Of a stretch of DNA of 32,000 nt, positions 1 to 32,000 are shown one piece after another. Made by a program: the position numbers and the translations under genes. How positions within the stretch are numbered: the first letter of the stretch is position 1; every line of letters starts with the position of its first letter. The stretch comes from Nostoc punctiforme PCC 73102 (GTDB lineage: Bacteria; Cyanobacteriota; Cyanobacteriia; Cyanobacteriales; Nostocaceae), in NCBI RefSeq assembly GCF_000020025.1, contig NC_010628.1, positions 4,290,001 through 4,322,000 on the forward strand. Reading direction: 5' to 3'. Below the pieces are notes generated by a model that worked only from the letters and a program-made list of their open reading frames with translations, ran no database searches and was not told where the DNA came from.

Positions 1-1169
1 GATGGAATACCTATAGCTCTAGGGATAGAACGCCGCGTTCCTTCGCTAGTTGTGACTCCTCGCACCAATATCCCATCATAGATACCGTGATAAGAGCCAG
101 TAAATAAAGCAATCTTGGAGCGTCCTGTAGTAGCGCGTGCTAGGCGTATTGCTCCCATCACGGCTTCTGAACCATCGTTACAAAAAGCTGCCCGTTCTGC
201 GCCTGTTAGTTGACAAATTAACTCCGCAACCTGACCGGCAAGACGCGATTGTGGGCCGTGCAGTATACCTTGGTTTATTTGTTCTTGAATCGCATCAATG
301 ACAAACGAAGGCGAATGACCAAATAAAAGCGCACCAAACCCCATAGAAATGTCTACGTATTCGTTGCCATCAACATCCCAAAGCGTGGCTCCCTCTCCAC
401 GCTGTCCGTGGATGGGATATAACATCTCTTTAATTGAGGGCAGGAACCCTGTTACCGCCCTGCTATTAGCATGGTAAGAACGGTAAGTTTGCGAGAGTCG
501 CTTAGATTCTGAAGTACGCTTAACAAAACGTGCAATTAAATAATCTAAATGTTTTTGTTGATGAGGAGTTAACAGAGTCTTTGATTCTGAGTCAAGCTGT
601 TGGATATTTGCCGGAATTTGAGGCTCAATTATTTGGTTTATGAGTTGTTGATTAAACTTAGCTTGAATCGATGATGGACTTTCTTGAAAACCAGATTTAT
701 CCTGAACAGGAGCAGATGGTATTGCTGCTTGTAAAGGTAATCTTTTCTTAGATGAACCTGCTTTTTGCAAAATATCTAGCTGTTTAGACATTAGCTGAAG
801 CTGCTGTTCTATTACCTGTTCCAGTATTGTACCTGTTACAGATTTTTCATTTTCTTGCTCAAACTCTTGTGTATCTGAAGCCTTAACAGCTAGCCTTGAT
901 TCCTTGATATCTTCTGGAGGTATTTCTTGCACTATGTGCGTTACTAAGGCATGAATTGTTGATAAATCTTCAAGTAATAAACGAAAAGGAATATTAATAC
1001 TTAACTGTTTTTGAATGGCACGGTTTATTTGCAGCAATATCAGAGAGTCAACACCCATTTCTAGAAAACGAGTATGAATATCTATTGCAGATGACTTGAC
1101 TCCCAATGACTCACTAACAATGTCCTTGAGGCTTAATACTAATTTCTGATATTGCAAATCTTTCTTCAT
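1..1169 (-). CDS. PKS-type ACP fused to a class III (GSA-like) PLP aminotransferase domain; partial, C-terminal part lies beyond the left edge
   Basis: Not in the supplied ORF track because it is edge-truncated. My reverse-complement translation from ATG 1169..1167 gives MKKDLQYQKLVLSLKDIVSESLGVKSSAIDIHTRFLEMGVDSLILLQINRAIQKQL, a carrier domain with Ser42 in GVDSL. A long Q/P-rich linker containing QQLQLMSKQLDILQK follows. Then comes WDVDGNEYVDISMGFGALLFGHSPSF..CNDGSEAVMGAIRLARATTGRSKIALFTGSYHG, collinear with the aminotransferase at 27434..28927. The frame stays open to nt 1. Confidence 0.85.
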   Translation of the reverse strand, partial: MKKDLQYQKLVLSLKDIVSESLGVKSSAIDIHTRFLEMGVDSLILLQINRAIQKQLSINIPFRLLLEDLSTIHALVTHIVQEIPPEDIKESRLAVKASDTQEFEQENEKSVTGTILEQVIEQQLQLMSKQLDILQKAGSSKKRLPLQAAIPSAPVQDKSGFQESPSSIQAKFNQQLINQIIEPQIPANIQQLDSESKTLLTPHQQKHLDYLIARFVKRTSESKRLSQTYRSYHANSRAVTGFLPSIKEMLYPIHGQRGEGATLWDVDGNEYVDISMGFGALLFGHSPSFVIDAIQEQINQGILHGPQSRLAGQVAELICQLTGAERAAFCNDGSEAVMGAIRLARATTGRSKIALFTGSYHGIYDGILVRGVTTSEGTRRSIPRAIGIP

Positions 1170-1210
1170 AATATTTTTCAAAAACTTATTTATTACTGAA
1201 TGCATTTATA

Positions 1211-1360
1211 TATAGCAGTTCTAAATCATTCGTGAAACCTCTCGTTATTCTTCTCTCTGTGTACTCTGCGTCTCTGCGGTAGCCTGCGGCAAGGCGCTCT
1301 GCGTCTACGTTAAAAAATAATTTCTATAAATAAGATAATATTGCTATAGCAGTCCTAAAT
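1211..1360. repeat. Short MITE-like intergenic insert: CTCTGCG-rich core bracketed by a 16-bp imperfect direct repeat
   Basis: TATAGCAGTTCTAAAT (1211-1226) and TATAGCAGTCCTAAAT (1345-1360) differ at one position. They bracket a ~118-bp core with CTCTGCGTC at 1264-1272 and 1297-1305, plus TCTCTGCGG and CCTGCGG. The reverse complement contains TTTTTTAACG followed by GACGCAGAG-type repeats, like the element at 29850-30003. It sits in the 244-bp gap between two PKS genes. Confidence 0.45.
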
Positions 1361-1413
1361 AAATTTATAAAATATTTGCTTTTTTCTTGATGCTATTAGC
1401 ATATATATAATTG

Positions 1414-4320
1414 CTACATATCTTTTTCTAAGATATCTAACTGCTGAAACATAACAGCAATTTGTTTGTTGACGATCTTTTGAAGAAAATTATCATATTT
1501 TTCACCTCTACTACCTAGTTTAAGGATGTTGTTTTGATGAGAATCAAAAAATAAATCTTGTGATTCATCTTCCAGATGATTAATCTGTTTATTCTGTAAT
1601 TGATTCAACTCATTAACTTTAGTAGACTCAACCCAGTATCTTTTACGCTCAAATGGGTAAGTTGGTAAAGGTAGCCGATAACGTTTTTCATGAGCATACA
1701 AACTTGACCAATCAACTTGTATACCGTACAACCACAAATTTCCCAAAGTATTCAGCAAGAATGCAACATCAGATTGTTGATTATGAGGATGACCTATGGA
1801 GCAAAGCACCAATTGTCCCTGCGACTGTTGCTTAGTTAAAGTACTTAAAGTGCAACCAAACCCAACTTCTAAAAAAATCCGATTTGGCTGTTTGCACAAT
1901 TCACTAATGCCATCGGCAAAGCGTACTGATGACCGCAAATGTTTAACCCAATAACTGTTATCTGTTGCTTCTTTTGTAGTAATCCAAGTGCCAGTTACGT
2001 TAGATAAAAATGGGATTTTTGGTGGATTAAGATTGACTTTTGCTAGCAAACTCTTAAATGGCTCAATGATTGAGTCCATCATTTGAGAATGAAAGGCATG
2101 GGAGGTACGAAGAAGACGACAGTCAACCCCTTGCTGAGTTAAGCAGTTTTGCAAATCTTCTATCTCTGAACTTAATCCTGAAACTACACAACGTTCTGGT
2201 GCGTTGATTGCTGCTATGCAGAGTTTAGCACCTAGTATAGGTATAACTTTTCTCTCCGGTAGCGCCACAGCTAGCATTGCTCCTGAAGGTAGTTGCTGCA
2301 TCAATTGCCCACGCTTGGCAACTAGCATCAATGCATCTTCTAGAGAAAATACCCCAGCTAAACAAGCGGCGACGTATTCTCCTATGCTATGACCAATCAT
2401 TGCACTAGGGCACACTCCCTTAGCCAACCACAACTGTGCTAGGGCATATTCAACCACGAATAGCGCCGGCTGGGTGATATGAGTTTGGGTCAACTGTTCT
2501 GTCGCCCATTGCGTCTGTTCTTCGCAGGGATACAGAATAGTCCGTAAGTCTAGCTCTAATATATGTTTGAGTTGTTCGCAGCAATCATCAACCTGTTCCC
2601 GGAAAATTGGCTCAGTTTGGTATAATTCTCGACCCATCGCTACAGACTGCGACCCCTGACCAGGAAACATAAACACAACCTCTAACTCACCTGGTTCTTG
2701 ATAGTGGGTGAGAACTCGTTGCGGGTCTTTTGCCTCTAAAACTTTGATTGCATCCTCAATATCTTGACAAACTACCATTCGACGATGAACAAAAGCTCGA
2801 CGGCCTATCCCCAGAGTGTAAGCAACATCAGCTAAGTTTAAATCAGGATGCTGTTTGAGGTGATTAGCCAGATTTGCTGTAGCTGCCTGTAATGCTGATT
2901 CTGTTTTAGCAGAAAGAACTAACAGCTGATATTTCCTCCCCTGCCTCCCCCGGTTACTGAGCGTAGTCGAAGTATGCTCCCCCTGCTCTCTCACCGGGGC
3001 TTCTTCTAGAATCACATGAGCATTAGTGCCACCAATGCCGAAAGAACTGACTCCTGCGCGTCTAGGGTGTCCGTTCGACTTCCATTCTGACAGCTTATCG
3101 TTAACGTAAAAGGGGTTGTTTGCAAAATCAATCTGGGGATTGGGCTGCTCAAAGTGCAAACTGGGTGGTATCTGCTTGTGTTTGAGTGCGAGAACAGTTT
3201 TGATTAAACTAGCAACACCAGATGCGGTATCTAGGTGTCCGATATTCGTCTTTACCGAACCAATGGCACAGAAATTCTTTTTTTGAGTTCTGGCACGAAA
3301 AGATTTAGTTAGTGCTGCAATTTCAATCGGATCTCCTAAAACTGTGCCGGTGCCATGAGCTTCTACATAACTGACCATATCTGGTTCGATTCTGCTGATG
3401 GCAAGAGCCTCTGCAATCACCTTGGCTTGACCATCGATACTGGGAGCTGTATAGCCAATTTTGGCTGAACCATCATTATTAATGGCTGAACCTTTAATTA
3501 CAGCATGAATATAATCTCCATCTGCGATCGCATCTGCTAATCGTTTTAAAATTACTATACCGACACCATTGCCACCAACAGTCCCTTGTGCCTTGGCATC
3601 AAAGGCGCGGCAATGTCCATCGGGAGATAAAATTCCCCCTTCTTGATAAGAATAGCCGGTCTTTTGTAAGGTAGTTACAGAAACTCCACCTGCTAAGACT
3701 AAATCGCATTCACGATCTATTAAACTTTGACATGCTAAATGAACCGCGACTAAGGAACTAGAACACCCAGTTTGAATAGTGATAGCTGACCCCTTCAGGT
3801 CTAATTTATAAGCAACTCTTGTAGTTAGATTATCTGTACGATTATGATGTCTAATTTGGTCAAGACCAACTAATTTTATCAGTTCACTGTTAGAAAAAAG
3901 ATTAAATAAAAAGTAGCTACTAATACTGGCACTACCGTAAACACTAATCCGACCTTTATAGGTTTTAGAATCATAACCAGCACTTTCCAAAGCTTCCCAT
4001 GCTGTTTCCAAAAACAGACGATGCTGTGGATCTATTATTTCTGCTGTTTTGGGAGAGTAATCAAAGAATGAAGCATCAAATAATTCTATATCTTCCAGTA
4101 CAGCATTTGCTTTGACATAATTGGGATCGTTTAGTGTAGTTGGATCTACCCCTAAAGCCTCCAGTTCCTGGTTTGAGAAAAAGGAAATTGATTCCAAACC
4201 TTTTTGTAAATTTTGCCAAAAGATATCTAAATTTTTAGCTTGAGGAAACCGTCCAGACATACCAATAATAGCTATGTCTAAGTCGCCTATTTGATTTTGT
4301 TGGAGATTGTCATTTTTCAT
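1414..4320 (-). CDS. Type I PKS module, KS-AT only (no KR/DH/ER and no carrier domain), with a ~70-aa C-terminal tail
   Basis: ORF track, 968 aa. KS motifs: TGCSSSLVAVHLA (Cys185), EAHGTGT, KTNIGH. AT motifs: FPGQGSQ, GHSIGE (Ser645), TSHAFHS (malonyl-type). No GxDS or GGxS carrier motif follows the post-AT YPFERKRYW linker. Confidence 0.95.
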   Translation of the reverse strand: MKNDNLQQNQIGDLDIAIIGMSGRFPQAKNLDIFWQNLQKGLESISFFSNQELEALGVDPTTLNDPNYVKANAVLEDIELFDASFFDYSPKTAEIIDPQHRLFLETAWEALESAGYDSKTYKGRISVYGSASISSYFLFNLFSNSELIKLVGLDQIRHHNRTDNLTTRVAYKLDLKGSAITIQTGCSSSLVAVHLACQSLIDRECDLVLAGGVSVTTLQKTGYSYQEGGILSPDGHCRAFDAKAQGTVGGNGVGIVILKRLADAIADGDYIHAVIKGSAINNDGSAKIGYTAPSIDGQAKVIAEALAISRIEPDMVSYVEAHGTGTVLGDPIEIAALTKSFRARTQKKNFCAIGSVKTNIGHLDTASGVASLIKTVLALKHKQIPPSLHFEQPNPQIDFANNPFYVNDKLSEWKSNGHPRRAGVSSFGIGGTNAHVILEEAPVREQGEHTSTTLSNRGRQGRKYQLLVLSAKTESALQAATANLANHLKQHPDLNLADVAYTLGIGRRAFVHRRMVVCQDIEDAIKVLEAKDPQRVLTHYQEPGELEVVFMFPGQGSQSVAMGRELYQTEPIFREQVDDCCEQLKHILELDLRTILYPCEEQTQWATEQLTQTHITQPALFVVEYALAQLWLAKGVCPSAMIGHSIGEYVAACLAGVFSLEDALMLVAKRGQLMQQLPSGAMLAVALPERKVIPILGAKLCIAAINAPERCVVSGLSSEIEDLQNCLTQQGVDCRLLRTSHAFHSQMMDSIIEPFKSLLAKVNLNPPKIPFLSNVTGTWITTKEATDNSYWVKHLRSSVRFADGISELCKQPNRIFLEVGFGCTLSTLTKQQSQGQLVLCSIGHPHNQQSDVAFLLNTLGNLWLYGIQVDWSSLYAHEKRYRLPLPTYPFERKRYWVESTKVNELNQLQNKQINHLEDESQDLFFDSHQNNILKLGSRGEKYDNFLQKIVNKQIAVMFQQLDILEKDM

Positions 4321-4353
4321 TAGTGTTAAGGTTTCAGTCGTTTTTATAAAAAT

Positions 4354-7300
4354 TTATCTATATTGCGCTCTTGACTGTCTAGAAGCAGTGCGGCTCTCAG
4401 CACGCTCAGTGCTTTCCTCAAAAGAGGATATTTCAGTTGGTTTTTGTATTAAATATTTAGCTAATGAGTTGATGGTTGGATATTCAAATAGGTTAATTAC
4501 TGATATATCTGTGTGCAAAAGTTCTCGTAGTTTGGCGTGAATTTGCACAAGAAGTAATGAATGACCACCAAGATCGAAGAAGTTATCGTAAATGCCCACC
4601 TTTTCAACATGAAGCATCTGTTGCCAGATATTAGCAATAGTTTGCTCTATCTCAGTTTGTGGTGGCTCATAAGTTGCTGCCAATTCTGGGCGATCGCCAT
4701 TTGATTCTGGGAGTTCTCTACGGTTCACTTTGCCATTGGGTGTTAGTGGCAAAGCTTTTAACATAATGAAAGTTGCAGGCATCATGTATTCTGGCAGTTT
4801 CTCCCTCAGAAATCTATACAGTTCGCTAACACTGAGTGTTTGCTGTTGCTTAGGAACAACATAAGCCACCAAGGATTTGTTGCCAAACTCCTCTTCTCGG
4901 ATAGAAGCTACAGCCTGCTGCACTTGCGGGTGTTGACACAGTGTAGTTTCAATTTCTCCTAGTTCAATGCGGAAGCCTCTAATTTTTACTTGGTGATCGA
5001 CTCGTCCAAGAAACTCAATATTACCGTCGGGTAAGTAGCGGGCTAAGTCACCAGTTTTGTATAATCGTGAACCTGGCTTAGAAGCAATCAATCCCGTATC
5101 TGCAAAAGGATTGGGAATAAACTGTGCTGCTGTTAAATCAGATTGATTCAGATAACCCCTAGCTAATCCCGCACCGCCGATGTACAATTCACCCGGTACG
5201 CCAACGGGTACTGGTTGCAGTTGCTCATCCAGTAGATAAATCTGCGTATTGGCAAGTGGACGACCAAGGGGTACTGTCTGTGTATGATTAATTTGCTGCT
5301 CAACTGCGAAGGTAGTAACCCCCACCGTGGCTTCTGTAGGGCCATAGTGATTGAAGATTAAACTAGATGGTACTTGCTGCTGAATCTGTTCAATCAGTTG
5401 CCAATTTGCAGCTTCGCCACCCAGAATTAATTGCTGGCGGGGCAAGATGGAATCGGATGGTGCAGCAGCCAGAAGAGTGGCAAGGTGAGAAGGGACAATT
5501 TTCAGACAGTCGATAGGATGTGTGCGGCAGTATTTTGCCAAGGCTGCTGAGTCAGTAGCACACTCGGCAGACAACACATGCAGACATCCACCAGTGCAAA
5601 GCGCAGCAAAGATGCCAGTATTACCTAAGTCTGCGGCTAAGGTAGAAACAGTGGCAAAATTGGTTGTGGTTGATAAGTCTAACCTCTGGGTAATTCCGTT
5701 AAGGTAATTTAGAAGTTGTTGGTGTTCAATCGCTACTCCTTTTGGTTTACCAGTAGAGCCGGAGGTGAATAAAACATAAGCTAAATTCTCAGTCGTAACT
5801 TCACTGCTGAGATTTTCATCTTTGTGTTGAGCAATGGTATCCCAATCTGTGTCTAAGCAGACTATCTGTGCTGTATGCGTTGGTAGGGCATTTACTAATC
5901 GCTGTTGTGTCAAGATTACTGGTATTTGGGTATTCTGCAATCGGCCAGCAATTCCATCTTTGGTTAAAGTTGGATCTAGCGGTAAATAGGCTCCACCAGC
6001 TTTGAGGATGCCCAAAAGTCCAATAATCATCAATAGCGATCGCTCTGTGCAAAGCCCTACTAAAACTTCCGGCTTGACTCCTTGCTGCTGTAAATAGTCG
6101 GCAAGTTGATTGGCTTTGCTATTCAACTGTGCATAGGTTAATTGCTGGTTTTCAAAGACAACGGCAATTTTATTCGGTGTTTTTTGTACTTGTGCTTCAA
6201 ATAGTTGATGAATGCATTTATGTTGTATATTGTCAAGATATGTTTGGTTAAATTCGACTAACAATTGTTGGCGATCGCTTGGACTGAGAATCTCTAATTG
6301 GCTAATTTTCTCTTCTGGATGAGCAGTTACACTAGTTAATAAAGTTTGAAATTGTCTGGCTATGCGTTCAATAGCATCGGCTGAGAAATAATTGATATCG
6401 TAGTAAAATTCTGTAGTTAAATAATGCTGGCGTTGATTACAACTAAGTTTGATTTTAAACTGTTCAATACAACTGTAATATTGCTCCAGAGAAAATGATA
6501 CATCGCCAGCAACGAGTTCTTCTGGTAGCTGTTCAAACTCGAAACCGATGGGAAAAGCCAGTTGATGATTTTCTATTGGTTCTGGCACAAAATAATCTTG
6601 CCATTCTGCACTAGCTTCTATAGTCCGATCGGCTAGTTCTACAACTTCTTTAAAACGTAAATCTGATGTCAAATAAGTTTTAATTGGCAACCAAGTAGCA
6701 ACAAGTCCTAGTAAGTTATGTAGTTCTTCATAATCGCGGCGATCGCTAGCCATACCGATGATGATATCTGGCTGTCTTGTAAGTCGCCAAATCAGCGTTT
6801 GCCAGCAAGCTAGTAAAACGACAGCAACGGAAGTATTATACTTTTGAGCTAAAGTGGCAATCTCGACTTTTATGTTAGAGGTAATATCTAAGCGATAACA
6901 GTCTACTTCAAACTTAGATGGCTGTAATAGTTTGTTCTCAAAAGGTAACTTTAAAGAGGCAAGTGTCGAAATCTTTTGCTCATCCCAGTATTTCTTAGCT
7001 GATTCTGCATCTTCATCTTCGAGTAATTGATTCTGCCATTCAGAAAATTGTATATATTGTACAACTTCTTCTGATACTGTTTTTTCTTGGAAACAAACAG
7101 AATAGGAATTGCTGATTTCAGTTACCAAATTTTTTAGTGCCCATGCATCAGCACAAAGTGAAGGCAGACTGATAAGTAAAATGTACTTATTTACTGATAG
7201 CCTCAGTAGAGATACATGCAACAGTGATCCTTGCTCAAAATCGAGAGAAAGACTTCGTGCTTCTTGGAAAAAATATTCTATTTGCCTTGAGAGTTCTTTT

Positions 7301-7581
7301 GGTTCGCAATCACTCAGATCAATGTCACGCCACGATAGAATATTCCTGTTTCCTAAAACCATCACAGGAATTTTCATTCCAGGTAGGTAGTGAAAAGTTG
7401 TATGCAGAATCCCATGTCGAATAACGACTTGCTCTAAAGCAGCTTTTAATGCTTCTGGTTTGATATTACCTTCAATAAGAAGGGCACATTGAGTAAAGTA
7501 AGCTAAACTATGCTGCTGTAATGACCAAAGACGCTTTTGTTGAGGAGAAAGCCGAAAACCCTGAGTTATTTTATTTGGCAT
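4354..7581 (-). CDS. NRPS: non-catalytic C-like (interface-like) domain - A (Asp-type code) - T
   Basis: ORF track, 1075 aa. The N-terminal ~430 aa have C-superfamily architecture, but the HHxxxDG position reads SLPSLCAD. A-domain cores: FTSGSTGKPKG, NHYGPTE, YKTGDL, KIRGFRIELGEIE, PNGKVNR. T domain: FFDLGGHSLL (Ser1008). Confidence 0.95.
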   Translation of the reverse strand: MPNKITQGFRLSPQQKRLWSLQQHSLAYFTQCALLIEGNIKPEALKAALEQVVIRHGILHTTFHYLPGMKIPVMVLGNRNILSWRDIDLSDCEPKELSRQIEYFFQEARSLSLDFEQGSLLHVSLLRLSVNKYILLISLPSLCADAWALKNLVTEISNSYSVCFQEKTVSEEVVQYIQFSEWQNQLLEDEDAESAKKYWDEQKISTLASLKLPFENKLLQPSKFEVDCYRLDITSNIKVEIATLAQKYNTSVAVVLLACWQTLIWRLTRQPDIIIGMASDRRDYEELHNLLGLVATWLPIKTYLTSDLRFKEVVELADRTIEASAEWQDYFVPEPIENHQLAFPIGFEFEQLPEELVAGDVSFSLEQYYSCIEQFKIKLSCNQRQHYLTTEFYYDINYFSADAIERIARQFQTLLTSVTAHPEEKISQLEILSPSDRQQLLVEFNQTYLDNIQHKCIHQLFEAQVQKTPNKIAVVFENQQLTYAQLNSKANQLADYLQQQGVKPEVLVGLCTERSLLMIIGLLGILKAGGAYLPLDPTLTKDGIAGRLQNTQIPVILTQQRLVNALPTHTAQIVCLDTDWDTIAQHKDENLSSEVTTENLAYVLFTSGSTGKPKGVAIEHQQLLNYLNGITQRLDLSTTTNFATVSTLAADLGNTGIFAALCTGGCLHVLSAECATDSAALAKYCRTHPIDCLKIVPSHLATLLAAAPSDSILPRQQLILGGEAANWQLIEQIQQQVPSSLIFNHYGPTEATVGVTTFAVEQQINHTQTVPLGRPLANTQIYLLDEQLQPVPVGVPGELYIGGAGLARGYLNQSDLTAAQFIPNPFADTGLIASKPGSRLYKTGDLARYLPDGNIEFLGRVDHQVKIRGFRIELGEIETTLCQHPQVQQAVASIREEEFGNKSLVAYVVPKQQQTLSVSELYRFLREKLPEYMMPATFIMLKALPLTPNGKVNRRELPESNGDRPELAATYEPPQTEIEQTIANIWQQMLHVEKVGIYDNFFDLGGHSLLLVQIHAKLRELLHTDISVINLFEYPTINSLAKYLIQKPTEISSFEESTERAESRTASRQSRAQYR
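4717..6219 (-). other. Adenylation domain, hand-extracted specificity code DLTKIGHVGK (Asp-like)
   Basis: Aligned by eye to GrsA-PheA positions 235/236/239/278/299/301/322/330/331/517: D651 L652 T655 K694 I719 G721 H745 V753 G754 K951. The published Asp code is DLTKVGHIGK. Confidence 0.7.
6277..7563 (-). other. C-like domain lacking the catalytic His motif (interface-like domain), approximate borders
   Basis: aa ~7-435 of ORF 4354..7581. It starts GFRLSPQQKRLW. The HHxxxDG position is ISLPSLCADAW (aa 137-147, nt ~7141-7173). Paralog of 15737..17029. Confidence 0.7.
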
Positions 7582-7586
7582 ATTAT

Positions 7587-8348
7587 CTACTCACTTAACG
7601 GTTTATGACAAACAAAGACGGCAGTATCAGACCCTCGTTCTACTCCCAAATCACGATTTATATCGTATATGGTAATTCCTGTAAATCCTACCTCTTCTAG
7701 AGCCGATTTAACCTCTGTTGTTGAATAAGCTTTTAAGAAAAAACTCCTATCCGATCGTTGCCAAAGACCATTTATTAATTGGAATCTAGTAGTATCTTTT
7801 CGACCAATTTTCTTTTCTGTATCGTAACTCCAAATATCTACCCAGACGTTATTATCTTTTACGCAACCACCAGTATCACTATTTTTCCAATCTAGTTCAC
7901 ACAATTCTTCCAGATACAATTCAAAGGCAAAGATACCATTTTCTAGCAGAGCATTATAAACATTTTGTAATGCATCTTTCAATTCCTCAATCCTGAGGAT
8001 ATAGTTGAGGACAACATCTGTCGAAATAGCTGCATAGAAAGTTGGTGGCAATTTAAAAAATCGGGCATCATCTAAAATAAATTTACCATCGGGTGCATTC
8101 TCCCTTGCAACCTTAAGCATTCCTTCAGAACTATCAAGTCCTGTTACTTGATACCCTCTTTTCAGTAATCGTTGTGCAATTTGCCCTGTACCGCAACCAA
8201 GGTCAAAAATGTGCGATCCTTTGGGAATATTTTTTAGAATTAATCTATCTATGCAATTTAATGTAATGTCATGATGCTCTAGACCTTTCAAGTCATACAT
8301 AGAAGCTATAGTATCATGATTGGTATTGCGTTGTTTGGAATACACCAT
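7587..8348 (-). CDS. Class I SAM-dependent methyltransferase (paralog of 29044..29790)
   Basis: ORF track 7587..8363 begins at a TTG that directly abuts the upstream stop. I prefer ATG 8348..8346, which is preceded by GAGGA (TTGAGGATAAACATTATG). SAM motif I is IFDLGCGTGQIAQRLL. Roughly half of positions are identical by eye to the other methyltransferase. Confidence 0.9.
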   Translation of the reverse strand: MVYSKQRNTNHDTIASMYDLKGLEHHDITLNCIDRLILKNIPKGSHIFDLGCGTGQIAQRLLKRGYQVTGLDSSEGMLKVARENAPDGKFILDDARFFKLPPTFYAAISTDVVLNYILRIEELKDALQNVYNALLENGIFAFELYLEELCELDWKNSDTGGCVKDNNVWVDIWSYDTEKKIGRKDTTRFQLINGLWQRSDRSFFLKAYSTTEVKSALEEVGFTGITIYDINRDLGVERGSDTAVFVCHKPLSE

Positions 8349-8363
8349 AATGTTTATCCTCAA

Positions 8364-11300
8364 TTATATTTCTTTAATCATTTCGCCCATTGCTACAACA
8401 ATTTTCCGAGAACCTACATAAGGATTCCGTCCGTGAGCAATTAGCATATTATCTAACATCAAAATATCACCTTGCTGCCAAGAAAAGCTCGTTTGACATT
8501 GCTGATAAACTTCATTAATTTCTGCAATAACTGAATCTTCTATAGGAGTACCATCTCCGTAATAAACATTACGCGGTAGCTGTTTATCTCCAAATGTAGA
8601 CAATAGAGATTCTCTAACTTCTGCGTCTAAATATGCTATATGGTGTAACTGAATTTGATTGAAAAATACAGACTCGCTAGTTTTTGGATGTACTGCCAAT
8701 GCTGGACGAACTTGGCGAGTAATTAGACTATTATTATACCATTCAAAATTAATTCTAGCTTGACGGCAATAATTTTCTACAACTAATTTGTCATTGCTAC
8801 GAAAGAAATTTTGCCAGCTTACATCCAGACCTTTGGTATAGTGACGGACGTACATTAATTGTTTTTGAGCTAATCTTTCTCTCAGTTTGGGATTGATTAT
8901 TTTGTAAGCTTTTCGACAGTCTATAATTGGTGTTTCTCCACCTTGTTGTGCTACTTGGATGCAGAAAAACCAAATTTTCAGAGGCCACTGATGTAAATGA
9001 GAACTTTCGTTATGAAAGAGAATAGCTTTTTTAGGCGGGTAAGGAGTAGAACCATAAACTTTACCACCCTCTCCAGTCCGGGGTAAATCACCATATTCAT
9101 CAAATAAGTCTGGAGAAATTACCTGGGCAAAATTTTCAAAATCTAATACTGATTCTATATTGAAGTCTCTAAACAAAATTGCGCCATGTTTTAACAATTC
9201 CTTGTCTAAAAATTCCTGATTCATTTTAGACCAAGCAATCAAATCAATATCGTTACTAGCAGGCTTAATTACTAGGGGAAATGTTTGTCCTGTTTGAAAG
9301 TAACAAGTTTCGACTAATTTTTCTGGCAACGAGCTAATAGCTTTAGGAGTAATGCCGATTAACTTCTCCTGATTAAATGCTTTACGCTCTCTTTTTTGCC
9401 TAACTTGTTGGTTTCTTTCAGCCTCAGTCAACATTTCTAAATTGCCAATCTGCACATCAGGTTGAGACACAATGCTGTTAAGCAGTGTCTGGAAGTGATT
9501 TGTCATCCGAGTGATGGTAGCAGCATCAAAAAGTTCGGCGTTATACTGCAACTTGCCCAAAATTCCCTGTTCTGTTTCTGTTAAAAATAGTGCTAAATCA
9601 AACCTAGCTATTTTGTTTTGAATTTCCAAGAAACTTAAGGTCAATCCTGGCAATTCTAAGGTTGGCATTGGGGCATTCTGAAGGACAAACAATACCTGAA
9701 ATAGTGGCGATGTATTACTCAAATTGCGCTCAGGTTGCAAAACCTCTACTAATTTCTCGAAGGGCAAATCTTGATGAGCATAAGCTCCTAATGCTACCTC
9801 GCGGACTCGCCCAAGTAACTCACGAAAACTGGGGTTTCCGCTCAAATCGGTGCGTAAGACCAGCAAATTGACAAAAAAGCCAATTAATGATTCGATTTCG
9901 GCTCGATTACGATTAGCAACATCAGTGCCAACAATGATGTCATCCTGCTGGGTATAAAGTTGTAGTAATATTTGAAACCCTGCCAGTAGGGTCATGAATA
10001 AAGTAGCACCCTCTTGGCGGGTAAGTGCTTGCAGTTGTTGAGATAGGTTAGAGGGAATGTTGAAGAATTGAGTTGCACAAGGACTAGTTTTAACTTCTGC
10101 CCGTGGGCGAACTGTAGGTAATTGCAGTATAGGAAGGTTGCTTCCTAATTGCTTTTTCCAGTAGCTAAGTTGAGCTTCTAGTACCTCCCCCTGCAACCAC
10201 TGTTTTTGCCAGATTGCAAAGTCTGCATACTGTATGGGTAGTTCTGAAAGCGGAGAAGGTTTTCCGGCACAAAATACCTCGTACAATGTTGCTAATTCTT
10301 GAACAAACACACCCATTGACCAGCCATCTGAGACAATATGATGGATTGTGAACAATACTATATGTTCTTGCTCGTGGATACGCAGGAGAGTACATCTTAG
10401 TAATGGCCCTTGCACTAGGTCAAAACACCGTTGCGATTCTTCTGTAATCAGTTGTTGAACAACAGCTTCCTTCTGTGCTTCTGGTAACTCCCGTAAGTCC
10501 ACTACTGGTATTTTGATAGTTAGACTGCAAGCGATCGCTTGAAATGGTTGTCCATTTACCATATAGAAGGTAGTACGCAACGCTTCATGACGACGGATTA
10601 TTTCCTGCAAACTCTGCTCCAGCACACCTAAATTTAGGGAACCAACGAGACGTAAACCAGATAGATCGTTGTAGGTTAAGCTGCCAGGATATAGTTGCTC
10701 TAGCAACCACAATCTAGCTTGAGCAAAAGATAGTGGTAAATTGCCATTTCGGGAAATGCGTGTGATGGCAGGAGTTTCTAGCTTTTGTTCCAGTCTCATC
10801 ACAATTTCAATCTGTTTAGCTAGGCTAGCGATAGTAGGTGATTCAAATAAGTGACGCAGGGGTAGTTCAAGGCAGAAAGCATCGCGCACGCGAGACATAA
10901 CTTGAGTGGCAAGTAAGGAATGTCCACCCAGTTCAAAAAAGTTGTCGTCAACTCCCACTTGCTCAACACCAAGAATTTGCTTCCAGATTCCGGCTAGGAC
11001 TTCCTCAACAGGATTACGCGGTGCCACAAAGACATGACCAAAATTGTCTGGCTCATGTTTTGGAAGCAACCGGATTTTCGGGATTTGATTGGCTGGAATT
11101 TTATCTAAAAGTGTTGCGATGTGTTGTTCTTCTGGAGCGGCAACTATGTTTTCAAGTAAGCCGATCAAATGGTCTTGAATGCAAGTAACGTCGGCTCTAT
11201 CGAAGCGACGTGTATCGTAGATCAGATCAAATCTGAGTTCTGAGTCTGGAACTACGAGCAACGTCAGGGCATATTTAGTTTGTGCCCCTTTAAAATGAGT

Positions 11301-12434
11301 CTGACTGATATTGATACTTAGAACTGATGATTGCTGTCTTGATATATCTGGAAAGTTCTCGAAAACTAGAAGACTTTCATAAAGAGACAAGGCTCCCGGA
11401 ACTTCACTCCATTGATGGATTTGACCAGTAGGGCTATATTCATACTGCTGAAGCTCTACATTATAGGTCTGGATGTCTTTGAGCCAAAACCAGAAAGATG
11501 CTCTAGGGGAAACCTTTACCCGTATGGGTAAGCTATTGATCAACATTCCAGTCATTGATTCAACCCCCTCTAAGTCTGACTGACGACCAGAGACGGTAAT
11601 GCCAAAAACGACATCTTCTTGCCGACTATAATGGCTCAAAAGCAATGCCCAAACTCCCTGAATAACCGTATTCAAAGTTAAGCGATATTGCTTTGCCAAA
11701 GATTGCAAGGTAGCTGTAGCAGGTGCTGATAAGTAAACTTTCTGTTCTCCGTAAATGTCTTCTGGGTCAGCGACACTTAGCGACTCTACTGTTGTTCCCA
11801 GTGGGGTTGGTCTGGTAAAACCCTGTAGAGTTTTGCGCCAGAATGCTTCTGGTTTGGACAAATCTTGTTTTTTCAGCCAAGCGATATAGTCTCTGTAGGG
11901 ACGAGGTTTTTCTAAATGTAGGTCTTGACCTTGACAGAACGCTTCGTAAAAGGCAAAGAATTCTTGGAAGATCGAAGAGACAGACCATCCATCCATCAAA
12001 ATATGGTGATGAGTGCAAATAAATTGATAATTTTCTTTACCCAAATGGATCAGAGCTAGGCGAATCAACGGTGCTTTGGAAAGGTTTATACCCTGATGAC
12101 GTTCTGCCTGAAGAAAAGCCTCTAGTTCTTCTTTGACTTGAGATGATGAAAACTGATGCCAGTCTAGTTGTTCAAGCGGTACTTTCACCTGTCGAAGTAC
12201 TACCTGAAGTGGCTCATCTTGTTCTTTCCAGATGAAACATGTTCTCAAGACTGAGTGGCGGTCTATAACCTGCTGCCATGCTCGCTCAAAGGCAGAAATA
12301 TCTAAATTTCCCTGAAAAACACCAGTCAATTGCTCAATATGGATGCCTGGCTCTGGAGAATACAGCGTCTCAAACAGCATACCTTGCTGTGGAGCCGAAA
12401 GGGGATAAATTGCTTCAATATTTTTCTTGTTCAT
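8364..12434 (-). CDS. NRPS with no adenylation domain: C - T - C - TauD/TfdA-type Fe(II)/2OG dioxygenase domain
   Basis: ORF track, 1356 aa. C1: IYPLSAPQQGMLFE, HHHILMDGWS (aa 142-151). T: FFELGGHSLLATQV (Ser506). C2: LSFAQARLWLL, HHIVSDGWS (aa 698-706). TauD: ILFRDF, FHNES (H1141/E1143), GGETPIID, AHGRNPY (H1334). No AMP-binding core motifs appear anywhere in the protein. Confidence 0.95.
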   Translation of the reverse strand: MNKKNIEAIYPLSAPQQGMLFETLYSPEPGIHIEQLTGVFQGNLDISAFERAWQQVIDRHSVLRTCFIWKEQDEPLQVVLRQVKVPLEQLDWHQFSSSQVKEELEAFLQAERHQGINLSKAPLIRLALIHLGKENYQFICTHHHILMDGWSVSSIFQEFFAFYEAFCQGQDLHLEKPRPYRDYIAWLKKQDLSKPEAFWRKTLQGFTRPTPLGTTVESLSVADPEDIYGEQKVYLSAPATATLQSLAKQYRLTLNTVIQGVWALLLSHYSRQEDVVFGITVSGRQSDLEGVESMTGMLINSLPIRVKVSPRASFWFWLKDIQTYNVELQQYEYSPTGQIHQWSEVPGALSLYESLLVFENFPDISRQQSSVLSINISQTHFKGAQTKYALTLLVVPDSELRFDLIYDTRRFDRADVTCIQDHLIGLLENIVAAPEEQHIATLLDKIPANQIPKIRLLPKHEPDNFGHVFVAPRNPVEEVLAGIWKQILGVEQVGVDDNFFELGGHSLLATQVMSRVRDAFCLELPLRHLFESPTIASLAKQIEIVMRLEQKLETPAITRISRNGNLPLSFAQARLWLLEQLYPGSLTYNDLSGLRLVGSLNLGVLEQSLQEIIRRHEALRTTFYMVNGQPFQAIACSLTIKIPVVDLRELPEAQKEAVVQQLITEESQRCFDLVQGPLLRCTLLRIHEQEHIVLFTIHHIVSDGWSMGVFVQELATLYEVFCAGKPSPLSELPIQYADFAIWQKQWLQGEVLEAQLSYWKKQLGSNLPILQLPTVRPRAEVKTSPCATQFFNIPSNLSQQLQALTRQEGATLFMTLLAGFQILLQLYTQQDDIIVGTDVANRNRAEIESLIGFFVNLLVLRTDLSGNPSFRELLGRVREVALGAYAHQDLPFEKLVEVLQPERNLSNTSPLFQVLFVLQNAPMPTLELPGLTLSFLEIQNKIARFDLALFLTETEQGILGKLQYNAELFDAATITRMTNHFQTLLNSIVSQPDVQIGNLEMLTEAERNQQVRQKRERKAFNQEKLIGITPKAISSLPEKLVETCYFQTGQTFPLVIKPASNDIDLIAWSKMNQEFLDKELLKHGAILFRDFNIESVLDFENFAQVISPDLFDEYGDLPRTGEGGKVYGSTPYPPKKAILFHNESSHLHQWPLKIWFFCIQVAQQGGETPIIDCRKAYKIINPKLRERLAQKQLMYVRHYTKGLDVSWQNFFRSNDKLVVENYCRQARINFEWYNNSLITRQVRPALAVHPKTSESVFFNQIQLHHIAYLDAEVRESLLSTFGDKQLPRNVYYGDGTPIEDSVIAEINEVYQQCQTSFSWQQGDILMLDNMLIAHGRNPYVGSRKIVVAMGEMIKEI
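8367..9317 (-). other. TauD-family dioxygenase domain fused to the NRPS C-terminus (approximate borders)
   Basis: aa ~1040-1356 of ORF 8364..12434. It aligns end to end with the free-standing TauD at 17085..18131. Shared blocks include GAILFR, KVY, QQGGETPI, LPRN.YYGDG..IEDSV, LLDN and VAMGEM. Confidence 0.85.
9435..10742 (-). other. Condensation domain C2 (LCL-like), paralog of the free-standing C protein at 18155..19741
   Basis: aa ~565-1000. Both C domains share HHIVSDGWS, ELPIQYADFAIWQKQWL, DVANRNR and GNPSFRELLGRVR. Confidence 0.85.
10800..11027 (-). other. Thiolation (PCP) domain with no cognate cis A domain
   Basis: aa ~470-545: PRNPVEEVLAGIWKQILGVEQVGVDDNFFELGGHSLLATQVMSRV. It lies only ~30 aa after the end of C1. 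Confidence 0.85.
11115..12416 (-). other. Condensation domain C1, probably DCL-type (it follows an E-domain protein)
   Basis: aa ~7-440. The N-terminus MNKKNIEAIYPLSAPQQGMLFE resembles the YxLTPMQEGMLFH starts of Bacillus C domains that follow E domains. HHHILMDGWS is intact. Confidence 0.7.
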
Positions 12435-12445
12435 TTTATCCTCAC

Positions 12446-15400
12446 TTAAGAAAAGTCTATTTCAGCAAAAGCCTTTTCTAATTTTTCTTGGCTTAGTTCA
12501 ACATCAGGAAAGTCAGAAGGAGTATAGCCAAATGCATCAGGAGACTGACTACGGACAATAAGAGCCCGCAGCACTTCTACACAACCTTGAGCTAAACCCT
12601 CAATTGTGGCCCGTTGATAAATGTTTTTGCTGTATATCCAATCTATTTGCAGCCGACCACCCATAACAAAGCCAATACACTCCAGCAAATGGCTCATGCT
12701 TCCTCGTGGACTGCGGTTTAGTCCGGGTATCAAGTGGGATAATCGAAACTCAGAATTTTCAGGGATAATTCGATCTAACTGACCCAAGTAGTTGAAAATA
12801 ACTTGAGCTTGAGGAAGGGCTTGTAGTTGCTCAACTATTTCTACATCCTCGCTCATATAGCGCAGTACGCCATAGCCAATGCCCTGGTTGGGAATTTTGC
12901 GAAGCTGTTCCTTGACTGATTTTAAGGTATTTTCTGGATAGATTTCCTCACCCAGTTCTAAGACAACTGGGAAGATGGTTGTGAACCAACCTACGGTGAG
13001 CGATAGATCCATATCGTCGAATATATCTTCTCGCCCGTGACCCTCTAAGTCAATTAATAGCGATCGCGAAGCGTCTCCTGTGGAGATTCGCTCTCCATTC
13101 CATTGTGCCAAAGTTTGTGCAACTGCTGTTATTAACAGGTCATTGATTTGGGTTAGATAAACCTGAGGAAGTTCTTGGAGCAATGCTTTAGTTTCTTCTG
13201 CACTGAGTTTGACTGATACAGTTTCGGCAGAAGCCATCAGGTTGTCCCCTCGCTCATTATCCATTGGCAGAGAAGAAATATATTTCCGCGATTCTGAGAG
13301 CCAATAAGGTAATTCTTGCTTTAGTTCTGCTGACTGCGCGTATTGCTCTAGTCGTTGCGACCACCGTTGAAACGAAGTAGTTTTTAGTGGAAGCTTAATT
13401 GCTTCACCCTGAGAAAGCTGTTGACAAAGTGTATATAGAGCGTCCAACAAAATTCGCCAAGAGACACCATCAACTACCAAGTGGTGCATAACAACCAACA
13501 TTCGGGCTGACTTTTGCACACCCAGTTCAAAAAAGGCCACCTTCAAAAGCGGCCCAGAGGATAGGTTCAGGCTCGCCTGTACTGTTTCTGTTGCTTCTTC
13601 AATGGCAGATTCTTGTTTTTCTGATGACAGCGCCGACAAATCCAGTCTGATAAAAGATAAAACTTCGTCTGGGCTAGCGTTGAACTGTTGCCAACCAGAT
13701 TCCGTCTGCATAAAACGCAGGCGGAGCGCATCATGGTGTATAAGCAATTGCTGTAGCGCCTGCTCTACGATTGATGGGTCGAGTTCTTGATTCACTTCCA
13801 GTTGGATTGACTGGTTCCAGTGGTGCGAATCAGGCTGATTTTGTGCTAGAAACCACGATTGGATGGGTGTCAGGGGTAATGAACCAACGATCGCTTCCTG
13901 TTGCGCTTGGATTGTGGGAGTGTTTCCCGCCACTGCGGCTAATTCAGCAATCGTTTGGCGATCGAAAATTTGACTGGTAGTTAGCTGTATACCAGTCTGC
14001 TTGGCTTTGGCGATCGCCTGAATGCTGAGAATAGAATCTCCGCCTAAGTCGAAGAAGTTGTCGTAAACGCCCACTCGATCGACACCAAGTACCTGACTCC
14101 AGATTTGGGCTAATATTTCCTCAACAGCAGTGCGCGGTGCAGCGTAAGTTGCTTCCAGTTCGGGTCTGGTTGTGTCTGGTGCTGGCAGTGCGCGTCGATC
14201 TACTTTGCCATTAGAAGTTAATGGTAGTGCCTTCAGGGATATCAAGGCTGAGGGCATCATGTATTCAGGTAGCTTCTGTTTGAGGAAACTTCGCAGATCG
14301 CTAAGGGAGGGTGACTCATGGTTCCAAACAATGTATGCCACTAAACGCTGGTTGCCTGGAACATCCTGCCGCGCTATCACTACTGTTTCTTGTACTCCCG
14401 AATACTCAGAGAGTACAGACTCAATTTCCCCTAGCTCAATGCGGAAGCCTCGAATCTTCACCTGGTCATCGCAACGTCCCAGGAACTCTAGCGTTCCATC
14501 TGGTCGGTAACGAACTAGGTCGCCAGTTTTATAAAGACGTTCCCCAGGTTCATTAGTGAAAGGGTTGGGGACAAATTTTTCTGCGGTCAGTTCAGGGCGA
14601 TTTAGATAGCCTCGGGCTACTCCCAAACCGCCAATGTATAGTTCACCCACCATCCCAATGGGGACTAACTGACAGTGCGGGTTAAGTACATACAGCTTGG
14701 TATTGGCAATTGGCTGACCAATTGGCACCGACCCTGATAGCTGTTCGCTACTTGGAACTTTATAAATGCAGCATCCCACAACTGTTTCTGTGGGGCCATA
14801 CTCATTGACAAGCATGGTGTCAGGAGCAGCCTTTTGCCAAAAGCTAATGCTGTTAACTAATAAATTTTCACCCCCAATAATGAAAGCCCTAGTTCGTCCA
14901 CTAGCTTCTTTTGGTGATATTTGCTGGTTGAGCAATTCCAGATGAACAGGTGTAATTTTAACCAGGCTTAAGTTGGAGTGGTGAAGTAGCGAGTTGCTTA
15001 GGGTTTCGATGCCCTGATCTTCCGGCAACAAGTCTACCCGACACCCTACCAGTAAGGGTGAAAACAGACTAGTTATTGTCAGGTCAAATGCTAAAGAAGA
15101 GTGAACTAGCGTCCCGTCTCCTTGCTCGACTGCGTAAGCTTGCGTACACCAGTTCAGATAATTTACCAAACCTTGATGGGGAATTAACGTCCCTTTGGGT
15201 TTACCAGTGGAGCCGGAGGTGTAGATGACGTAAGCTAGATTGAGAGCAGTTGTCTGACTGACTGGGTTTTCTGGACATTCGTTAGCGATAACTTCCCAGT
15301 CGGTATCTAGGCAAATGACTTTGATTCCCTCTGTTGGAATTTCGGCTACTAAACTTTGTTGGGTAAGCAGCACAAGAGCCTGAGTATCCCCAAGAATGAA

Positions 15401-17041
15401 GGCTTGGCGTTCCTTGGGATAGATGGGATCGATGGGAACATAAGCTCCACCTGCTTTGAGGATACCTAAGACTCCGATGACCATTTCTAGAGACCTCTCT
15501 ACGCAAATGCCCACTAGCACTTCGGAACCAACTCCCAGTTTTTGTAAGTAGTGAGCTAGCTGATTGGCGCGAGCATTGAGTTCGGCGTAGGTTAGTTGCT
15601 GGGTTTGAAATCTGACAGCGATGTTTTCGGGTGTGCGATCGCTCTGTAACTCAAACCAATGGTGGATGCACTGGTAGGGTAAAATAGTGGTTTGACTATT
15701 GTTAAATTCGGCTAAAAGTTGCTGACGCTCGATAGGACTGATAATGTCGAAAGTAGCGATCGCACCTCCGGGATTTTTAACCACACTGGTTAACAATGTC
15801 TCAAATTGATTCGCCAGACGCTGAATGTCTTCTAAAGCCAAAACATTCGCATCGTAGTGAAATTCAGCAGCTATACTATCATTCCGACTAACACAGGTTA
15901 GTTTGACCTGAAACTTATCAACACAAGTGTACTGTTGATAAATTGAAAAGTAGACATCGCCAGCAAAATGTTTAGCCGAGAGAGATTCAAAATCGAAACA
16001 GAATGGGAAGAATAACTGCTCTAGACTATTACCCGATTCAACACTTTTTTCCCAAGAAAAACTTTCTTGCCATTCAGATATTTCCTTTATAGTTTCTGCA
16101 ACCTGAACCAAGAGATTGTTGAACTTGTAGCTATCTTCGAGATGACACCGAAGAGGTAAATATTTAACAATTAGTCCCAACGATTCTTGTAATTCTTCAT
16201 AGCTGCGACCATCATTAACTGTACCAATAACTATGTCTGATTGTTCGGTGAGCCGCCATAGCAGAATTTGCCAGCAAGTTATAAAAAATACATCTTTATT
16301 AATTTTTTTACCGTGAGTAATGGCATTTATTTTTGCTACTAAATCAGGCGCAATTTCCCTACTAAACCATTTGGGTTCAAATTTTGAGTTCTCAGTTTGC
16401 TGATTTGCAAAAGGAAGCCGCAAGCCACTAAGACTAGAAATATCTAGCTTTCCCCAGTAATCTGTTTCTAATTCCACATCTCCTGCTTTCAGCAATTCAT
16501 TTTGCCATTCAGCAATCTCGGCATATTGTAAAGGTTGCTCAATAACTGTTTCGCCCCGTAAGCAAGCCGCGTAGCATTTGCTCAGTTCACAAACTAAATT
16601 ATTCAGGGTAGGTGAATCCGCACACAAAGCAGGCAAACTGACAAGTAATAAATGCTTTTTTGGTGAGAGAGTAGTGAAGGTTGTTTGCAAAAGTGGCCCT
16701 TTCTCCCAATCGAAACTTTGCTGAATTCCTGATTGAAACAGCTTCTCTATCTCTAATCCTAAAGCCTCTTTGTTTTCCCAAGAATATTCACTTAATGATA
16801 GGAGGGTAGGCTCATTAATTACCTGAATGGGAATTTTTATCCCACGGGTCTGATGAAAAGTCGTCCGGAGAATTTCATACCGATTTACTACTTGGTGTAA
16901 AGCTGCTTTTAAAATCTCCAGTTGCAAATTCCCTTCCAGGAGGATAGCACCATATACTTGATAATATTGACTGTCTTTTTGTAATAACCACAATCGCTTT
17001 TGTTGCGGTGAAAGTTGAAATCCGTGAATTTGTTTTTGCAT
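12446..17041 (-). CDS. NRPS: non-catalytic C-like (interface-like) domain - A (Asn/Asp-type code) - T - E
   Basis: ORF track, 1531 aa. The N-terminal C-like domain has VSLPALCADSP where HHxxxDG is expected. A cores: YTSGSTGKPKG, NEYGPTE, YKTGDL, KIRGFRIELGEIE, SNGKVDR. T: FFDLGGDSILSIQ (Ser1003, the GGDSI form typical upstream of E domains). E: LPLTPIQSWF, HHLVVDGVSWRIL (aa 1186-1198). Confidence 0.95.
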   Translation of the reverse strand: MQKQIHGFQLSPQQKRLWLLQKDSQYYQVYGAILLEGNLQLEILKAALHQVVNRYEILRTTFHQTRGIKIPIQVINEPTLLSLSEYSWENKEALGLEIEKLFQSGIQQSFDWEKGPLLQTTFTTLSPKKHLLLVSLPALCADSPTLNNLVCELSKCYAACLRGETVIEQPLQYAEIAEWQNELLKAGDVELETDYWGKLDISSLSGLRLPFANQQTENSKFEPKWFSREIAPDLVAKINAITHGKKINKDVFFITCWQILLWRLTEQSDIVIGTVNDGRSYEELQESLGLIVKYLPLRCHLEDSYKFNNLLVQVAETIKEISEWQESFSWEKSVESGNSLEQLFFPFCFDFESLSAKHFAGDVYFSIYQQYTCVDKFQVKLTCVSRNDSIAAEFHYDANVLALEDIQRLANQFETLLTSVVKNPGGAIATFDIISPIERQQLLAEFNNSQTTILPYQCIHHWFELQSDRTPENIAVRFQTQQLTYAELNARANQLAHYLQKLGVGSEVLVGICVERSLEMVIGVLGILKAGGAYVPIDPIYPKERQAFILGDTQALVLLTQQSLVAEIPTEGIKVICLDTDWEVIANECPENPVSQTTALNLAYVIYTSGSTGKPKGTLIPHQGLVNYLNWCTQAYAVEQGDGTLVHSSLAFDLTITSLFSPLLVGCRVDLLPEDQGIETLSNSLLHHSNLSLVKITPVHLELLNQQISPKEASGRTRAFIIGGENLLVNSISFWQKAAPDTMLVNEYGPTETVVGCCIYKVPSSEQLSGSVPIGQPIANTKLYVLNPHCQLVPIGMVGELYIGGLGVARGYLNRPELTAEKFVPNPFTNEPGERLYKTGDLVRYRPDGTLEFLGRCDDQVKIRGFRIELGEIESVLSEYSGVQETVVIARQDVPGNQRLVAYIVWNHESPSLSDLRSFLKQKLPEYMMPSALISLKALPLTSNGKVDRRALPAPDTTRPELEATYAAPRTAVEEILAQIWSQVLGVDRVGVYDNFFDLGGDSILSIQAIAKAKQTGIQLTTSQIFDRQTIAELAAVAGNTPTIQAQQEAIVGSLPLTPIQSWFLAQNQPDSHHWNQSIQLEVNQELDPSIVEQALQQLLIHHDALRLRFMQTESGWQQFNASPDEVLSFIRLDLSALSSEKQESAIEEATETVQASLNLSSGPLLKVAFFELGVQKSARMLVVMHHLVVDGVSWRILLDALYTLCQQLSQGEAIKLPLKTTSFQRWSQRLEQYAQSAELKQELPYWLSESRKYISSLPMDNERGDNLMASAETVSVKLSAEETKALLQELPQVYLTQINDLLITAVAQTLAQWNGERISTGDASRSLLIDLEGHGREDIFDDMDLSLTVGWFTTIFPVVLELGEEIYPENTLKSVKEQLRKIPNQGIGYGVLRYMSEDVEIVEQLQALPQAQVIFNYLGQLDRIIPENSEFRLSHLIPGLNRSPRGSMSHLLECIGFVMGGRLQIDWIYSKNIYQRATIEGLAQGCVEVLRALIVRSQSPDAFGYTPSDFPDVELSQEKLEKAFAEIDFS
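12542..13888 (-). other. Epimerization domain (approximate borders)
   Basis: aa ~1052-1500: PLTPIQSWF, HHLVVDGVSW, EGHGRE, FNYLGQ. The C-terminal tail TPSDFPDVELSQEKLEKAFAEIDFS looks like a COM-type donor helix. Confidence 0.85.
14177..15679 (-). other. Adenylation domain, hand-extracted specificity code DLTKIGEVGK (Asn/Asp hybrid)
   Basis: D653 L654 T657 K695 I721 G723 E747 V755 G756 K946, aligned by eye to GrsA-PheA. L236 is typical of Asp codes (DLTKVGHIGK). E322/V330 are typical of Asn codes (DATKVGEVGK). Confidence 0.65.
15737..17029 (-). other. C-like domain lacking the catalytic His motif (interface-like domain), approximate borders
   Basis: aa ~5-435 of ORF 12446..17041. It starts GFQLSPQQKRLW. 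The HHxxxDG position is SLPALCAD (aa 135-142, nt 16616-16639). Confidence 0.7.
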
Positions 17042-17084
17042 TTATCCTATTTACGCTTGATAGCGTATTTATATACTTTAGATG

Positions 17085-18131
17085 TTAGACATCTTCAAAG
17101 TTGGCCATTTCGCCCATTGCAACTAAGAGTTGCCTTTCTCCCATATATGAATTCCTACTATGAGCAGTTAATAGATTATCTAGTAGTAATAAATCTCCCC
17201 TTTTCCAAGGAAAGCTAACTTCTAATTGCTGATAGACTCCACAAATTTCTTCCAGTACCGAATCTTCAATAAGAGAGCCATCTCCGTAATAGCAATTTCG
17301 TGGTAAATCCTCTTGTTTAAACATTGATAAAAGGGACTCACGAGTTTGTGAATCTAAACAAGCTGGATGCCAATGTTGCGCTTGATTAAACCAAGACATT
17401 TCCTTAGTTTGAGGATGTTTGACAACTGCTGGACGAACAGCAATTGTCCTCAGTCGATTGCCTGTTTTCCATTCAAAATCAATTGCCGCTTTTGTACATG
17501 CAGCTTCTACTTCTAAGCGATCGCTAGTCTGAAAAACTGTTTCCCAATTCAATCCTAATCTATCCCCGTAGTTTCGGATATACATAACTTTCTTATCAAT
17601 AAATCGCTCTCTAATTTTAGGATCGATTAGCTGAAAAACTATCCGACTATCAACTATTGGTGTTTCTCCTCCCTGCTGTGCAGGCTGAAGACAACCAAAC
17701 AATATTTTTCTTGGCCAAGAATAATTAAATGAATTTTCGTTATGCCACAAGAGCTTTTTATCAGCAGGGTAAGATACTGGAGTATAAACTTTACCACTAA
17801 CACTTTTCCGGGGATGTTCCCCATTCTCATTAAACAAGTCTGAGCAAAGAGCCAAGCAAACTCGCTCAAATGTTGTTGCGGTGTCTACATTGAATCCTCG
17901 GAATAATATCGCACCATATTTTAGTAATTTTGTTTCTATAAAATTTTGGCTGCTCTCAATCCAATCGGCTAAATCAAGATAGTCAATATTAGGTTTTAGG
18001 ACGATCGGAAGTGTTTCCCAATGGGTGAGAAAATCTATCTTGATAAATTCTGTTTCTGACAAGTTAATTGTCTTTCGTCGCACTGTCTCTAATTTTATAG
18101 AGCTAGATTTTTTATTTTCTAATTTTTTCAT
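17085..18131 (-). CDS. Free-standing TauD/TfdA-family Fe(II)/2OG dioxygenase, putative T-domain-dependent Asx beta-hydroxylase
   Basis: ORF track, 348 aa. Motifs: AILFRGF, WHNENS (H130/E132), QQGGETPIVD, TAHSRNSY (H324). Roughly half of positions are identical by eye to the TauD domain at 8367..9317. It sits directly upstream of the Asx NRPS. Confidence 0.9.
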   Translation of the reverse strand: MKKLENKKSSSIKLETVRRKTINLSETEFIKIDFLTHWETLPIVLKPNIDYLDLADWIESSQNFIETKLLKYGAILFRGFNVDTATTFERVCLALCSDLFNENGEHPRKSVSGKVYTPVSYPADKKLLWHNENSFNYSWPRKILFGCLQPAQQGGETPIVDSRIVFQLIDPKIRERFIDKKVMYIRNYGDRLGLNWETVFQTSDRLEVEAACTKAAIDFEWKTGNRLRTIAVRPAVVKHPQTKEMSWFNQAQHWHPACLDSQTRESLLSMFKQEDLPRNCYYGDGSLIEDSVLEEICGVYQQLEVSFPWKRGDLLLLDNLLTAHSRNSYMGERQLLVAMGEMANFEDV

Positions 18132-18154
18132 AAAAACTAATTTGTTAACTCTTT

Positions 18155-19741
18155 TTATAAATTTTCACTAATGACCTTCCTTTGAACATTTTTTAATTTT
18201 TGGTAAAACACCTCTTTTTGTTTTATTTTATGGAGCATCTGCTGTTGCTTATCTGTTTTCTTTAAAATTTCTTCTAGTTGATTGAGTTCAGCATCCGGTT
18301 GTGTAACAACACTCGCTAAAATTATTTCAAAATGCTTCAGCATCCGGGTAATACTACTAGCATCAAATAGGTCTGTGTCGTACTCCAATAATCCTTTCAA
18401 TCCTTGCTCTGTCTCTCTTAGTTCTAAGTACAAATCAAGTTTGGTTTCCCCTGTTTCTACCTCATCCAAAATATTTACCGTTAAACCCGAAATATCCAAA
18501 GGTGGTAATGGAGCATTCTGGAGAACAAGTTTGACTTGAAACAGTGGCATACGGCTTCGGGTTCGCTCCAGTTTCAGGGCGTTCAGAAGTTTCTCAAACG
18601 GTAAATCCTGATGGGAATAGGCTGACAAAGTACAATCGCGTACTCGTCCAAGCAACTCTCGAAAGGTAGGATTTCCTGAGAGGTTTGTCCGCAATACCAG
18701 TTGATTTACAAAGAACCCGATTAGCCCTTCAACCTCTGGTCGATTGCGGTTGGCGACATCAGTACCTACAACTATGTCGTCTTGGTCTGTGTACCAGTGC
18801 AACAAAGTCTTAAAGGCTGCTAACAGTAGCATAAACAGCGTTATCCCTTCTTGCTGGCTCAGGACTTTTAGCTCTTGGGATAAAGCCTTTGGTAACATTA
18901 GAGTTTGTCTAGCCCCTCGGAAGGCTTGAACTGTAGGTCGAGGGCGGTCGGTAGGCAACTGCAATGTCGGAAGATTATGCAACTGCTGTTTCCAGTAAGC
19001 GACTTGAGTCTCTAATACTTCTCCCGCCAGCCACTGCCTCTGCCAAATAGCAAAGTCTGCGTACTGAATCGGGAGTTCAGGCAGGGTAGAGGGCTTACCA
19101 ATACTGAAAGCCTCGTAAAGCGCTACCAATTCACGAACGAGTACGCCCCATGTCCAACCGTCGGTGATAATGTGGTGCATAGTGATTTGCAGCAAATACT
19201 CTGTCTCACTCAGATGCAGTAAGATGCTCCGCAGCAATGGGCCCTGTTCTAAGTCAAAAAGCTGTTGGACTTCCTGAGTAGTGCGTCGCTGAACCTCTTG
19301 CTCACGCTCAACTTCCGGTAACTTTCTGAGGTCTACTCTCGGCAGAGTTATAGTCAAGGCTGGGGCAATGATTTGAACCGATTCTCCCTCTGCGATCGCA
19401 AAGGTGGTGCGTAGAGCTTCGTGACGGCGTACTATTTCATTTAAGCTCTGCTCCAGCACTGCTAGGTCGAGTGAACCGGTTATGTGTATAGATGCAACTT
19501 GATTATAGGCAGCGCTGTTTGGCTCCAATTGGTAGAGAAACCACATCCGCTGTTGAGCAAAGGATAGAGGTGCCGATCCGCGCTGGGAACGTCGAGGAAT
19601 AAGTTGTAATTGAGTATTAGATTCAAATCCGCATAACCGCTTTTTCAGCAGCGTTTGCTTGACAACGGAAAGCTGAGAACGTCGCCGGGAAATTTCATCT
19701 TTTTTCTGCTCAAAGCTTATACTATCGTTGCGAAAAGTCAT
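18155..19741 (-). CDS. Free-standing NRPS condensation-domain protein with a ~50-aa N-terminal docking-like extension
   Basis: ORF track, 528 aa. Motifs: LSFAQQRMWFLYQLEP, MHHIITDGWTWGVL, ELPIQYADFAIWQRQWL, DVANRNR. No A or T motifs are present. Confidence 0.9.
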   Translation of the reverse strand: MTFRNDSISFEQKKDEISRRRSQLSVVKQTLLKKRLCGFESNTQLQLIPRRSQRGSAPLSFAQQRMWFLYQLEPNSAAYNQVASIHITGSLDLAVLEQSLNEIVRRHEALRTTFAIAEGESVQIIAPALTITLPRVDLRKLPEVEREQEVQRRTTQEVQQLFDLEQGPLLRSILLHLSETEYLLQITMHHIITDGWTWGVLVRELVALYEAFSIGKPSTLPELPIQYADFAIWQRQWLAGEVLETQVAYWKQQLHNLPTLQLPTDRPRPTVQAFRGARQTLMLPKALSQELKVLSQQEGITLFMLLLAAFKTLLHWYTDQDDIVVGTDVANRNRPEVEGLIGFFVNQLVLRTNLSGNPTFRELLGRVRDCTLSAYSHQDLPFEKLLNALKLERTRSRMPLFQVKLVLQNAPLPPLDISGLTVNILDEVETGETKLDLYLELRETEQGLKGLLEYDTDLFDASSITRMLKHFEIILASVVTQPDAELNQLEEILKKTDKQQQMLHKIKQKEVFYQKLKNVQRKVISENL

Positions 19742-19795
19742 TTGTTTAACTCAATATCCTATTGAGCAATATCTACCTAAAAATTTAAACTTTTT

Positions 19796-20866
19796 CTAAT
19801 TCAGAATCTGTAATTTTATATATTTTGGAAAAGGTTGAATCCGCGTTAAATCATTTTCAAAAATTACTAGTTCACCACGCTTTTCAATTTCTTTGAATCC
19901 TGCAAATTTATAAGCTATATACATCATCCGGTTACGATGACTGGAAACAAATTCAGCGCACAGCCGAACGTTATTGTTTTTAGCTAGATTCATAATATGG
20001 TTCAGCATAATTGTGCCGATACCTCTAGACATAACACGACAGGACATCAGCAGAAGTTTTATTGTCCAGATGCTTTCTTGGCACTCTATCAAAACTAACC
20101 CGATTTTACCGTAACTTCCATATTTATCATCTAAACTAGCAATAAACAGTTTGTGGCTTTCTGATTGACGAAAATGATTGAGTTCATCATAAGAATATGT
20201 ATAACCAGTTGTATTCAATTGGTTAGTACGTACTGTTAATTCTTCTGCTCGTTGCAAATCCTCTTCTTTTGCCGAAGAGATGGTAAAACTCATCTTGAGG
20301 GTGGCTAAAAACTCTTCTGGTGTGCCAACAAATTCTTTTTCAGTATTTTGACGCTTTATATCACTAATGTACATTAACCTTCTAATTTTGGAATCTTCTG
20401 TAATAAAACGTGGATTCATTTCTGGCATATCTAGTAGATGCGCCAGTTGAGAGACGTTAATACAGAAAACTTCCGGCAGAGAAAAGTTAACTTCTTCTAG
20501 TTCAAATGGCTGATCGTCAATGAAGGCGATCGCATCTGTTCCAATATTAATTAATTTAGCGATTTCTTGAATAGAAGCAGCTTTGGAATTCCAATTAATT
20601 TGAGGATATAGAAAATATTCTTGCAAACCAAACTCTTGAAGTTTGTTCATGGCAAGAACACAATCGTTTTTACTTGCAACAGATTGTAATATCCCGCGAC
20701 TATCCAAAGTTTTGATGATATTTACGATATCATCTCGCAAGTAAACATGGTTATCCTCTAATAACACACCATGCCATAACGTGTTATCTAAATCCCAAAC
20801 GACACACTTAATAATTTTGTTGTCTTCTTGCTTGTTATTTGAAGATTCAATTTGAGTGCTAATCAT
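19796..20866 (-). CDS. FkbH-like protein (HAD-IIIC phosphatase domain plus C-terminal acyltransferase-like part); glyceryl-ACP loader
   Basis: ORF track, 356 aa. HAD motif I is in KCVVWDLDNTLWHGVL. There is IAFIDDQPFE. The C-terminal part (MSCRVMSRGIGT..) is as in FkbH/ZmaN-type proteins. Confidence 0.85.
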   Translation of the reverse strand: MISTQIESSNNKQEDNKIIKCVVWDLDNTLWHGVLLEDNHVYLRDDIVNIIKTLDSRGILQSVASKNDCVLAMNKLQEFGLQEYFLYPQINWNSKAASIQEIAKLINIGTDAIAFIDDQPFELEEVNFSLPEVFCINVSQLAHLLDMPEMNPRFITEDSKIRRLMYISDIKRQNTEKEFVGTPEEFLATLKMSFTISSAKEEDLQRAEELTVRTNQLNTTGYTYSYDELNHFRQSESHKLFIASLDDKYGSYGKIGLVLIECQESIWTIKLLLMSCRVMSRGIGTIMLNHIMNLAKNNNVRLCAEFVSSHRNRMMYIAYKFAGFKEIEKRGELVIFENDLTRIQPFPKYIKLQILN

Positions 20867-20870
20867 GTGT

Positions 20871-22055
20871 TTACATCCTTGCTGCTAAATTTTGCAGCAT
20901 CACAGCGCCAGTGCGTGGTGATAGGTACTCCTGATAACCGTACTCAGCGATAGTAACTTGTTGAATTTGAGTGCTACCTTCAATGATTTCCATGATTTTT
21001 GCATCTCGCAAATATCTTTCAACTGGGTATTCGCTACTGCAACCATTGCCACCATGAATTTGTACGGCATCACTTGCTACTTGAGAAGCAATTGTAGATG
21101 TAAAATATTTAGCAATTGAAGTCTCGATAATGGAGCTAGGATCGCCAATTTCTTTGAGATAGCCAGCTTGATAACATAGCAATCTTGCTGCTTTGATATT
21201 GGCAATCATGTTAGTAATCATTTGGCGAATTAATTGATGTTCTTTTAAATAAACGCCAAACTGCTTGCGATCGCTTGTATAGCGAATGCAAGCTGATAAA
21301 CAAGCTTGTGCAATGCCTACAGATCCCCATGCTACACTGTATCTGCCATAATCCAGTGCAGAAGATGCCACATAAGAGAAACCAAAACCCAGCCTACCCA
21401 CAAGATTTTCCTGGGGAATACGACAGTCATTTAGGTGCAATTCTGCTAACATCGAAGCCCTGACACCTAGCATTCCAAAAATTGGTTTAATCGAGAGTCC
21501 AGGGCTATTCTTTTCAACTAAGAAAGCAGAGGGTTTTCCTTCACATTGAGCAAATACTAAAAAGACATCTGCAATTTGTCCATAGGTAATCCATTTCTTG
21601 TGTCCATTTAAGATGTAAGCATCCCCAGAAAGTGTTGCCGTAGTTTCCACACTTTTAGCATCACTACCCACATTAGGTTCGCTCAAAGCGAAAGCAGCAA
21701 TTATTTCACCAGAGGCTAATTTGGGAAGCCAATCGTTTTTTTGAGACTTATTGCCCCACTTGCAAAGAGCATGAGAAACCATGCAATGAACTGTCAACAA
21801 ACTCCGCAGCGAAGAACATCCGCGTCCAATTTCTTCGTTCAGCAAGCCATAGGTAATCATATCCATAGCTTCGCCACCAAATTCTTTAGGTAAAACAGCA
21901 CCCAAATATCGTTTTTGAGCGAATTTTTGAACTAGGTCTGAGGGGGTATACTCTTGTTGATCGTATTGATTTGCCTGAGATACAACCTCTGCATCTACAA
22001 ATTCTCTAAATTCAGCCTGAGCATTTTTTTGCTGAGGAGTTAATTCTAGTTTCAT
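20871..22055 (-). CDS. Acyl-CoA (acyl-ACP) dehydrogenase, FkbI/ZmaE-like
   Basis: ORF track 20871..22085 begins at a TTG. ATG 22055..22053 (MKLELTPQQKNAQAEFREF) matches the usual ACAD N-terminus. ACAD blocks: AFALSEPNVGSD, WITYG, QIHGGNG, IIEGSTQIQ. Confidence 0.9.
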   Translation of the reverse strand: MKLELTPQQKNAQAEFREFVDAEVVSQANQYDQQEYTPSDLVQKFAQKRYLGAVLPKEFGGEAMDMITYGLLNEEIGRGCSSLRSLLTVHCMVSHALCKWGNKSQKNDWLPKLASGEIIAAFALSEPNVGSDAKSVETTATLSGDAYILNGHKKWITYGQIADVFLVFAQCEGKPSAFLVEKNSPGLSIKPIFGMLGVRASMLAELHLNDCRIPQENLVGRLGFGFSYVASSALDYGRYSVAWGSVGIAQACLSACIRYTSDRKQFGVYLKEHQLIRQMITNMIANIKAARLLCYQAGYLKEIGDPSSIIETSIAKYFTSTIASQVASDAVQIHGGNGCSSEYPVERYLRDAKIMEIIEGSTQIQQVTIAEYGYQEYLSPRTGAVMLQNLAARM

Positions 22056-22093
22056 CACATCAATGAGGTAGATAAATACCGTCAATTTTTGGT

Positions 22094-22345
22094 TTAGTTG
22101 TAGGTAAGCAAAGCTGTTTTACGTTGTACTAAATTGGTCATAGCATTTATTGTCTTGAAGTTATCAAACTCTAGGTCTTCGTTTTCAATAGTAATTTGAA
22201 ATTCTTGTTCTAAAAATAATACTAGTTGCATAGCAAACATTGAATTAACAAAACCTAGAGTAAATATATCTTCATCTGGCTTCAAGTCATGACCACCAAA
22301 AAATCGGGAAAGGAAGGTTTTAATTCTTGTTGTGGTTTCTTTCAT
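22094..22345 (-). CDS. Discrete acyl carrier protein (FkbJ/ZmaD-like)
   Basis: ORF track, 83 aa. The candidate phosphopantetheine site is Ser35 in TLGFVNSMFAMQLVLFLEQEF. It lies between the dehydrogenase genes of the cassette. Confidence 0.8.
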   Translation of the reverse strand: MKETTTRIKTFLSRFFGGHDLKPDEDIFTLGFVNSMFAMQLVLFLEQEFQITIENEDLEFDNFKTINAMTNLVQRKTALLTYN

Positions 22346-22538
22346 AATTTAACGCTATTTGTGTAATTTTATATTTATCGCAGACCGATATGATTTATCC
22401 AAAATACTTGTTTTAACGAACCATAAATAACAAGAAGGCAATAAAAATAACTGATTTCACAAATGATTGAGGAATGCTATGGTCATCTTCTTATTTATTG
22501 GTATAGCAATCAGATAAAATGAAAAAGAATTTTACAAA

Positions 22539-23405
22539 TTAGTTGGGATTGCTATAGGCATAAAACCCTTTGCCGCTTTTGCGACCATGCAACCCCGCGT
22601 CTACCATTTTCTTAAGCAGTGGACATGGTCTGTATTTACTGTCATTGAAACTTTCATACAAAACTTCGATGGAAAATAAAATCGTATCTAGACCAATCAA
22701 ATCGGCTGTTTCCAACGGCCCCATTTTGTGACCAAAGCAGGTTTTAAAGATTTTATCCACTTCTTCTATCGAAGCAACTTGATCTTGCAGGATAAAAATA
22801 GCTTCGTTAATAGTCAACATCAATACGCGGTTAGAAACAAAACCCGGTGAGTCATTAACTATGATGCATTCTTTGCCCATCTGAGCCAACATTTTTTTTG
22901 CTGTCTCGATTGTTTCATCAGATGTGTGATGCCCGCGAATCATTTCAACCATCGGTTTCATTGGCACGGGGTTCATAAAATGCATACCAACGACTCTTGT
23001 TGCTCGCTTGGTAACAGAAGCAATGCGGGTAATTGAGATAGCTGATGTATTAGCTGCAAATGCTGTCTTCTCTGGACAAATGGCATCAAGCTGTGCGTAG
23101 ACCTCTTTTTTAAGATCCCACTTTTCTGTGACATTCTCAACCACAAATTCTGCATCTTCAAGGAATTTATAGTTAGTTGAAAACTTGATTTTATTTAGTA
23201 TGTCGTCAGGACTCTCTGCTTCACTGTTTTTCTGGAAAAAACCCTGAAAACGGACATTATTTCTAATTTCTTGTTTAGCATGGTTCAGAATATCTTCTGA
23301 AACATCTACTAAAATCACCTGATGACCTGTTTGAGCGAGGTTTTGCGAAACCCCGATTCCCATAACACCTGCTCCGACAACACCAACTGTCTGAATTTCT
23401 CTCAT
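22539..23405 (-). CDS. 3-hydroxyacyl-CoA (acyl-ACP) dehydrogenase, FkbK/ZmaG-like
   Basis: ORF track, 288 aa. The Rossmann motif is VGVVGAGVMGIGV. Other blocks: HFMNPVPMKPMVE, GFVSNR, GRKSGKGFY. Confidence 0.9.
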   Translation of the reverse strand: MREIQTVGVVGAGVMGIGVSQNLAQTGHQVILVDVSEDILNHAKQEIRNNVRFQGFFQKNSEAESPDDILNKIKFSTNYKFLEDAEFVVENVTEKWDLKKEVYAQLDAICPEKTAFAANTSAISITRIASVTKRATRVVGMHFMNPVPMKPMVEMIRGHHTSDETIETAKKMLAQMGKECIIVNDSPGFVSNRVLMLTINEAIFILQDQVASIEEVDKIFKTCFGHKMGPLETADLIGLDTILFSIEVLYESFNDSKYRPCPLLKKMVDAGLHGRKSGKGFYAYSNPN

Positions 23406-23512
23406 TGCTACCTATTTTTATAATTTGATTTTTCATTTTCGTTAGGCGTAAACATAGTACATCGCTGAATATTCATACAAGTTTTCTTTTTTTACTACGA
23501 CGTTAATTTACT

Positions 23513-24171
23513 TTAGCCGCCCTGTTTATCGCCTACTCCTATGACAATCTGCTTGATTTTTTGCCAATCTTCATTCTTGATGCCTTTGATGACATCGGGT
23601 TCGCTTTTATACGCATCAATTTTTAGTAATATGCGTTCGATATTCTGCTCGCCAAGGACATCAGAGAGGGCTCTCAGTTGGCAAGTAAAAGACTGACTTT
23701 TAAATCTTTCTTCTAGCAATTTATCAGAATATTGTATCAGGTTTTCTCTACTCTTGAGATTATTTTGCAATTAATTGAGGACAATTGCTTTTAAGACTGA
23801 CTTTTTTGCTTTTCATCTAGCATAGAATGACAACGTTCCAGAACTATTGGTATAAAACGTTAATGTTGCAACTTTTGACTGGTTAGGCAATCCGCGATTG
23901 AACAGTTTGGCATTCACCCCATAGAGTTTTGTATTCGCGCGTAAATTTCCAACATAGGCAAAGCAGGCTCAAATGCGTAAATTGTGGCATTTTTGCATTG
24001 CTGATTGACAAACAGCGTAAACAAACCAATGTGAGAGCCGACATCAAAAATACAGTTGCCATTGTTGAGAGTAATTCCGTACTTGAGATAGACTTGATTT
24101 TCAAAAATGTCCTTGTAGAAGTAATCATTTTCTGCTTTACCGATATGCACAATCTCTAGATCGTTCGGCAA
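23513..24171 (-). pseudogene. Decayed FkbM-family (Methyltransf_21-type) methyltransferase: one frameshift, two in-frame stops, degenerate C-terminus
   Basis: Piece 1 (24171..23914): FDVGSHIGLFTLFVNQQCKNATIYAFEP.., ending at TGA 23916..23914. Homology continues in the -1 frame from ~23923 (YGVNAKLFNRGLPNQSKVATLTFYTNSSGTLSFYAR) to TGA 23815..23813. After TAA 23773..23771 the same frame reads ..RILLKIDAYKSEPDVIKGI..IKQIVIGVGDKQGG, where the family consensus has LLKIDVEGAE. Confidence 0.7.
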
Positions 24172-24186
24172 TCTGTAGCTTTATCG

Positions 24187-27100
24187 CTAGCTAACTGTTA
24201 TCAATGCTTGTTGGTTTTGAGTAAAAACTGATACAAGCTCCTGAGCTTCGTCTTCAGTTAATTCTTCTAACTCCGCTATAATCATTTCTTCAATAAATAA
24301 ACCCAACTCAGCTACAGAGGGTGCTTCAAAGAGGGCACGAAGGGATAGTTCTAGTTGGAAGTTTTTGCGAAGCTGGGCAATCACCTGAATACCGATCAGG
24401 GAATTTCCTCCCAATTCAAAAAAGTTGTCATATATACCTACTTGTTCTATACCCAACGATTGTTGGTAGAAGCTAGCAATTTTGTGTTCGAGTTCACTGC
24501 TAGGAGCAACATAAGAGTTCCGTAAGTGCGGGCGCGAATGTAGCGAAAGCTCTGATACTATTTCGCTATTCGTTGGCAATTGATATTCCTGTGCTTCGCC
24601 GCCTTGAAAGTGTTCTGGTGAGCATGTCTGCGATATGGCGACAACTTGTGTTTGTTTGTGTGGTTCAATCCAATAACGCTGGCGCTCAAACGGATAGGTC
24701 GGTAAAGGCAAACGATCGCGACGCTCATGAGAATAAAATCCTGCCCAATCTATCTGCACGCCTGCAAGCCAAAGCTGACCTAGTGTATTCAGCAAAAAGG
24801 CAATATCTGACTGACGTTCGTAAGAATGCCGCAGCGATGGCAGCACAACTCGATCTACTAGGCGATCGCTCTGTAAAATACTGAGTGCTAAACTGCTCAA
24901 TGTCTGCCCAGAACCAACTTCTAATAGAACCGGATTATGTTTTTTGGACAATTCTTGCACTGCCGAAGCAAACTGCACAGTTTGGCACAGATGCTTAACC
25001 CAGTAGCTAGGATCTGTTGCTTGCTCTGCTGTAATCCAAGTTCCTGTGACGTTGGACAGATAGGGAATTTTAGGTGGTTGGAGATTGAATGTTTTAACTA
25101 GGCTATGTAAGCCGGGTGCGATCGCCTCCATCATTTTTGAATGAAAAGCATGGGAAGTCACAATCCGCCGACACGCCAAACCCTTTTGGGTTAGGTGGTG
25201 TTCCAATTCATCCACAGCCTCGGTGCAACCCGAAATCACACAAAGAGATGAGCCGTTGATTGCTGAGAGGGAAAGTTTCTCACTAAGGAAAGGCTGCACT
25301 TCTTGTTCTGTTAGGGGAACAGCCAGCATTGCCCCTGCTGGCAACTCTTGAATCATTTGCGCTCTTTTGGCAACAAGAGTCAGAGCGTCTTCTAGGGACA
25401 AAACTCCTGCTAAAGTTGCCGCTACAAATTCACCGATGCTATAGCCAATCATGGCCACAGGACGAATTCCCCACTCGAACCACAACTGAGCCAAAGCGTA
25501 CTCAACGACAAAGATGGCTGGTTGGGTGAAAAAGGTTTGATTTAGTTTTTGGGTGGCTTCATCTGCTGGTTCTTCACTACGACCAAGCATCTTTCGCAAA
25601 TCCAGACCTGGTTTCGATGGGTTCTGTTTTTGGGAACTATTTTTGGGATACAGTACATCCCGCAGATCCAGACCAAGGATAGGTTTTAGCAACAGGCAAC
25701 ATCTGTCCACTGCTTCTTGAAACGTCGGCTCAACTTGGTAAATTTCAAGAGCCATGTTAATGTGATGAGTTCCCAGTCCAGGAAACATCAAAGCGACGGG
25801 GCGATCGCGATCGCGCAGCCCATCCGCAGGACTGGGCGTGTATGCAGCGTATTCGCTTGTCTCTTGAATACTAGTCAAAACTCGTTTTGGATCTTGCAGT
25901 GCATTCATTGCATCATCAATATCCTGACAAACAACCACCCGTCGATAGCCCATAGCCCTGCGCCCCACCTTCAGGGTATAAGCCACATCAGCTAAGTTTA
26001 AATTTGGATGCTGTTTGAGGTGATTAACCAGATTTGCCGTAGCTGTTTCTAATGCTGATTCCGTTTTGGCAGAAATAACCAACAGCTGATATTTCCTCCC
26101 CTGCTCCCCCTGCTCTCCTATCGGGGCTTCCTCCAAAATTATATGTGCATTAGTTCCCCCAATACCAAAGGAACTAACTCCAGCACGGCGGGGGGTGCTA
26201 TTGGTTTTCCATTCAGACAACTTGGTGTTTACATAGAAAGGACTATTGGTGAAATCAATCTCAGGGTTGGGTTCCTCAAAGTGTAAGCTAGGTGGAATCA
26301 ACTTGTGTTTTAGAGCCAGAACCGTCTTAATGAATCCAGCTATACCTGCCGCCGCATCTAGATGTCCGACATTAGTCTTCACCGAACCAATGGCACAGAA
26401 GTTTTTTTTCTGAGTACTTGTACGGAAGGCTTTTGTTAAAGCCTTGATTTCCACAGGATCTCCTAGAACTGTACCGCTACCATGACACTCTACATAGTTG
26501 ACTGTCTCAGCCTCAATATCTGCTACAGCCAGAGCTTGTGCGATCGCCTGGGCTTGCCTAACTAGGCTAGGTGCTGTGTAACCAACTTTTAAAGCTCCAT
26601 CATTATTGATGGCGGAACCAATGATTACAGCATGAATGCAATCGCGCTCGCTGAGAGCATCTTCCAAGCGCTTGAGAACTACTACTCCAACTCCGCTGCC
26701 ACCCACAGTTCCCCTAGCTTTGGCATCAAAGGTACGACAGTGCCCATCGGGAGACATGATTCCCACTTCTTGATGTAAATAACCAGCTTTTTGTAAGACA
26801 TTTATGCTCACACCACCAGCTAGAGCCATATCACATTGGTAACTGAGCAAGCTTTGGCAAGCCAAATAGATTGAAACTAATGATGTGGAGCAACCAGTTT
26901 GAACATTAATACTTGGGCCTTTTAAATTTAATTTATAGGAGGTGCGTGTAGTTAGGAAATCTTTTTCATTACCCAGCAGCGTTTGTTGACCAATTTCTAA
27001 GCTGAGTAAGTTGCGGTTGGAAGCAATGTTAAACAACAAATAGCTGTTCCAGCCCATACCCCCATAAATGCCAATTTCGCCTGCAAAGTTTTCAGAATCG

Positions 27101-27444
27101 TAGCCAGCATCTTCCAGAGCCTGCCAGGAACACTCCAAGAAAAAGCGGTGTTGGGGGTCCATAATTGCTGCTTCTCTGGGGTTAAAACCAAAGAATGCAG
27201 CGTCAAATAATTCTATATCTTCTAATACTGCCCCAGCTTTTACATGGCGAGGATTATTCAGTATAGCTGGGTCAATTGCTGAATTTAATATATCTTCATC
27301 CGTTAAGACAGAAATTGACTCCACACCATCTTTGAGATTTCGCCAAAAATCATTAATACTTTTGGCTCCAGGAAAACGGCCAGCCATACCAATCACAGCT
27401 ATCCCTTCCATATTCTCGTTCTTGAAAGTATCATTAACGGACAT
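24187..27444 (-). CDS. Type I PKS module KS-AT-T (no KR/DH/ER) with an NRPS-style carrier domain
   Basis: ORF track, 1085 aa. KS: TGCSTSLVSIYLA (Cys185), ECHGSGT, KTNVGH. AT: FPGLGTHHINM, GYSIGE (Ser669), TSHAFHS. T: YVAPSSELEHKIASFYQQSLGIEQVGIYDNFFELGGNSLIGIQ (Ser1015). Confidence 0.95.
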   Translation of the reverse strand: MSVNDTFKNENMEGIAVIGMAGRFPGAKSINDFWRNLKDGVESISVLTDEDILNSAIDPAILNNPRHVKAGAVLEDIELFDAAFFGFNPREAAIMDPQHRFFLECSWQALEDAGYDSENFAGEIGIYGGMGWNSYLLFNIASNRNLLSLEIGQQTLLGNEKDFLTTRTSYKLNLKGPSINVQTGCSTSLVSIYLACQSLLSYQCDMALAGGVSINVLQKAGYLHQEVGIMSPDGHCRTFDAKARGTVGGSGVGVVVLKRLEDALSERDCIHAVIIGSAINNDGALKVGYTAPSLVRQAQAIAQALAVADIEAETVNYVECHGSGTVLGDPVEIKALTKAFRTSTQKKNFCAIGSVKTNVGHLDAAAGIAGFIKTVLALKHKLIPPSLHFEEPNPEIDFTNSPFYVNTKLSEWKTNSTPRRAGVSSFGIGGTNAHIILEEAPIGEQGEQGRKYQLLVISAKTESALETATANLVNHLKQHPNLNLADVAYTLKVGRRAMGYRRVVVCQDIDDAMNALQDPKRVLTSIQETSEYAAYTPSPADGLRDRDRPVALMFPGLGTHHINMALEIYQVEPTFQEAVDRCCLLLKPILGLDLRDVLYPKNSSQKQNPSKPGLDLRKMLGRSEEPADEATQKLNQTFFTQPAIFVVEYALAQLWFEWGIRPVAMIGYSIGEFVAATLAGVLSLEDALTLVAKRAQMIQELPAGAMLAVPLTEQEVQPFLSEKLSLSAINGSSLCVISGCTEAVDELEHHLTQKGLACRRIVTSHAFHSKMMEAIAPGLHSLVKTFNLQPPKIPYLSNVTGTWITAEQATDPSYWVKHLCQTVQFASAVQELSKKHNPVLLEVGSGQTLSSLALSILQSDRLVDRVVLPSLRHSYERQSDIAFLLNTLGQLWLAGVQIDWAGFYSHERRDRLPLPTYPFERQRYWIEPHKQTQVVAISQTCSPEHFQGGEAQEYQLPTNSEIVSELSLHSRPHLRNSYVAPSSELEHKIASFYQQSLGIEQVGIYDNFFELGGNSLIGIQVIAQLRKNFQLELSLRALFEAPSVAELGLFIEEMIIAELEELTEDEAQELVSVFTQNQQALITVS
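24295..24498 (-). other. Carrier domain of PKS 24187..27444, PCP-like rather than PKS-ACP-like
   Basis: The DNFFELGGNSL core and the preceding YVAP..E..IA.....LG...VGI block are the NRPS T-domain pattern. The ACP in ORF 1..1169 instead uses LEMGVDSL. Confidence 0.7.
24835..25797 (-). other. Acyltransferase domain with non-canonical motifs (GYSIGE, FPGLGTHH) but an HAFH specificity motif
   Basis: aa ~550-870. GYSIGE is encoded at 25429..25446 and HAFH at aa 765-768. There is a ~25-aa insertion, NSSQKQNPSKPGLDLRKMLGRSEEPADEA, relative to the AT of ORF 1414..4320. Confidence 0.75.
25801..25814. repeat. Two overlapping HIP1 octamers (GCGATCGCGATCGC); one of at least 20 HIP1 sites in the window
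   Basis: Exact GCGATCGC begins at 3524, 4690, 6036, 6271, 6739, 10531, 13060, 14010, 15635, 15756, 17517, 19392, 20526, 21267, 24862, 25118, 25801, 25807, 26540 and 31394. Positions were found by eye. Confidence 0.8.
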
Positions 27445-28927
27445 CGGCTATCTGCTCCCTCGTTTCTAATGAGAATTCTTTCACCAAATTTTGTGGAGCA
27501 ATAGGAGGTAAAAAGCCTCCTTTGCGTAGTTCCCTAACGCTATCTTTAAAAGCCTGAATTATATAATTAATATCTTCATCTGTATGAGCTGTAGAAAGGT
27601 AGCCTCCAGGGCCTCCCAACATAACCCCCTTATCTAGAAGGTGATAATATAAAAGTTCTCGCAACTCGGATGGAGTAGCATATTCTAAAAGCGAAAAGTT
27701 CTCTAAAAAAGCAGGACTAAACCACGAGCTAAAATTCCTCAGACGTAAGGGAACTTCTTCTTCTTCAAAGTAAGCATTTAATGTTTCAACTAGTTGCGAC
27801 ATCCGTTGATTCAATTGCTGTTGTAACTGCGATCCTTGCATTTTTAAATGTTTAAGTACAGCCAGTGCCGCAGCCATAGCTAGTGGATGCCTACGAAATG
27901 TACCTGCAAAATATGTTGTTTCGACTTGAGGTTGAGATGCATCACCATAATTCCACATTCCGCCATCAATTCTATCCATGTAAGTAGCTTTGCCAGCAAT
28001 AATTCCAATCGGCATTCCGCCACCAACAATCTTTCCATAAGTAGCTATGTCGGCTTCAACACCAAACCACGCCTGTGCACCACCTGGATGAACACGAAAG
28101 CCAGTTATTACTTCATCAAAAATTAATGCTATCCCTAATTCTTTGGTCAATTGCCTCAGCTGTAAAAGAAAATCTTTAGGCTGTAAATCTGGTCGGCGAC
28201 TTTGTACAGGTTCAACTAAAACGGCAGCCAATTCGTGCTTATTAGCTCTAATTGCATCTAGTGATTGAGGATTTCCATAATCTAAAACTAAATAATCTTC
28301 AACAATATTTTGCGGTATTCCTGAAGTTATTGGTACAGTATGCGGAATCCCATCTATCGTTTCTACCTCAACTAACGTTCCATCAAAATGACCGTGATAG
28401 GAGCCAGAAAATAGCACAATCTTGTTACGTCCTGTTGCTGTTCGTGCTAAACGGATTGCTGCCATCACTGCTTCTGTGCCTGTGTTGCTAAAGGCAACCC
28501 TCTCCATTCCTGTCAGTTCACAAATTAATTCACCGACTTCACCTGTTAATTCTGATTGCGGACCAATTTGGATTCCTTTTTCAAGTTGTTCTTTGAGGGC
28601 TGCTTGGATAAAAGGTGGATTGTGACCAAAAAGATTGACTCCCAATCCCATCATGAAATCTATATATTCATTGCCATCAACATCCCATATCCTGGAACCC
28701 AGAGAGCGCTTTGCAGTAATAGGGTAGCACATTTCTTTACAGGACAAACTAAAACCTACAGGTCCCATATTACTAGTAATAATCGGACGATAAGTTTGAG
28801 CAAGTTGTTTTGATTTTTTTGTCCGCTCGTTGTAGCGTGTAGTGAATGCTTCTAAATATCTCTGTTGTAAATGATTTCCTGCTTTATTCATAAATATAGG
28901 AATCCTAGATGATTTGTGAAATTTCAC
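27434..28927 (-). CDS. Free-standing class III PLP aminotransferase (GSA-aminomutase-like, PKS AMT-type)
   Basis: ORF track, 497 aa, with a GTG start at 28927 and an alternative ATG at 28891 (MNKAGNHLQQRYLEAF). Motifs: GNEYIDFMMGLGVNLFGH, SNTGTEAVMAAIRLAR, LIFDEVITGFR, ATYGKIVGGGMP (probable PLP lysine). Its stop overlaps the PKS start by 11 nt. Confidence 0.9.
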   Translation of the reverse strand: MKFHKSSRIPIFMNKAGNHLQQRYLEAFTTRYNERTKKSKQLAQTYRPIITSNMGPVGFSLSCKEMCYPITAKRSLGSRIWDVDGNEYIDFMMGLGVNLFGHNPPFIQAALKEQLEKGIQIGPQSELTGEVGELICELTGMERVAFSNTGTEAVMAAIRLARTATGRNKIVLFSGSYHGHFDGTLVEVETIDGIPHTVPITSGIPQNIVEDYLVLDYGNPQSLDAIRANKHELAAVLVEPVQSRRPDLQPKDFLLQLRQLTKELGIALIFDEVITGFRVHPGGAQAWFGVEADIATYGKIVGGGMPIGIIAGKATYMDRIDGGMWNYGDASQPQVETTYFAGTFRRHPLAMAAALAVLKHLKMQGSQLQQQLNQRMSQLVETLNAYFEEEEVPLRLRNFSSWFSPAFLENFSLLEYATPSELRELLYYHLLDKGVMLGGPGGYLSTAHTDEDINYIIQAFKDSVRELRKGGFLPPIAPQNLVKEFSLETREQIADVR

Positions 28928-29043
28928 GTATGGTCTGTTGACTGTTGACTCAGAGCGTCGGTAATTTTTTCTAAAATAAAATCGGATTTCTATAGTTAAT
29001 ACTAAAAATGTAAAAAATCATCTTCTAGTACTGAATCAGATTA

Positions 29044-29790
29044 TTAATTAGGTTTACGACAAACAAAGCAGGCTCGACTAGAACCTCCATTTAATCCCAA
29101 ATCTTGTTCTGCATTATATACTTTAACTTCTATGAATCCCGTCTTTTCCAGAGTAGATATAACTTCTGCTATTGAATAAGTTTTCAATGTAAAACTTACG
29201 TCAAAACGCTGCCAATTTGCATTTATTAATTGGAGTATAGTATGCTTTTGTTCTAATTTATTTTCCTGATTATAACTATTAGTTACTAGGGAAACAAAAT
29301 CATCTTTAACTTCAACAGTGTCTAAAACCTCATTTTCATCTATTTCTAACTCACTTTTGATTATTAAATCGAACAGAGCGAAACCATTTTCTAGCAGTGA
29401 ATCATACATATTTTGAAATACGCTTGTCAGTTCCTCAATACTGAGGATATACATAAGGGAAGCAAGTGAAATAACAGCATTGAACCTAGATGTAAACTTG
29501 AAAAAGCGTGCATCACCCTGGAGAAATTTAACACTAGGTGCTTTTTGACGAGCAAGATTCAACATCTCTTCAGAACCATCAAGTCCAGTTACTTGATATC
29601 CCATTAATAGTAAACGTTGTGCTACTGGCCCTGTACCACAACAAAGGTCGAGAATATGTGCTTCTTTGGGTAGATACTGTAAAAGTAATTTTTCCATAAG
29701 TTCTACCCAAACATCGTAGTTAACTTTGTGGGTACGGTCGAAAGCATTAGCTAAAGCATCATACTCAGAATATATCTTTGATGAAGACAT
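29044..29790 (-). CDS. Class I SAM-dependent methyltransferase (paralog of 7587..8348)
   Basis: ORF track, 248 aa. ATG 29790 is preceded by AAGGAG. SAM motif I is ILDLCCGTGPVAQRLL. The C-terminal ..ACFVCRKP matches ..AVFVCHKP in the paralog. Confidence 0.9.
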   Translation of the reverse strand: MSSSKIYSEYDALANAFDRTHKVNYDVWVELMEKLLLQYLPKEAHILDLCCGTGPVAQRLLLMGYQVTGLDGSEEMLNLARQKAPSVKFLQGDARFFKFTSRFNAVISLASLMYILSIEELTSVFQNMYDSLLENGFALFDLIIKSELEIDENEVLDTVEVKDDFVSLVTNSYNQENKLEQKHTILQLINANWQRFDVSFTLKTYSIAEVISTLEKTGFIEVKVYNAEQDLGLNGGSSRACFVCRKPN

Positions 29791-29849
29791 GAAATGCTCC
29801 TTTTATCGTTATATAAATTTGTGATATGTTGTATTTACTGTATCTATGT

Positions 29850-30003
29850 ACTGATAGATCAATACGCTTGAGTTAATGGTTTACTCTTTGTCAAAGTGAA
29901 TTTTTTTAACGAACCGCATTCGCGCAGCGTCTCGTTAGAGAAGGACGCAAAGGACGCGAAGAAAAGAAAGAAATGCTTAACTGAATTGTATTGACTGATA
30001 GAT
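29850..30003. repeat. Short MITE-like intergenic insert bracketed by the 10-bp direct repeat ACTGATAGAT
   Basis: ACTGATAGAT occurs at 29850-29859 and 29994-30003. CAATAC (just inside the left repeat) and GTATTG (just inside the right repeat) are mutual reverse complements. The core TTTTTTTAACGAACCGCATTCGCGCAGCGTCTCGTTAGAGAAGGACGCAAAGGACGCGAAGAAAAGAAAG resembles the reverse complement of the 1211-1360 element. Confidence 0.45.
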
Positions 30004-30004
30004 A

Positions 30005-30898
30005 TCAAAAGTTGAGGTAACTTAGGAGAGAAAACAAGCGCCGACGATTATCGCTAAATGCTCTACGACCATGCAAAAATCTAGAATTATCAATCATTAC
30101 TAAATCGCCGGGTTTCCAACGAATTTCTTGAGTTAAGCTATACATGACTTTCTCAATTTCCTCTATAGCTGCATCAGGTATTAACGAACCATCCTCAAAA
30201 GTTAATGCTGATTCTAATTCCAAATTTACGGAGCCTTTCAGGTTACTATTGCCTGTGATAATGTCATTGACAAAGGCATTTTGATTACCATATTTTGTTT
30301 GAAGCACAGCTGAACAAATATATTCTGTATATATAGACTCCTCTTGGTCGATTTGGTATTTTACATTATTAAAACCATCTAACACTCGTTTGGCATCAGA
30401 TATAGTAGCATCTGAACCCAAAAAATGCTTCCATTTATCAGCAGGGAATTTATGAACAAACTTAATTTTTTTAGAAATAAATAACTTTCTTAACTCTTCA
30501 CTTAATTTCTGCCAGACTTGAATACCATCCCAAAATAAAGTTTCGCCCCCTTCTGCTGCTGGTACAGTGCAGCAAAACCAAACAGCATCAGGTGAAAAGG
30601 GAGAACTACCGTTTTCACGATGAGGGAGAATTTCATGCATTCCTATATCTACTAAACTGACAAACCCGTTTGGCTCAACCAGAGGTTTATCATCATCTCG
30701 CGTGAGTCTAGAACTAAATTGTTCTGCAAACACTTGCATCAATTCATGGGTGATCCCAAACCCTCGAAATAGAATAATCCCAGATGACTTGAACATCTCC
30801 TGAATTTTCGCAACAGAGAGGTTAAGAATATCTTTGCATTCATCGCTATAGATAATTTTGTTGGTACTGGTTTCTGGTAAATCGATTTGAATTGTCAT
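30005..30898 (-). CDS. Divergent TauD/TfdA-family Fe(II)/2OG dioxygenase (third in the window)
   Basis: ORF track, 297 aa. Motifs: IILFRGF, PHREN (H93/E95), AAEGGETLFWDG, RFLHGRRAF (H276). It is shorter than the other two TauD units and much less similar to them. Confidence 0.85.
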   Translation of the reverse strand: MTIQIDLPETSTNKIIYSDECKDILNLSVAKIQEMFKSSGIILFRGFGITHELMQVFAEQFSSRLTRDDDKPLVEPNGFVSLVDIGMHEILPHRENGSSPFSPDAVWFCCTVPAAEGGETLFWDGIQVWQKLSEELRKLFISKKIKFVHKFPADKWKHFLGSDATISDAKRVLDGFNNVKYQIDQEESIYTEYICSAVLQTKYGNQNAFVNDIITGNSNLKGSVNLELESALTFEDGSLIPDAAIEEIEKVMYSLTQEIRWKPGDLVMIDNSRFLHGRRAFSDNRRRLFSLLSYLNF

Positions 30899-30942
30899 AG
30901 TTGTATTGCAAAACTAAAAATTATCTGTAGAAAATTTCATTT

Positions 30943-32000
30943 TTATACTTTGTTTGGCAAATGGCGATGAAAAGCTTCGATCGCTCGAACCACTCCATTT
31001 TCTGCTTGGATCTTTCGCCCCATTGCCTCTGCACGAGCTTGCATTGACTTGTCATTGGTGGCTAGTCGAATCGCATCTGCTAACCTCTTGGTAGATAATT
31101 GGTGTGGCAAAATCGGCTTTGGGCTTAGACCTAACTCTGCTACACGATGCGCCCAAAAAAATCGATCATCTCCACTGGGTATGGTTATAGAAGGGATACC
31201 CGATCGCACGCCATAAGCTAATGTACCAGCACCTCCATGATGCACAAGTGCTGCCATTTGCGGGAATAGCCAATCAAATGGCACCCATTCGGAAAGTTTA
31301 AAGACTTTATCTGATAAATCGAAATCCTCGCTGAGGCTGTTTTCTCCAGTGAGTTCTCCTGGTACTTGTAAGATACACCTTTGACCTGTCTGGGCGATCG
31401 CTGACAAGACCAATTTCAGTTCTTCCTCTGTTAAACCACGACCAGCAACGTACACTGGTGGCGACCCAATTGCAATAAAATCTACTAGGTCTACAGGTGG
31501 CTGCCAATTTTCAGGACAATCCATAAACCAGTAGCCGGTAACGTGCAACCAATCAGGCCATTCAGACGGTTTAGGTAGTAAAGATGGGCTGTAGCCGTAG
31601 AGAAAAGGTAGTTTTTGCTGGTGTAGACGATGAACTGGGCTTAACCACCAAGCGGTAGGAGTTAATTTTAGGACTTCCTGTCGCCACCGGTTTATCGGCT
31701 GTCTAACAGATCGCCATAAGAATCGATCGAATAAGAAGTAGGTTAGCCTGTTGTAGATTCCACCTAAACGCAATTCAATTGGTGCAGCAGGGTTAGGAAA
31801 AGCGCCTGTTGGACTAATAGGTGGGATACAGGCTGCATAACAAGGTACACCCAGCTTTTCGATGATGTCATAACCCAGCAATGAAAATTGACTCAAGATA
31901 ATTGCCTCTGCTCCCTGACAAAGATCGAGGAGTTTAAACAGGTAGCTATCTTCAAGAGGTTGCAGAACACTCCTAATATTATTGAAGATGTAAAAGGGGT
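30943..32000 (-). CDS. GT1-family (GT-B, MGT/UDP-glycosyltransferase-like) glycosyltransferase; partial, N-terminus lies beyond the right edge
   Basis: The ORF track starts at a TTG at 31896. The same frame stays open to nt 32000 (..FNNIRSVLQPLEDSYLFKLLDLCQGAEAIILSQFSLLGYD..), so the true start is outside the window. The C-terminal donor-binding motif is FPQMAALVHHGGAGTLAYGVRSGIPSITIP. Confidence 0.85.
   Translation of the reverse strand, partial: PFYIFNNIRSVLQPLEDSYLFKLLDLCQGAEAIILSQFSLLGYDIIEKLGVPCYAACIPPISPTGAFPNPAAPIELRLGGIYNRLTYFLFDRFLWRSVRQPINRWRQEVLKLTPTAWWLSPVHRLHQQKLPFLYGYSPSLLPKPSEWPDWLHVTGYWFMDCPENWQPPVDLVDFIAIGSPPVYVAGRGLTEEELKLVLSAIAQTGQRCILQVPGELTGENSLSEDFDLSDKVFKLSEWVPFDWLFPQMAALVHHGGAGTLAYGVRSGIPSITIPSGDDRFFWAHRVAELGLSPKPILPHQLSTKRLADAIRLATNDKSMQARAEAMGRKIQAENGVVRAIEAFHRHLPNKV

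Follow-up and report, generated by a model that had tools for sequence, protein, structure and literature searches.

How did two collinear beta-hydroxylation units come to stand side by side in one assembly line, and what do they make? The question is raised by the pks4 cluster of Nostoc punctiforme PCC 73102, a hybrid PKS/NRPS system that is the source of the window analysed here (32,000 nucleotides of NC_010628.1), and in which every gene lies on the minus strand. An earlier note on this DNA had regarded the units as copies of one split module, with a single hydroxylase lineage caught in unfused and fused form. We consider it likely instead that the two units are “interface-type” on-line beta-hydroxylation modules, one for Asn and one for Asp, which go back to two old lineages and not to a recent duplication within the cluster.

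Organization of the two units

The open reading frames of both units, on the minus strand, have exactly the coordinates that the earlier note had given, and the Pfam domains agree with its layout (Table 1). Its C motifs (HHIITDGWT in the free C protein and HHIVSDGWS in the fused C domain) were both found, the E domain has HHLVVDGVSW, and the three shared peptides that it had quoted occur in both C domains. Both units are split beta-hydroxylation modules, with the coding sequence for a TauD-family hydroxylase a short way upstream of an NRPS gene whose first domain is a His-less, interface-type (I) domain. Npun_R3438 is the C domain belonging to the Asn module; free C proteins occupy the equivalent position in L010 and L013-L016, among the loci listed, and on a plasmid of Nostoc NIES-3756. 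The cluster also holds an FkbH extender-unit cassette, a glycosyltransferase and an aminotransferase adjoining a PKS.

Table 1. Genes and domains of the two hydroxylation units.
Feature	Gene	Position (strand)	Motif or code	Assignment and remarks
Free-standing C protein, 528 aa	Npun_R3438	18155..19741 (-)	HHIITDGWT, intact	Pfam Condensation, E=1e-116, sole Pfam domain
TauD1, stand-alone Fe(II)/2-oxoglutarate hydroxylase, 348 aa	Npun_R3437	17085..18131 (-)	H130/E132/H324 (metal ligands)	Pfam TauD, E=3e-42, sole Pfam domain
I-A-T-E protein	Npun_R3436	12446..17041 (-)		Pfam Condensation, AMP-binding, PP-binding, Condensation (E)
I1, interface-type C-like domain	Npun_R3436, N-terminus	15677..17041 (-)	SLPALCADS	Pfam Condensation match
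A1, adenylation domain	Npun_R3436	14204..15655 (-)	DLTKIGEVGK (Asn)	Pfam, code alignment
T1, carrier domain	Npun_R3436	13934..14116 (-)	GGDSI	Pfam
E1, epimerisation domain	Npun_R3436	12539..13882 (-)	HHLVVDGVSW	Pfam
C-T-C-TauD protein	Npun_R3435	8364..12434 (-)		Pfam Condensation, PP-binding, Condensation, TauD
C0, C domain	Npun_R3435, start	11040..12434 (-)	HHHILMDGWS	Comes after E domain, opens A-less module
T0, carrier domain of A-less C-T module	Npun_R3435	10812..11000 (-)	GGHSL, intact	
C2, C domain of Asp module	Npun_R3435	9408..10745 (-)	HHIVSDGWS	Fused to hydroxylase
TauD2, fused hydroxylase domain	Npun_R3435	8367..9398 (-)	H1141/E1143/H1334 (metal ligands)	Pfam TauD, E=3e-46
SAM-dependent methyltransferase	Npun_R3434	7587..8363 (-)		Pfam; between C-TauD2 and its I-A-T gene
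I-A-T protein	Npun_R3433	4354..7581 (-)		Pfam Condensation, AMP-binding, PP-binding
I2, interface-type C-like domain	Npun_R3433, N-terminus	6217..7581 (-)	SLPSLCADA	Pfam Condensation match
A2, adenylation domain	Npun_R3433	4729..6201 (-)	DLTKIGHVGK (Asp)	Pfam, code alignment
T2, carrier domain	Npun_R3433	4450..4644 (-)	GGHSL	Pfam

The interface-type domains

Neither 12446-17041 nor 4354-7581 has the HHxxxDG motif in its N-terminal C-like domain, consistent with the earlier description of both as His-less. In its place, I1 and I2 carry LP[AS]LCAD. In the domain tree (all trees are neighbour-joining trees with simple distances), the I domains, with I1, I2 and the N-termini of cyanochelin CcsI and CcsL among them, group in a single clade apart from the C and E domains, with 98% bootstrap support. 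We compared these domains across 79 genome loci with 104 hydroxylases, a partial genome sample; the pattern scan yielded at least 80 loci. Among the matches listed, 99 of the 104 hydroxylases have a downstream gene whose first domain finds its best match in the I domains of the window, and the His motif is undetectable in 89 of these 99. Such genes accompany both fused and free hydroxylases among the loci listed, and BLAST comparisons with I1 and I2 gave no clean sorting by substrate. The docking role given below to the interface domain follows a proposal reported in the literature.

Substrate partition and hydroxylase lineages

The specificity codes, read by alignment to GrsA-PheA, are predictions. 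They reproduce the codes reported earlier for A1 and A2, and as a positive control, CcsI and CcsL read DLTKIGHVGK, the same as A2; the corresponding residues in cyanochelin B are reported as beta-hydroxy-Asp. The earlier note had treated the two modules as interchangeably “Asx”, but only copy 2 has the code of these beta-hydroxy-Asp modules. The same partition runs through the hydroxylases. Among the matches listed, those nearer to TauD1 have a DLTK[IV]GEVGK partner in 30 cases, the only exceptions being four Asp, one Gln and two His codes, while those nearer to TauD2 have a DLTK[IV]GHVGK partner in 40 cases and an Asn partner in none.

The metal-ligand positions given earlier for TauD1 and TauD2 were recovered unchanged, and the ligand columns of the TauD1 alignment are invariant. 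The AlphaFold2 model of TauD1 (pLDDT 86.6) has the TauD fold. In the hydroxylase tree, TauD1 and TauD2 are placed in separate groups. Among the matches listed, the Asn-associated group that includes TauD1 has 43 members and a bootstrap value of 42%, and is weakly supported as a clade; its full-length codes are all Asn, except for one from the Streptomyces locus L078, where the deviant reading is probably an artefact of overlapping stop-to-stop ORFs. The group of CcsH and TauD2 (35 members, 80%) is entirely Asp-associated and fused, and that of CcsK (24 members, 96%) entirely free, again among the matches listed. Asn-type hydroxylases are free in all eight cyanobacterial loci sampled, among those listed. 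The fusion state follows the hydroxylase lineage and is not transitional: typically, the Asn type is unfused in cyanobacteria and the CcsH type is fused. The interface-dependent Asn hydroxylases look like an undescribed family.

Proposed mechanism

With the domain content, motifs, codes, synteny and group membership established by the analysis, we infer that hydroxylation takes place on the carrier, in the following manner.

Loading: The A domain would load its amino acid on the T domain.

Hydroxylation: The catalytically dead N-terminal I domain may then guide the TauD-family Fe(II)/2-oxoglutarate hydroxylase to its substrate, the amino acid on the T domain, where it would hydroxylate the beta carbon.

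[quoted passage not shown]

Module 1 (free C, free TauD1 and I-A(Asn)-T-E) is predicted to yield D-beta-hydroxy-asparagine, the D configuration being assigned because an E domain is present, and module 2 (C-TauD2 at the end of Npun_R3435, with I-A(Asp)-T) L-beta-hydroxy-aspartate. The product thus likely carries both residues, and the earlier expectation of two beta-hydroxy-Asx residues, one of them D-configured through the E domain, is a sensible prediction.

Origin of the units and nature of the product

Could one module have been duplicated within the cluster, so that the copies show the same hydroxylase lineage between its fused and unfused state? The units are collinear, and within the window no sequence matches a part better than its counterpart does. 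By BLASTP, the C domains of the two copies are 57.5% identical (E=0), TauD1 and TauD2 46.9% (E=1e-115), I1 and I2 42.5% (E=1e-124), and A1 and A2 50.0% (E=4e-172); this similarity (43-58%) is far beyond chance, and the third TauD of the window (30005-30898) is about 25% identical to TauD1 or TauD2. The fusion state also shifts occasionally: in Nostoc cf. commune SO-36, a gap of 3 nt separates a hydroxylase of the TauD2 lineage from its C domain, and a few proteins in the list of TauD1 relatives are fused. The earlier statement that each part is closest to its counterpart, which holds within the window, fails beyond it: of the eight parts compared, seven are clearly closer to a sequence from another genome. 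Only the free C protein is about equally near to its partner and to its best match elsewhere, at 59% among those listed from the sampled genomes. The best identities elsewhere, among the matches listed, are 69% for TauD1, 71% for A1, 52% for I1, 76% for C2 (top relatives at 72-76%), 80% for TauD2 and 77% for I2. Moreover, the relatives of TauD1 number more than 100 and lie at 55-94% identity; those of TauD2 lie at 55-71%, more than 100 of them being closer to it than TauD1 is, against 47% between the two. The DNA comparison within the window found no long repeats between the copies, the only matches being 50 nt at 84% and 34 nt at 76%. Together with the separate tree groups, the different A codes paired with the two hydroxylases in the informative loci (among those listed), and the lineage-typical fusion (Asn type free in 8/8, CcsH type fused in 35/35), this leaves the duplication and its fusion snapshot largely refuted, and we regard it as highly improbable. 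We favour the two-lineage origin, in which the Asn-associated lineage, unfused in cyanobacteria, and the fused, Asp-associated CcsH-type lineage would be the sources of modules 1 and 2, probably brought together via recombination of cluster halves. L014 and L015 share with the window the set of FkbH cassette, free C, free TauD1 and I-A(Asn)-T; the set made up of C-TauD2, methyltransferase, I-A(Asp)-T and KS-AT is found again in L086, at 75-83% identity. The C-T-C-TauD arrangement is also present in Cylindrospermum NIES-4074 (L080), where T0 is 75% identical.

The remaining alternatives concern what the modules do. A stand-alone hydroxylase could in principle use a free amino acid, so that TauD1 would hydroxylate free L-Asn like AsnO, A1 would activate pre-formed beta-hydroxy-Asn, and the His-less domain would be no more than an inert remnant; a further point in favour of this idea is that, to our knowledge, Asn and hydroxy-Asn codes are indistinguishable by sequence (the CDA system). 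However, phmmer detected no match between TauD1 and AsnO or VioC among PDB sequences, neither structure is among the top 50 fold matches of the TauD1 model, and many members of the TauD1 group form a single protein with an NRPS C domain. The His-less domain is, in addition, conserved and monophyletic beside these hydroxylases in four phyla (the 99 of 104 above), which argues against a relic, and we find the free-Asn route barely credible. The modules might also act on the carrier as proposed and yet build a bioactive glycosylated lipopeptide, in which the hydroxyl of D-beta-hydroxy-Asn is a site for an ester, lactone or sugar, and the methyltransferase caps beta-hydroxy-Asp, for example as a methyl ether or ester. 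By general chemistry, beta-hydroxy-Asn is no alpha-hydroxy-carboxylate iron ligand, and it is not known among the classical ligands of Fe(III), which sits awkwardly with a siderophore role for module 1. Clovibactin is lactonised at a D-3-hydroxy-Asn made by a TauD/TfdA enzyme, and (2R,3R)-3-hydroxy-Asn occurs in the cyanobacterial laxaphycin-B lipopeptides, which bear beta-amino fatty acids; the window has both the aminotransferase next to a PKS and the glycosyltransferase. The methyltransferase is kept in place between C-TauD2 and I-A(Asp)-T in L086 (75%) and L079 (about 66%), and pks4 is reported to respond to cell density and chemical mediators. Against this, pks4 has been described as a cryptic siderophore cluster with an adjoining TonB-dependent receptor, and is upregulated in co-culture with signs of iron deficiency (PMC11890772). 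The curators of the antiSMASH metallophore rules rated a N. punctiforme region, most probably pks4, as a likely metallophore, positive for synthesis and transport. Relatives of the Asn-type module adjoin Fur and FetB genes and an Orn-coded module, and TauD2, I2 and A2 are nearest to cyanochelin-type siderophore modules. The non-siderophore product is thus unlikely in our judgement, and the siderophore role suggested earlier is plausible: pks4 probably makes a siderophore with two hydroxylated residues.

Comparison with known systems

The predicted role of TauD1 resembles that of CloD (clovibactin) and AsnO (CDA), which provide 3-hydroxy-asparagine for non-ribosomal peptides. CloD is a TauD/TfdA dioxygenase, and its residue is D-configured; a plasmid-borne TauD/TfdA homologue of Eleftheria terrae, which may or may not be CloD, is about 40% identical to TauD1. 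Unlike module 1, the clovibactin cluster has no interface domain reported in the available part of its description, while AsnO acts on free Asn and shows no relation to TauD1 detectable by phmmer. TbH_Asp or SyrP-like enzymes such as potashchelin PtcA share with TauD1 the stand-alone TauD-family form, a carrier-bound Asx and an NRPS cluster. We know of no interface-domain association for the TbH_Asp class in the 2019 scheme; TauD1 differs from it by the interface domain next in line, among the loci listed, and by the paired Asn code.

The IbH_Asp/interface-domain modules of proteobacterial siderophores (cupriachelin, potashchelin PtcB) were reportedly described by Reitz et al. in 2019 (PNAS 116:19805). 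IbH_Asp is a TauD-family hydroxylase fused after a C domain at the NRPS C-terminus that acts on the Asp of the next module, a non-catalytic C-superfamily domain precedes the A domain there, and antiSMASH now holds profiles for both the interface domain and the hydroxylase. Copy 2 agrees with these modules point for point. Copy 1 keeps the interface domain but departs from them in its Asn code and in having the hydroxylase and the C domain as separate proteins. The homologues on proteobacterial plasmids share only about 36-44% identity with TauD1. The earlier note had placed the locus outside the published dichotomy of fused and stand-alone enzymes. A free hydroxylase beside an interface domain has indeed no place in the 2019 scheme as summarised in later papers, but the cyanochelin B and C clusters already show it, and two further cyanobacterial hydroxylase clades have been named.

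How close, then, is pks4 to cyanochelin? The module layout “C-hydroxylase / interface-A-T” is already known, and a free and a fused hydroxylase are neighbours in the cyanochelin B and C clusters (ccs; Leptolyngbya sp. NIES-3755 and Myxacorys spp.), which like pks4 are hybrid PKS/NRPS systems with two hydroxylated Asx modules. The hydroxylase is fused after a C domain, as in copy 2, in CcsFGH of cyanochelin B and CcsJK of cyanochelin C. It is free, as in copy 1, in CcsK, and cyanochelin C has a C/TauD pair as two ORFs, ccsH 1/2 and 2/2. As in pks4, each hydroxylase is followed by a gene for a His-less-C-like-A-T protein (CcsI, CcsL), and one module has an E domain. TauD2 is 59% identical to the CcsH hydroxylase of CcsFGH, A2 is 56-58% identical to the A domains of CcsI and CcsL, with an identical code, and E1 is 52% identical to the E domain of CcsL. 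TauD1, in contrast, falls outside both cyanochelin groups (50% to the CcsH type, 44% to the CcsK type), and its partner code is Asn, unlike the Asp of cyanochelin. The order of fused and free units in pks4 is the reverse of that in cyanochelin B, and beyond cyanochelin, pks4 has the FkbH extender-unit cassette, the A-less C-T module, the internal methyltransferase and the glycosyltransferase.

Two interface-type modules in the pks4 cluster

Six proteins of the window match ACC81844-ACC81857 exactly. By our own mapping, made through the locus-tag order and product names of the published table, the two module copies correspond to Npun_R3433 to Npun_R3438 of pks4 (Npun_R3414-R3453). In both copies the hydroxylase lies directly upstream of a gene encoding an interface (I) domain, an A domain and a T domain, and follows the C domain of the module. 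This architecture (C-hydroxylase / I-A-T) is said to have been described by Reitz et al. in 2019.

TauD1 of copy 1 and TauD2 of copy 2 match the Pfam TauD family above threshold. Their His-x-Asp/Glu...His triads are intact, at H130/E132/H324 and H1141/E1143/H1334 as the earlier note had read them, and the ligand columns are invariant in the family alignments; the AlphaFold2 model of TauD1 has the TauD fold (pLDDT 86.6). The N-termini of the two I-A-T genes match Pfam Condensation but lack HHxxxDG, with SLPALCADS (12446-17041) and SLPSLCADA (4354-7581) at that site. The missing His motif was a claim of the earlier note, and its other readings were likewise reproduced: the motifs HHIITDGWT, HHIVSDGWS and HHLVVDGVSW, the specificity codes DLTKIGEVGK and DLTKIGHVGK, and three peptides common to both C domains.

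The I domains of the related loci, with I1, I2 and the N-termini of the cyanochelin proteins CcsI and CcsL among them, group in a single clade that excludes ordinary C and E domains (neighbour-joining bootstrap 98%), in which HHxxxDG is usually replaced by LP[AS]LCAD. The best structural-database matches of the I domains are ordinary C domains; the entry 8z0q of the PDB, entitled "special condensation domain", scores below them. Structure searches (PDB, Foldseek) returned no specific match to a solved carrier-dependent beta-hydroxylase or interface domain, and NCBIfam gave no specific family for the hydroxylases or the I domains, FkbH being the only confident assignment. An interface-domain profile is now part of antiSMASH, and cyanochelin researchers use the domain as a marker of beta-OH-Asp modules. 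Copy 2 has the features of the IbH_Asp subtype, namely the fused C-TauD2 and the A code DLTKIGHVGK; copy 1 has neither, as its hydroxylase is free and its A code is DLTKIGEVGK (Asn). The module on which the stand-alone TauD1 would act begins with an interface-type domain, which separates TauD1 from the TbH_Asp / SyrP-like class.

How general is this pairing? Our scan for hydroxylase relatives covered a single genome of each species, with 10-kb flanks and domains assigned by our own annotation pipeline; the 79 loci listed carry the prefix L here. At these loci, 99 of 104 hydroxylases have, in the NRPS gene that comes next, an N-terminal domain most similar to the interface domains of the window, with A and T behind it, and no His motif is detectable in 89 of those 99 N-termini. 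[quoted passage not shown] An upstream NRPS module carries this C domain as its C-terminus (L011, L012, L017). Downstream of a PKS or an FkbH cassette, the C domain is a protein of its own, ~520 aa long (L010, L013-L016, the Nostoc NIES-3756 plasmid and the window) or, in CcsH-type modules, part of a discrete two-domain C-TauD protein (L038, L082, L085).

At the junction of C1 and TauD1, one linker of the fused C-TauD2 protein (NRPS residues about 1010-1035) aligns loosely both to the Lys/Gln-rich end of the free C protein and to the N-terminal ~25 residues of TauD1. This similarity is weak and of low complexity, and we do not rely on it as a trace of gene fission. Residues 1-24 of TauD1 have very low AlphaFold confidence, and the junction may be a flexible docking or linker remnant.

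Features of the window in order of transcription (all genes on the minus strand; domains by Pfam and NCBIfam)
Feature	Position	Remarks
Glycosyltransferase		
Third TauD/TfdA-family protein	30005-30898	297 aa; H93-x-E95
SAM methyltransferase	29044-29790	
Class-III aminotransferase		
PKS (KS-AT-ACP)		
3-Hydroxyacyl-CoA dehydrogenase, small ACP, acyl-CoA dehydrogenase, FkbH		
Complete FkbH-type extender-unit cassette formed by these four	19796-23405	directly upstream of the free C protein
Cassette ACP	about 22094-22345	83 aa
Free C protein (C1)	18155-19741	
C1/TauD1 junction	18100-18200	loose alignment to the fused linker
Free TauD (TauD1)	17085-18131	
TauD1 residue 118	about 17778-17780	Pro
TauD1 residue 253	about 17373-17375	His
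NRPS I1-A1-T1-E1	12446-17041	
NRPS C0-T0-C2-TauD2 (Npun_R3435)	8364-12434	
A-less C-T module opening Npun_R3435	10812-12434	T0 GGHSL motif intact
SAM methyltransferase	7587-8363	
NRPS I2-A2-T2	4354-7581	
KS-AT		

The FkbH protein (TIGR01686, 291 bits in NCBIfam) and its cassette suggest a hydroxy- or methoxymalonyl-ACP, or a glyceryl unit; such a cassette also precedes the hydroxylase module in L014, L015 and L082. The A-less C-T module occupies the position of a Gly module, C-A(DILQLGLIWK)-T, in most relatives. Cylindrospermum sp. NIES-4074 (L080) has the same C-T-C-TauD layout as Npun_R3435, with T0 75% and C0 57% identical, and the acidobacterial locus L042 also carries a C-T insert. The two methyltransferases of the window are related. 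The one wedged between C-TauD2 and the I-A(Asp)-T gene keeps its place in L086 (75%) and L079 (about 66%), and similar methyltransferases in other loci come after a terminal aminotransferase. The third TauD/TfdA-family protein, encoded between the glycosyltransferase and a methyltransferase, shares only about 25% identity with TauD1 and TauD2 and has no interface domain after it.

Two hydroxylase lineages rather than a recent duplication

The earlier note had taken the two copies as one hydroxylase lineage caught in fused and unfused form, a snapshot of domain fusion or fission. The likeness of the parts stood up in pairwise comparison (C/C 57.5%, TauD/TauD 46.9%, I/I 42.5%, A/A 50%; E-values 1e-115 to 0). 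The snapshot did not: the hydroxylases fall in separate tree groups, have closer relatives elsewhere and are paired with different A codes. More than 100 database proteins are related to TauD1 at 55-94% identity, almost all of them free and about 345 aa long, and the relatives of the TauD2 domain, at 55-71% identity, are in many cases fused to a C domain. Between TauD1 and TauD2 the identity is only 47%, and the tree built from their database matches has them in separate halves. A second tree, of 109 hydroxylase domains from genomes of known context, resolves three groups; both trees are neighbour-joining trees with bootstrap, from simple corrected distances, and bootstrap support for the Asn group is weak.

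Hydroxylase groups in the tree of 109 domains
Group	n	Bootstrap	Organisation	Partner A codes	Includes
Asn	43	42%	24 fused, 19 free	31 Asn, 2 truncated Asx, 9 not recovered, 1 other	TauD1
CcsK	24	96%	all free	Asp, His, Gln	CcsK
CcsH/TauD2	35	80%	all fused	all Asp	TauD2, CcsH hydroxylase

The lone "other" code of the Asn group is probably an artefact of overlapping ORFs in L078. Among the loci listed, TauD1-like hydroxylases are paired with DLTK[IV]GEVGK, the Stachelhaus code for Asn, in 30 cases, and TauD2-like hydroxylases with DLTK[IV]GHVGK (Asp) in 40 cases and with Asn in none, all of these codes being predictions. CcsI and CcsL served as a control: their residues have been reported as beta-OH-Asp, and both carry the code DLTKIGHVGK. 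The cyanobacterial Asn-type hydroxylases are free in all eight loci listed, as well as in the window and on the Nostoc NIES-3756 plasmid, and the CcsH-type ones are fused. Outside the cyanobacteria the Asn type is mostly fused (11/18 in Acidobacteriota and Chloroflexota and 4/4 in Streptomyces, among the loci listed), with the proviso that ORFs were taken stop-to-stop and some "free" calls in GC-rich genomes or short metagenomic contigs may be wrong.

Could the copies still stem from a recent duplication or gene conversion within the cluster? At the DNA level they share only one 50-nt and one 34-nt match, and most parts are closer to relatives in other genomes, with best matches among the loci listed of 71% for A1, 52% for I1, 76% for C2, 80% for TauD2 and 77% for I2. 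We reject both events on these grounds. C1 is the exception, at 59% to its best match among the loci listed against 57.5% to C2. Moreover, the nearest neighbours of the two halves differ: L014 and L015 contain the FkbH cassette with free C, free TauD1 and I-A(Asn)-T, and Nostoc sp. PCC 9305 (L086) contains C-TauD2, methyltransferase, I-A(Asp)-T and KS-AT at 75-83%. By BLAST to I1 and I2, the I domains are mixed and not sorted by substrate.

In Nostoc cf. commune SO-36 (L089, AP025732.1 5988710-6005789), a hydroxylase of the TauD2 lineage (66% identical) follows its C domain after a 3-nt gap, and the downstream I-A-T-reductase gene is in several small ORFs; the locus is either a decaying cluster or affected by sequencing errors. 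Fusion and fission do happen in these hydroxylase lineages, L089 being an example, and the window is not such a snapshot.

TauD1 and a proposed Asn-type hydroxylase family

What kind of hydroxylase is TauD1? The kinship with hydroxylases of free amino acids that would have counted against the earlier note did not appear. By phmmer against the PDB, TauD1 matches only At3g21360 and one uncharacterised TauD-like protein, and its top 50 Foldseek matches are At3g21360 and TauD/TfdA-type enzymes, with neither AsnO nor VioC in either search. By these sequence and fold searches, TauD1 is not of the AsnO/VioC type. The same sequence and fold searches found no solved structure of a close TauD1 relative in the PDB.

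Just two columns of the alignment tell Asn-paired and Asp-paired hydroxylases apart almost completely. Residue 118 of TauD1 is Pro in all Asn-paired and Ser in all Asp-paired enzymes (100% each). Residue 253 is His in 97% of the Asn-paired and Leu in 91% of the Asp-paired enzymes, and Phe in those paired with Gln or His. These residues are candidate specificity determinants.

We tentatively propose, with a confidence somewhat short of even, that TauD1 belongs to an undescribed multi-phylum family of asparagine beta-hydroxylases that depend on an interface domain ("IbH_Asn"), apart from IbH_Asp, IbH_His, TbH_Asp and CyanoBH_Asp1/2, and that pks4 directs D-beta-OH-Asn into a new glycosylated lipopeptide metallophore. 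The proposed family would span Nostocales, Acidobacteriota, Chloroflexota and Streptomyces, with Pro118 and His253 as its marks. The literature searched contained no description of an interface-dependent hydroxylase lineage with Asn-coding A domains over four phyla, apart from a one-line curator comment; the lineage may be one of the published "several unreported clades". The module architecture itself is known, and pks4 is a known cryptic cluster.

Five Streptomyces loci (L067, L071, L072, L077, L078) share a conserved small NRPS with C-A(DIFAVGGTFK)-T, C-A(DLTKVGEVAK)-T-C-TauD (fused) and I-A(DLTKVGEVGK)-T, which, judged from its codes and domain order, is a predicted Asn-type interface module in actinomycetes. 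In L026, L032 and L037 (Acidobacteriota) and L075 and L084 (Nostocaceae), the genes behind free CcsK-group hydroxylases are of the interface-A-T type, with A codes for Gln (DAWQFGLIDK) or His (DSALIAEVWK). From these codes, the interface design seems to serve beta-hydroxylation of Gln and His as well, in both cyanobacteria and Acidobacteriota.

Proposed mechanism and product

Loading and hydroxylation: A1 would load Asn and A2 Asp, each onto its own T domain. The interface domain would then present the aminoacyl-T to the hydroxylase, which would form the beta-hydroxy residue on the carrier.

Condensation: The upstream C domain would act after hydroxylation, and residue 1 would be epimerised by E1. 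The two beta-hydroxy-Asx residues of the earlier note would be one beta-hydroxy-Asn and one beta-hydroxy-Asp.

Product: The pks4 product is, on balance, probably a siderophore. One paper (PMC11890772) presents pks4 as a cryptic cluster for a siderophore, accompanied by a TonB-dependent receptor (Npun_R3454), and reports its upregulation in a co-culture showing signs of iron deficiency. Curators score N. punctiforme region 014, which is most probably pks4, as a predicted metallophore and a true positive for the antiSMASH NRP-metallophore rule, and their comment agrees independently with the Asn assignment (PMC12971057, Supplementary file 1, sheet 1b, row 30). The Asn-type module on the NIES-3756 plasmid, which adjoins an Orn-coded module, FetB and a Fur regulator, also counts for this function. 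Several points count against it. The methyltransferase inside the Asp module and the glycosyltransferase in the window are among them, and beta-OH-Asn is, to our knowledge, not a classical iron ligand. D-3-OH-Asn is the lactone anchor in clovibactin, and laxaphycin-type lipopeptides contain it as well.

If the proposal for TauD1 is true, beta-hydroxy-asparagine is a building block of siderophore-type clusters, and its use in iron binding, if so, would be new siderophore chemistry. With hydroxylase clades that follow the substrate of the partner A domain (Asn and Asp, with Gln and His in related loci), genome mining could predict the hydroxylated residue; current mining rules cover the Asp and His classes only. 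The strict pairing of hydroxylase and interface domain, fused or free, makes these modules well suited to studying the recruitment of a tailoring enzyme by a condensation domain that is itself dead, and the window holds both configurations within one assembly line. For N. punctiforme, a symbiosis model, the analysis predicts concrete structural features of the pks4 product, which has long been cryptic.

Comparison with the cyanochelin clusters

The earlier note had also held that fused and free hydroxylases side by side do not fit the published picture of fused versus stand-alone enzymes. The cyanochelin clusters already show such an arrangement. In the cyanochelin B cluster (Leptolyngbya NIES-3755 plasmid 2), the NRPS-fused hydroxylase CcsFGH precedes CcsI, and the self-standing CcsK precedes CcsL, which carries an E domain; in the fetched record both CcsI and CcsL start with a His-less domain. 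In the cyanochelin C preprint, ccsH is split into two ORFs (C, TauD) before ccsI, and a fused ccsJK (...C-TauD) precedes ccsL. Free and fused hydroxylases side by side, both next to interface domains, are therefore already in the literature. About a dozen of the loci listed, from Microcoleus, Tychonema, Nostoc and Anabaena, have the order free TauD, I-A(Asp)-T, C-A(Gly)-T-C-TauD, I-A(Asp)-T.

TauD1 as an orthologue of CcsK was considered and rejected: the two are 44% identical, and the CcsK group (bootstrap 96%) excludes TauD1. While this position outside the CcsK group and the Asn code of A1 set pks4 apart from the ccs family, with its two Asp modules of CcsH and CcsK type, TauD2 groups with the CcsH hydroxylase.

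What the first reader, a model, noticed from the sequence alone, without database searches (positions are those of the whole stretch)
10800..12434. A-less NRPS module: C-T with no adenylation domain
ORF 8364..12434 begins with an intact C domain (HHHILMDGWS). About 30 aa later comes a T domain (FFELGGHSLL, Ser506). None of the AMP-binding core motifs (SGSTG.PKG, YGPTE, YKTGD, KIRG.RIELGEIE) occurs anywhere in the protein. The upstream protein ends in an E domain with a COM-like tail (..SQEKLEKAFAEIDFS). This protein starts MNKKNIEAIYPLS.., so the chain is expected to arrive here and be condensed onto whatever occupies this T domain.

The T domain must be loaded in trans. Candidates are:
- one of the two Asx A domains acting twice;
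- an A domain outside the window;
- the FkbH cassette delivering a glycerate-derived unit. This last option is speculative.

If the occupant were a hydroxy acid, C1 would form an ester.
Basis: partly seen in the sequence, partly recalled or inferred. Interest (0 to 1): 0.7.

Follow-up and report, generated by a model that had tools for sequence, protein, structure and literature searches.

The report
NRPS module lacking its adenylation domain
A peptide-assembly-line protein of Nostoc punctiforme really does contain a condensation–carrier module with no amino-acid-activating domain; about 70 relatives share this conserved design, so it looks functional, but how its carrier is loaded is unknown, and modules of this kind are already known elsewhere.

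Summary
ORF 8364..12434 (minus strand, 1356 aa, 100% identical to a Nostoc punctiforme protein) reads C–T–C–TauD. Ser506 is the carrier serine. No adenylation domain is found by Pfam, by motif search in six frames or by tblastn.

It is not a local defect. About 75 homologues (47–90% identity) share the architecture. They keep HHxxxD in both C domains, and 74 of 75 keep the carrier Ser. Their first C domains form one clade. That clade is sister to A-containing C–A(mostly Gly)–T–C–TauD proteins, the cyanochelin CcsJK type.

The second half (C–TauD) is the front of a split β-hydroxy-Asp module. The next NRPS protein starts with a His-less "interface" domain followed by an Asp-specific A–T.

Most likely the A-less carrier is aminoacylated in trans by an A domain of the same assembly line. 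An Asx A domain used twice is the leading guess. No loader could be identified.

The FkbH idea is disfavoured. The cassette has its own ACP, sits behind a PKS module, and is missing near most A-less relatives.

An unloaded relay module is not excluded.

Verdict: a new member of a known kind; moderate interest.

The parts
8364..12434 (-). Whole NRPS gene, 1356 aa: C1 - T - C2 - TauD. It is 100% identical to a Nostoc punctiforme 'condensation domain-containing protein'.
11115..12434 (-). C1, a DCL-type condensation domain (aa 1 to about 440) with HHILMDG at aa 143-149. Its N-terminus MNKKNIEAIYPLS follows a Shine-Dalgarno-like GAGGA.
   Evidence: Pfam. Best solved matches are C domains of PvdL, McyB, SrfA-C, TycB and bacitracin synthetase 3. 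Motif positions; gene junction. H143, H144, D148 and G149 are invariant in 33 homologues.
11028..11114 (-). C1-T linker (aa 441-469). It carries the family-conserved motif IPxxQIPxIR (aa 446-455). No A-domain remnant is detectable.
   Evidence: Alignment of the linkers and a linker HMM that finds nothing in A-containing relatives. The AlphaFold model gives mean pLDDT 89 for aa 441-450, 77 for aa 451-460 and 49 for aa 461-470.
10800..11027 (-). A-less carrier (T/PCP) domain, aa 470-545. The phosphopantetheine-attachment Ser506 is at codon 10917-10919.
   Evidence: PF00550, E 2.4e-16. Ser position. G504, H505 and S506 are invariant in 33 homologues, and 74 of 75 homologues keep the Ser.
9408..10745 (-). 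C2, an intact condensation domain (HHIVSDG at aa 698). It is of the type that precedes a TauD hydroxylase and an interface-A-T protein.
   Evidence: C2 is 57-59% identical to the stand-alone C (18155-19741) and to the C of the upstream FAAL-ACP-C protein.
8391..9251 (-). Fused TauD-type Fe(II)/2-oxoglutarate hydroxylase domain (aa 1062-1348). The putative metal ligands H1141, E1143 and H1334 are invariant.
   Evidence: PF02668, E 2.8e-46; invariant columns
12446..17041 (-). Upstream NRPS protein: interface domain (no HHxxxDG) - A (DLTKIGEVCK, Asn-like) - T - E, with a COM-type C-terminal tail. It donates the chain to C1.
4354..7581 (-). Downstream NRPS protein: interface domain (LPSLCADA in place of HHxxxDG) - A (DLTKIGHVGK, Asp) - T. 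It is the acceptor for C2 and the presumed substrate carrier for the fused TauD.
7587..8363 (-). SAM-dependent methyltransferase gene between the C2-TauD gene and the Asp module. The same placement occurs in A-containing relatives L016, L017 and L020 and in A-less L090, so it is not specific to A-less clusters.
17085..19741 (-). Stand-alone C (18155-19741, HHIITDG) and stand-alone TauD (17085-18131). Together they form the front half of the preceding split beta-hydroxy-Asx module.
   Evidence: The arrangement matches ccsH1/2, ccsH2/2 and ccsI of cyanochelin C.
19796..23405 (-). FkbH cassette: 3-hydroxyacyl-CoA dehydrogenase (22539-23405), an 83-aa ACP (22094-22345), acyl-CoA dehydrogenase (20871-22085) and FkbH (19796-20866). 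It is self-contained and associated with the PKS module, so it is not the likely loader of Ser506.

Best explanation
Window 10800-12434 (minus strand) encodes a genuine NRPS elongation module that has every part except its adenylation domain: a DCL-type condensation domain and a carrier domain.

It is fused to the front half (C2-TauD) of a split beta-hydroxy-aspartate module. The cluster is a FAAL-primed, cyanochelin-like PKS/NRPS cluster of Nostoc punctiforme.

Proposed path:
1. The upstream protein (interface-A(Asn-like)-T-E) delivers a D-configured chain to C1 through its COM-type tail.
2. Ser506 of the A-less carrier bears phosphopantetheine. A separate A domain of the same assembly line, used twice, charges it with an amino acid in trans. 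An Asx-specific A domain is the leading guess. The ancestral residue at this position was most often Gly.
3. C1 forms the peptide bond.
4. C2 hands the chain to Asp on the next protein (interface-A(Asp)-T). The fused TauD hydroxylates that Asp.

Shown: the domain order, the absence of an A domain, the conservation of catalytic residues, and the family context.

Inferred: trans-aminoacylation, the identity of the loader, and all the chemistry.
For: - Architecture and absence of an A domain.
- C1 is an ordinary DCL domain. Its best solved matches are PvdL, McyB, SrfA-C and TycB.
- About 75 homologues at 47-90% identity share C-T-C(-TauD). H143, H144, D148, G149, G504, H505, S506, H698, H699 and D703 are invariant in the 33-sequence alignment. 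Of the 75, 74 keep the carrier Ser, and every sequence inspected keeps HHxxxD.
- C1 of 74 of the 75 A-less proteins forms one clade. It is sister to 59 A-containing DCL-A-T-C-TauD proteins. About 30 of the 53 sister A domains that gave a specificity code are Gly-type.
- Only one position discriminates the two C1 clades, and none does so in T or C2. The domains therefore look unchanged, as expected if they still do ordinary condensation chemistry.
- The downstream partner is always interface-A-T, and almost always Asp-specific. The interface domains carry LPxxxAD in place of HHxxxDG.
- This matches cyanochelin ccsJK (Gly module + C + TauD) followed by ccsL. It also matches CcsFGH followed by CcsI.
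- In L009, the three A domains visible around the A-less module are all Asx-type.
- No stand-alone A domain, shuttle hydrolase or other accessory gene recurs near A-less loci.
- Precedent: module 2 of the pandorachelin synthetase lacks an A domain yet adds Thr. It is proposed to be loaded by the A domain of module 1 (PMC13592322).
Against: - No loader was identified.
- The specificity of the upstream A domain differs between A-less clusters: Asn-like, Ser, Thr, Gly-like and others. 'Upstream A used twice' would therefore give a different residue in each cluster.
- A Gly-specific A domain is present in only some A-less clusters.
- T-domain similarity does not point to any partner: 44-53% to all the NRPS carrier domains and the PKS ACP of the cluster, 25% to the FAAL-associated ACP.
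- The Nostoc punctiforme cluster continues beyond the DNA I could fetch. Another KS follows the Thr module, so its full set of A domains is unknown.
- No product is known for any cluster with this architecture in the literature I could search.
- Conservation of C1 and Ser506 is also compatible with a relay function.
Confidence: 0.55

Rival explanations
1. Relay or skipped module. The carrier is never aminoacylated. The chain is moved from the upstream carrier onto the free thiol of the Ser506 phosphopantetheine. This transfer could be spontaneous or assisted by C1. C2 then passes the chain on, so no residue is added.
For: - No loader or accessory gene is found in the window or recurs within 10 kb in 14 A-less loci.
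- The architecture is independent of the specificity of the neighbouring A domains.
- This model would still keep both Ser506 and the C1 active site under selection.
- From my own knowledge: module skipping that needs the skipped carrier was proposed for myxochromide S.
Against: - C1 and T show essentially no clade-specific changes relative to A-containing sisters that do ordinary condensation. There is one discriminating position in C1 and none in T.
- Keeping 545 residues over such divergence merely as a relay seems costly.
- The documented A-less module in pandorachelin does add a residue.
Confidence: 0.18
2. The carrier is loaded by a stand-alone or external adenylating enzyme encoded outside the 49 kb examined. 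That enzyme could lie further along the cluster or elsewhere in the genome. It may be Gly-specific, which would restore the ancestral residue.
For: - The sister proteins mostly carry a Gly A domain at this position.
- T and C2 are unchanged relative to those sisters.
- The cluster continues beyond the fetched DNA.
- From my own knowledge: trans-acting A domains are known, for example in WS9326A, and HMWP2 loads HMWP1 in yersiniabactin synthesis.
Against: - No stand-alone A or A-T gene lies within 10 kb in any of 14 A-less loci.
- L009 and L011 appear to end shortly after the Asp module.
Confidence: 0.15
3. The FkbH cassette puts a glycerate-derived unit on Ser506, and C1 forms an ester.
For: - An FkbH cassette lies 7 kb upstream in the window. 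It also occurs next to A-less proteins in L008, L071 and L088.
- Both PKS AT domains in the window carry the malonyl-type HAFH motif, so the user of the cassette's product is not obvious from motifs alone.
Against: - The cassette has its own ACP at 22094-22345, plus both oxidoreductases of the hydroxymalonyl-ACP pathway.
- It always follows a KS-AT-ACP module whose AT has the unusual GYSIGE motif: the window, L071 and L087. In L088 that module is fused to an FkbM methyltransferase.
- It occurs in L087, where the next module has its own A domain.
- It is not seen within 10 kb of A-less proteins in L009, L010, L037, L041, L043, L044, L048, L049, L089 or L090.
Confidence: 0.03
4. Assembly error, frameshift or recent pseudogene. 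On this view the A domain was lost by accident and the module is dead.
For: Another part of the same cluster is decayed. The FkbM methyltransferase domain after KS-AT-ACP is interrupted by a stop and a frameshift.
Against: - The ORF is uninterrupted.
- The same architecture is found in about 75 independent sequences from many genera, with all catalytic motifs conserved.
- One C1 clade implies an old, maintained state.
Confidence: 0.02

Closest known systems
Cyanochelin synthetase CcsJK followed by CcsL (cyanochelins A and C); CcsFGH followed by CcsI (cyanochelin B)
   Same: - A C domain and a TauD hydroxylase are fused at the C-terminus of one NRPS protein. An Asp-activating module on the next protein follows.
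- A-containing homologues of the window protein (about 1860 aa, C-A(Gly)-T-C-TauD) are 60-74% identical to it over T-C2-TauD.
- The cluster also has the stand-alone C + stand-alone TauD + Asp-module arrangement described for ccsH1/2, ccsH2/2 and ccsI.
   Different: - CcsJK has its own Gly-specific A domain; the window protein has none.
- The Nostoc punctiforme cluster has three hydroxylase sets, two PKS modules with aminotransferases and an FkbH cassette.
- Its product is unknown.
Interface domain and siderophore aspartyl beta-hydroxylases (Reitz et al. 2019; profiles now in antiSMASH 8)
   Same: - The N-terminal C-like domains of the three Asx modules lack HHxxxDG and carry LPxxxAD instead. 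Each follows a TauD-type hydroxylase, either fused or stand-alone.
- antiSMASH 8 lists such interface and beta-hydroxylase domains as module parts.
   Different: - I could not read the 2019 paper, so the definition of the interface domain rests on my memory and.
- Two of the three A domains here have Asn-like rather than Asp codes.
Pandorachelin synthetase, module 2 (C-T without A)
   Same: An A-less elongation module in a lipopeptide siderophore NRPS that also contains a TauD domain. It is conserved in all producer strains. The product contains the extra residue, and loading by the neighbouring A domain is proposed.
   Different: - It is proteobacterial.
- The proposed loader is the preceding module's A domain, and the text read does not say whether the two modules lie on one protein.
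- In Nostoc punctiforme every candidate A domain is on a different protein.
Trans- or iteratively loaded carriers: yersiniabactin HMWP1 PCP loaded by the HMWP2 A domain; SyrE module 9 (C-T) loaded via SyrB1/SyrC; T-C repeats of fungal ferrichrome synthetases (own knowledge, not checked here)
   Same: Carrier domains without a cognate A domain are charged by an A domain elsewhere in the system, or through an aminoacyl shuttle.
   Different: - No shuttle enzyme (SyrC/CmaE type) and no A-T loader is present in the window.
- No experimental link to any A domain exists.
FkbH-dependent (hydroxy/methoxy)malonyl-ACP extender-unit cassettes, such as FK520 fkbGHIJK and zwittermicin zmaDEGN (own knowledge)
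   Same: FkbH (TIGR01686, E 1e-86), a discrete ACP, a 3-hydroxyacyl-CoA dehydrogenase and an acyl-CoA dehydrogenase are clustered together.
   Different: This applies to the neighbouring cassette, not to the finding. Nothing links the cassette to Ser506.

Membership tests
NRPS condensation domain, DCL subtype (C1) | Catalytic HHxxxDG motif and Condensation-family fold | tested here: met
   HHILMDG at aa 143. Pfam Condensation hit. The AlphaFold model has mean pLDDT 85.5. The motif is invariant in homologues.
NRPS condensation domain, DCL subtype (C1) | Placed directly after an epimerisation domain, and most similar to C domains that accept D-configured donors | tested here: met
   The upstream protein ends in an E domain. 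Best solved matches include SrfA-C, TycB and McyB C domains. Assigning those as D-donor-accepting (DCL) C domains is from my own knowledge. In 14 A-less loci the preceding gene ends A-T-E.
NRPS condensation domain, DCL subtype (C1) | Selectivity for a D-configured donor in catalysis | not testable with these tools
   Needs enzymology.
Carrier (T/PCP) domain | PP-binding profile above threshold and GGxS serine | tested here: met
   PF00550 scores 60.2 bits against a cutoff of 20.8. LGGHSL with Ser506. The Ser is kept in 74 of 75 homologues.
A-less NRPS module loaded in trans | No adenylation domain in the module | tested here: met
   the linker is only about 30 aa
A-less NRPS module loaded in trans | The module is maintained as functional, with catalytic residues conserved across divergent homologues | tested here: met
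A-less NRPS module loaded in trans | An identifiable loader: an A domain used twice, a stand-alone A, or a shuttle enzyme | tested here: inconclusive
   No dedicated loader in the window or in 14 related loci. In-line A domains are candidates but cannot be discriminated.
A-less NRPS module loaded in trans | The product contains a residue contributed by the A-less module | not testable with these tools
   No product is known. The literature searches found none.
Split beta-hydroxy-Asp module (C-TauD, then interface-A(Asp)-T), cyanochelin/Reitz type | TauD-type hydroxylase fused after a C domain at the C-terminus of an NRPS protein, with the HxD/E...H metal ligands | tested here: met
   PF02668 at aa 1062-1348. 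H1141, E1143 and H1334 are invariant.
Split beta-hydroxy-Asp module (C-TauD, then interface-A(Asp)-T), cyanochelin/Reitz type | The next NRPS protein begins with a C-like interface domain lacking the catalytic His motif, followed by an Asp-specific A domain | tested here: met
   LPSLCADA replaces HHxxxDG. The specificity code is DLTKIGHVGK.
Split beta-hydroxy-Asp module (C-TauD, then interface-A(Asp)-T), cyanochelin/Reitz type | Hydroxylation of carrier-bound Asp | not testable with these tools
   Needs biochemistry or a product structure.
CcsJK-type protein (C-A(Gly)-T-C-TauD) | An in-line A domain between the first C and the T | tested here: not met
   The A domain is absent. The protein belongs to the sister clade of the A-containing proteins.
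FkbH-loaded carrier | The FkbH cassette lacks its own ACP, or co-occurs consistently with the A-less carrier | tested here: not met
   The cassette has its own ACP. It is seen near only 4 of about 15 A-less loci, and also next to an A-containing module.

The most novel reading that the evidence does not exclude
The C1-T pair is an adenylation-independent relay. On this reading the DCL-type C domain moves the D-configured chain onto the bare phosphopantetheine thiol of Ser506 (a transthiolation). No residue is added, and the unit has been kept as a conserved spacer between two hydroxy-Asx modules.

That would be a catalytic role not described for condensation domains.

It would also explain why no loader is found in any of the related clusters.
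Probability: 0.1. Interest if true: 0.75.

Novelty: new member of a known kind. Interest (0 to 1): 0.38.

Why it matters
Cyanochelin-type beta-hydroxy-aspartate siderophores are a recently recognised and widespread cyanobacterial class. Structures are predicted from A-domain specificities.

About half of the closest relatives of this protein lack the A domain at the spacer position. For these clusters, genome-based structure prediction is blind at one residue and may miscount residues.

Identifying the loader, or showing that the module is a relay, would fix those predictions for dozens of orphan clusters. It would also add a defined case of cross-protein carrier loading in a split-module assembly line.

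The practical gain is limited. A-less modules and iterative A domains are already known, so the result would refine rather than change current understanding.

Tried and rejected
1. Linker as A-domain remnant. I thought the linker (IPANQIPKIRLLPKHEPD) might be a remnant of the A10 motif or the A-T linker. An HMM of 33 A-less linkers found nothing better than E about 0.5 in 32 A-containing relatives. Idea dropped.

2. Carrier similarity as a clue to the loader. The A-less T is 44-53% identical to all the NRPS carrier domains and the PKS ACP of the cluster, and 25% identical to the FAAL-associated ACP. Uninformative.

3. Clade-specific residues in C1, T or C2 that could indicate a changed function. 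Only Y352 versus F was found in C1, and nothing in T or C2.

4. Accessory genes enriched near A-less loci. None was found.

5. Co-inheritance of the upstream E domain with C1-T. E domains upstream of A-less modules are not monophyletic.

6. Walking further along the Nostoc punctiforme cluster.
   - The exact-protein look-up failed for the window protein itself and for the glycosyltransferase ORF as I delimited it.
   - A homology search with the next KS returned only partial or foreign proteins.
   - The best of those sits in an unrelated cluster.
   - The end of the cluster is therefore unknown.

7. Literature. Galica et al. 2021 and Reitz et al. 2019 are not held. Searches for a product of this cluster, or for this architecture, found nothing.

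8. A first attempt at trees timed out. It was repeated with a faster distance calculation. These are neighbour-joining trees without support values.

Full report
**Where the window comes from and what it holds**

The 1356-aa product of ORF 8364..12434 (minus strand) is 100% identical to a Nostoc punctiforme protein from an 8.23-Mb contig. A source names it 'condensation domain-containing protein'.

All large ORFs of the window lie on the minus strand. In the order of transcription they encode (Pfam):
- a glycosyltransferase
- TauD (30005-30898)
- a methyltransferase
- a class-III aminotransferase
- KS-AT-ACP (24187-27444)
- 3-hydroxyacyl-CoA dehydrogenase
- an 83-aa ACP (22094-22345)
- acyl-CoA dehydrogenase
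- FkbH (TIGR01686)
- a stand-alone C domain (18155-19741)
- a stand-alone TauD (17085-18131)
- C-like-A-T-E (12446-17041)
- the target
- a methyltransferase (7587-8363)
- C-like-A-T (4354-7581)
- KS-AT (1414-4320)
- the start of an ACP-aminotransferase-C-A-T gene that runs off the window

Contigs from other read sets extend the cluster.
- Upstream lie FAAL-ACP-C, TauD, C-like-A-T and the complete glycosyltransferase.
- Downstream lie ACP-aminotransferase-C-A(Thr)-T and a further KS.

**Check of the observation**

The target is C (aa 1 to about 440), T (Pfam aa 479-541), C (aa 564-1009) and TauD (aa 1062-1348). No AMP-binding hit appears at E<=0.01, whereas both neighbouring NRPS proteins give AMP-binding at E 1e-75 and 1e-81 in the same search.

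Ser506 is at codon 10917-10919.

No A-domain core motif occurs in any of the six frames of 8300-12500. tblastn with Asp, Thr, Gly and FAAL adenylation queries finds only the two known A domains of the window.

An AlphaFold model of aa 1-575 (mean pLDDT 85.5) shows a complete C fold, a short linker and a helical carrier domain, with no room for a hidden domain.

The upstream protein ends with an E domain (HHLVVDG, TIGR01720) and the tail TPSDFPDVELSQEKLEKAFAEIDFS. The target starts 11 nt later, behind a GAGGA ribosome-binding site.

**The rest of the protein and its neighbours**

The N-terminal C-like domains of the three Asx modules have LPxxxAD where HHxxxDG should be. They are 42-45% identical to each other but only 18-28% identical to the true C domains.

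The three intact C domains that precede them are 57-59% identical to each other. These are C2 of the target, the stand-alone C, and the C of FAAL-ACP-C. Each of the three is followed by a TauD, fused or stand-alone.

This is the split beta-hydroxy-Asp arrangement reported for cyanochelins.
- In cyanochelin C, ccsH1/2 (C), ccsH2/2 (TauD) and ccsI make one beta-OH-Asp module. ccsJK holds a Gly module plus a C domain and TauD, which work with the next protein ccsL.
- In cyanochelin B, the NRPS-fused hydroxylase of CcsFGH precedes the Asp module CcsI.
- antiSMASH 8 now carries profiles for such 'interface' domains and siderophore beta-hydroxylases.

The specificity codes are:

| A domain | Code | Reading |
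|---|---|---|
| Upstream, outside the window | DLTKIGEVGK | Asn-like |
| 12446-17041 | DLTKIGEVCK | Asn-like |
| 4354-7581 | DLTKIGHVGK | Asp |
| Downstream, outside the window | DFWNIGMVHK | Thr |

The target is therefore an A-less module (C1-T) fused to the front half (C2-TauD) of the next, split module.

**Is the A-less state an accident?**

No. The protein search returned dozens of cyanobacterial C-T-C-TauD proteins of about 1350 aa at 48-90% identity. It also returned versions of about 1860 aa with an A domain, and C-T-C versions of about 1040 aa without TauD.

In 33 A-less homologues the following are invariant:
- the catalytic residues of C1 (H143, H144, D148, G149)
- the carrier motif (G504, H505, S506)
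- the C2 motif (H698, H699, D703)
- the TauD ligands (H1141, E1143, H1334)

In a wider set of 75 A-less proteins, all those inspected keep HHxxxD and 74 keep the Ser. One metagenomic sequence has Phe instead.

In a neighbour-joining tree, C1 of 74 of the 75 A-less proteins forms a single clade. It is sister to 59 A-containing proteins with a DCL-type first domain. In the T-C2 tree, A-less and A-containing proteins are intermixed.

About 30 of the 53 sister A domains that gave a code are Gly-type (DIL..[LM]IWK). The A-less form thus looks like an old, maintained derivative of a CcsJK-type protein that lost its A domain, most often a Gly one.

The linker carries a family-specific motif, IPxxQIPxIR, which the model places at high confidence against C1. 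It shows no detectable similarity to A domains.

**Genomic context of relatives**

One scan of species-representative genomes gave 80 loci. I annotated them by BLAST against a domain library made from this cluster. Three more loci came from exact-protein look-ups.

In all 14 A-less loci with readable flanks, the preceding gene ends A-T-E and the following gene is interface-A-T.
- The downstream A domain is almost always Asp (DLTKIGHVGK).
- The upstream A domain varies: Asn-like, Ser, Thr, Gly-like and others.

No stand-alone A domain, A-T didomain, shuttle hydrolase or other ORF family recurs near A-less loci.

In L009, the three A domains visible around the A-less module are Asp, Asn and Asp.

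**The FkbH idea**

- The cassette is complete and has its own ACP.
- It lies directly after a KS-AT-ACP module in the window, in L071 and in L088. Where the AT active site could be read (the window and L087) it has the unusual motif GYSIGE. The partial AT in L071 is the same type (72% identical).
- In L088 that module carries a fused FkbM-type methyltransferase.
- It also occurs in L087, where the next NRPS module has its own A domain.
- It is not seen within 10 kb of the A-less gene in ten other loci.

The cassette therefore most likely feeds the PKS module, not Ser506.

**Mechanism**

The best-supported reading is an ordinary elongation module whose carrier is charged in trans.

C1 and T are indistinguishable from their A-containing sisters. 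One discriminating position is found in C1 and none in T or C2. This fits unchanged condensation chemistry.

Because no dedicated loader is seen, an in-line A domain used twice is the simplest source. A direct precedent exists in another TauD-containing lipopeptide siderophore: pandorachelin module 2 lacks an A domain, the product contains the residue, and the A domain of module 1 is proposed to load both carriers.

Which A domain acts here cannot be decided from sequence.
- Carrier similarity is uninformative.
- The near-constant downstream Asp domain is one candidate.
- The variable upstream domain is the other.

I put 0.55 on trans-aminoacylation by a cluster A domain. Within that, about two thirds goes to an Asx-type domain.

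Rivals:
- a relay or skipped module that adds no residue (0.18)
- a loader encoded outside the DNA I could examine (0.15)
- FkbH-derived loading (0.03)
- artefact or pseudogene (0.02, effectively refuted)

**Comparison with what is known, and novelty**

A-less modules and iterative or trans-acting A domains are established. Pandorachelin is documented. Yersiniabactin, syringomycin and fungal ferrichrome synthetases are from my own knowledge.

The C-TauD plus interface-A-T logic is also established.

What is not described in the literature I could search is this conserved A-less version of the CcsJK-type protein, or any product of a cluster containing it.

I file it as a new member of a known kind. 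It fails one defining feature of CcsJK proper, the in-line A domain, so it should not be called a CcsJK orthologue.

Interest is moderate (0.38). The feature is real, widespread and blocks structure prediction for many orphan siderophore-like clusters. A specialist would not find the existence of an A-less module surprising.

**Limits**

- The trees are neighbour-joining without support values.
- Domain labels in related loci come from best BLAST hits to this cluster's domains.
They were checked only by recovering DAWTIAAICK for that fragment.
- The definition of the interface domain rests on memory.
- The far end of the Nostoc punctiforme cluster was not recovered.

Noticed in passing
window 23513-24189 (minus strand): The FkbM-type methyltransferase domain is fused in frame to KS-AT-ACP in Chroococcidiopsis (L088). 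Here it is cut off by the stop codon at 24187-24189 and then shifts frame near 23950-23995. It looks like a decayed domain, or a sequencing error.
   Followed up: partly
window 4354-7581 and 12446-17041 (minus strand); L004 5414-8674: All three Asx modules start with a C-like domain that has LPxxxAD instead of HHxxxDG (interface-type). Each is preceded by an intact C domain plus a TauD. The cluster therefore has three hydroxylase sets, and two of the three A domains have Asn-like rather than Asp codes.
   Followed up: partly
window 24187-27444 (minus strand); L071 1-1827; L087 17906-23992: The AT domain of the PKS module next to the FkbH cassette has GYSIGE instead of GHSxGE. It still has the malonyl-type HAFH motif. 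This AT type co-occurs with FkbH cassettes in three clusters. It may be the AT that takes the cassette's ACP-bound extender unit.
   Followed up: partly
window 30005-30898 (minus strand): A third, shorter TauD-family gene (297 aa) sits next to a glycosyltransferase and a methyltransferase, not next to an interface-A-T protein. Its weak NCBIfam matches are to amino-acid beta-hydroxylases (GntD, VioC). Its substrate is unknown.
   Followed up: no
L048 2-3865: In Microseira sp. BLCC-F43 the module before the A-less protein has a Gly-type code (DILALGLIWK) yet ends in an E domain. That is odd for an achiral residue.
   Followed up: no
L014 2928-9038, L019 3012-9014, L022 3025-9012, L072 3960-9998, L041 715-6699: Several related clusters have a PKS module (KS-AT-carrier) that ends in an E-like domain directly before a DCL-type C domain.
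   Followed up: no
L043 11556-15707: A C-T-C-TauD protein without an A domain also occurs in a Thermoanaerobaculia (Acidobacteriota) MAG. Its C1 falls outside the cyanobacterial A-less clade, so this may be an independent loss or a distant transfer. Other hits come from Pyrinomonadaceae, Nitrospira, Sorangium and betaproteobacteria, mostly with A domains.
   Followed up: partly
L037 9989-13123, L041 11285-14410, L044 11300-14446, L049 11285-14425: A subfamily has C-T-C without the fused TauD. Its second C domain has HHIISDL instead of HHxxxDG. In L041, L044 and L049 no TauD is visible nearby, although the next protein still starts with a His-less C-like domain.
   Followed up: no
window 1-1169 (minus strand): The 5' part of an ACP-aminotransferase-C-A(Thr)-T gene runs off the start of the window. 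The PKS module KS-AT (1414-4320) is therefore split from its ACP, which sits on the next protein.
   Followed up: yes

Follow-up and report, generated by a model that had tools for sequence, protein, structure and literature searches.

A condensation-like domain lacking the HHxxxDG histidines in a Nostoc punctiforme NRPS: a probable interface domain of a split module

A nonribosomal peptide synthetase (NRPS) of Nostoc punctiforme PCC 73102 begins with a condensation-type domain that has lost the HHxxxDG histidines. This domain is probably an interface (I) domain without catalytic activity, part of a split module arranged as C / TauD / I-A-T-E. Judged by its sequence it most likely belongs to the already known family of I domains, and by itself it brings no new principle. 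In the following, the window is the whole stretch of DNA that was analysed (32,000 nucleotides).

Location, motif and fold of the domain

The NRPS and its parts lie as follows; I1 denotes the first I-like domain.

12446..17041, minus strand: NRPS of 1531 aa with the interface-like domain first
15722..17017, minus strand: interface-like (I) domain, residues 9-440 of this NRPS (Pfam Condensation)
16616..16639, minus strand: SLPALCAD (S135-D142), degenerate counterpart of HHxxxDG (alignment with the C and E domains of the window)
14204..15655, minus strand: A domain of the I1 module, AMP-binding 463-813 and AMP-binding_C 872-946 (Pfam; code DLTKIGEVGK, Asp/Asn type)
13934..14116, minus strand: thiolation domain (PP-binding 976-1036), presumed carrier of the hydroxylated residue (Pfam)
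12539..13882, minus strand: epimerisation-type domain (HHLVVDG), Pfam Condensation 1054-1501 (Pfam and motif; E-like)

An earlier note on this DNA had recognised a domain of condensation-type length with typical flanking blocks. The blocks LSPQQKRLW, LRTTFH, YWGKL and LLLVSLPALCADSPT are all present and, when the domain was scanned alone, residues 9-440 matched PF00668 (Condensation) over its full length (profile positions 6-453 of 456, 200 bits). In the same window the three catalytic C domains score 312-390 bits and the E-like domain 270 bits. In a MAFFT alignment that included the window's four HH-bearing domains, V-S-L-P-A-L-C-A-D-S fell on I-T-M-H-H-I-I-T-D-G. By this column match both histidines and the glycine are replaced (His1 by Pro, His2 by Ala and Gly by Ser), as the note had claimed, and the Asp is retained. 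The residues expected of a catalytic LCL domain, namely the second His of HHxxxDG, R119, N293 and R298, are not found in the window domain.

An AlphaFold2 model of the domain (pLDDT 89.6) has the canonical C fold and superimposes on the C domain of Txo2 with a TM-score of 0.83. No experimental structure that could clearly be called an I domain turned up in searches of the PDB. One candidate, 8Z0Q ('Special condensation domain in NRPS'), was rejected: it is HtmB2-CT and scores below ordinary LCL domains. The TauD protein encoded at 17085-18131 gives no match to 8Z0Q.

Conservation and phylogeny

Two homologue sets were used, one of 120 database homologues and one of about 100 domains from 78 genome loci. 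In about 100 homologues, from cyanobacteria, Acidobacteriota, Chloroflexota and Binatia, the pattern x-[PS]-[AS]-L-x-A-D is kept and HH occurs in none, so that the motif conservation which the earlier note had wished to see checked is borne out. Within the clade P137 is conserved at 81%, A141 at 95% and D142 at 100%; HH-bearing domains have His at both histidine positions. Throughout the clade other residues stand in place of R119, S145, N293 and R298, positions at which HH-bearing C domains are conserved at 80% or more. About 40 positions are conserved specifically in the I clade, among them G7-F8, Q13, N148, N181, C256-W257, Y281, K293, W324 and F328, and the clade-specific conserved cysteines number four: C140 (in the motif), C256, C373 and C383.

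Conservation in both homologue sets argues that the replacement of HHxxxDG is not chance drift, and the loss of C-domain residues, taken together with the clade-specific ones, indicates that the domain has been selected for another function and has not simply decayed. The window domain is predicted to be non-catalytic, without the HHxxxDG histidines, and the same would hold throughout its clade. As these histidines are absent clade-wide and an LCL-type C domain for the I1 module lies just upstream, the domain is unlikely to condense, in agreement with the earlier note.

A lost active site and a Pfam Condensation score below those of catalytic C domains would also be expected if a hydroxylase gene had been inserted into a C-A-T module and the C domain had survived there only as a relic with no function. 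This explanation is very improbable given a full-length domain with a confident fold, the roughly 40 clade-specific positions and an occurrence in several phyla at about 100 loci; moreover, the two I-like copies of the window share the signature despite being only 42% identical. It is hardly more credible that the domain is an active enzyme of the condensation family with an alternative site at Asp142 or Cys140, carrying out condensation, dehydration or another acyl transfer. Asp142 is invariant, the four cysteines are clade-specifically conserved, and atypical C domains that lack the second His and still have chemistry exist (e.g. CmodAA and the C domain of MxgE). However, the additional carrier domain that a further condensation would need is missing and an HHxxxDG C domain already serves every A-T pair, R119, S145, N293 and R298 have been lost as well, and Cys140 is absent from a Bradyrhizobium domain (TSALRAD) and is Y, I, S or N in many members of the clade.

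In a neighbour-joining (NJ) tree built from Kimura-corrected distances with 100 bootstraps, all 39 I-like representatives fell into one clade, free of HH-bearing members and sister to the LCL domains. With the Bradyrhizobium sequence excluded, this clade had a bootstrap value of 88/100. In this tree the window domain falls outside the catalytic C subtypes; a place inside one of them, which the earlier note had named as the result that would speak against its proposal, was not seen.

The comparison with Proteobacteria rests on a single example, the domain that follows a fused C-TauD in Bradyrhizobium and that has TSALRAD where the window has LPALCAD. It joins the I-like clade in the best NJ tree, with a bootstrap value of only 35/100, and is 21% identical to a window-type I domain in a pairwise alignment. 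The I profile gives it 113 bits, as against 54 for DCL and 36 for LCL. Its best non-self match among 72,556 plasmids (tblastn) is a Nostoc I-like domain; the only other matches in that search were the query itself and a Bacillus NRPS. A database search for proteobacterial I domains, seeded with the same domain, gave no matches. Two further loci were rejected as I-domain references: the C domain after the stand-alone TauD of the Janthinobacterium locus is an ordinary HH-bearing one, and the Tistrella TauD, MobD, a published stand-alone hydroxylase, is of the stand-alone type.

The split module, its second copy and homologous loci

The presumed partners of the domain and the second copy of the arrangement are these.

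18155..19741, minus strand: stand-alone catalytic C domain (HHIITDG), serving the I1 module (Pfam Condensation, 390 bits; LCL-type clade)
17085..18131, minus strand: stand-alone TauD/TfdA Fe(II)/2-oxoglutarate dioxygenase, presumed β-hydroxylase partner (Pfam TauD, 146 bits)
9408..10745, minus strand: catalytic C domain (HHIVSDG) directly before the fused TauD (Pfam Condensation; LCL-type clade)
8391..9251, minus strand: TauD domain (residues 1062-1348) fused at the C-terminus of NRPS 8364-12434 (Pfam TauD)
6259..7554, minus strand: second I-like domain, N-terminus of the I-A-T NRPS 4354-7581 (Pfam and motif)
7147-7170, minus strand: SLPSLCAD motif of the second I-like domain

The two upstream proteins named in the earlier note, a bona fide C domain and a TauD enzyme, are both genuine. 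The latter has its HxE and distal His intact; it shares 52% identity with the hydroxylase fused in CcsFGH and 44% with CcsK. By Pfam the window is laid out as C / TauD / I-A-T-E and C-TauD / MT / I-A-T. In the second set the fused TauD, which is taken to work with the second I domain, shares 60% identity with the CcsFGH hydroxylase. The first C domain (C1) of NRPS 8364-12434, which is the next C domain after the E-type domain, grouped with the DCL-type clade. The second degenerate copy had been overlooked by the earlier note. A methyltransferase gene lies between the fused TauD and the second I domain. No transporter genes were found inside the 32 kb window.

The A domain of the second I module has the code DLTKIGHVGK, identical to those of CcsL and CcsI. 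In the code of the I1 module, DLTKIGEVGK, position 322 is Glu where CcsL and CcsI have His, and the I1 substrate could therefore be Asn rather than Asp. At the homologous loci the codes after I-like domains comprise 46 of the Asp type, about 20 of the form DLTK/DATK-x-GEVG (Asn/Asp type), 9 DSALIAEVW (His-like) and a few that are Glu/Gln-like; the residue assignments are in part what we take these Stachelhaus codes to mean. After HH-bearing C domains the codes are mostly of the Gly and Ser types. The presence of an adjacent TauD showed no clear relation to the A code (His or Glu at 322) or to the Cys of the motif.

Gene order is also well conserved at the 78 loci. All 100 I-like domains whose protein start lay inside the fetched DNA were N-terminal, and an A domain came next in 76 of the 84 non-truncated cases. 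The nearest NRPS domain upstream was an HHxxxDG C domain in nearly all of 84 classified cases, where the upstream element was a C domain with a stand-alone TauD in 41, a fused C-TauD in 25 and a C domain only in 11; a small methyltransferase gene followed the upstream C or C-TauD in 6 of the 84. Of 86 cases, 64 had a TauD no more than 450 nt upstream and 70 (about 81%) had one no more than 1300 nt upstream, lying between the C domain and the I-like domain. This adjacency, together with the separate clade without HH and the full-length homology of the host NRPS to CcsL, fits the interface-domain concept to which the earlier note had matched the domain.

About one sixth of the I-like domains have no TauD within some 10 kb upstream and are preceded by a bare terminal C domain, so recruiting a hydroxylase cannot be the only conserved role. 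The domain could instead be a pseudo-C platform that docks the trans-encoded C domain in a module split between C and A, replacing the C:A platform, with TauD as a frequent but non-obligatory passenger. The upstream HHxxxDG C domain and the invariably N-terminal position agree with this, as do the 14-16 of 86 cases that lack an adjacent TauD and still have both the motif and an A domain of the Asp/Asn type. On this point the published experiments on I domain function disagree. In the case of myxoglucamide the I domain was dispensable and it was the catalytic C domain that completed hydroxylation (PMC13638107), whereas for glidomide the I domain is reported to be indispensable for hydroxylation by GlmF. 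Docking of a C domain alone would hardly explain the frequency of adjacent TauD genes or why almost all A domains paired with I-like domains are of the Asp, Asn, His, Glu or Gln type, and where an adjacent TauD is absent the hydroxylase could be encoded elsewhere. That the domain is chiefly a platform of this kind is decidedly unlikely.

A related and broader proposal is that the conserved job of the clade is that of an obligatory adaptor of C/A-split modules, a pseudo-C docking the trans C domain, with TauD optional and hydroxylase recruitment not the function. The cyanobacterial-type clade (LPALCAD, four cysteines) could be functionally distinct from proteobacterial I domains, or even convergent with them. 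It draws on the members that follow a bare terminal C domain without a nearby TauD and on the one published I domain that is dispensable for hydroxylation. We consider it a tentative suggestion that is rather unlikely to be right.

Under the preferred reading, an interface domain of a split module, the T domain would receive Asp (or Asn) from the A domain. The I domain would still have the fold of a condensation domain and a conserved surface specific to its family, having lost the HHxxxDG chemistry. Standing at the N-terminus of the A-T protein as its platform, it may dock both the C domain encoded in trans and the TauD enzyme, in keeping with the recruitment suggested in the earlier note, and present the T-bound residue for β-hydroxylation. 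The separate HHIITDG C domain would then make the peptide bond and the E domain would invert the α-carbon. The second C-TauD / I-A-T set of the window would act in the same way on a second residue. What docks with what, whether hydroxylation precedes condensation and what the cluster makes are all put forward in this conditional sense. Two C/TauD/I sets suggest that the cluster most likely yields a cyanochelin-like lipopeptide with two β-hydroxy-Asp/Asn ligands.

Correct annotation of the I domain prevents an extra condensation step from being counted and thus a phantom residue from appearing in the predicted product. In combination with the TauD genes, the I domains flag two β-hydroxy-Asp/Asn positions; in cyanochelin-type siderophores such residues are the photoreactive ligands of iron. 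The comparative set, with its roughly 100 domains, clade-specific residues and a subset without a neighbouring hydroxylase, could guide experiments.

Comparison with known systems

The I domains of siderophore NRPSs are said to have been described by Reitz et al. in 2019, and are reportedly tied to fused hydroxylases. The definition of the family used here follows passages of papers that cite Reitz et al. 2019. According to passages of the respective papers, an interface (I) domain profile is present in antiSMASH 8 (PMC12230676) and a subtype 'I' is among those of NRPS Motif Finder (PMC10212144). Like the siderophore I domains, the window domain is a member of the C superfamily without catalytic histidines, stands N-terminal in I-A-T and comes after a C-(TauD) unit; window-type domains likewise pair with Asp- or His-type A domains and form a clade of their own. 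Unlike I domains with fused hydroxylases, I1 has both its hydroxylase and its C domain as stand-alone proteins in the window.

Among solved structures, the LCL domains of Txo1 and Txo2 (C1; PDB 6OYF and 6P1J) are the closest, and LCL domains are also the closest sequence relatives (profile score 224 bits). They have HHxxxDG, R119, N293 and R298 and catalyse peptide-bond formation, whereas these residues are absent from the I clade. The X domain of glycopeptide NRPSs (PDB 4TX2 and 4TX3; Haslinger et al. 2015) is, like the window domain, a degenerate C fold (TM-score 0.76-0.80 to the model), and it recruits trans-acting oxygenases to the carrier-bound substrate. It differs in its position, at the C-terminus of the last module, and in recruiting P450s rather than TauD enzymes, and it falls into another clade than the window domain, with a profile score lower than that of LCL domains.

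A close known system is found in cyanochelin biosynthesis, and the window has the features of a cyanochelin-type cluster: a hybrid PKS/NRPS and two Asp modules, each with a TauD hydroxylase and one of them with an E domain. The cyanochelin B cluster is carried by plasmid 2 of Leptolyngbya sp. NIES-3755 (AP017310.1; PMC12628792). Its CcsL (BAU16061) is 45.5% identical to the host NRPS 12446-17041 over the full length, and the two share the I-A-T-E order and a stand-alone TauD upstream (CcsK before CcsL). The motif reads LPSLCAD in CcsL and LPALCAD in CcsI. The second window module, with a fused TauD and I-A-T without E, mirrors CcsFGH/CcsI. In contrast to cyanochelin B, the order of the two β-hydroxy modules is reversed in the window, which also has an FkbH/ACAD/ACP/3HCDH cassette, a C-T module without an A domain, methyltransferases, an aminotransferase and a glycosyltransferase. 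The same split arrangement of C, TauD and I-A-T recurs in cyanochelin C (ccsH1/2-ccsH2/2-ccsI; bioRxiv 10.64898/2026.07.24.740629).

Condensation-like domains of the window

All the large ORFs of the window lie on the minus strand, and their domain layout was assigned with Pfam.

Domain layout of the window (Pfam), in transcription order
30943-31896, minus, glycosyltransferase-like protein
30005-30898, minus, distant TauD
29044-29790, minus, methyltransferase
27434-28927, minus, class-III aminotransferase
24187-27444, minus, KS-AT-ACP PKS
22539-23405, minus, 3-hydroxyacyl-CoA dehydrogenase
22094-22345, minus, ACP-like ORF, 83 aa
20871-22085, minus, acyl-CoA dehydrogenase
19796-20866, minus, HAD protein, read as FkbH-like
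18155-19741, minus, stand-alone C domain protein, HHIITDG
17085-18131, minus, stand-alone TauD
12446-17041, minus, NRPS bearing I1
8364-12434, minus, NRPS C-T-C-TauD, no A domain
7587-8363, minus, methyltransferase
4354-7581, minus, NRPS C-like-A-T
1414-4320, minus, KS-AT PKS

The earlier note had described the start of NRPS 12446-17041 as a condensation-length domain lacking both histidines and the glycine of HHxxxDG, and the sequence strings it quoted were found in the translation. Residues 9-440 (here I1) match Pfam Condensation over profile positions 6-453 of 456, scoring 200 bits versus 312-390 bits for the window's three catalytic C domains; its E-like domain scores 270 bits. In a MAFFT alignment with the stand-alone C protein, V-S-L-P-A-L-C-A-D-S of I1 falls on I-T-M-H-H-I-I-T-D-G, placing Pro137 at the first histidine, Ala138 at the catalytic second histidine and Ser143 at the glycine, with Asp142 retained. 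The full-length match and the aligned columns bear out the description, and I1 cannot use the canonical histidine base. The separate C domain protein claimed for the module (18155-19741, HHIITDG) is likewise present. A second I-like domain, absent from the earlier note, opens NRPS 4354-7581 (SLPSLCAD, 42% identity to I1). An AlphaFold2 model of I1, built on a 28-sequence alignment (pLDDT 89.6, pTM 0.90), has the ordinary two-lobed C fold, with a TM-score of 0.83 to the Txo2 C domain.

Beyond its Pfam domain, the stand-alone C protein (18155-19741, minus) is extended at the N-terminus by about 50 residues and ends in a basic tail of about 30 residues that looks helical; through these segments it may dock to the upstream carrier and to the TauD/I partners downstream. 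In NRPS 8364-12434 the first C domain (7-437) and the T domain (479-541) are joined by no more than about 40 linker residues, and the T domain could be loaded by the FkbH-like enzyme or by an A domain acting in trans; this A-less C-T-C(-TauD) layout recurs in surveyed loci L003, L018, L023, L024, L031, L035, L051, L053 and L057. The cassette at 19796-23405 (minus; HAD protein read as FkbH-like, acyl-CoA dehydrogenase, 83-aa ACP-like ORF and 3-hydroxyacyl-CoA dehydrogenase) is the known gene set for hydroxymalonyl- or methoxymalonyl-ACP extender units, and a cassette of this type accompanies a C, TauD and I unit in L005, L007, L015, L027, L032, L033 and L038. The third TauD-family protein (30005-30898, minus) shows only 22-26% identity to the cyanochelin hydroxylases, is flanked by the glycosyltransferase-like gene and a methyltransferase, and adjoins no I-like domain.

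Phylogeny and conservation of the I-like clade

In a neighbour-joining tree of 100 representatives, all 39 I-like members fell into one clade containing no HH member. Its sister was the MHHI-x-SDGW (LCL-type) clade, into which two C domains of the window fell, the stand-alone one and the one preceding the fused TauD; the SHHH-x-L-x-DGW (DCL-type) clade lay next out. Bootstrap support for the I-like clade was 88/100 when the Bradyrhizobium member was left out and 35/100 when it was included. I1 was thus placed apart from the catalytic subtypes rather than nested inside one, and it is very unlikely that the I domain is catalytic through an alternative active site.

The motif is kept, as the earlier note had asked: at the aligned position the 120 database homologues among the matches listed (from cyanobacteria, Pyrinomonadaceae, Blastocatellia, Ktedonobacteraceae, Gemmatimonadaceae and others) carry x-L-[PS]-[AS]-[LIM]-C-A-D variants, none with HH and a few with H at the first position only. 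Of the 353 C-superfamily domains gathered from 80 loci plus the window, 102 lack a histidine at the second histidine position and show P or S at the first. Judged from these sequences, the motif replacement is a family trait and not drift. D142 is invariant in the clade; throughout it, other residues stand in place of R119, S145, N293 and R298, each of which is conserved to 80% or more among HH-bearing C domains. About 40 positions are conserved in the I-like clade only, including G7-F8, Q13, Q21, N148, E178, N181, C256-W257, Y281-E282, K293, W324, F328, P346, C373, K380 and C383. Such clade-wide replacements and clade-only positions argue for selection for a different function, so that a functionless, decaying relic is a most improbable reading.

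Four cysteines of I1, C140, C256, C373 and C383 (nt about 16622, 16274, 15923 and 15893), are specific to the I-like clade and missing from HH-bearing C domains; the last three are 86-95% conserved.

Genomic context and proposed role

One genome per species was scanned, giving 78 loci. The I-like domain was always N-terminal, starting within the first 54 residues of the reading frame in 100 of the 100 cases with the ORF start inside the fetched DNA, and an A domain came next in 76 of 84 non-truncated cases. A TauD gene or domain ended at most 450 nt upstream in 64 of 86; in 6 more a TauD and one small gene, usually a methyltransferase, lay upstream, matching the window's second copy. The 84 cases in which the element directly upstream was classified by domain included 41 with a stand-alone TauD that itself follows a C domain, 25 with a C-TauD fusion, 11 with a bare terminal C domain and 6 with a small methyltransferase gene after C or C-TauD. 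An HHxxxDG C domain is therefore the nearest upstream NRPS domain in nearly all classified cases, and no extra carrier domain is present on which the I-like domain could act.

The A codes after I-like domains were DLTK[IV]GH[VI]G, read as Asp-type, in 46 of 80, Asn/Asp-type in about 20, His-like (DSALIAEVW) in 9 and Glu/Gln-like in a few; after HH-bearing C domains of the same loci they were mostly DILQLG[LM]IW (Gly-type) and DVWH-x-SL-x-D (Ser-type). The codes were computed, and the residues were assigned by identity with CcsL/CcsI of cyanochelin B and by reading them with the Stachelhaus code. CcsL and CcsI share exactly the second-module code (NRPS 4354-7581), DLTKIGHVGK. As the first-module code (14204-15655, minus), DLTKIGEVGK, has Glu for His at position 322, it may specify Asn rather than Asp; the Glu variant occurs behind 16 of 80 I-like domains and in the Bradyrhizobium example.

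The I domain has the C fold and holds a fixed place between the C(-TauD) unit, encoded in trans, and the A-T pair that loads hydroxylatable residues. As a platform on the A-T protein, it would dock the C and TauD partners and present Asp/Asn bound to T for beta-hydroxylation, either ahead of condensation by the upstream C domain or in the course of it. The HxE...H iron ligands are intact in both TauDs.

Published experiments on other I domains conflict: in glidomide the I domain is described as indispensable for GlmF, whereas the myxoglucamide report describes it as dispensable, with the catalytic C domain needed to complete hydroxylation (PMC13638107). Roughly one in six I-like domains of the surveyed loci come after a bare C domain and have no TauD close by, which gives real weight to a variant in which the core function is docking of the trans C domain, although it remains rather unlikely beside the platform for both partners.

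The I-like domains with no TauD upstream within the fetched DNA (L003, L023, L024, L026, L030, L051, L069 and L073) come straight after an HHxxxDG C domain, either terminal or stand-alone, keep the motif and precede mostly Asp/Asn-type A domains. The locus L051:2-3923 (Nostoc sp. isolate P12650 bin 7) has the order FkbH-like gene (95% identity to that of the window), stand-alone C protein (529 aa) and I-A-T protein (LPALLAD, only 48% identical), the last two adjoining with no TauD between them. This points to a mosaic origin of the cluster, in which the hydroxylase gene was gained or lost.

Relation to published interface domains and cyanochelin clusters

Papers citing Reitz et al. 2019 describe I domains as a non-catalytic C-like class tied to siderophore beta-hydroxylases; antiSMASH 8 is reported to carry I-domain profiles (PMC12230676), and NRPS Motif Finder to list a subtype 'I (interface)' from bacteria only (PMC10212144). 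The N-terminal C-like domain of MxgB, which lacks the motif and lies just after a fused dioxygenase, is reported to cluster with I domains (PMC13638107). As a proteobacterial test case, Bradyrhizobium japonicum plasmid pUSDA123-1 encodes an NRPS ending C-TauD and a next NRPS starting 'IEGFRLS...RHEIFRTSF...TSALRAD'. This candidate is only 21% identical to I1 but scores 113 bits with the cyanobacterial-type I profile, 54 with DCL and 36 with LCL, while all other proteobacterial C domains tested scored lowest with the I profile; when 72,556 plasmids were searched with it, the best match other than itself was a Nostoc I-like domain. This one uncharacterised example supports a single family of cyanobacterial-type and proteobacterial I domains.

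The interface-domain call of the earlier note was correct, given the lost histidines, the separate clade and the C/TauD/I-A-T context, and is useful for product prediction. Both the literature and annotation tools already cover this domain class, the TauD hydroxylases associated with it and its occurrence in cyanochelin-type clusters; the remaining interest lies in the mechanism, the TauD-less subset and a solved structure, none that is clearly I-type having been found in PDB searches.

The characterised cyanochelin B cluster offers a parallel. Across 100% of its length, NRPS 12446-17041 is 45.5% identical to CcsL (BAU16061; LPSLCAD), an I-A-T-E protein preceded by the stand-alone hydroxylase CcsK. 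CcsI (LPALCAD) lacks an E domain and follows the hydroxylase-fused CcsFGH; both arrangements recur in the window in reversed order. The stand-alone TauD (17085-18131, minus) is 52% identical to the NRPS-fused CcsFGH hydroxylase versus 44% to stand-alone CcsK; on this comparison its probable origin is a C-TauD fusion that split, and 'fused versus stand-alone' stereochemical rules may not transfer to it. In cyanochelin C (preprint, bioRxiv 10.64898/2026.07.24.740629) ccsH is described as split, with separate genes for C and TauD ahead of ccsI. A Nostoc sp. NIES-3756 plasmid carries the order PKS, C, TauD, I-A-T close to fetB and a Fur-family regulator, in keeping with clusters of this type serving siderophore production.

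What the first reader, a model, noticed from the sequence alone, without database searches (positions are those of the whole stretch)
19796..23405. FkbH / acyl-CoA dehydrogenase / ACP / 3-hydroxyacyl-CoA dehydrogenase cassette with no intact O-methyltransferase and no obvious consumer
These four adjacent genes match the enzyme set that makes hydroxymalonyl-ACP in zwittermicin (ZmaN, ZmaE, ZmaD, ZmaG). The same set plus an O-methyltransferase makes methoxymalonyl-ACP in the FK520 pathway (FkbH, I, J, K plus FkbG). No FkbG-type OMT is present, and the only adjacent methyltransferase is a pseudogene, so hydroxymalonyl-ACP or glyceryl-ACP is the expected output.

Both cis-AT domains in the window carry the malonyl-type HAFH motif. 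It is therefore unclear which module uses the unit. Possible recipients are:
- the unusual AT of PKS 24187..27444 (GYSIGE);
- the ACP of ORF 1..1169;
- the A-less T domain at 10800..11027.

The cassette also sits between a PKS and the NRPS genes, directly upstream of a free-standing C domain.
Basis: partly seen in the sequence, partly recalled or inferred. Interest (0 to 1): 0.65.

Follow-up and report, generated by a model that had tools for sequence, protein, structure and literature searches.

The report
Hydroxymalonyl-ACP cassette feeding adjacent Nostoc PKS
This is an intact four-gene set that makes the rare polyketide building block hydroxymalonyl-ACP in a Nostoc lipopeptide gene cluster; the likely user is the polyketide synthase next door, so it is a new cyanobacterial example of a known system, not a puzzle.

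Summary
Window 19796-23405 (minus strand) encodes 3-hydroxyacyl-CoA dehydrogenase, an 83-aa ACP, acyl-CoA dehydrogenase and FkbH. FkbH scores 291 bits on TIGR01686 (cutoff 146.65). The four proteins are 46-57% identical to ZmaG, ZmaD, ZmaE and ZmaN, and the residues expected to be catalytic are present.

The "no obvious consumer" part is not supported. The AT of the adjacent PKS (24187-27444) has GYSIG. This is the same His-to-Tyr change as in ZmaA-AT (hydroxymalonyl-ACP) and ZmaF (aminomalonyl-ACP). In 72 related cyanobacterial loci, the AT just upstream of the cassette is GYS in 63 of 65 scorable cases, and these ATs form their own clade. In the reverse search, close GYS ATs had the cassette downstream wherever the contig reached.

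The methyltransferase "pseudogene" (23436-24186) is the decayed C-terminal FkbM-type domain of that PKS. It is intact in Scytonema and Rhizonema relatives.

The free C domain belongs to a repeated split module: C, TauD hydroxylase, then a His-less C-like domain with A and T. Cyanochelin siderophore clusters use the same layout.

Verdict: a new member of a known kind. No product or biochemistry exists for it, and both ATs keep the malonyl-type HAFH motif, which counts against the assignment.

The parts
19796..20866 (-). FkbH-type glyceryl transferase/phosphatase (ZmaN homologue, 356 aa)
   Evidence: TIGR01686 at 291 bits vs cutoff 146.65. 57% identical to ZmaN. D25, D27, T29, K95, D117, D118 and C276 (in the MSCRV motif) are invariant with ZmaN and cyanobacterial homologues.
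20871..22055 (-). Acyl-CoA dehydrogenase family enzyme (ZmaE homologue). Inferred to do the second oxidation, to hydroxymalonyl-ACP. 394 aa from the ATG at 22055; the ORF extends to a TTG at 22085.
   Evidence: PF02771/PF02770/PF00441. 47% identical to ZmaE, 43% to ZmaI. Profile alignments begin at residue 11, and gene callers give 394 aa.
22094..22345 (-). Free-standing 83-aa ACP (ZmaD homologue) that carries the glyceryl then hydroxymalonyl unit. The phosphopantetheine serine is S35 in GFVNSM.
   Evidence: PF00550. 46% identical to ZmaD, 44% to ZmaH. Serine position.
22539..23405 (-). 3-hydroxyacyl-CoA dehydrogenase family enzyme (ZmaG homologue). Inferred to do the first oxidation of glyceryl-ACP.
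   Evidence: PF02737 and PF00725. 53% identical to ZmaG over 280 aa.
23436..24186 (-). Relic of the C-terminal FkbM-type methyltransferase domain of the upstream PKS (pseudogenised)
   Evidence: tblastn with the intact Scytonema domain (L013) gives 69-77% identity spread over three reading frames, with five in-frame stops beyond the PKS stop codon. The intact domain hits PF05050 and TIGR01444. It is intact as KS-AT-ACP-MT or KS-AT-KR-ACP-MT in L011, L013, L014, L015, L018, L019, L025, L037, L039 and L060.
24187..27444 (-). PKS module KS-AT-carrier (1085 aa), proposed consumer of hydroxymalonyl-ACP. AT is roughly nt 24820-25788; carrier domain nt 24301-24462.
   Evidence: Domain hits. KS motifs read as TGCSTS, ECHGSGT and VGHLD in the translation. 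Synteny with the cassette.
25429..25446 (-). GYSIGE active-site motif of the PKS AT (Tyr668 replaces the usual His)
   Evidence: Sequence confirmed. The same H-to-Y change occurs in ZmaA-AT and ZmaF. GYS in 63 of 65 cassette-adjacent ATs.
27434..28927 (-). Free-standing class III aminotransferase, overlapping the PKS start by 11 nt. Inferred beta-keto transaminase for the PKS product.
   Evidence: PF00202. 54% identical over 186 aa to the in-cis aminotransferase domain that follows the ACP of ORF 1..1169.
18155..19741 (-). Free-standing canonical C domain (HHIITDGW). Inferred to take the chain from the PKS carrier to the next NRPS module.
   Evidence: PF00668 at 390 bits. Motif. A C domain follows FkbH in most related loci.
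17085..18131 (-). TauD-type hydroxylase of the split module C | TauD | I-A-T-E
   Evidence: PF02668. Same layout as in cyanochelin C.
12446..17041 (-). NRPS: His-less C-like (interface-like) domain, A, T and E
   Evidence: The first C-like domain has SLPALCAD in place of HHxxxDG; the last has the E-type motif HHLVVDGVSW. The A domain reads FDLTIT...NEYGPTETVVG.

Best explanation
The four genes form a complete hydroxymalonyl-ACP supply operon inside a Nostoc FAAL-primed NRPS/PKS lipopeptide cluster.

Proposed steps, all inferred by homology to OzmB and ZmaN/G/E/D:
1. FkbH takes 1,3-bisphosphoglycerate, dephosphorylates it through its HAD aspartates, and passes glycerate via a cysteine thioester to S35 of the 83-aa ACP.
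2. The 3-hydroxyacyl-CoA dehydrogenase homologue oxidises C3 to the aldehyde.
3. The acyl-CoA dehydrogenase homologue oxidises it further to the carboxylate, giving hydroxymalonyl-ACP.

The consumer is the AT of the PKS immediately upstream (24187-27444, KS-AT-carrier). This AT carries GYSIG. It would move the unit onto the PKS's own carrier for a KS-catalysed extension, giving a 2-hydroxy-3-keto unit.

The aminotransferase gene that overlaps the PKS start probably converts the 3-keto group to an amine. The free C domain downstream then passes the chain to the next NRPS module.

Ancestrally the PKS ended in an FkbM-type methyltransferase domain, which presumably O-methylated the new hydroxyl. 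In this Nostoc lineage that domain has decayed, so the hydroxyl should stay free unless another methyltransferase acts on it.
For: Cassette identity and integrity:
- Family scores are; identities of 46-57% to ZmaN/G/E/D are.
- FkbH keeps D25, D27, T29, K95, D117, D118 and C276, all invariant with ZmaN.
- The mechanism comes from the reviews read.

Consumer:
- PKS1 AT has GYSIG. PMC4207774 Table 2 lists GYSFG for ZmaA-AT and GYSLG for ZmaF, against GHSxG for all CoA-using ATs.
- In 72 related loci the AT directly upstream of the cassette is GYS in 63, GHS in 2 and not scorable in 7. Other ATs in the same loci are GHS in 24 cases and GYS in 12.
- GYS ATs form a clade separate from cyanobacterial GHS ATs.
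- The first RXR position is A, V or I in 72 of 75 GYS ATs and D or E in 19 of 26 GHS ATs. This fits the hydrophobic-patch idea of PMC4207774.
- Reverse test: a metagenome scan seeded with the AT found 16 LACR-type (LACR/LVCR/VACR) GYS ATs at 59% identity or more, and the cassette lies downstream in each.

Other points:
- MT domain history.
- Aminotransferase: 54% identical to the in-cis PKS aminotransferase domain.
- Operon-like spacing, with gaps of 4-193 nt, one strand and no intergenic terminator-like site.
Against: - No product, labelling or enzyme assay exists for this cluster or any relative I could find.
- The GYS clade keeps the malonyl-type HAFH motif in every member. ZmaA has GAAH and ZmaF has GPFH.
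- ZmaA-AT does not group with the cyanobacterial GYS clade, so the Tyr is a convergent marker, not shared ancestry.
- The best PDB hit is ZmaA-AT for the GYS AT and also for the GHS AT of the second PKS, so overall similarity does not discriminate.
- Distant GYSLG ATs in soil contigs have no cassette within the DNA held, and one contig (L130) has the cassette next to GHS ATs.
- The target of the lost MT domain and the substrate of the aminotransferase are inferred from position only.
Confidence: 0.75

Rival explanations
1. The cassette stops at, or is tapped at, glyceryl-ACP. Glycerate would then be used directly by an NRPS condensation domain, as in the FkbH-loaded glyceric acid units of dysinosin, aeruginosin and cyanopeptolin pathways. 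The candidates are the free C domain downstream or the A-less C-T module at 8364-12434.
For: - A C domain follows FkbH in most related loci.
- NRPS 8364-12434 has a T domain with no A domain to load it.
- FkbH domains that load glycerate for C domains exist in cyanobacteria.
Against: - Both oxidising enzymes are intact and conserved with FkbH and the ACP in about 70 loci. They would be pointless for a glycerate unit.
- The glycerate-loading systems use FkbH fused to its own carrier and have no dehydrogenases.
- The free C domain is explained by the repeated C | TauD | I-A-T layout.
- The A-less module is kept only in the nearest relatives, so it is not co-conserved with the cassette.
Confidence: 0.1
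2. The hydroxymalonyl unit is still methylated to give a methoxy group. One of the two intact class I SAM methyltransferases in the window (29044-29790 or 7587-8363) would replace the lost FkbM-type domain, so the effective extender or product is methoxymalonyl-type.
For: - Two intact methyltransferases with PF13649/PF08241 hits lie in the same operon direction.
- Their best NCBIfam hits include BioC, a malonyl-ACP O-methyltransferase, though far below cutoff at 44 and 54 bits against 185.
Against: - Neither is FkbG-type (PF01596) or FkbM-type.
- Neither is conserved next to the cassette in other loci.
- The one at 7587-8363 sits between NRPS genes, where N- or O-methylation of an amino acid is equally likely.
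Confidence: 0.1
3. The GYS AT is an ordinary malonyl-CoA AT. The cassette would then be a leftover, or would serve a consumer outside the window such as a discrete AT.
For: - HAFH is the classical malonyl signature and is invariant in the clade.
- In Nostoc flagelliforme the cassette is followed by two discrete acyltransferase-domain proteins.
- The adjacent MT domain shows that decay is happening in this locus.
Against: - All four cassette genes are intact, with catalytic residues kept, while the neighbouring MT domain has collected stops and frameshifts. This argues for continuing selection on the cassette.
- The tight two-way association between GYS ATs and the cassette would be unexplained.
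- No discrete AT lies in the window or in the flanking contigs L090 and L094.
Confidence: 0.05

Closest known systems
Zwittermicin A hydroxymalonyl-ACP pathway (ZmaN, ZmaD, ZmaG, ZmaE with ZmaA-AT), Bacillus cereus/thuringiensis
   Same: - The same four enzyme families, at 46-57% identity.
- No FkbG-type O-methyltransferase.
- The consuming AT carries GYSxG in place of GHSxG.
- The setting is a hybrid NRPS/PKS with aminotransferase chemistry.
   Different: - Here the genes are contiguous in the order dehydrogenase-ACP-ACAD-FkbH. In the zma cluster ZmaN lies about 14 kb from ZmaD/E/G.
- There is no parallel aminomalonyl branch (no ZmaH/I/J/F equivalents).
- The AT keeps HAFH instead of GAAH and is not a phylogenetic sister of ZmaA-AT.
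- The host is a cyanobacterium.
Methoxymalonyl-ACP loci (FkbGHIJK of FK520; OzmBDEFG; Mad11-15)
   Same: FkbH, ACP, 3-hydroxyacyl-CoA dehydrogenase and acyl-CoA dehydrogenase steps starting from 1,3-bisphosphoglycerate.
   Different: - No FkbG/OzmF-type O-methyltransferase.
- In relatives, methylation capacity sits in an FkbM-family domain fused to the C-terminus of the consuming PKS. Here that domain is a pseudogene.
Cyanochelin-type cyanobacterial lipopeptide siderophore clusters (cyanochelin B and C)
   Same: - FAAL start.
- Repeated beta-hydroxy-Asp-type modules built as C, then TauD, then an interface-like domain with A and T, either split over ORFs or with C-TauD at an NRPS C-terminus.
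   Different: - The cyanochelin papers I could read mention neither FkbH nor hydroxymalonyl.
- This cluster adds the cassette, two aminotransferase-linked PKS modules and a glycosyltransferase.
- No transporter genes lie within the DNA I hold for this cluster.
FkbH-domain glycerate loading in cyanobacterial aeruginosin/dysinosin-type NRPSs
   Same: An FkbH-family enzyme in a cyanobacterial NRPS context.
   Different: In those systems FkbH is a domain of the NRPS with its own carrier and no dehydrogenases, and it yields a glyceric acid starter. Here it is a free-standing enzyme with a free ACP and both oxidases.

Membership tests
Hydroxymalonyl-ACP biosynthesis cassette (ZmaN/D/G/E type) | FkbH-family glyceryl transferase/phosphatase with HAD aspartates and a conserved cysteine | tested here: met
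   TIGR01686 at 291 bits vs cutoff 146.65. D25, D27, T29, K95, D117, D118 and C276 are invariant with ZmaN. Which cysteine carries the thioester is my inference; the intermediate itself is described in PMC9057759.
Hydroxymalonyl-ACP biosynthesis cassette (ZmaN/D/G/E type) | Dedicated free-standing ACP with a phosphopantetheinylation serine | tested here: met
   PF00550. 46% identical to ZmaD. S35 lies in GFVNSM.
Hydroxymalonyl-ACP biosynthesis cassette (ZmaN/D/G/E type) | 3-hydroxyacyl-CoA dehydrogenase homologue and acyl-CoA dehydrogenase homologue adjacent to FkbH and the ACP | tested here: met
   53% identical to ZmaG and 47% to ZmaE. The four-gene order is conserved in about 70 loci.
Hydroxymalonyl-ACP biosynthesis cassette (ZmaN/D/G/E type) | No FkbG-type O-methyltransferase (this separates hydroxymalonyl from methoxymalonyl loci) | tested here: met
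   No PF01596 hit in any ORF of the window. The only neighbouring MT is an FkbM-type relic. Two unrelated class I MTs elsewhere in the window cannot be excluded as late methylases.
Hydroxymalonyl-ACP biosynthesis cassette (ZmaN/D/G/E type) | Demonstrated formation of hydroxymalonyl-S-ACP from 1,3-bisphosphoglycerate | not testable with these tools
   Needs in vitro reconstitution with intact-protein MS.
ACP-linked-extender acyltransferases (ZmaA-AT / ZmaF type) | GYSxG in place of GHSxG at the active-site serine | tested here: met
   GYSIGE at nt 25429-25446, compared with Table 2 of PMC4207774.
ACP-linked-extender acyltransferases (ZmaA-AT / ZmaF type) | Hydrophobic instead of basic residues in the RXR stretch before the YASH motif | tested here: inconclusive
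   PKS1 reads (L)ACR: the first position is Ala but the third is Arg. The malonyl-type AT in the window reads (V)DCR, so neither has the basic first residue.
ACP-linked-extender acyltransferases (ZmaA-AT / ZmaF type) | Non-malonyl YASH-position motif (GAAH in ZmaA, GPFH in ZmaF) | tested here: not met
   PKS1 and all cyanobacterial GYS ATs have HAFH.
ACP-linked-extender acyltransferases (ZmaA-AT / ZmaF type) | Common ancestry with ZmaA-AT | tested here: not met
   In the neighbour-joining tree ZmaA-AT falls outside both cyanobacterial clades. PKS1 AT is 44% identical to ZmaA-AT and also 44% to the malonyl AT of ZmaK.
Cyanochelin-like beta-hydroxy-Asp lipopeptide siderophore clusters | FAAL start plus C / TauD / interface-A-T modules | tested here: met
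   L090 upstream contig: FAAL-ACP-C | TauD | C-like-A-T. His-less SLPxLCAD domains. Layout compared with cyanochelin C.
Cyanochelin-like beta-hydroxy-Asp lipopeptide siderophore clusters | Linked TonB-dependent receptor or siderophore transporter genes, or iron-regulated production | not tested
   The cluster borders lie outside the window and outside contigs L090 and L094. A related cassette-bearing cluster on a Gloeocapsopsis plasmid does have an embedded TonB-dependent siderophore receptor.

The most novel reading that the evidence does not exclude
Filamentous and other cyanobacteria carry a widespread, so far undescribed "supermodule". It consists of a PKS with a GYS-type AT, an optional C-terminal FkbM-type O-methyltransferase domain, and a four-gene hydroxymalonyl-ACP cassette. 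It would install 2-hydroxy or 2-methoxy units in siderophore-like lipopeptides.

Two further points follow:
- O-methylation would occur on the assembly line by a PKS domain, not on the free ACP by an FkbG-type enzyme.
- The lichen-associated Nostoc lineage of this window would be a natural methoxy-to-hydroxy switch caused by decay of that domain.

The His-to-Tyr change would then be a convergent, predictive marker of ACP-linked extender use.
Probability: 0.45. Interest if true: 0.5.

Novelty: new member of a known kind. Interest (0 to 1): 0.38.

Why it matters
- **Rarity.** Hydroxymalonyl-ACP is a rare extender unit. A 2017 paper limits it to Bacillus, Xenorhabdus, Paenibacillus and Streptomyces. 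My full-text searches found no cyanobacterial case.
- **Spread.** FkbH homologues at 70-95% identity occur in at least 80 cyanobacterial genome loci, and about 70 of these carry the other cassette genes. They are almost always paired with a GYS-type AT.
- **Predictive use.** This gives genome miners a simple sequence rule for placing a 2-hydroxy unit in predicted products. HAFH alone mis-predicts malonyl here.
- **Engineering lead.** The decayed PKS-fused FkbM domain suggests a natural pair of hydroxy and methoxy congeners in closely related strains.
- **Limit.** None of this changes the basic biochemistry, which is already known.

Tried and rejected
1. **PDB similarity as an AT specificity test.** ZmaA-AT (4QBU) is the best hit for the GYS AT at E=8e-75. 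The control with the GHS AT of the second PKS hits it even better, at E=7e-80. I rejected this as evidence.
2. **AT phylogeny with ZmaA, ZmaK and ZmaF.** ZmaA does not cluster with the GYS clade, so I dropped any claim of shared ancestry.
3. **The RXR motif rule.** It is only partly informative, because the malonyl-type cyanobacterial ATs also lack a basic first residue.
4. **Paenilamicin as the source cluster.** This was my first guess from the G+C content. I dropped it when the genome scan showed Nostoc.
5. **Literature.** Searches for a described cyanobacterial cassette found only FkbH-domain glycerate loaders and a "hydroxymalonyl-CoA" label in the aetokthonostatin scheme; the biosynthesis section I read lists no FkbH cassette genes. 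The cyanochelin A paper and the interface-domain paper were not held.
6. **Promoter and terminator scan of 17000-25000.** No excess and no intergenic terminator-like site. This is uninformative on co-expression.
7. **Cluster borders.** I could not reach them. Logan contigs extend only to a FAAL gene upstream and one more NRPS downstream.

Full report
**1. What is in the sequence**

All sizeable ORFs of the window lie on the minus strand. In order of transcription they are:

| Coordinates | Product |
|---|---|
| 30943-31896 | glycosyltransferase |
| 30005-30898 | TauD-type hydroxylase |
| 29044-29790 | class I methyltransferase |
| 27434-28927 | class III aminotransferase |
| 24187-27444 | PKS, KS-AT-carrier |
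| 23406-24186 | 781-nt gap with broken ORFs |
| 22539-23405 | 3-hydroxyacyl-CoA dehydrogenase |
| 22094-22345 | ACP |
| 20871-22085 | acyl-CoA dehydrogenase |
| 19796-20866 | FkbH |
| 18155-19741 | free C domain |
| 17085-18131 | TauD-type hydroxylase |
| 12446-17041 | NRPS |
| 8364-12434 | NRPS, C-T-C-TauD |
| 7587-8363 | methyltransferase |
| 4354-7581 | NRPS |
| 1414-4320 | PKS, KS-AT |
| 1-1169 | ACP-aminotransferase fragment |

- The FkbH assignment is strong: TIGR01686 at 291 bits against a curated cutoff of 146.65.
- Gaps inside the cassette are 193, 38, 4 and 54 nt.
- No intergenic terminator-like site was found.

**2. Origin**

- Contigs 100% identical to this stretch occur in many public sequencing runs.
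- The closest genomes are Nostoc MAGs at 94-95% FkbH identity, whose isolate names suggest lichen metagenome sources. Rhizonema and Scytonema follow at 87-88%.
- FkbH homologues at 70-79% identity occur in about 70 further Nostocales and Oscillatoriales genomes.
- They also occur on plasmids of Gloeocapsopsis, Nostoc and Chroococcidiopsis.

**3. Comparison with the reference pathway**

I fetched the zwittermicin cluster from B. thuringiensis plasmid pIS56-233. One gene there is annotated zmaJ, and I assigned the other Zma names from gene order and product annotation. Identities to the window proteins are:

| Window protein | Zma homologue | Identity |
|---|---|---|
| FkbH | ZmaN | 57% |
| dehydrogenase | ZmaG | 53% |
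| ACAD | ZmaE | 47% (ZmaI 43%) |
| ACP | ZmaD | 46% |

- FkbH keeps the HAD residues D25, D27, T29, K95, D117 and D118.
- It also keeps C276 in an MSCRV motif. All of these are invariant with ZmaN and four cyanobacterial homologues.
- The phosphoglyceryl-S-enzyme mechanism and the two oxidation steps are as described for OzmB/G/D and Mad11-14.

**4. The methyltransferase "pseudogene"**

- In Scytonema (L013) and Rhizonema (L011) the homologous PKS is 1340-1341 aa and ends in an FkbM-family domain (PF05050, TIGR01444).
- In L014, L015, L018, L019, L025 and L039 the PKS is KS-AT-KR-ACP-MT at about 1845 aa.
- Aligning the intact domain to the window gives 69-77% identity spread over three reading frames.
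- There are two stops right after the carrier domain (VS*R*SY) and four more further on.
- Sister Nostoc MAGs are broken in different ways (L008, L009).
- The relic is therefore a decayed domain of the PKS itself, lost fairly recently in this lineage.

**5. Who uses the unit**

- PMC4207774 tabulates GYSFG for the hydroxymalonyl-ACP AT of ZmaA and GYSLG for the aminomalonyl-ACP AT ZmaF. All CoA-using ATs in that table have GHSxG.
- The AT of PKS 24187-27444 has GYSIG. The second PKS (1414-4320) has GHSIG.
- Across 72 related loci the AT directly upstream of the cassette is GYS in 63, GHS in 2 and not scorable in 7.
- Other ATs in the same loci are GHS in 24 cases and GYS in 12. Some of the GYS ones are a second such module about 9 kb downstream.
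- In a neighbour-joining tree, GYS ATs form a clade apart from cyanobacterial GHS ATs.
- As a reverse test, I seeded a metagenome scan with the AT itself. Sixteen LACR-type (LACR/LVCR/VACR) GYS ATs at 59% identity or more all had the cassette downstream.
- Several GYS ATs without a cassette in their own locus come from contigs that also hold a cassette-bearing locus.

Against this assignment:
- HAFH is invariant in the GYS clade.
- ZmaA-AT is not its sister in the tree.
- PDB similarity does not discriminate between the two window ATs.
- More distant GYSLG ATs have no cassette within the DNA held, and one contig pairs the cassette with GHS ATs.

On balance, the adjacent PKS is by far the best-supported consumer.

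**6. Surroundings**

- The aminotransferase overlapping the PKS start is 54% identical to the aminotransferase domain fused after the ACP of the second PKS. This suggests it transaminates the 3-keto group of a carrier-bound intermediate.
- The free C domain has a canonical HHIITDGW motif.
- The first C-like domains of NRPS 12446-17041 and NRPS 4354-7581 have SLPxLCAD in place of HHxxxDG.
- Together with the upstream contig (FAAL-ACP-C | TauD | C-like-A-T | glycosyltransferase), the cluster contains three copies of the layout C, TauD, His-less domain-A-T.
- Cyanochelin C uses this layout for beta-hydroxy-Asp.
- The A domains read FDLTIT...NEYGPTETVVG. From my memory of Stachelhaus codes this looks Asx-like; I did not test it formally.
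- A related cassette-bearing cluster on a Gloeocapsopsis plasmid has a TonB-dependent siderophore receptor embedded in it.
- A siderophore-like glycolipopeptide is therefore a reasonable guess for the product, but I did not test it.

**7. Novelty**

- The chemistry is known.
- A 2017 paper limits hydroxymalonyl-ACP use to Bacillus, Xenorhabdus, Paenibacillus and Streptomyces.
- My full-text searches found no cyanobacterial description, though subscription papers are not covered.
- I rate this a new member of a known kind. Two modestly interesting extras are the PKS-fused FkbM domain with its decay here, and the GYS marker that overrides the HAFH prediction.

**8. Verdict**

- Observation: confirmed.
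- Interpretation: partly supported. The output is right, but the "no consumer" claim is not.
- Confidence that PKS 24187-27444 consumes hydroxymalonyl-ACP: about 0.75.
- Interest: 0.38.

Noticed in passing
window 18155-19741, 17085-18131, 12446-17041; 8364-12434, 4354-7581; L090 486-8674: There are three copies of a split module: canonical C, TauD-type hydroxylase, then a C-like domain lacking both histidines (SLPALCAD, SLPSLCAD, GLPAVYAD) followed by A-T. This matches the beta-hydroxy-Asp module layout reported for cyanochelin C. The cluster starts with FAAL-ACP-C on the upstream contig.
   Followed up: partly
window 8364-12434: This NRPS reads C-T-C-TauD with no adenylation domain for its T domain (about nt 10800-11027). 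No free-standing A domain lies in the window or the flanking contigs, so what loads this carrier is unexplained. The A-less form is kept in Rhizonema, Scytonema and one Aerosakkonema locus (L011, L013, L060).
   Followed up: partly
L016, L018, L019, L022, L023, L039-L041 at about 16-19.8 kb; L099-L103, L107, L109, L112, L134: Many related clusters hold a second GYS-type AT module with a distinct RXR stretch (L/I-V/I-G-K). It lies about 9 kb or more downstream of the cassette, which suggests two hydroxymalonyl extensions per product.
   Followed up: partly
L117-L121, L126, L128, L133 (soil metagenome contigs): More distant GYSLG ATs (49-57% identity) occur two or three in series, with no cassette in the 10-20 kb held. 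These may be polyol-forming lines with a remote cassette, or GYS ATs unrelated to hydroxymalonyl.
   Followed up: no
L130 1057-4500 and 6438-14423: This contig has the four cassette genes (53-66% identity) followed by GHS-type ATs that have hydrophobic RXR residues (VAIS, VAAS). It is a counter-example to a strict GYS rule.
   Followed up: no
L139 (Gloeocapsopsis dulcis plasmid) 24733-28433; L138 (Nostoc flagelliforme plasmid) 21361-24613: On the Gloeocapsopsis plasmid, a TonB-dependent siderophore receptor and an iron-siderophore binding protein sit inside the cassette-bearing NRPS/PKS cluster. On the N. flagelliforme plasmid, the cassette is followed by two discrete acyltransferase-domain proteins, and an MbtH gene and an MFS transporter precede it.
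   Followed up: no
window 24301-24462: The carrier domain of the hydroxymalonyl-type PKS has an NRPS-style FFELGGNSL motif, and its best NCBIfam matches are to NRPS T domains, not to PKS ACPs.
   Followed up: no
window 1414-4320 and 1-1169; L094 9157-14430: The second PKS is split. KS-AT is one gene, and the ACP is fused to an aminotransferase domain and a C-A-T module (1757 aa) in the next gene, after a 244-nt gap.
   Followed up: no
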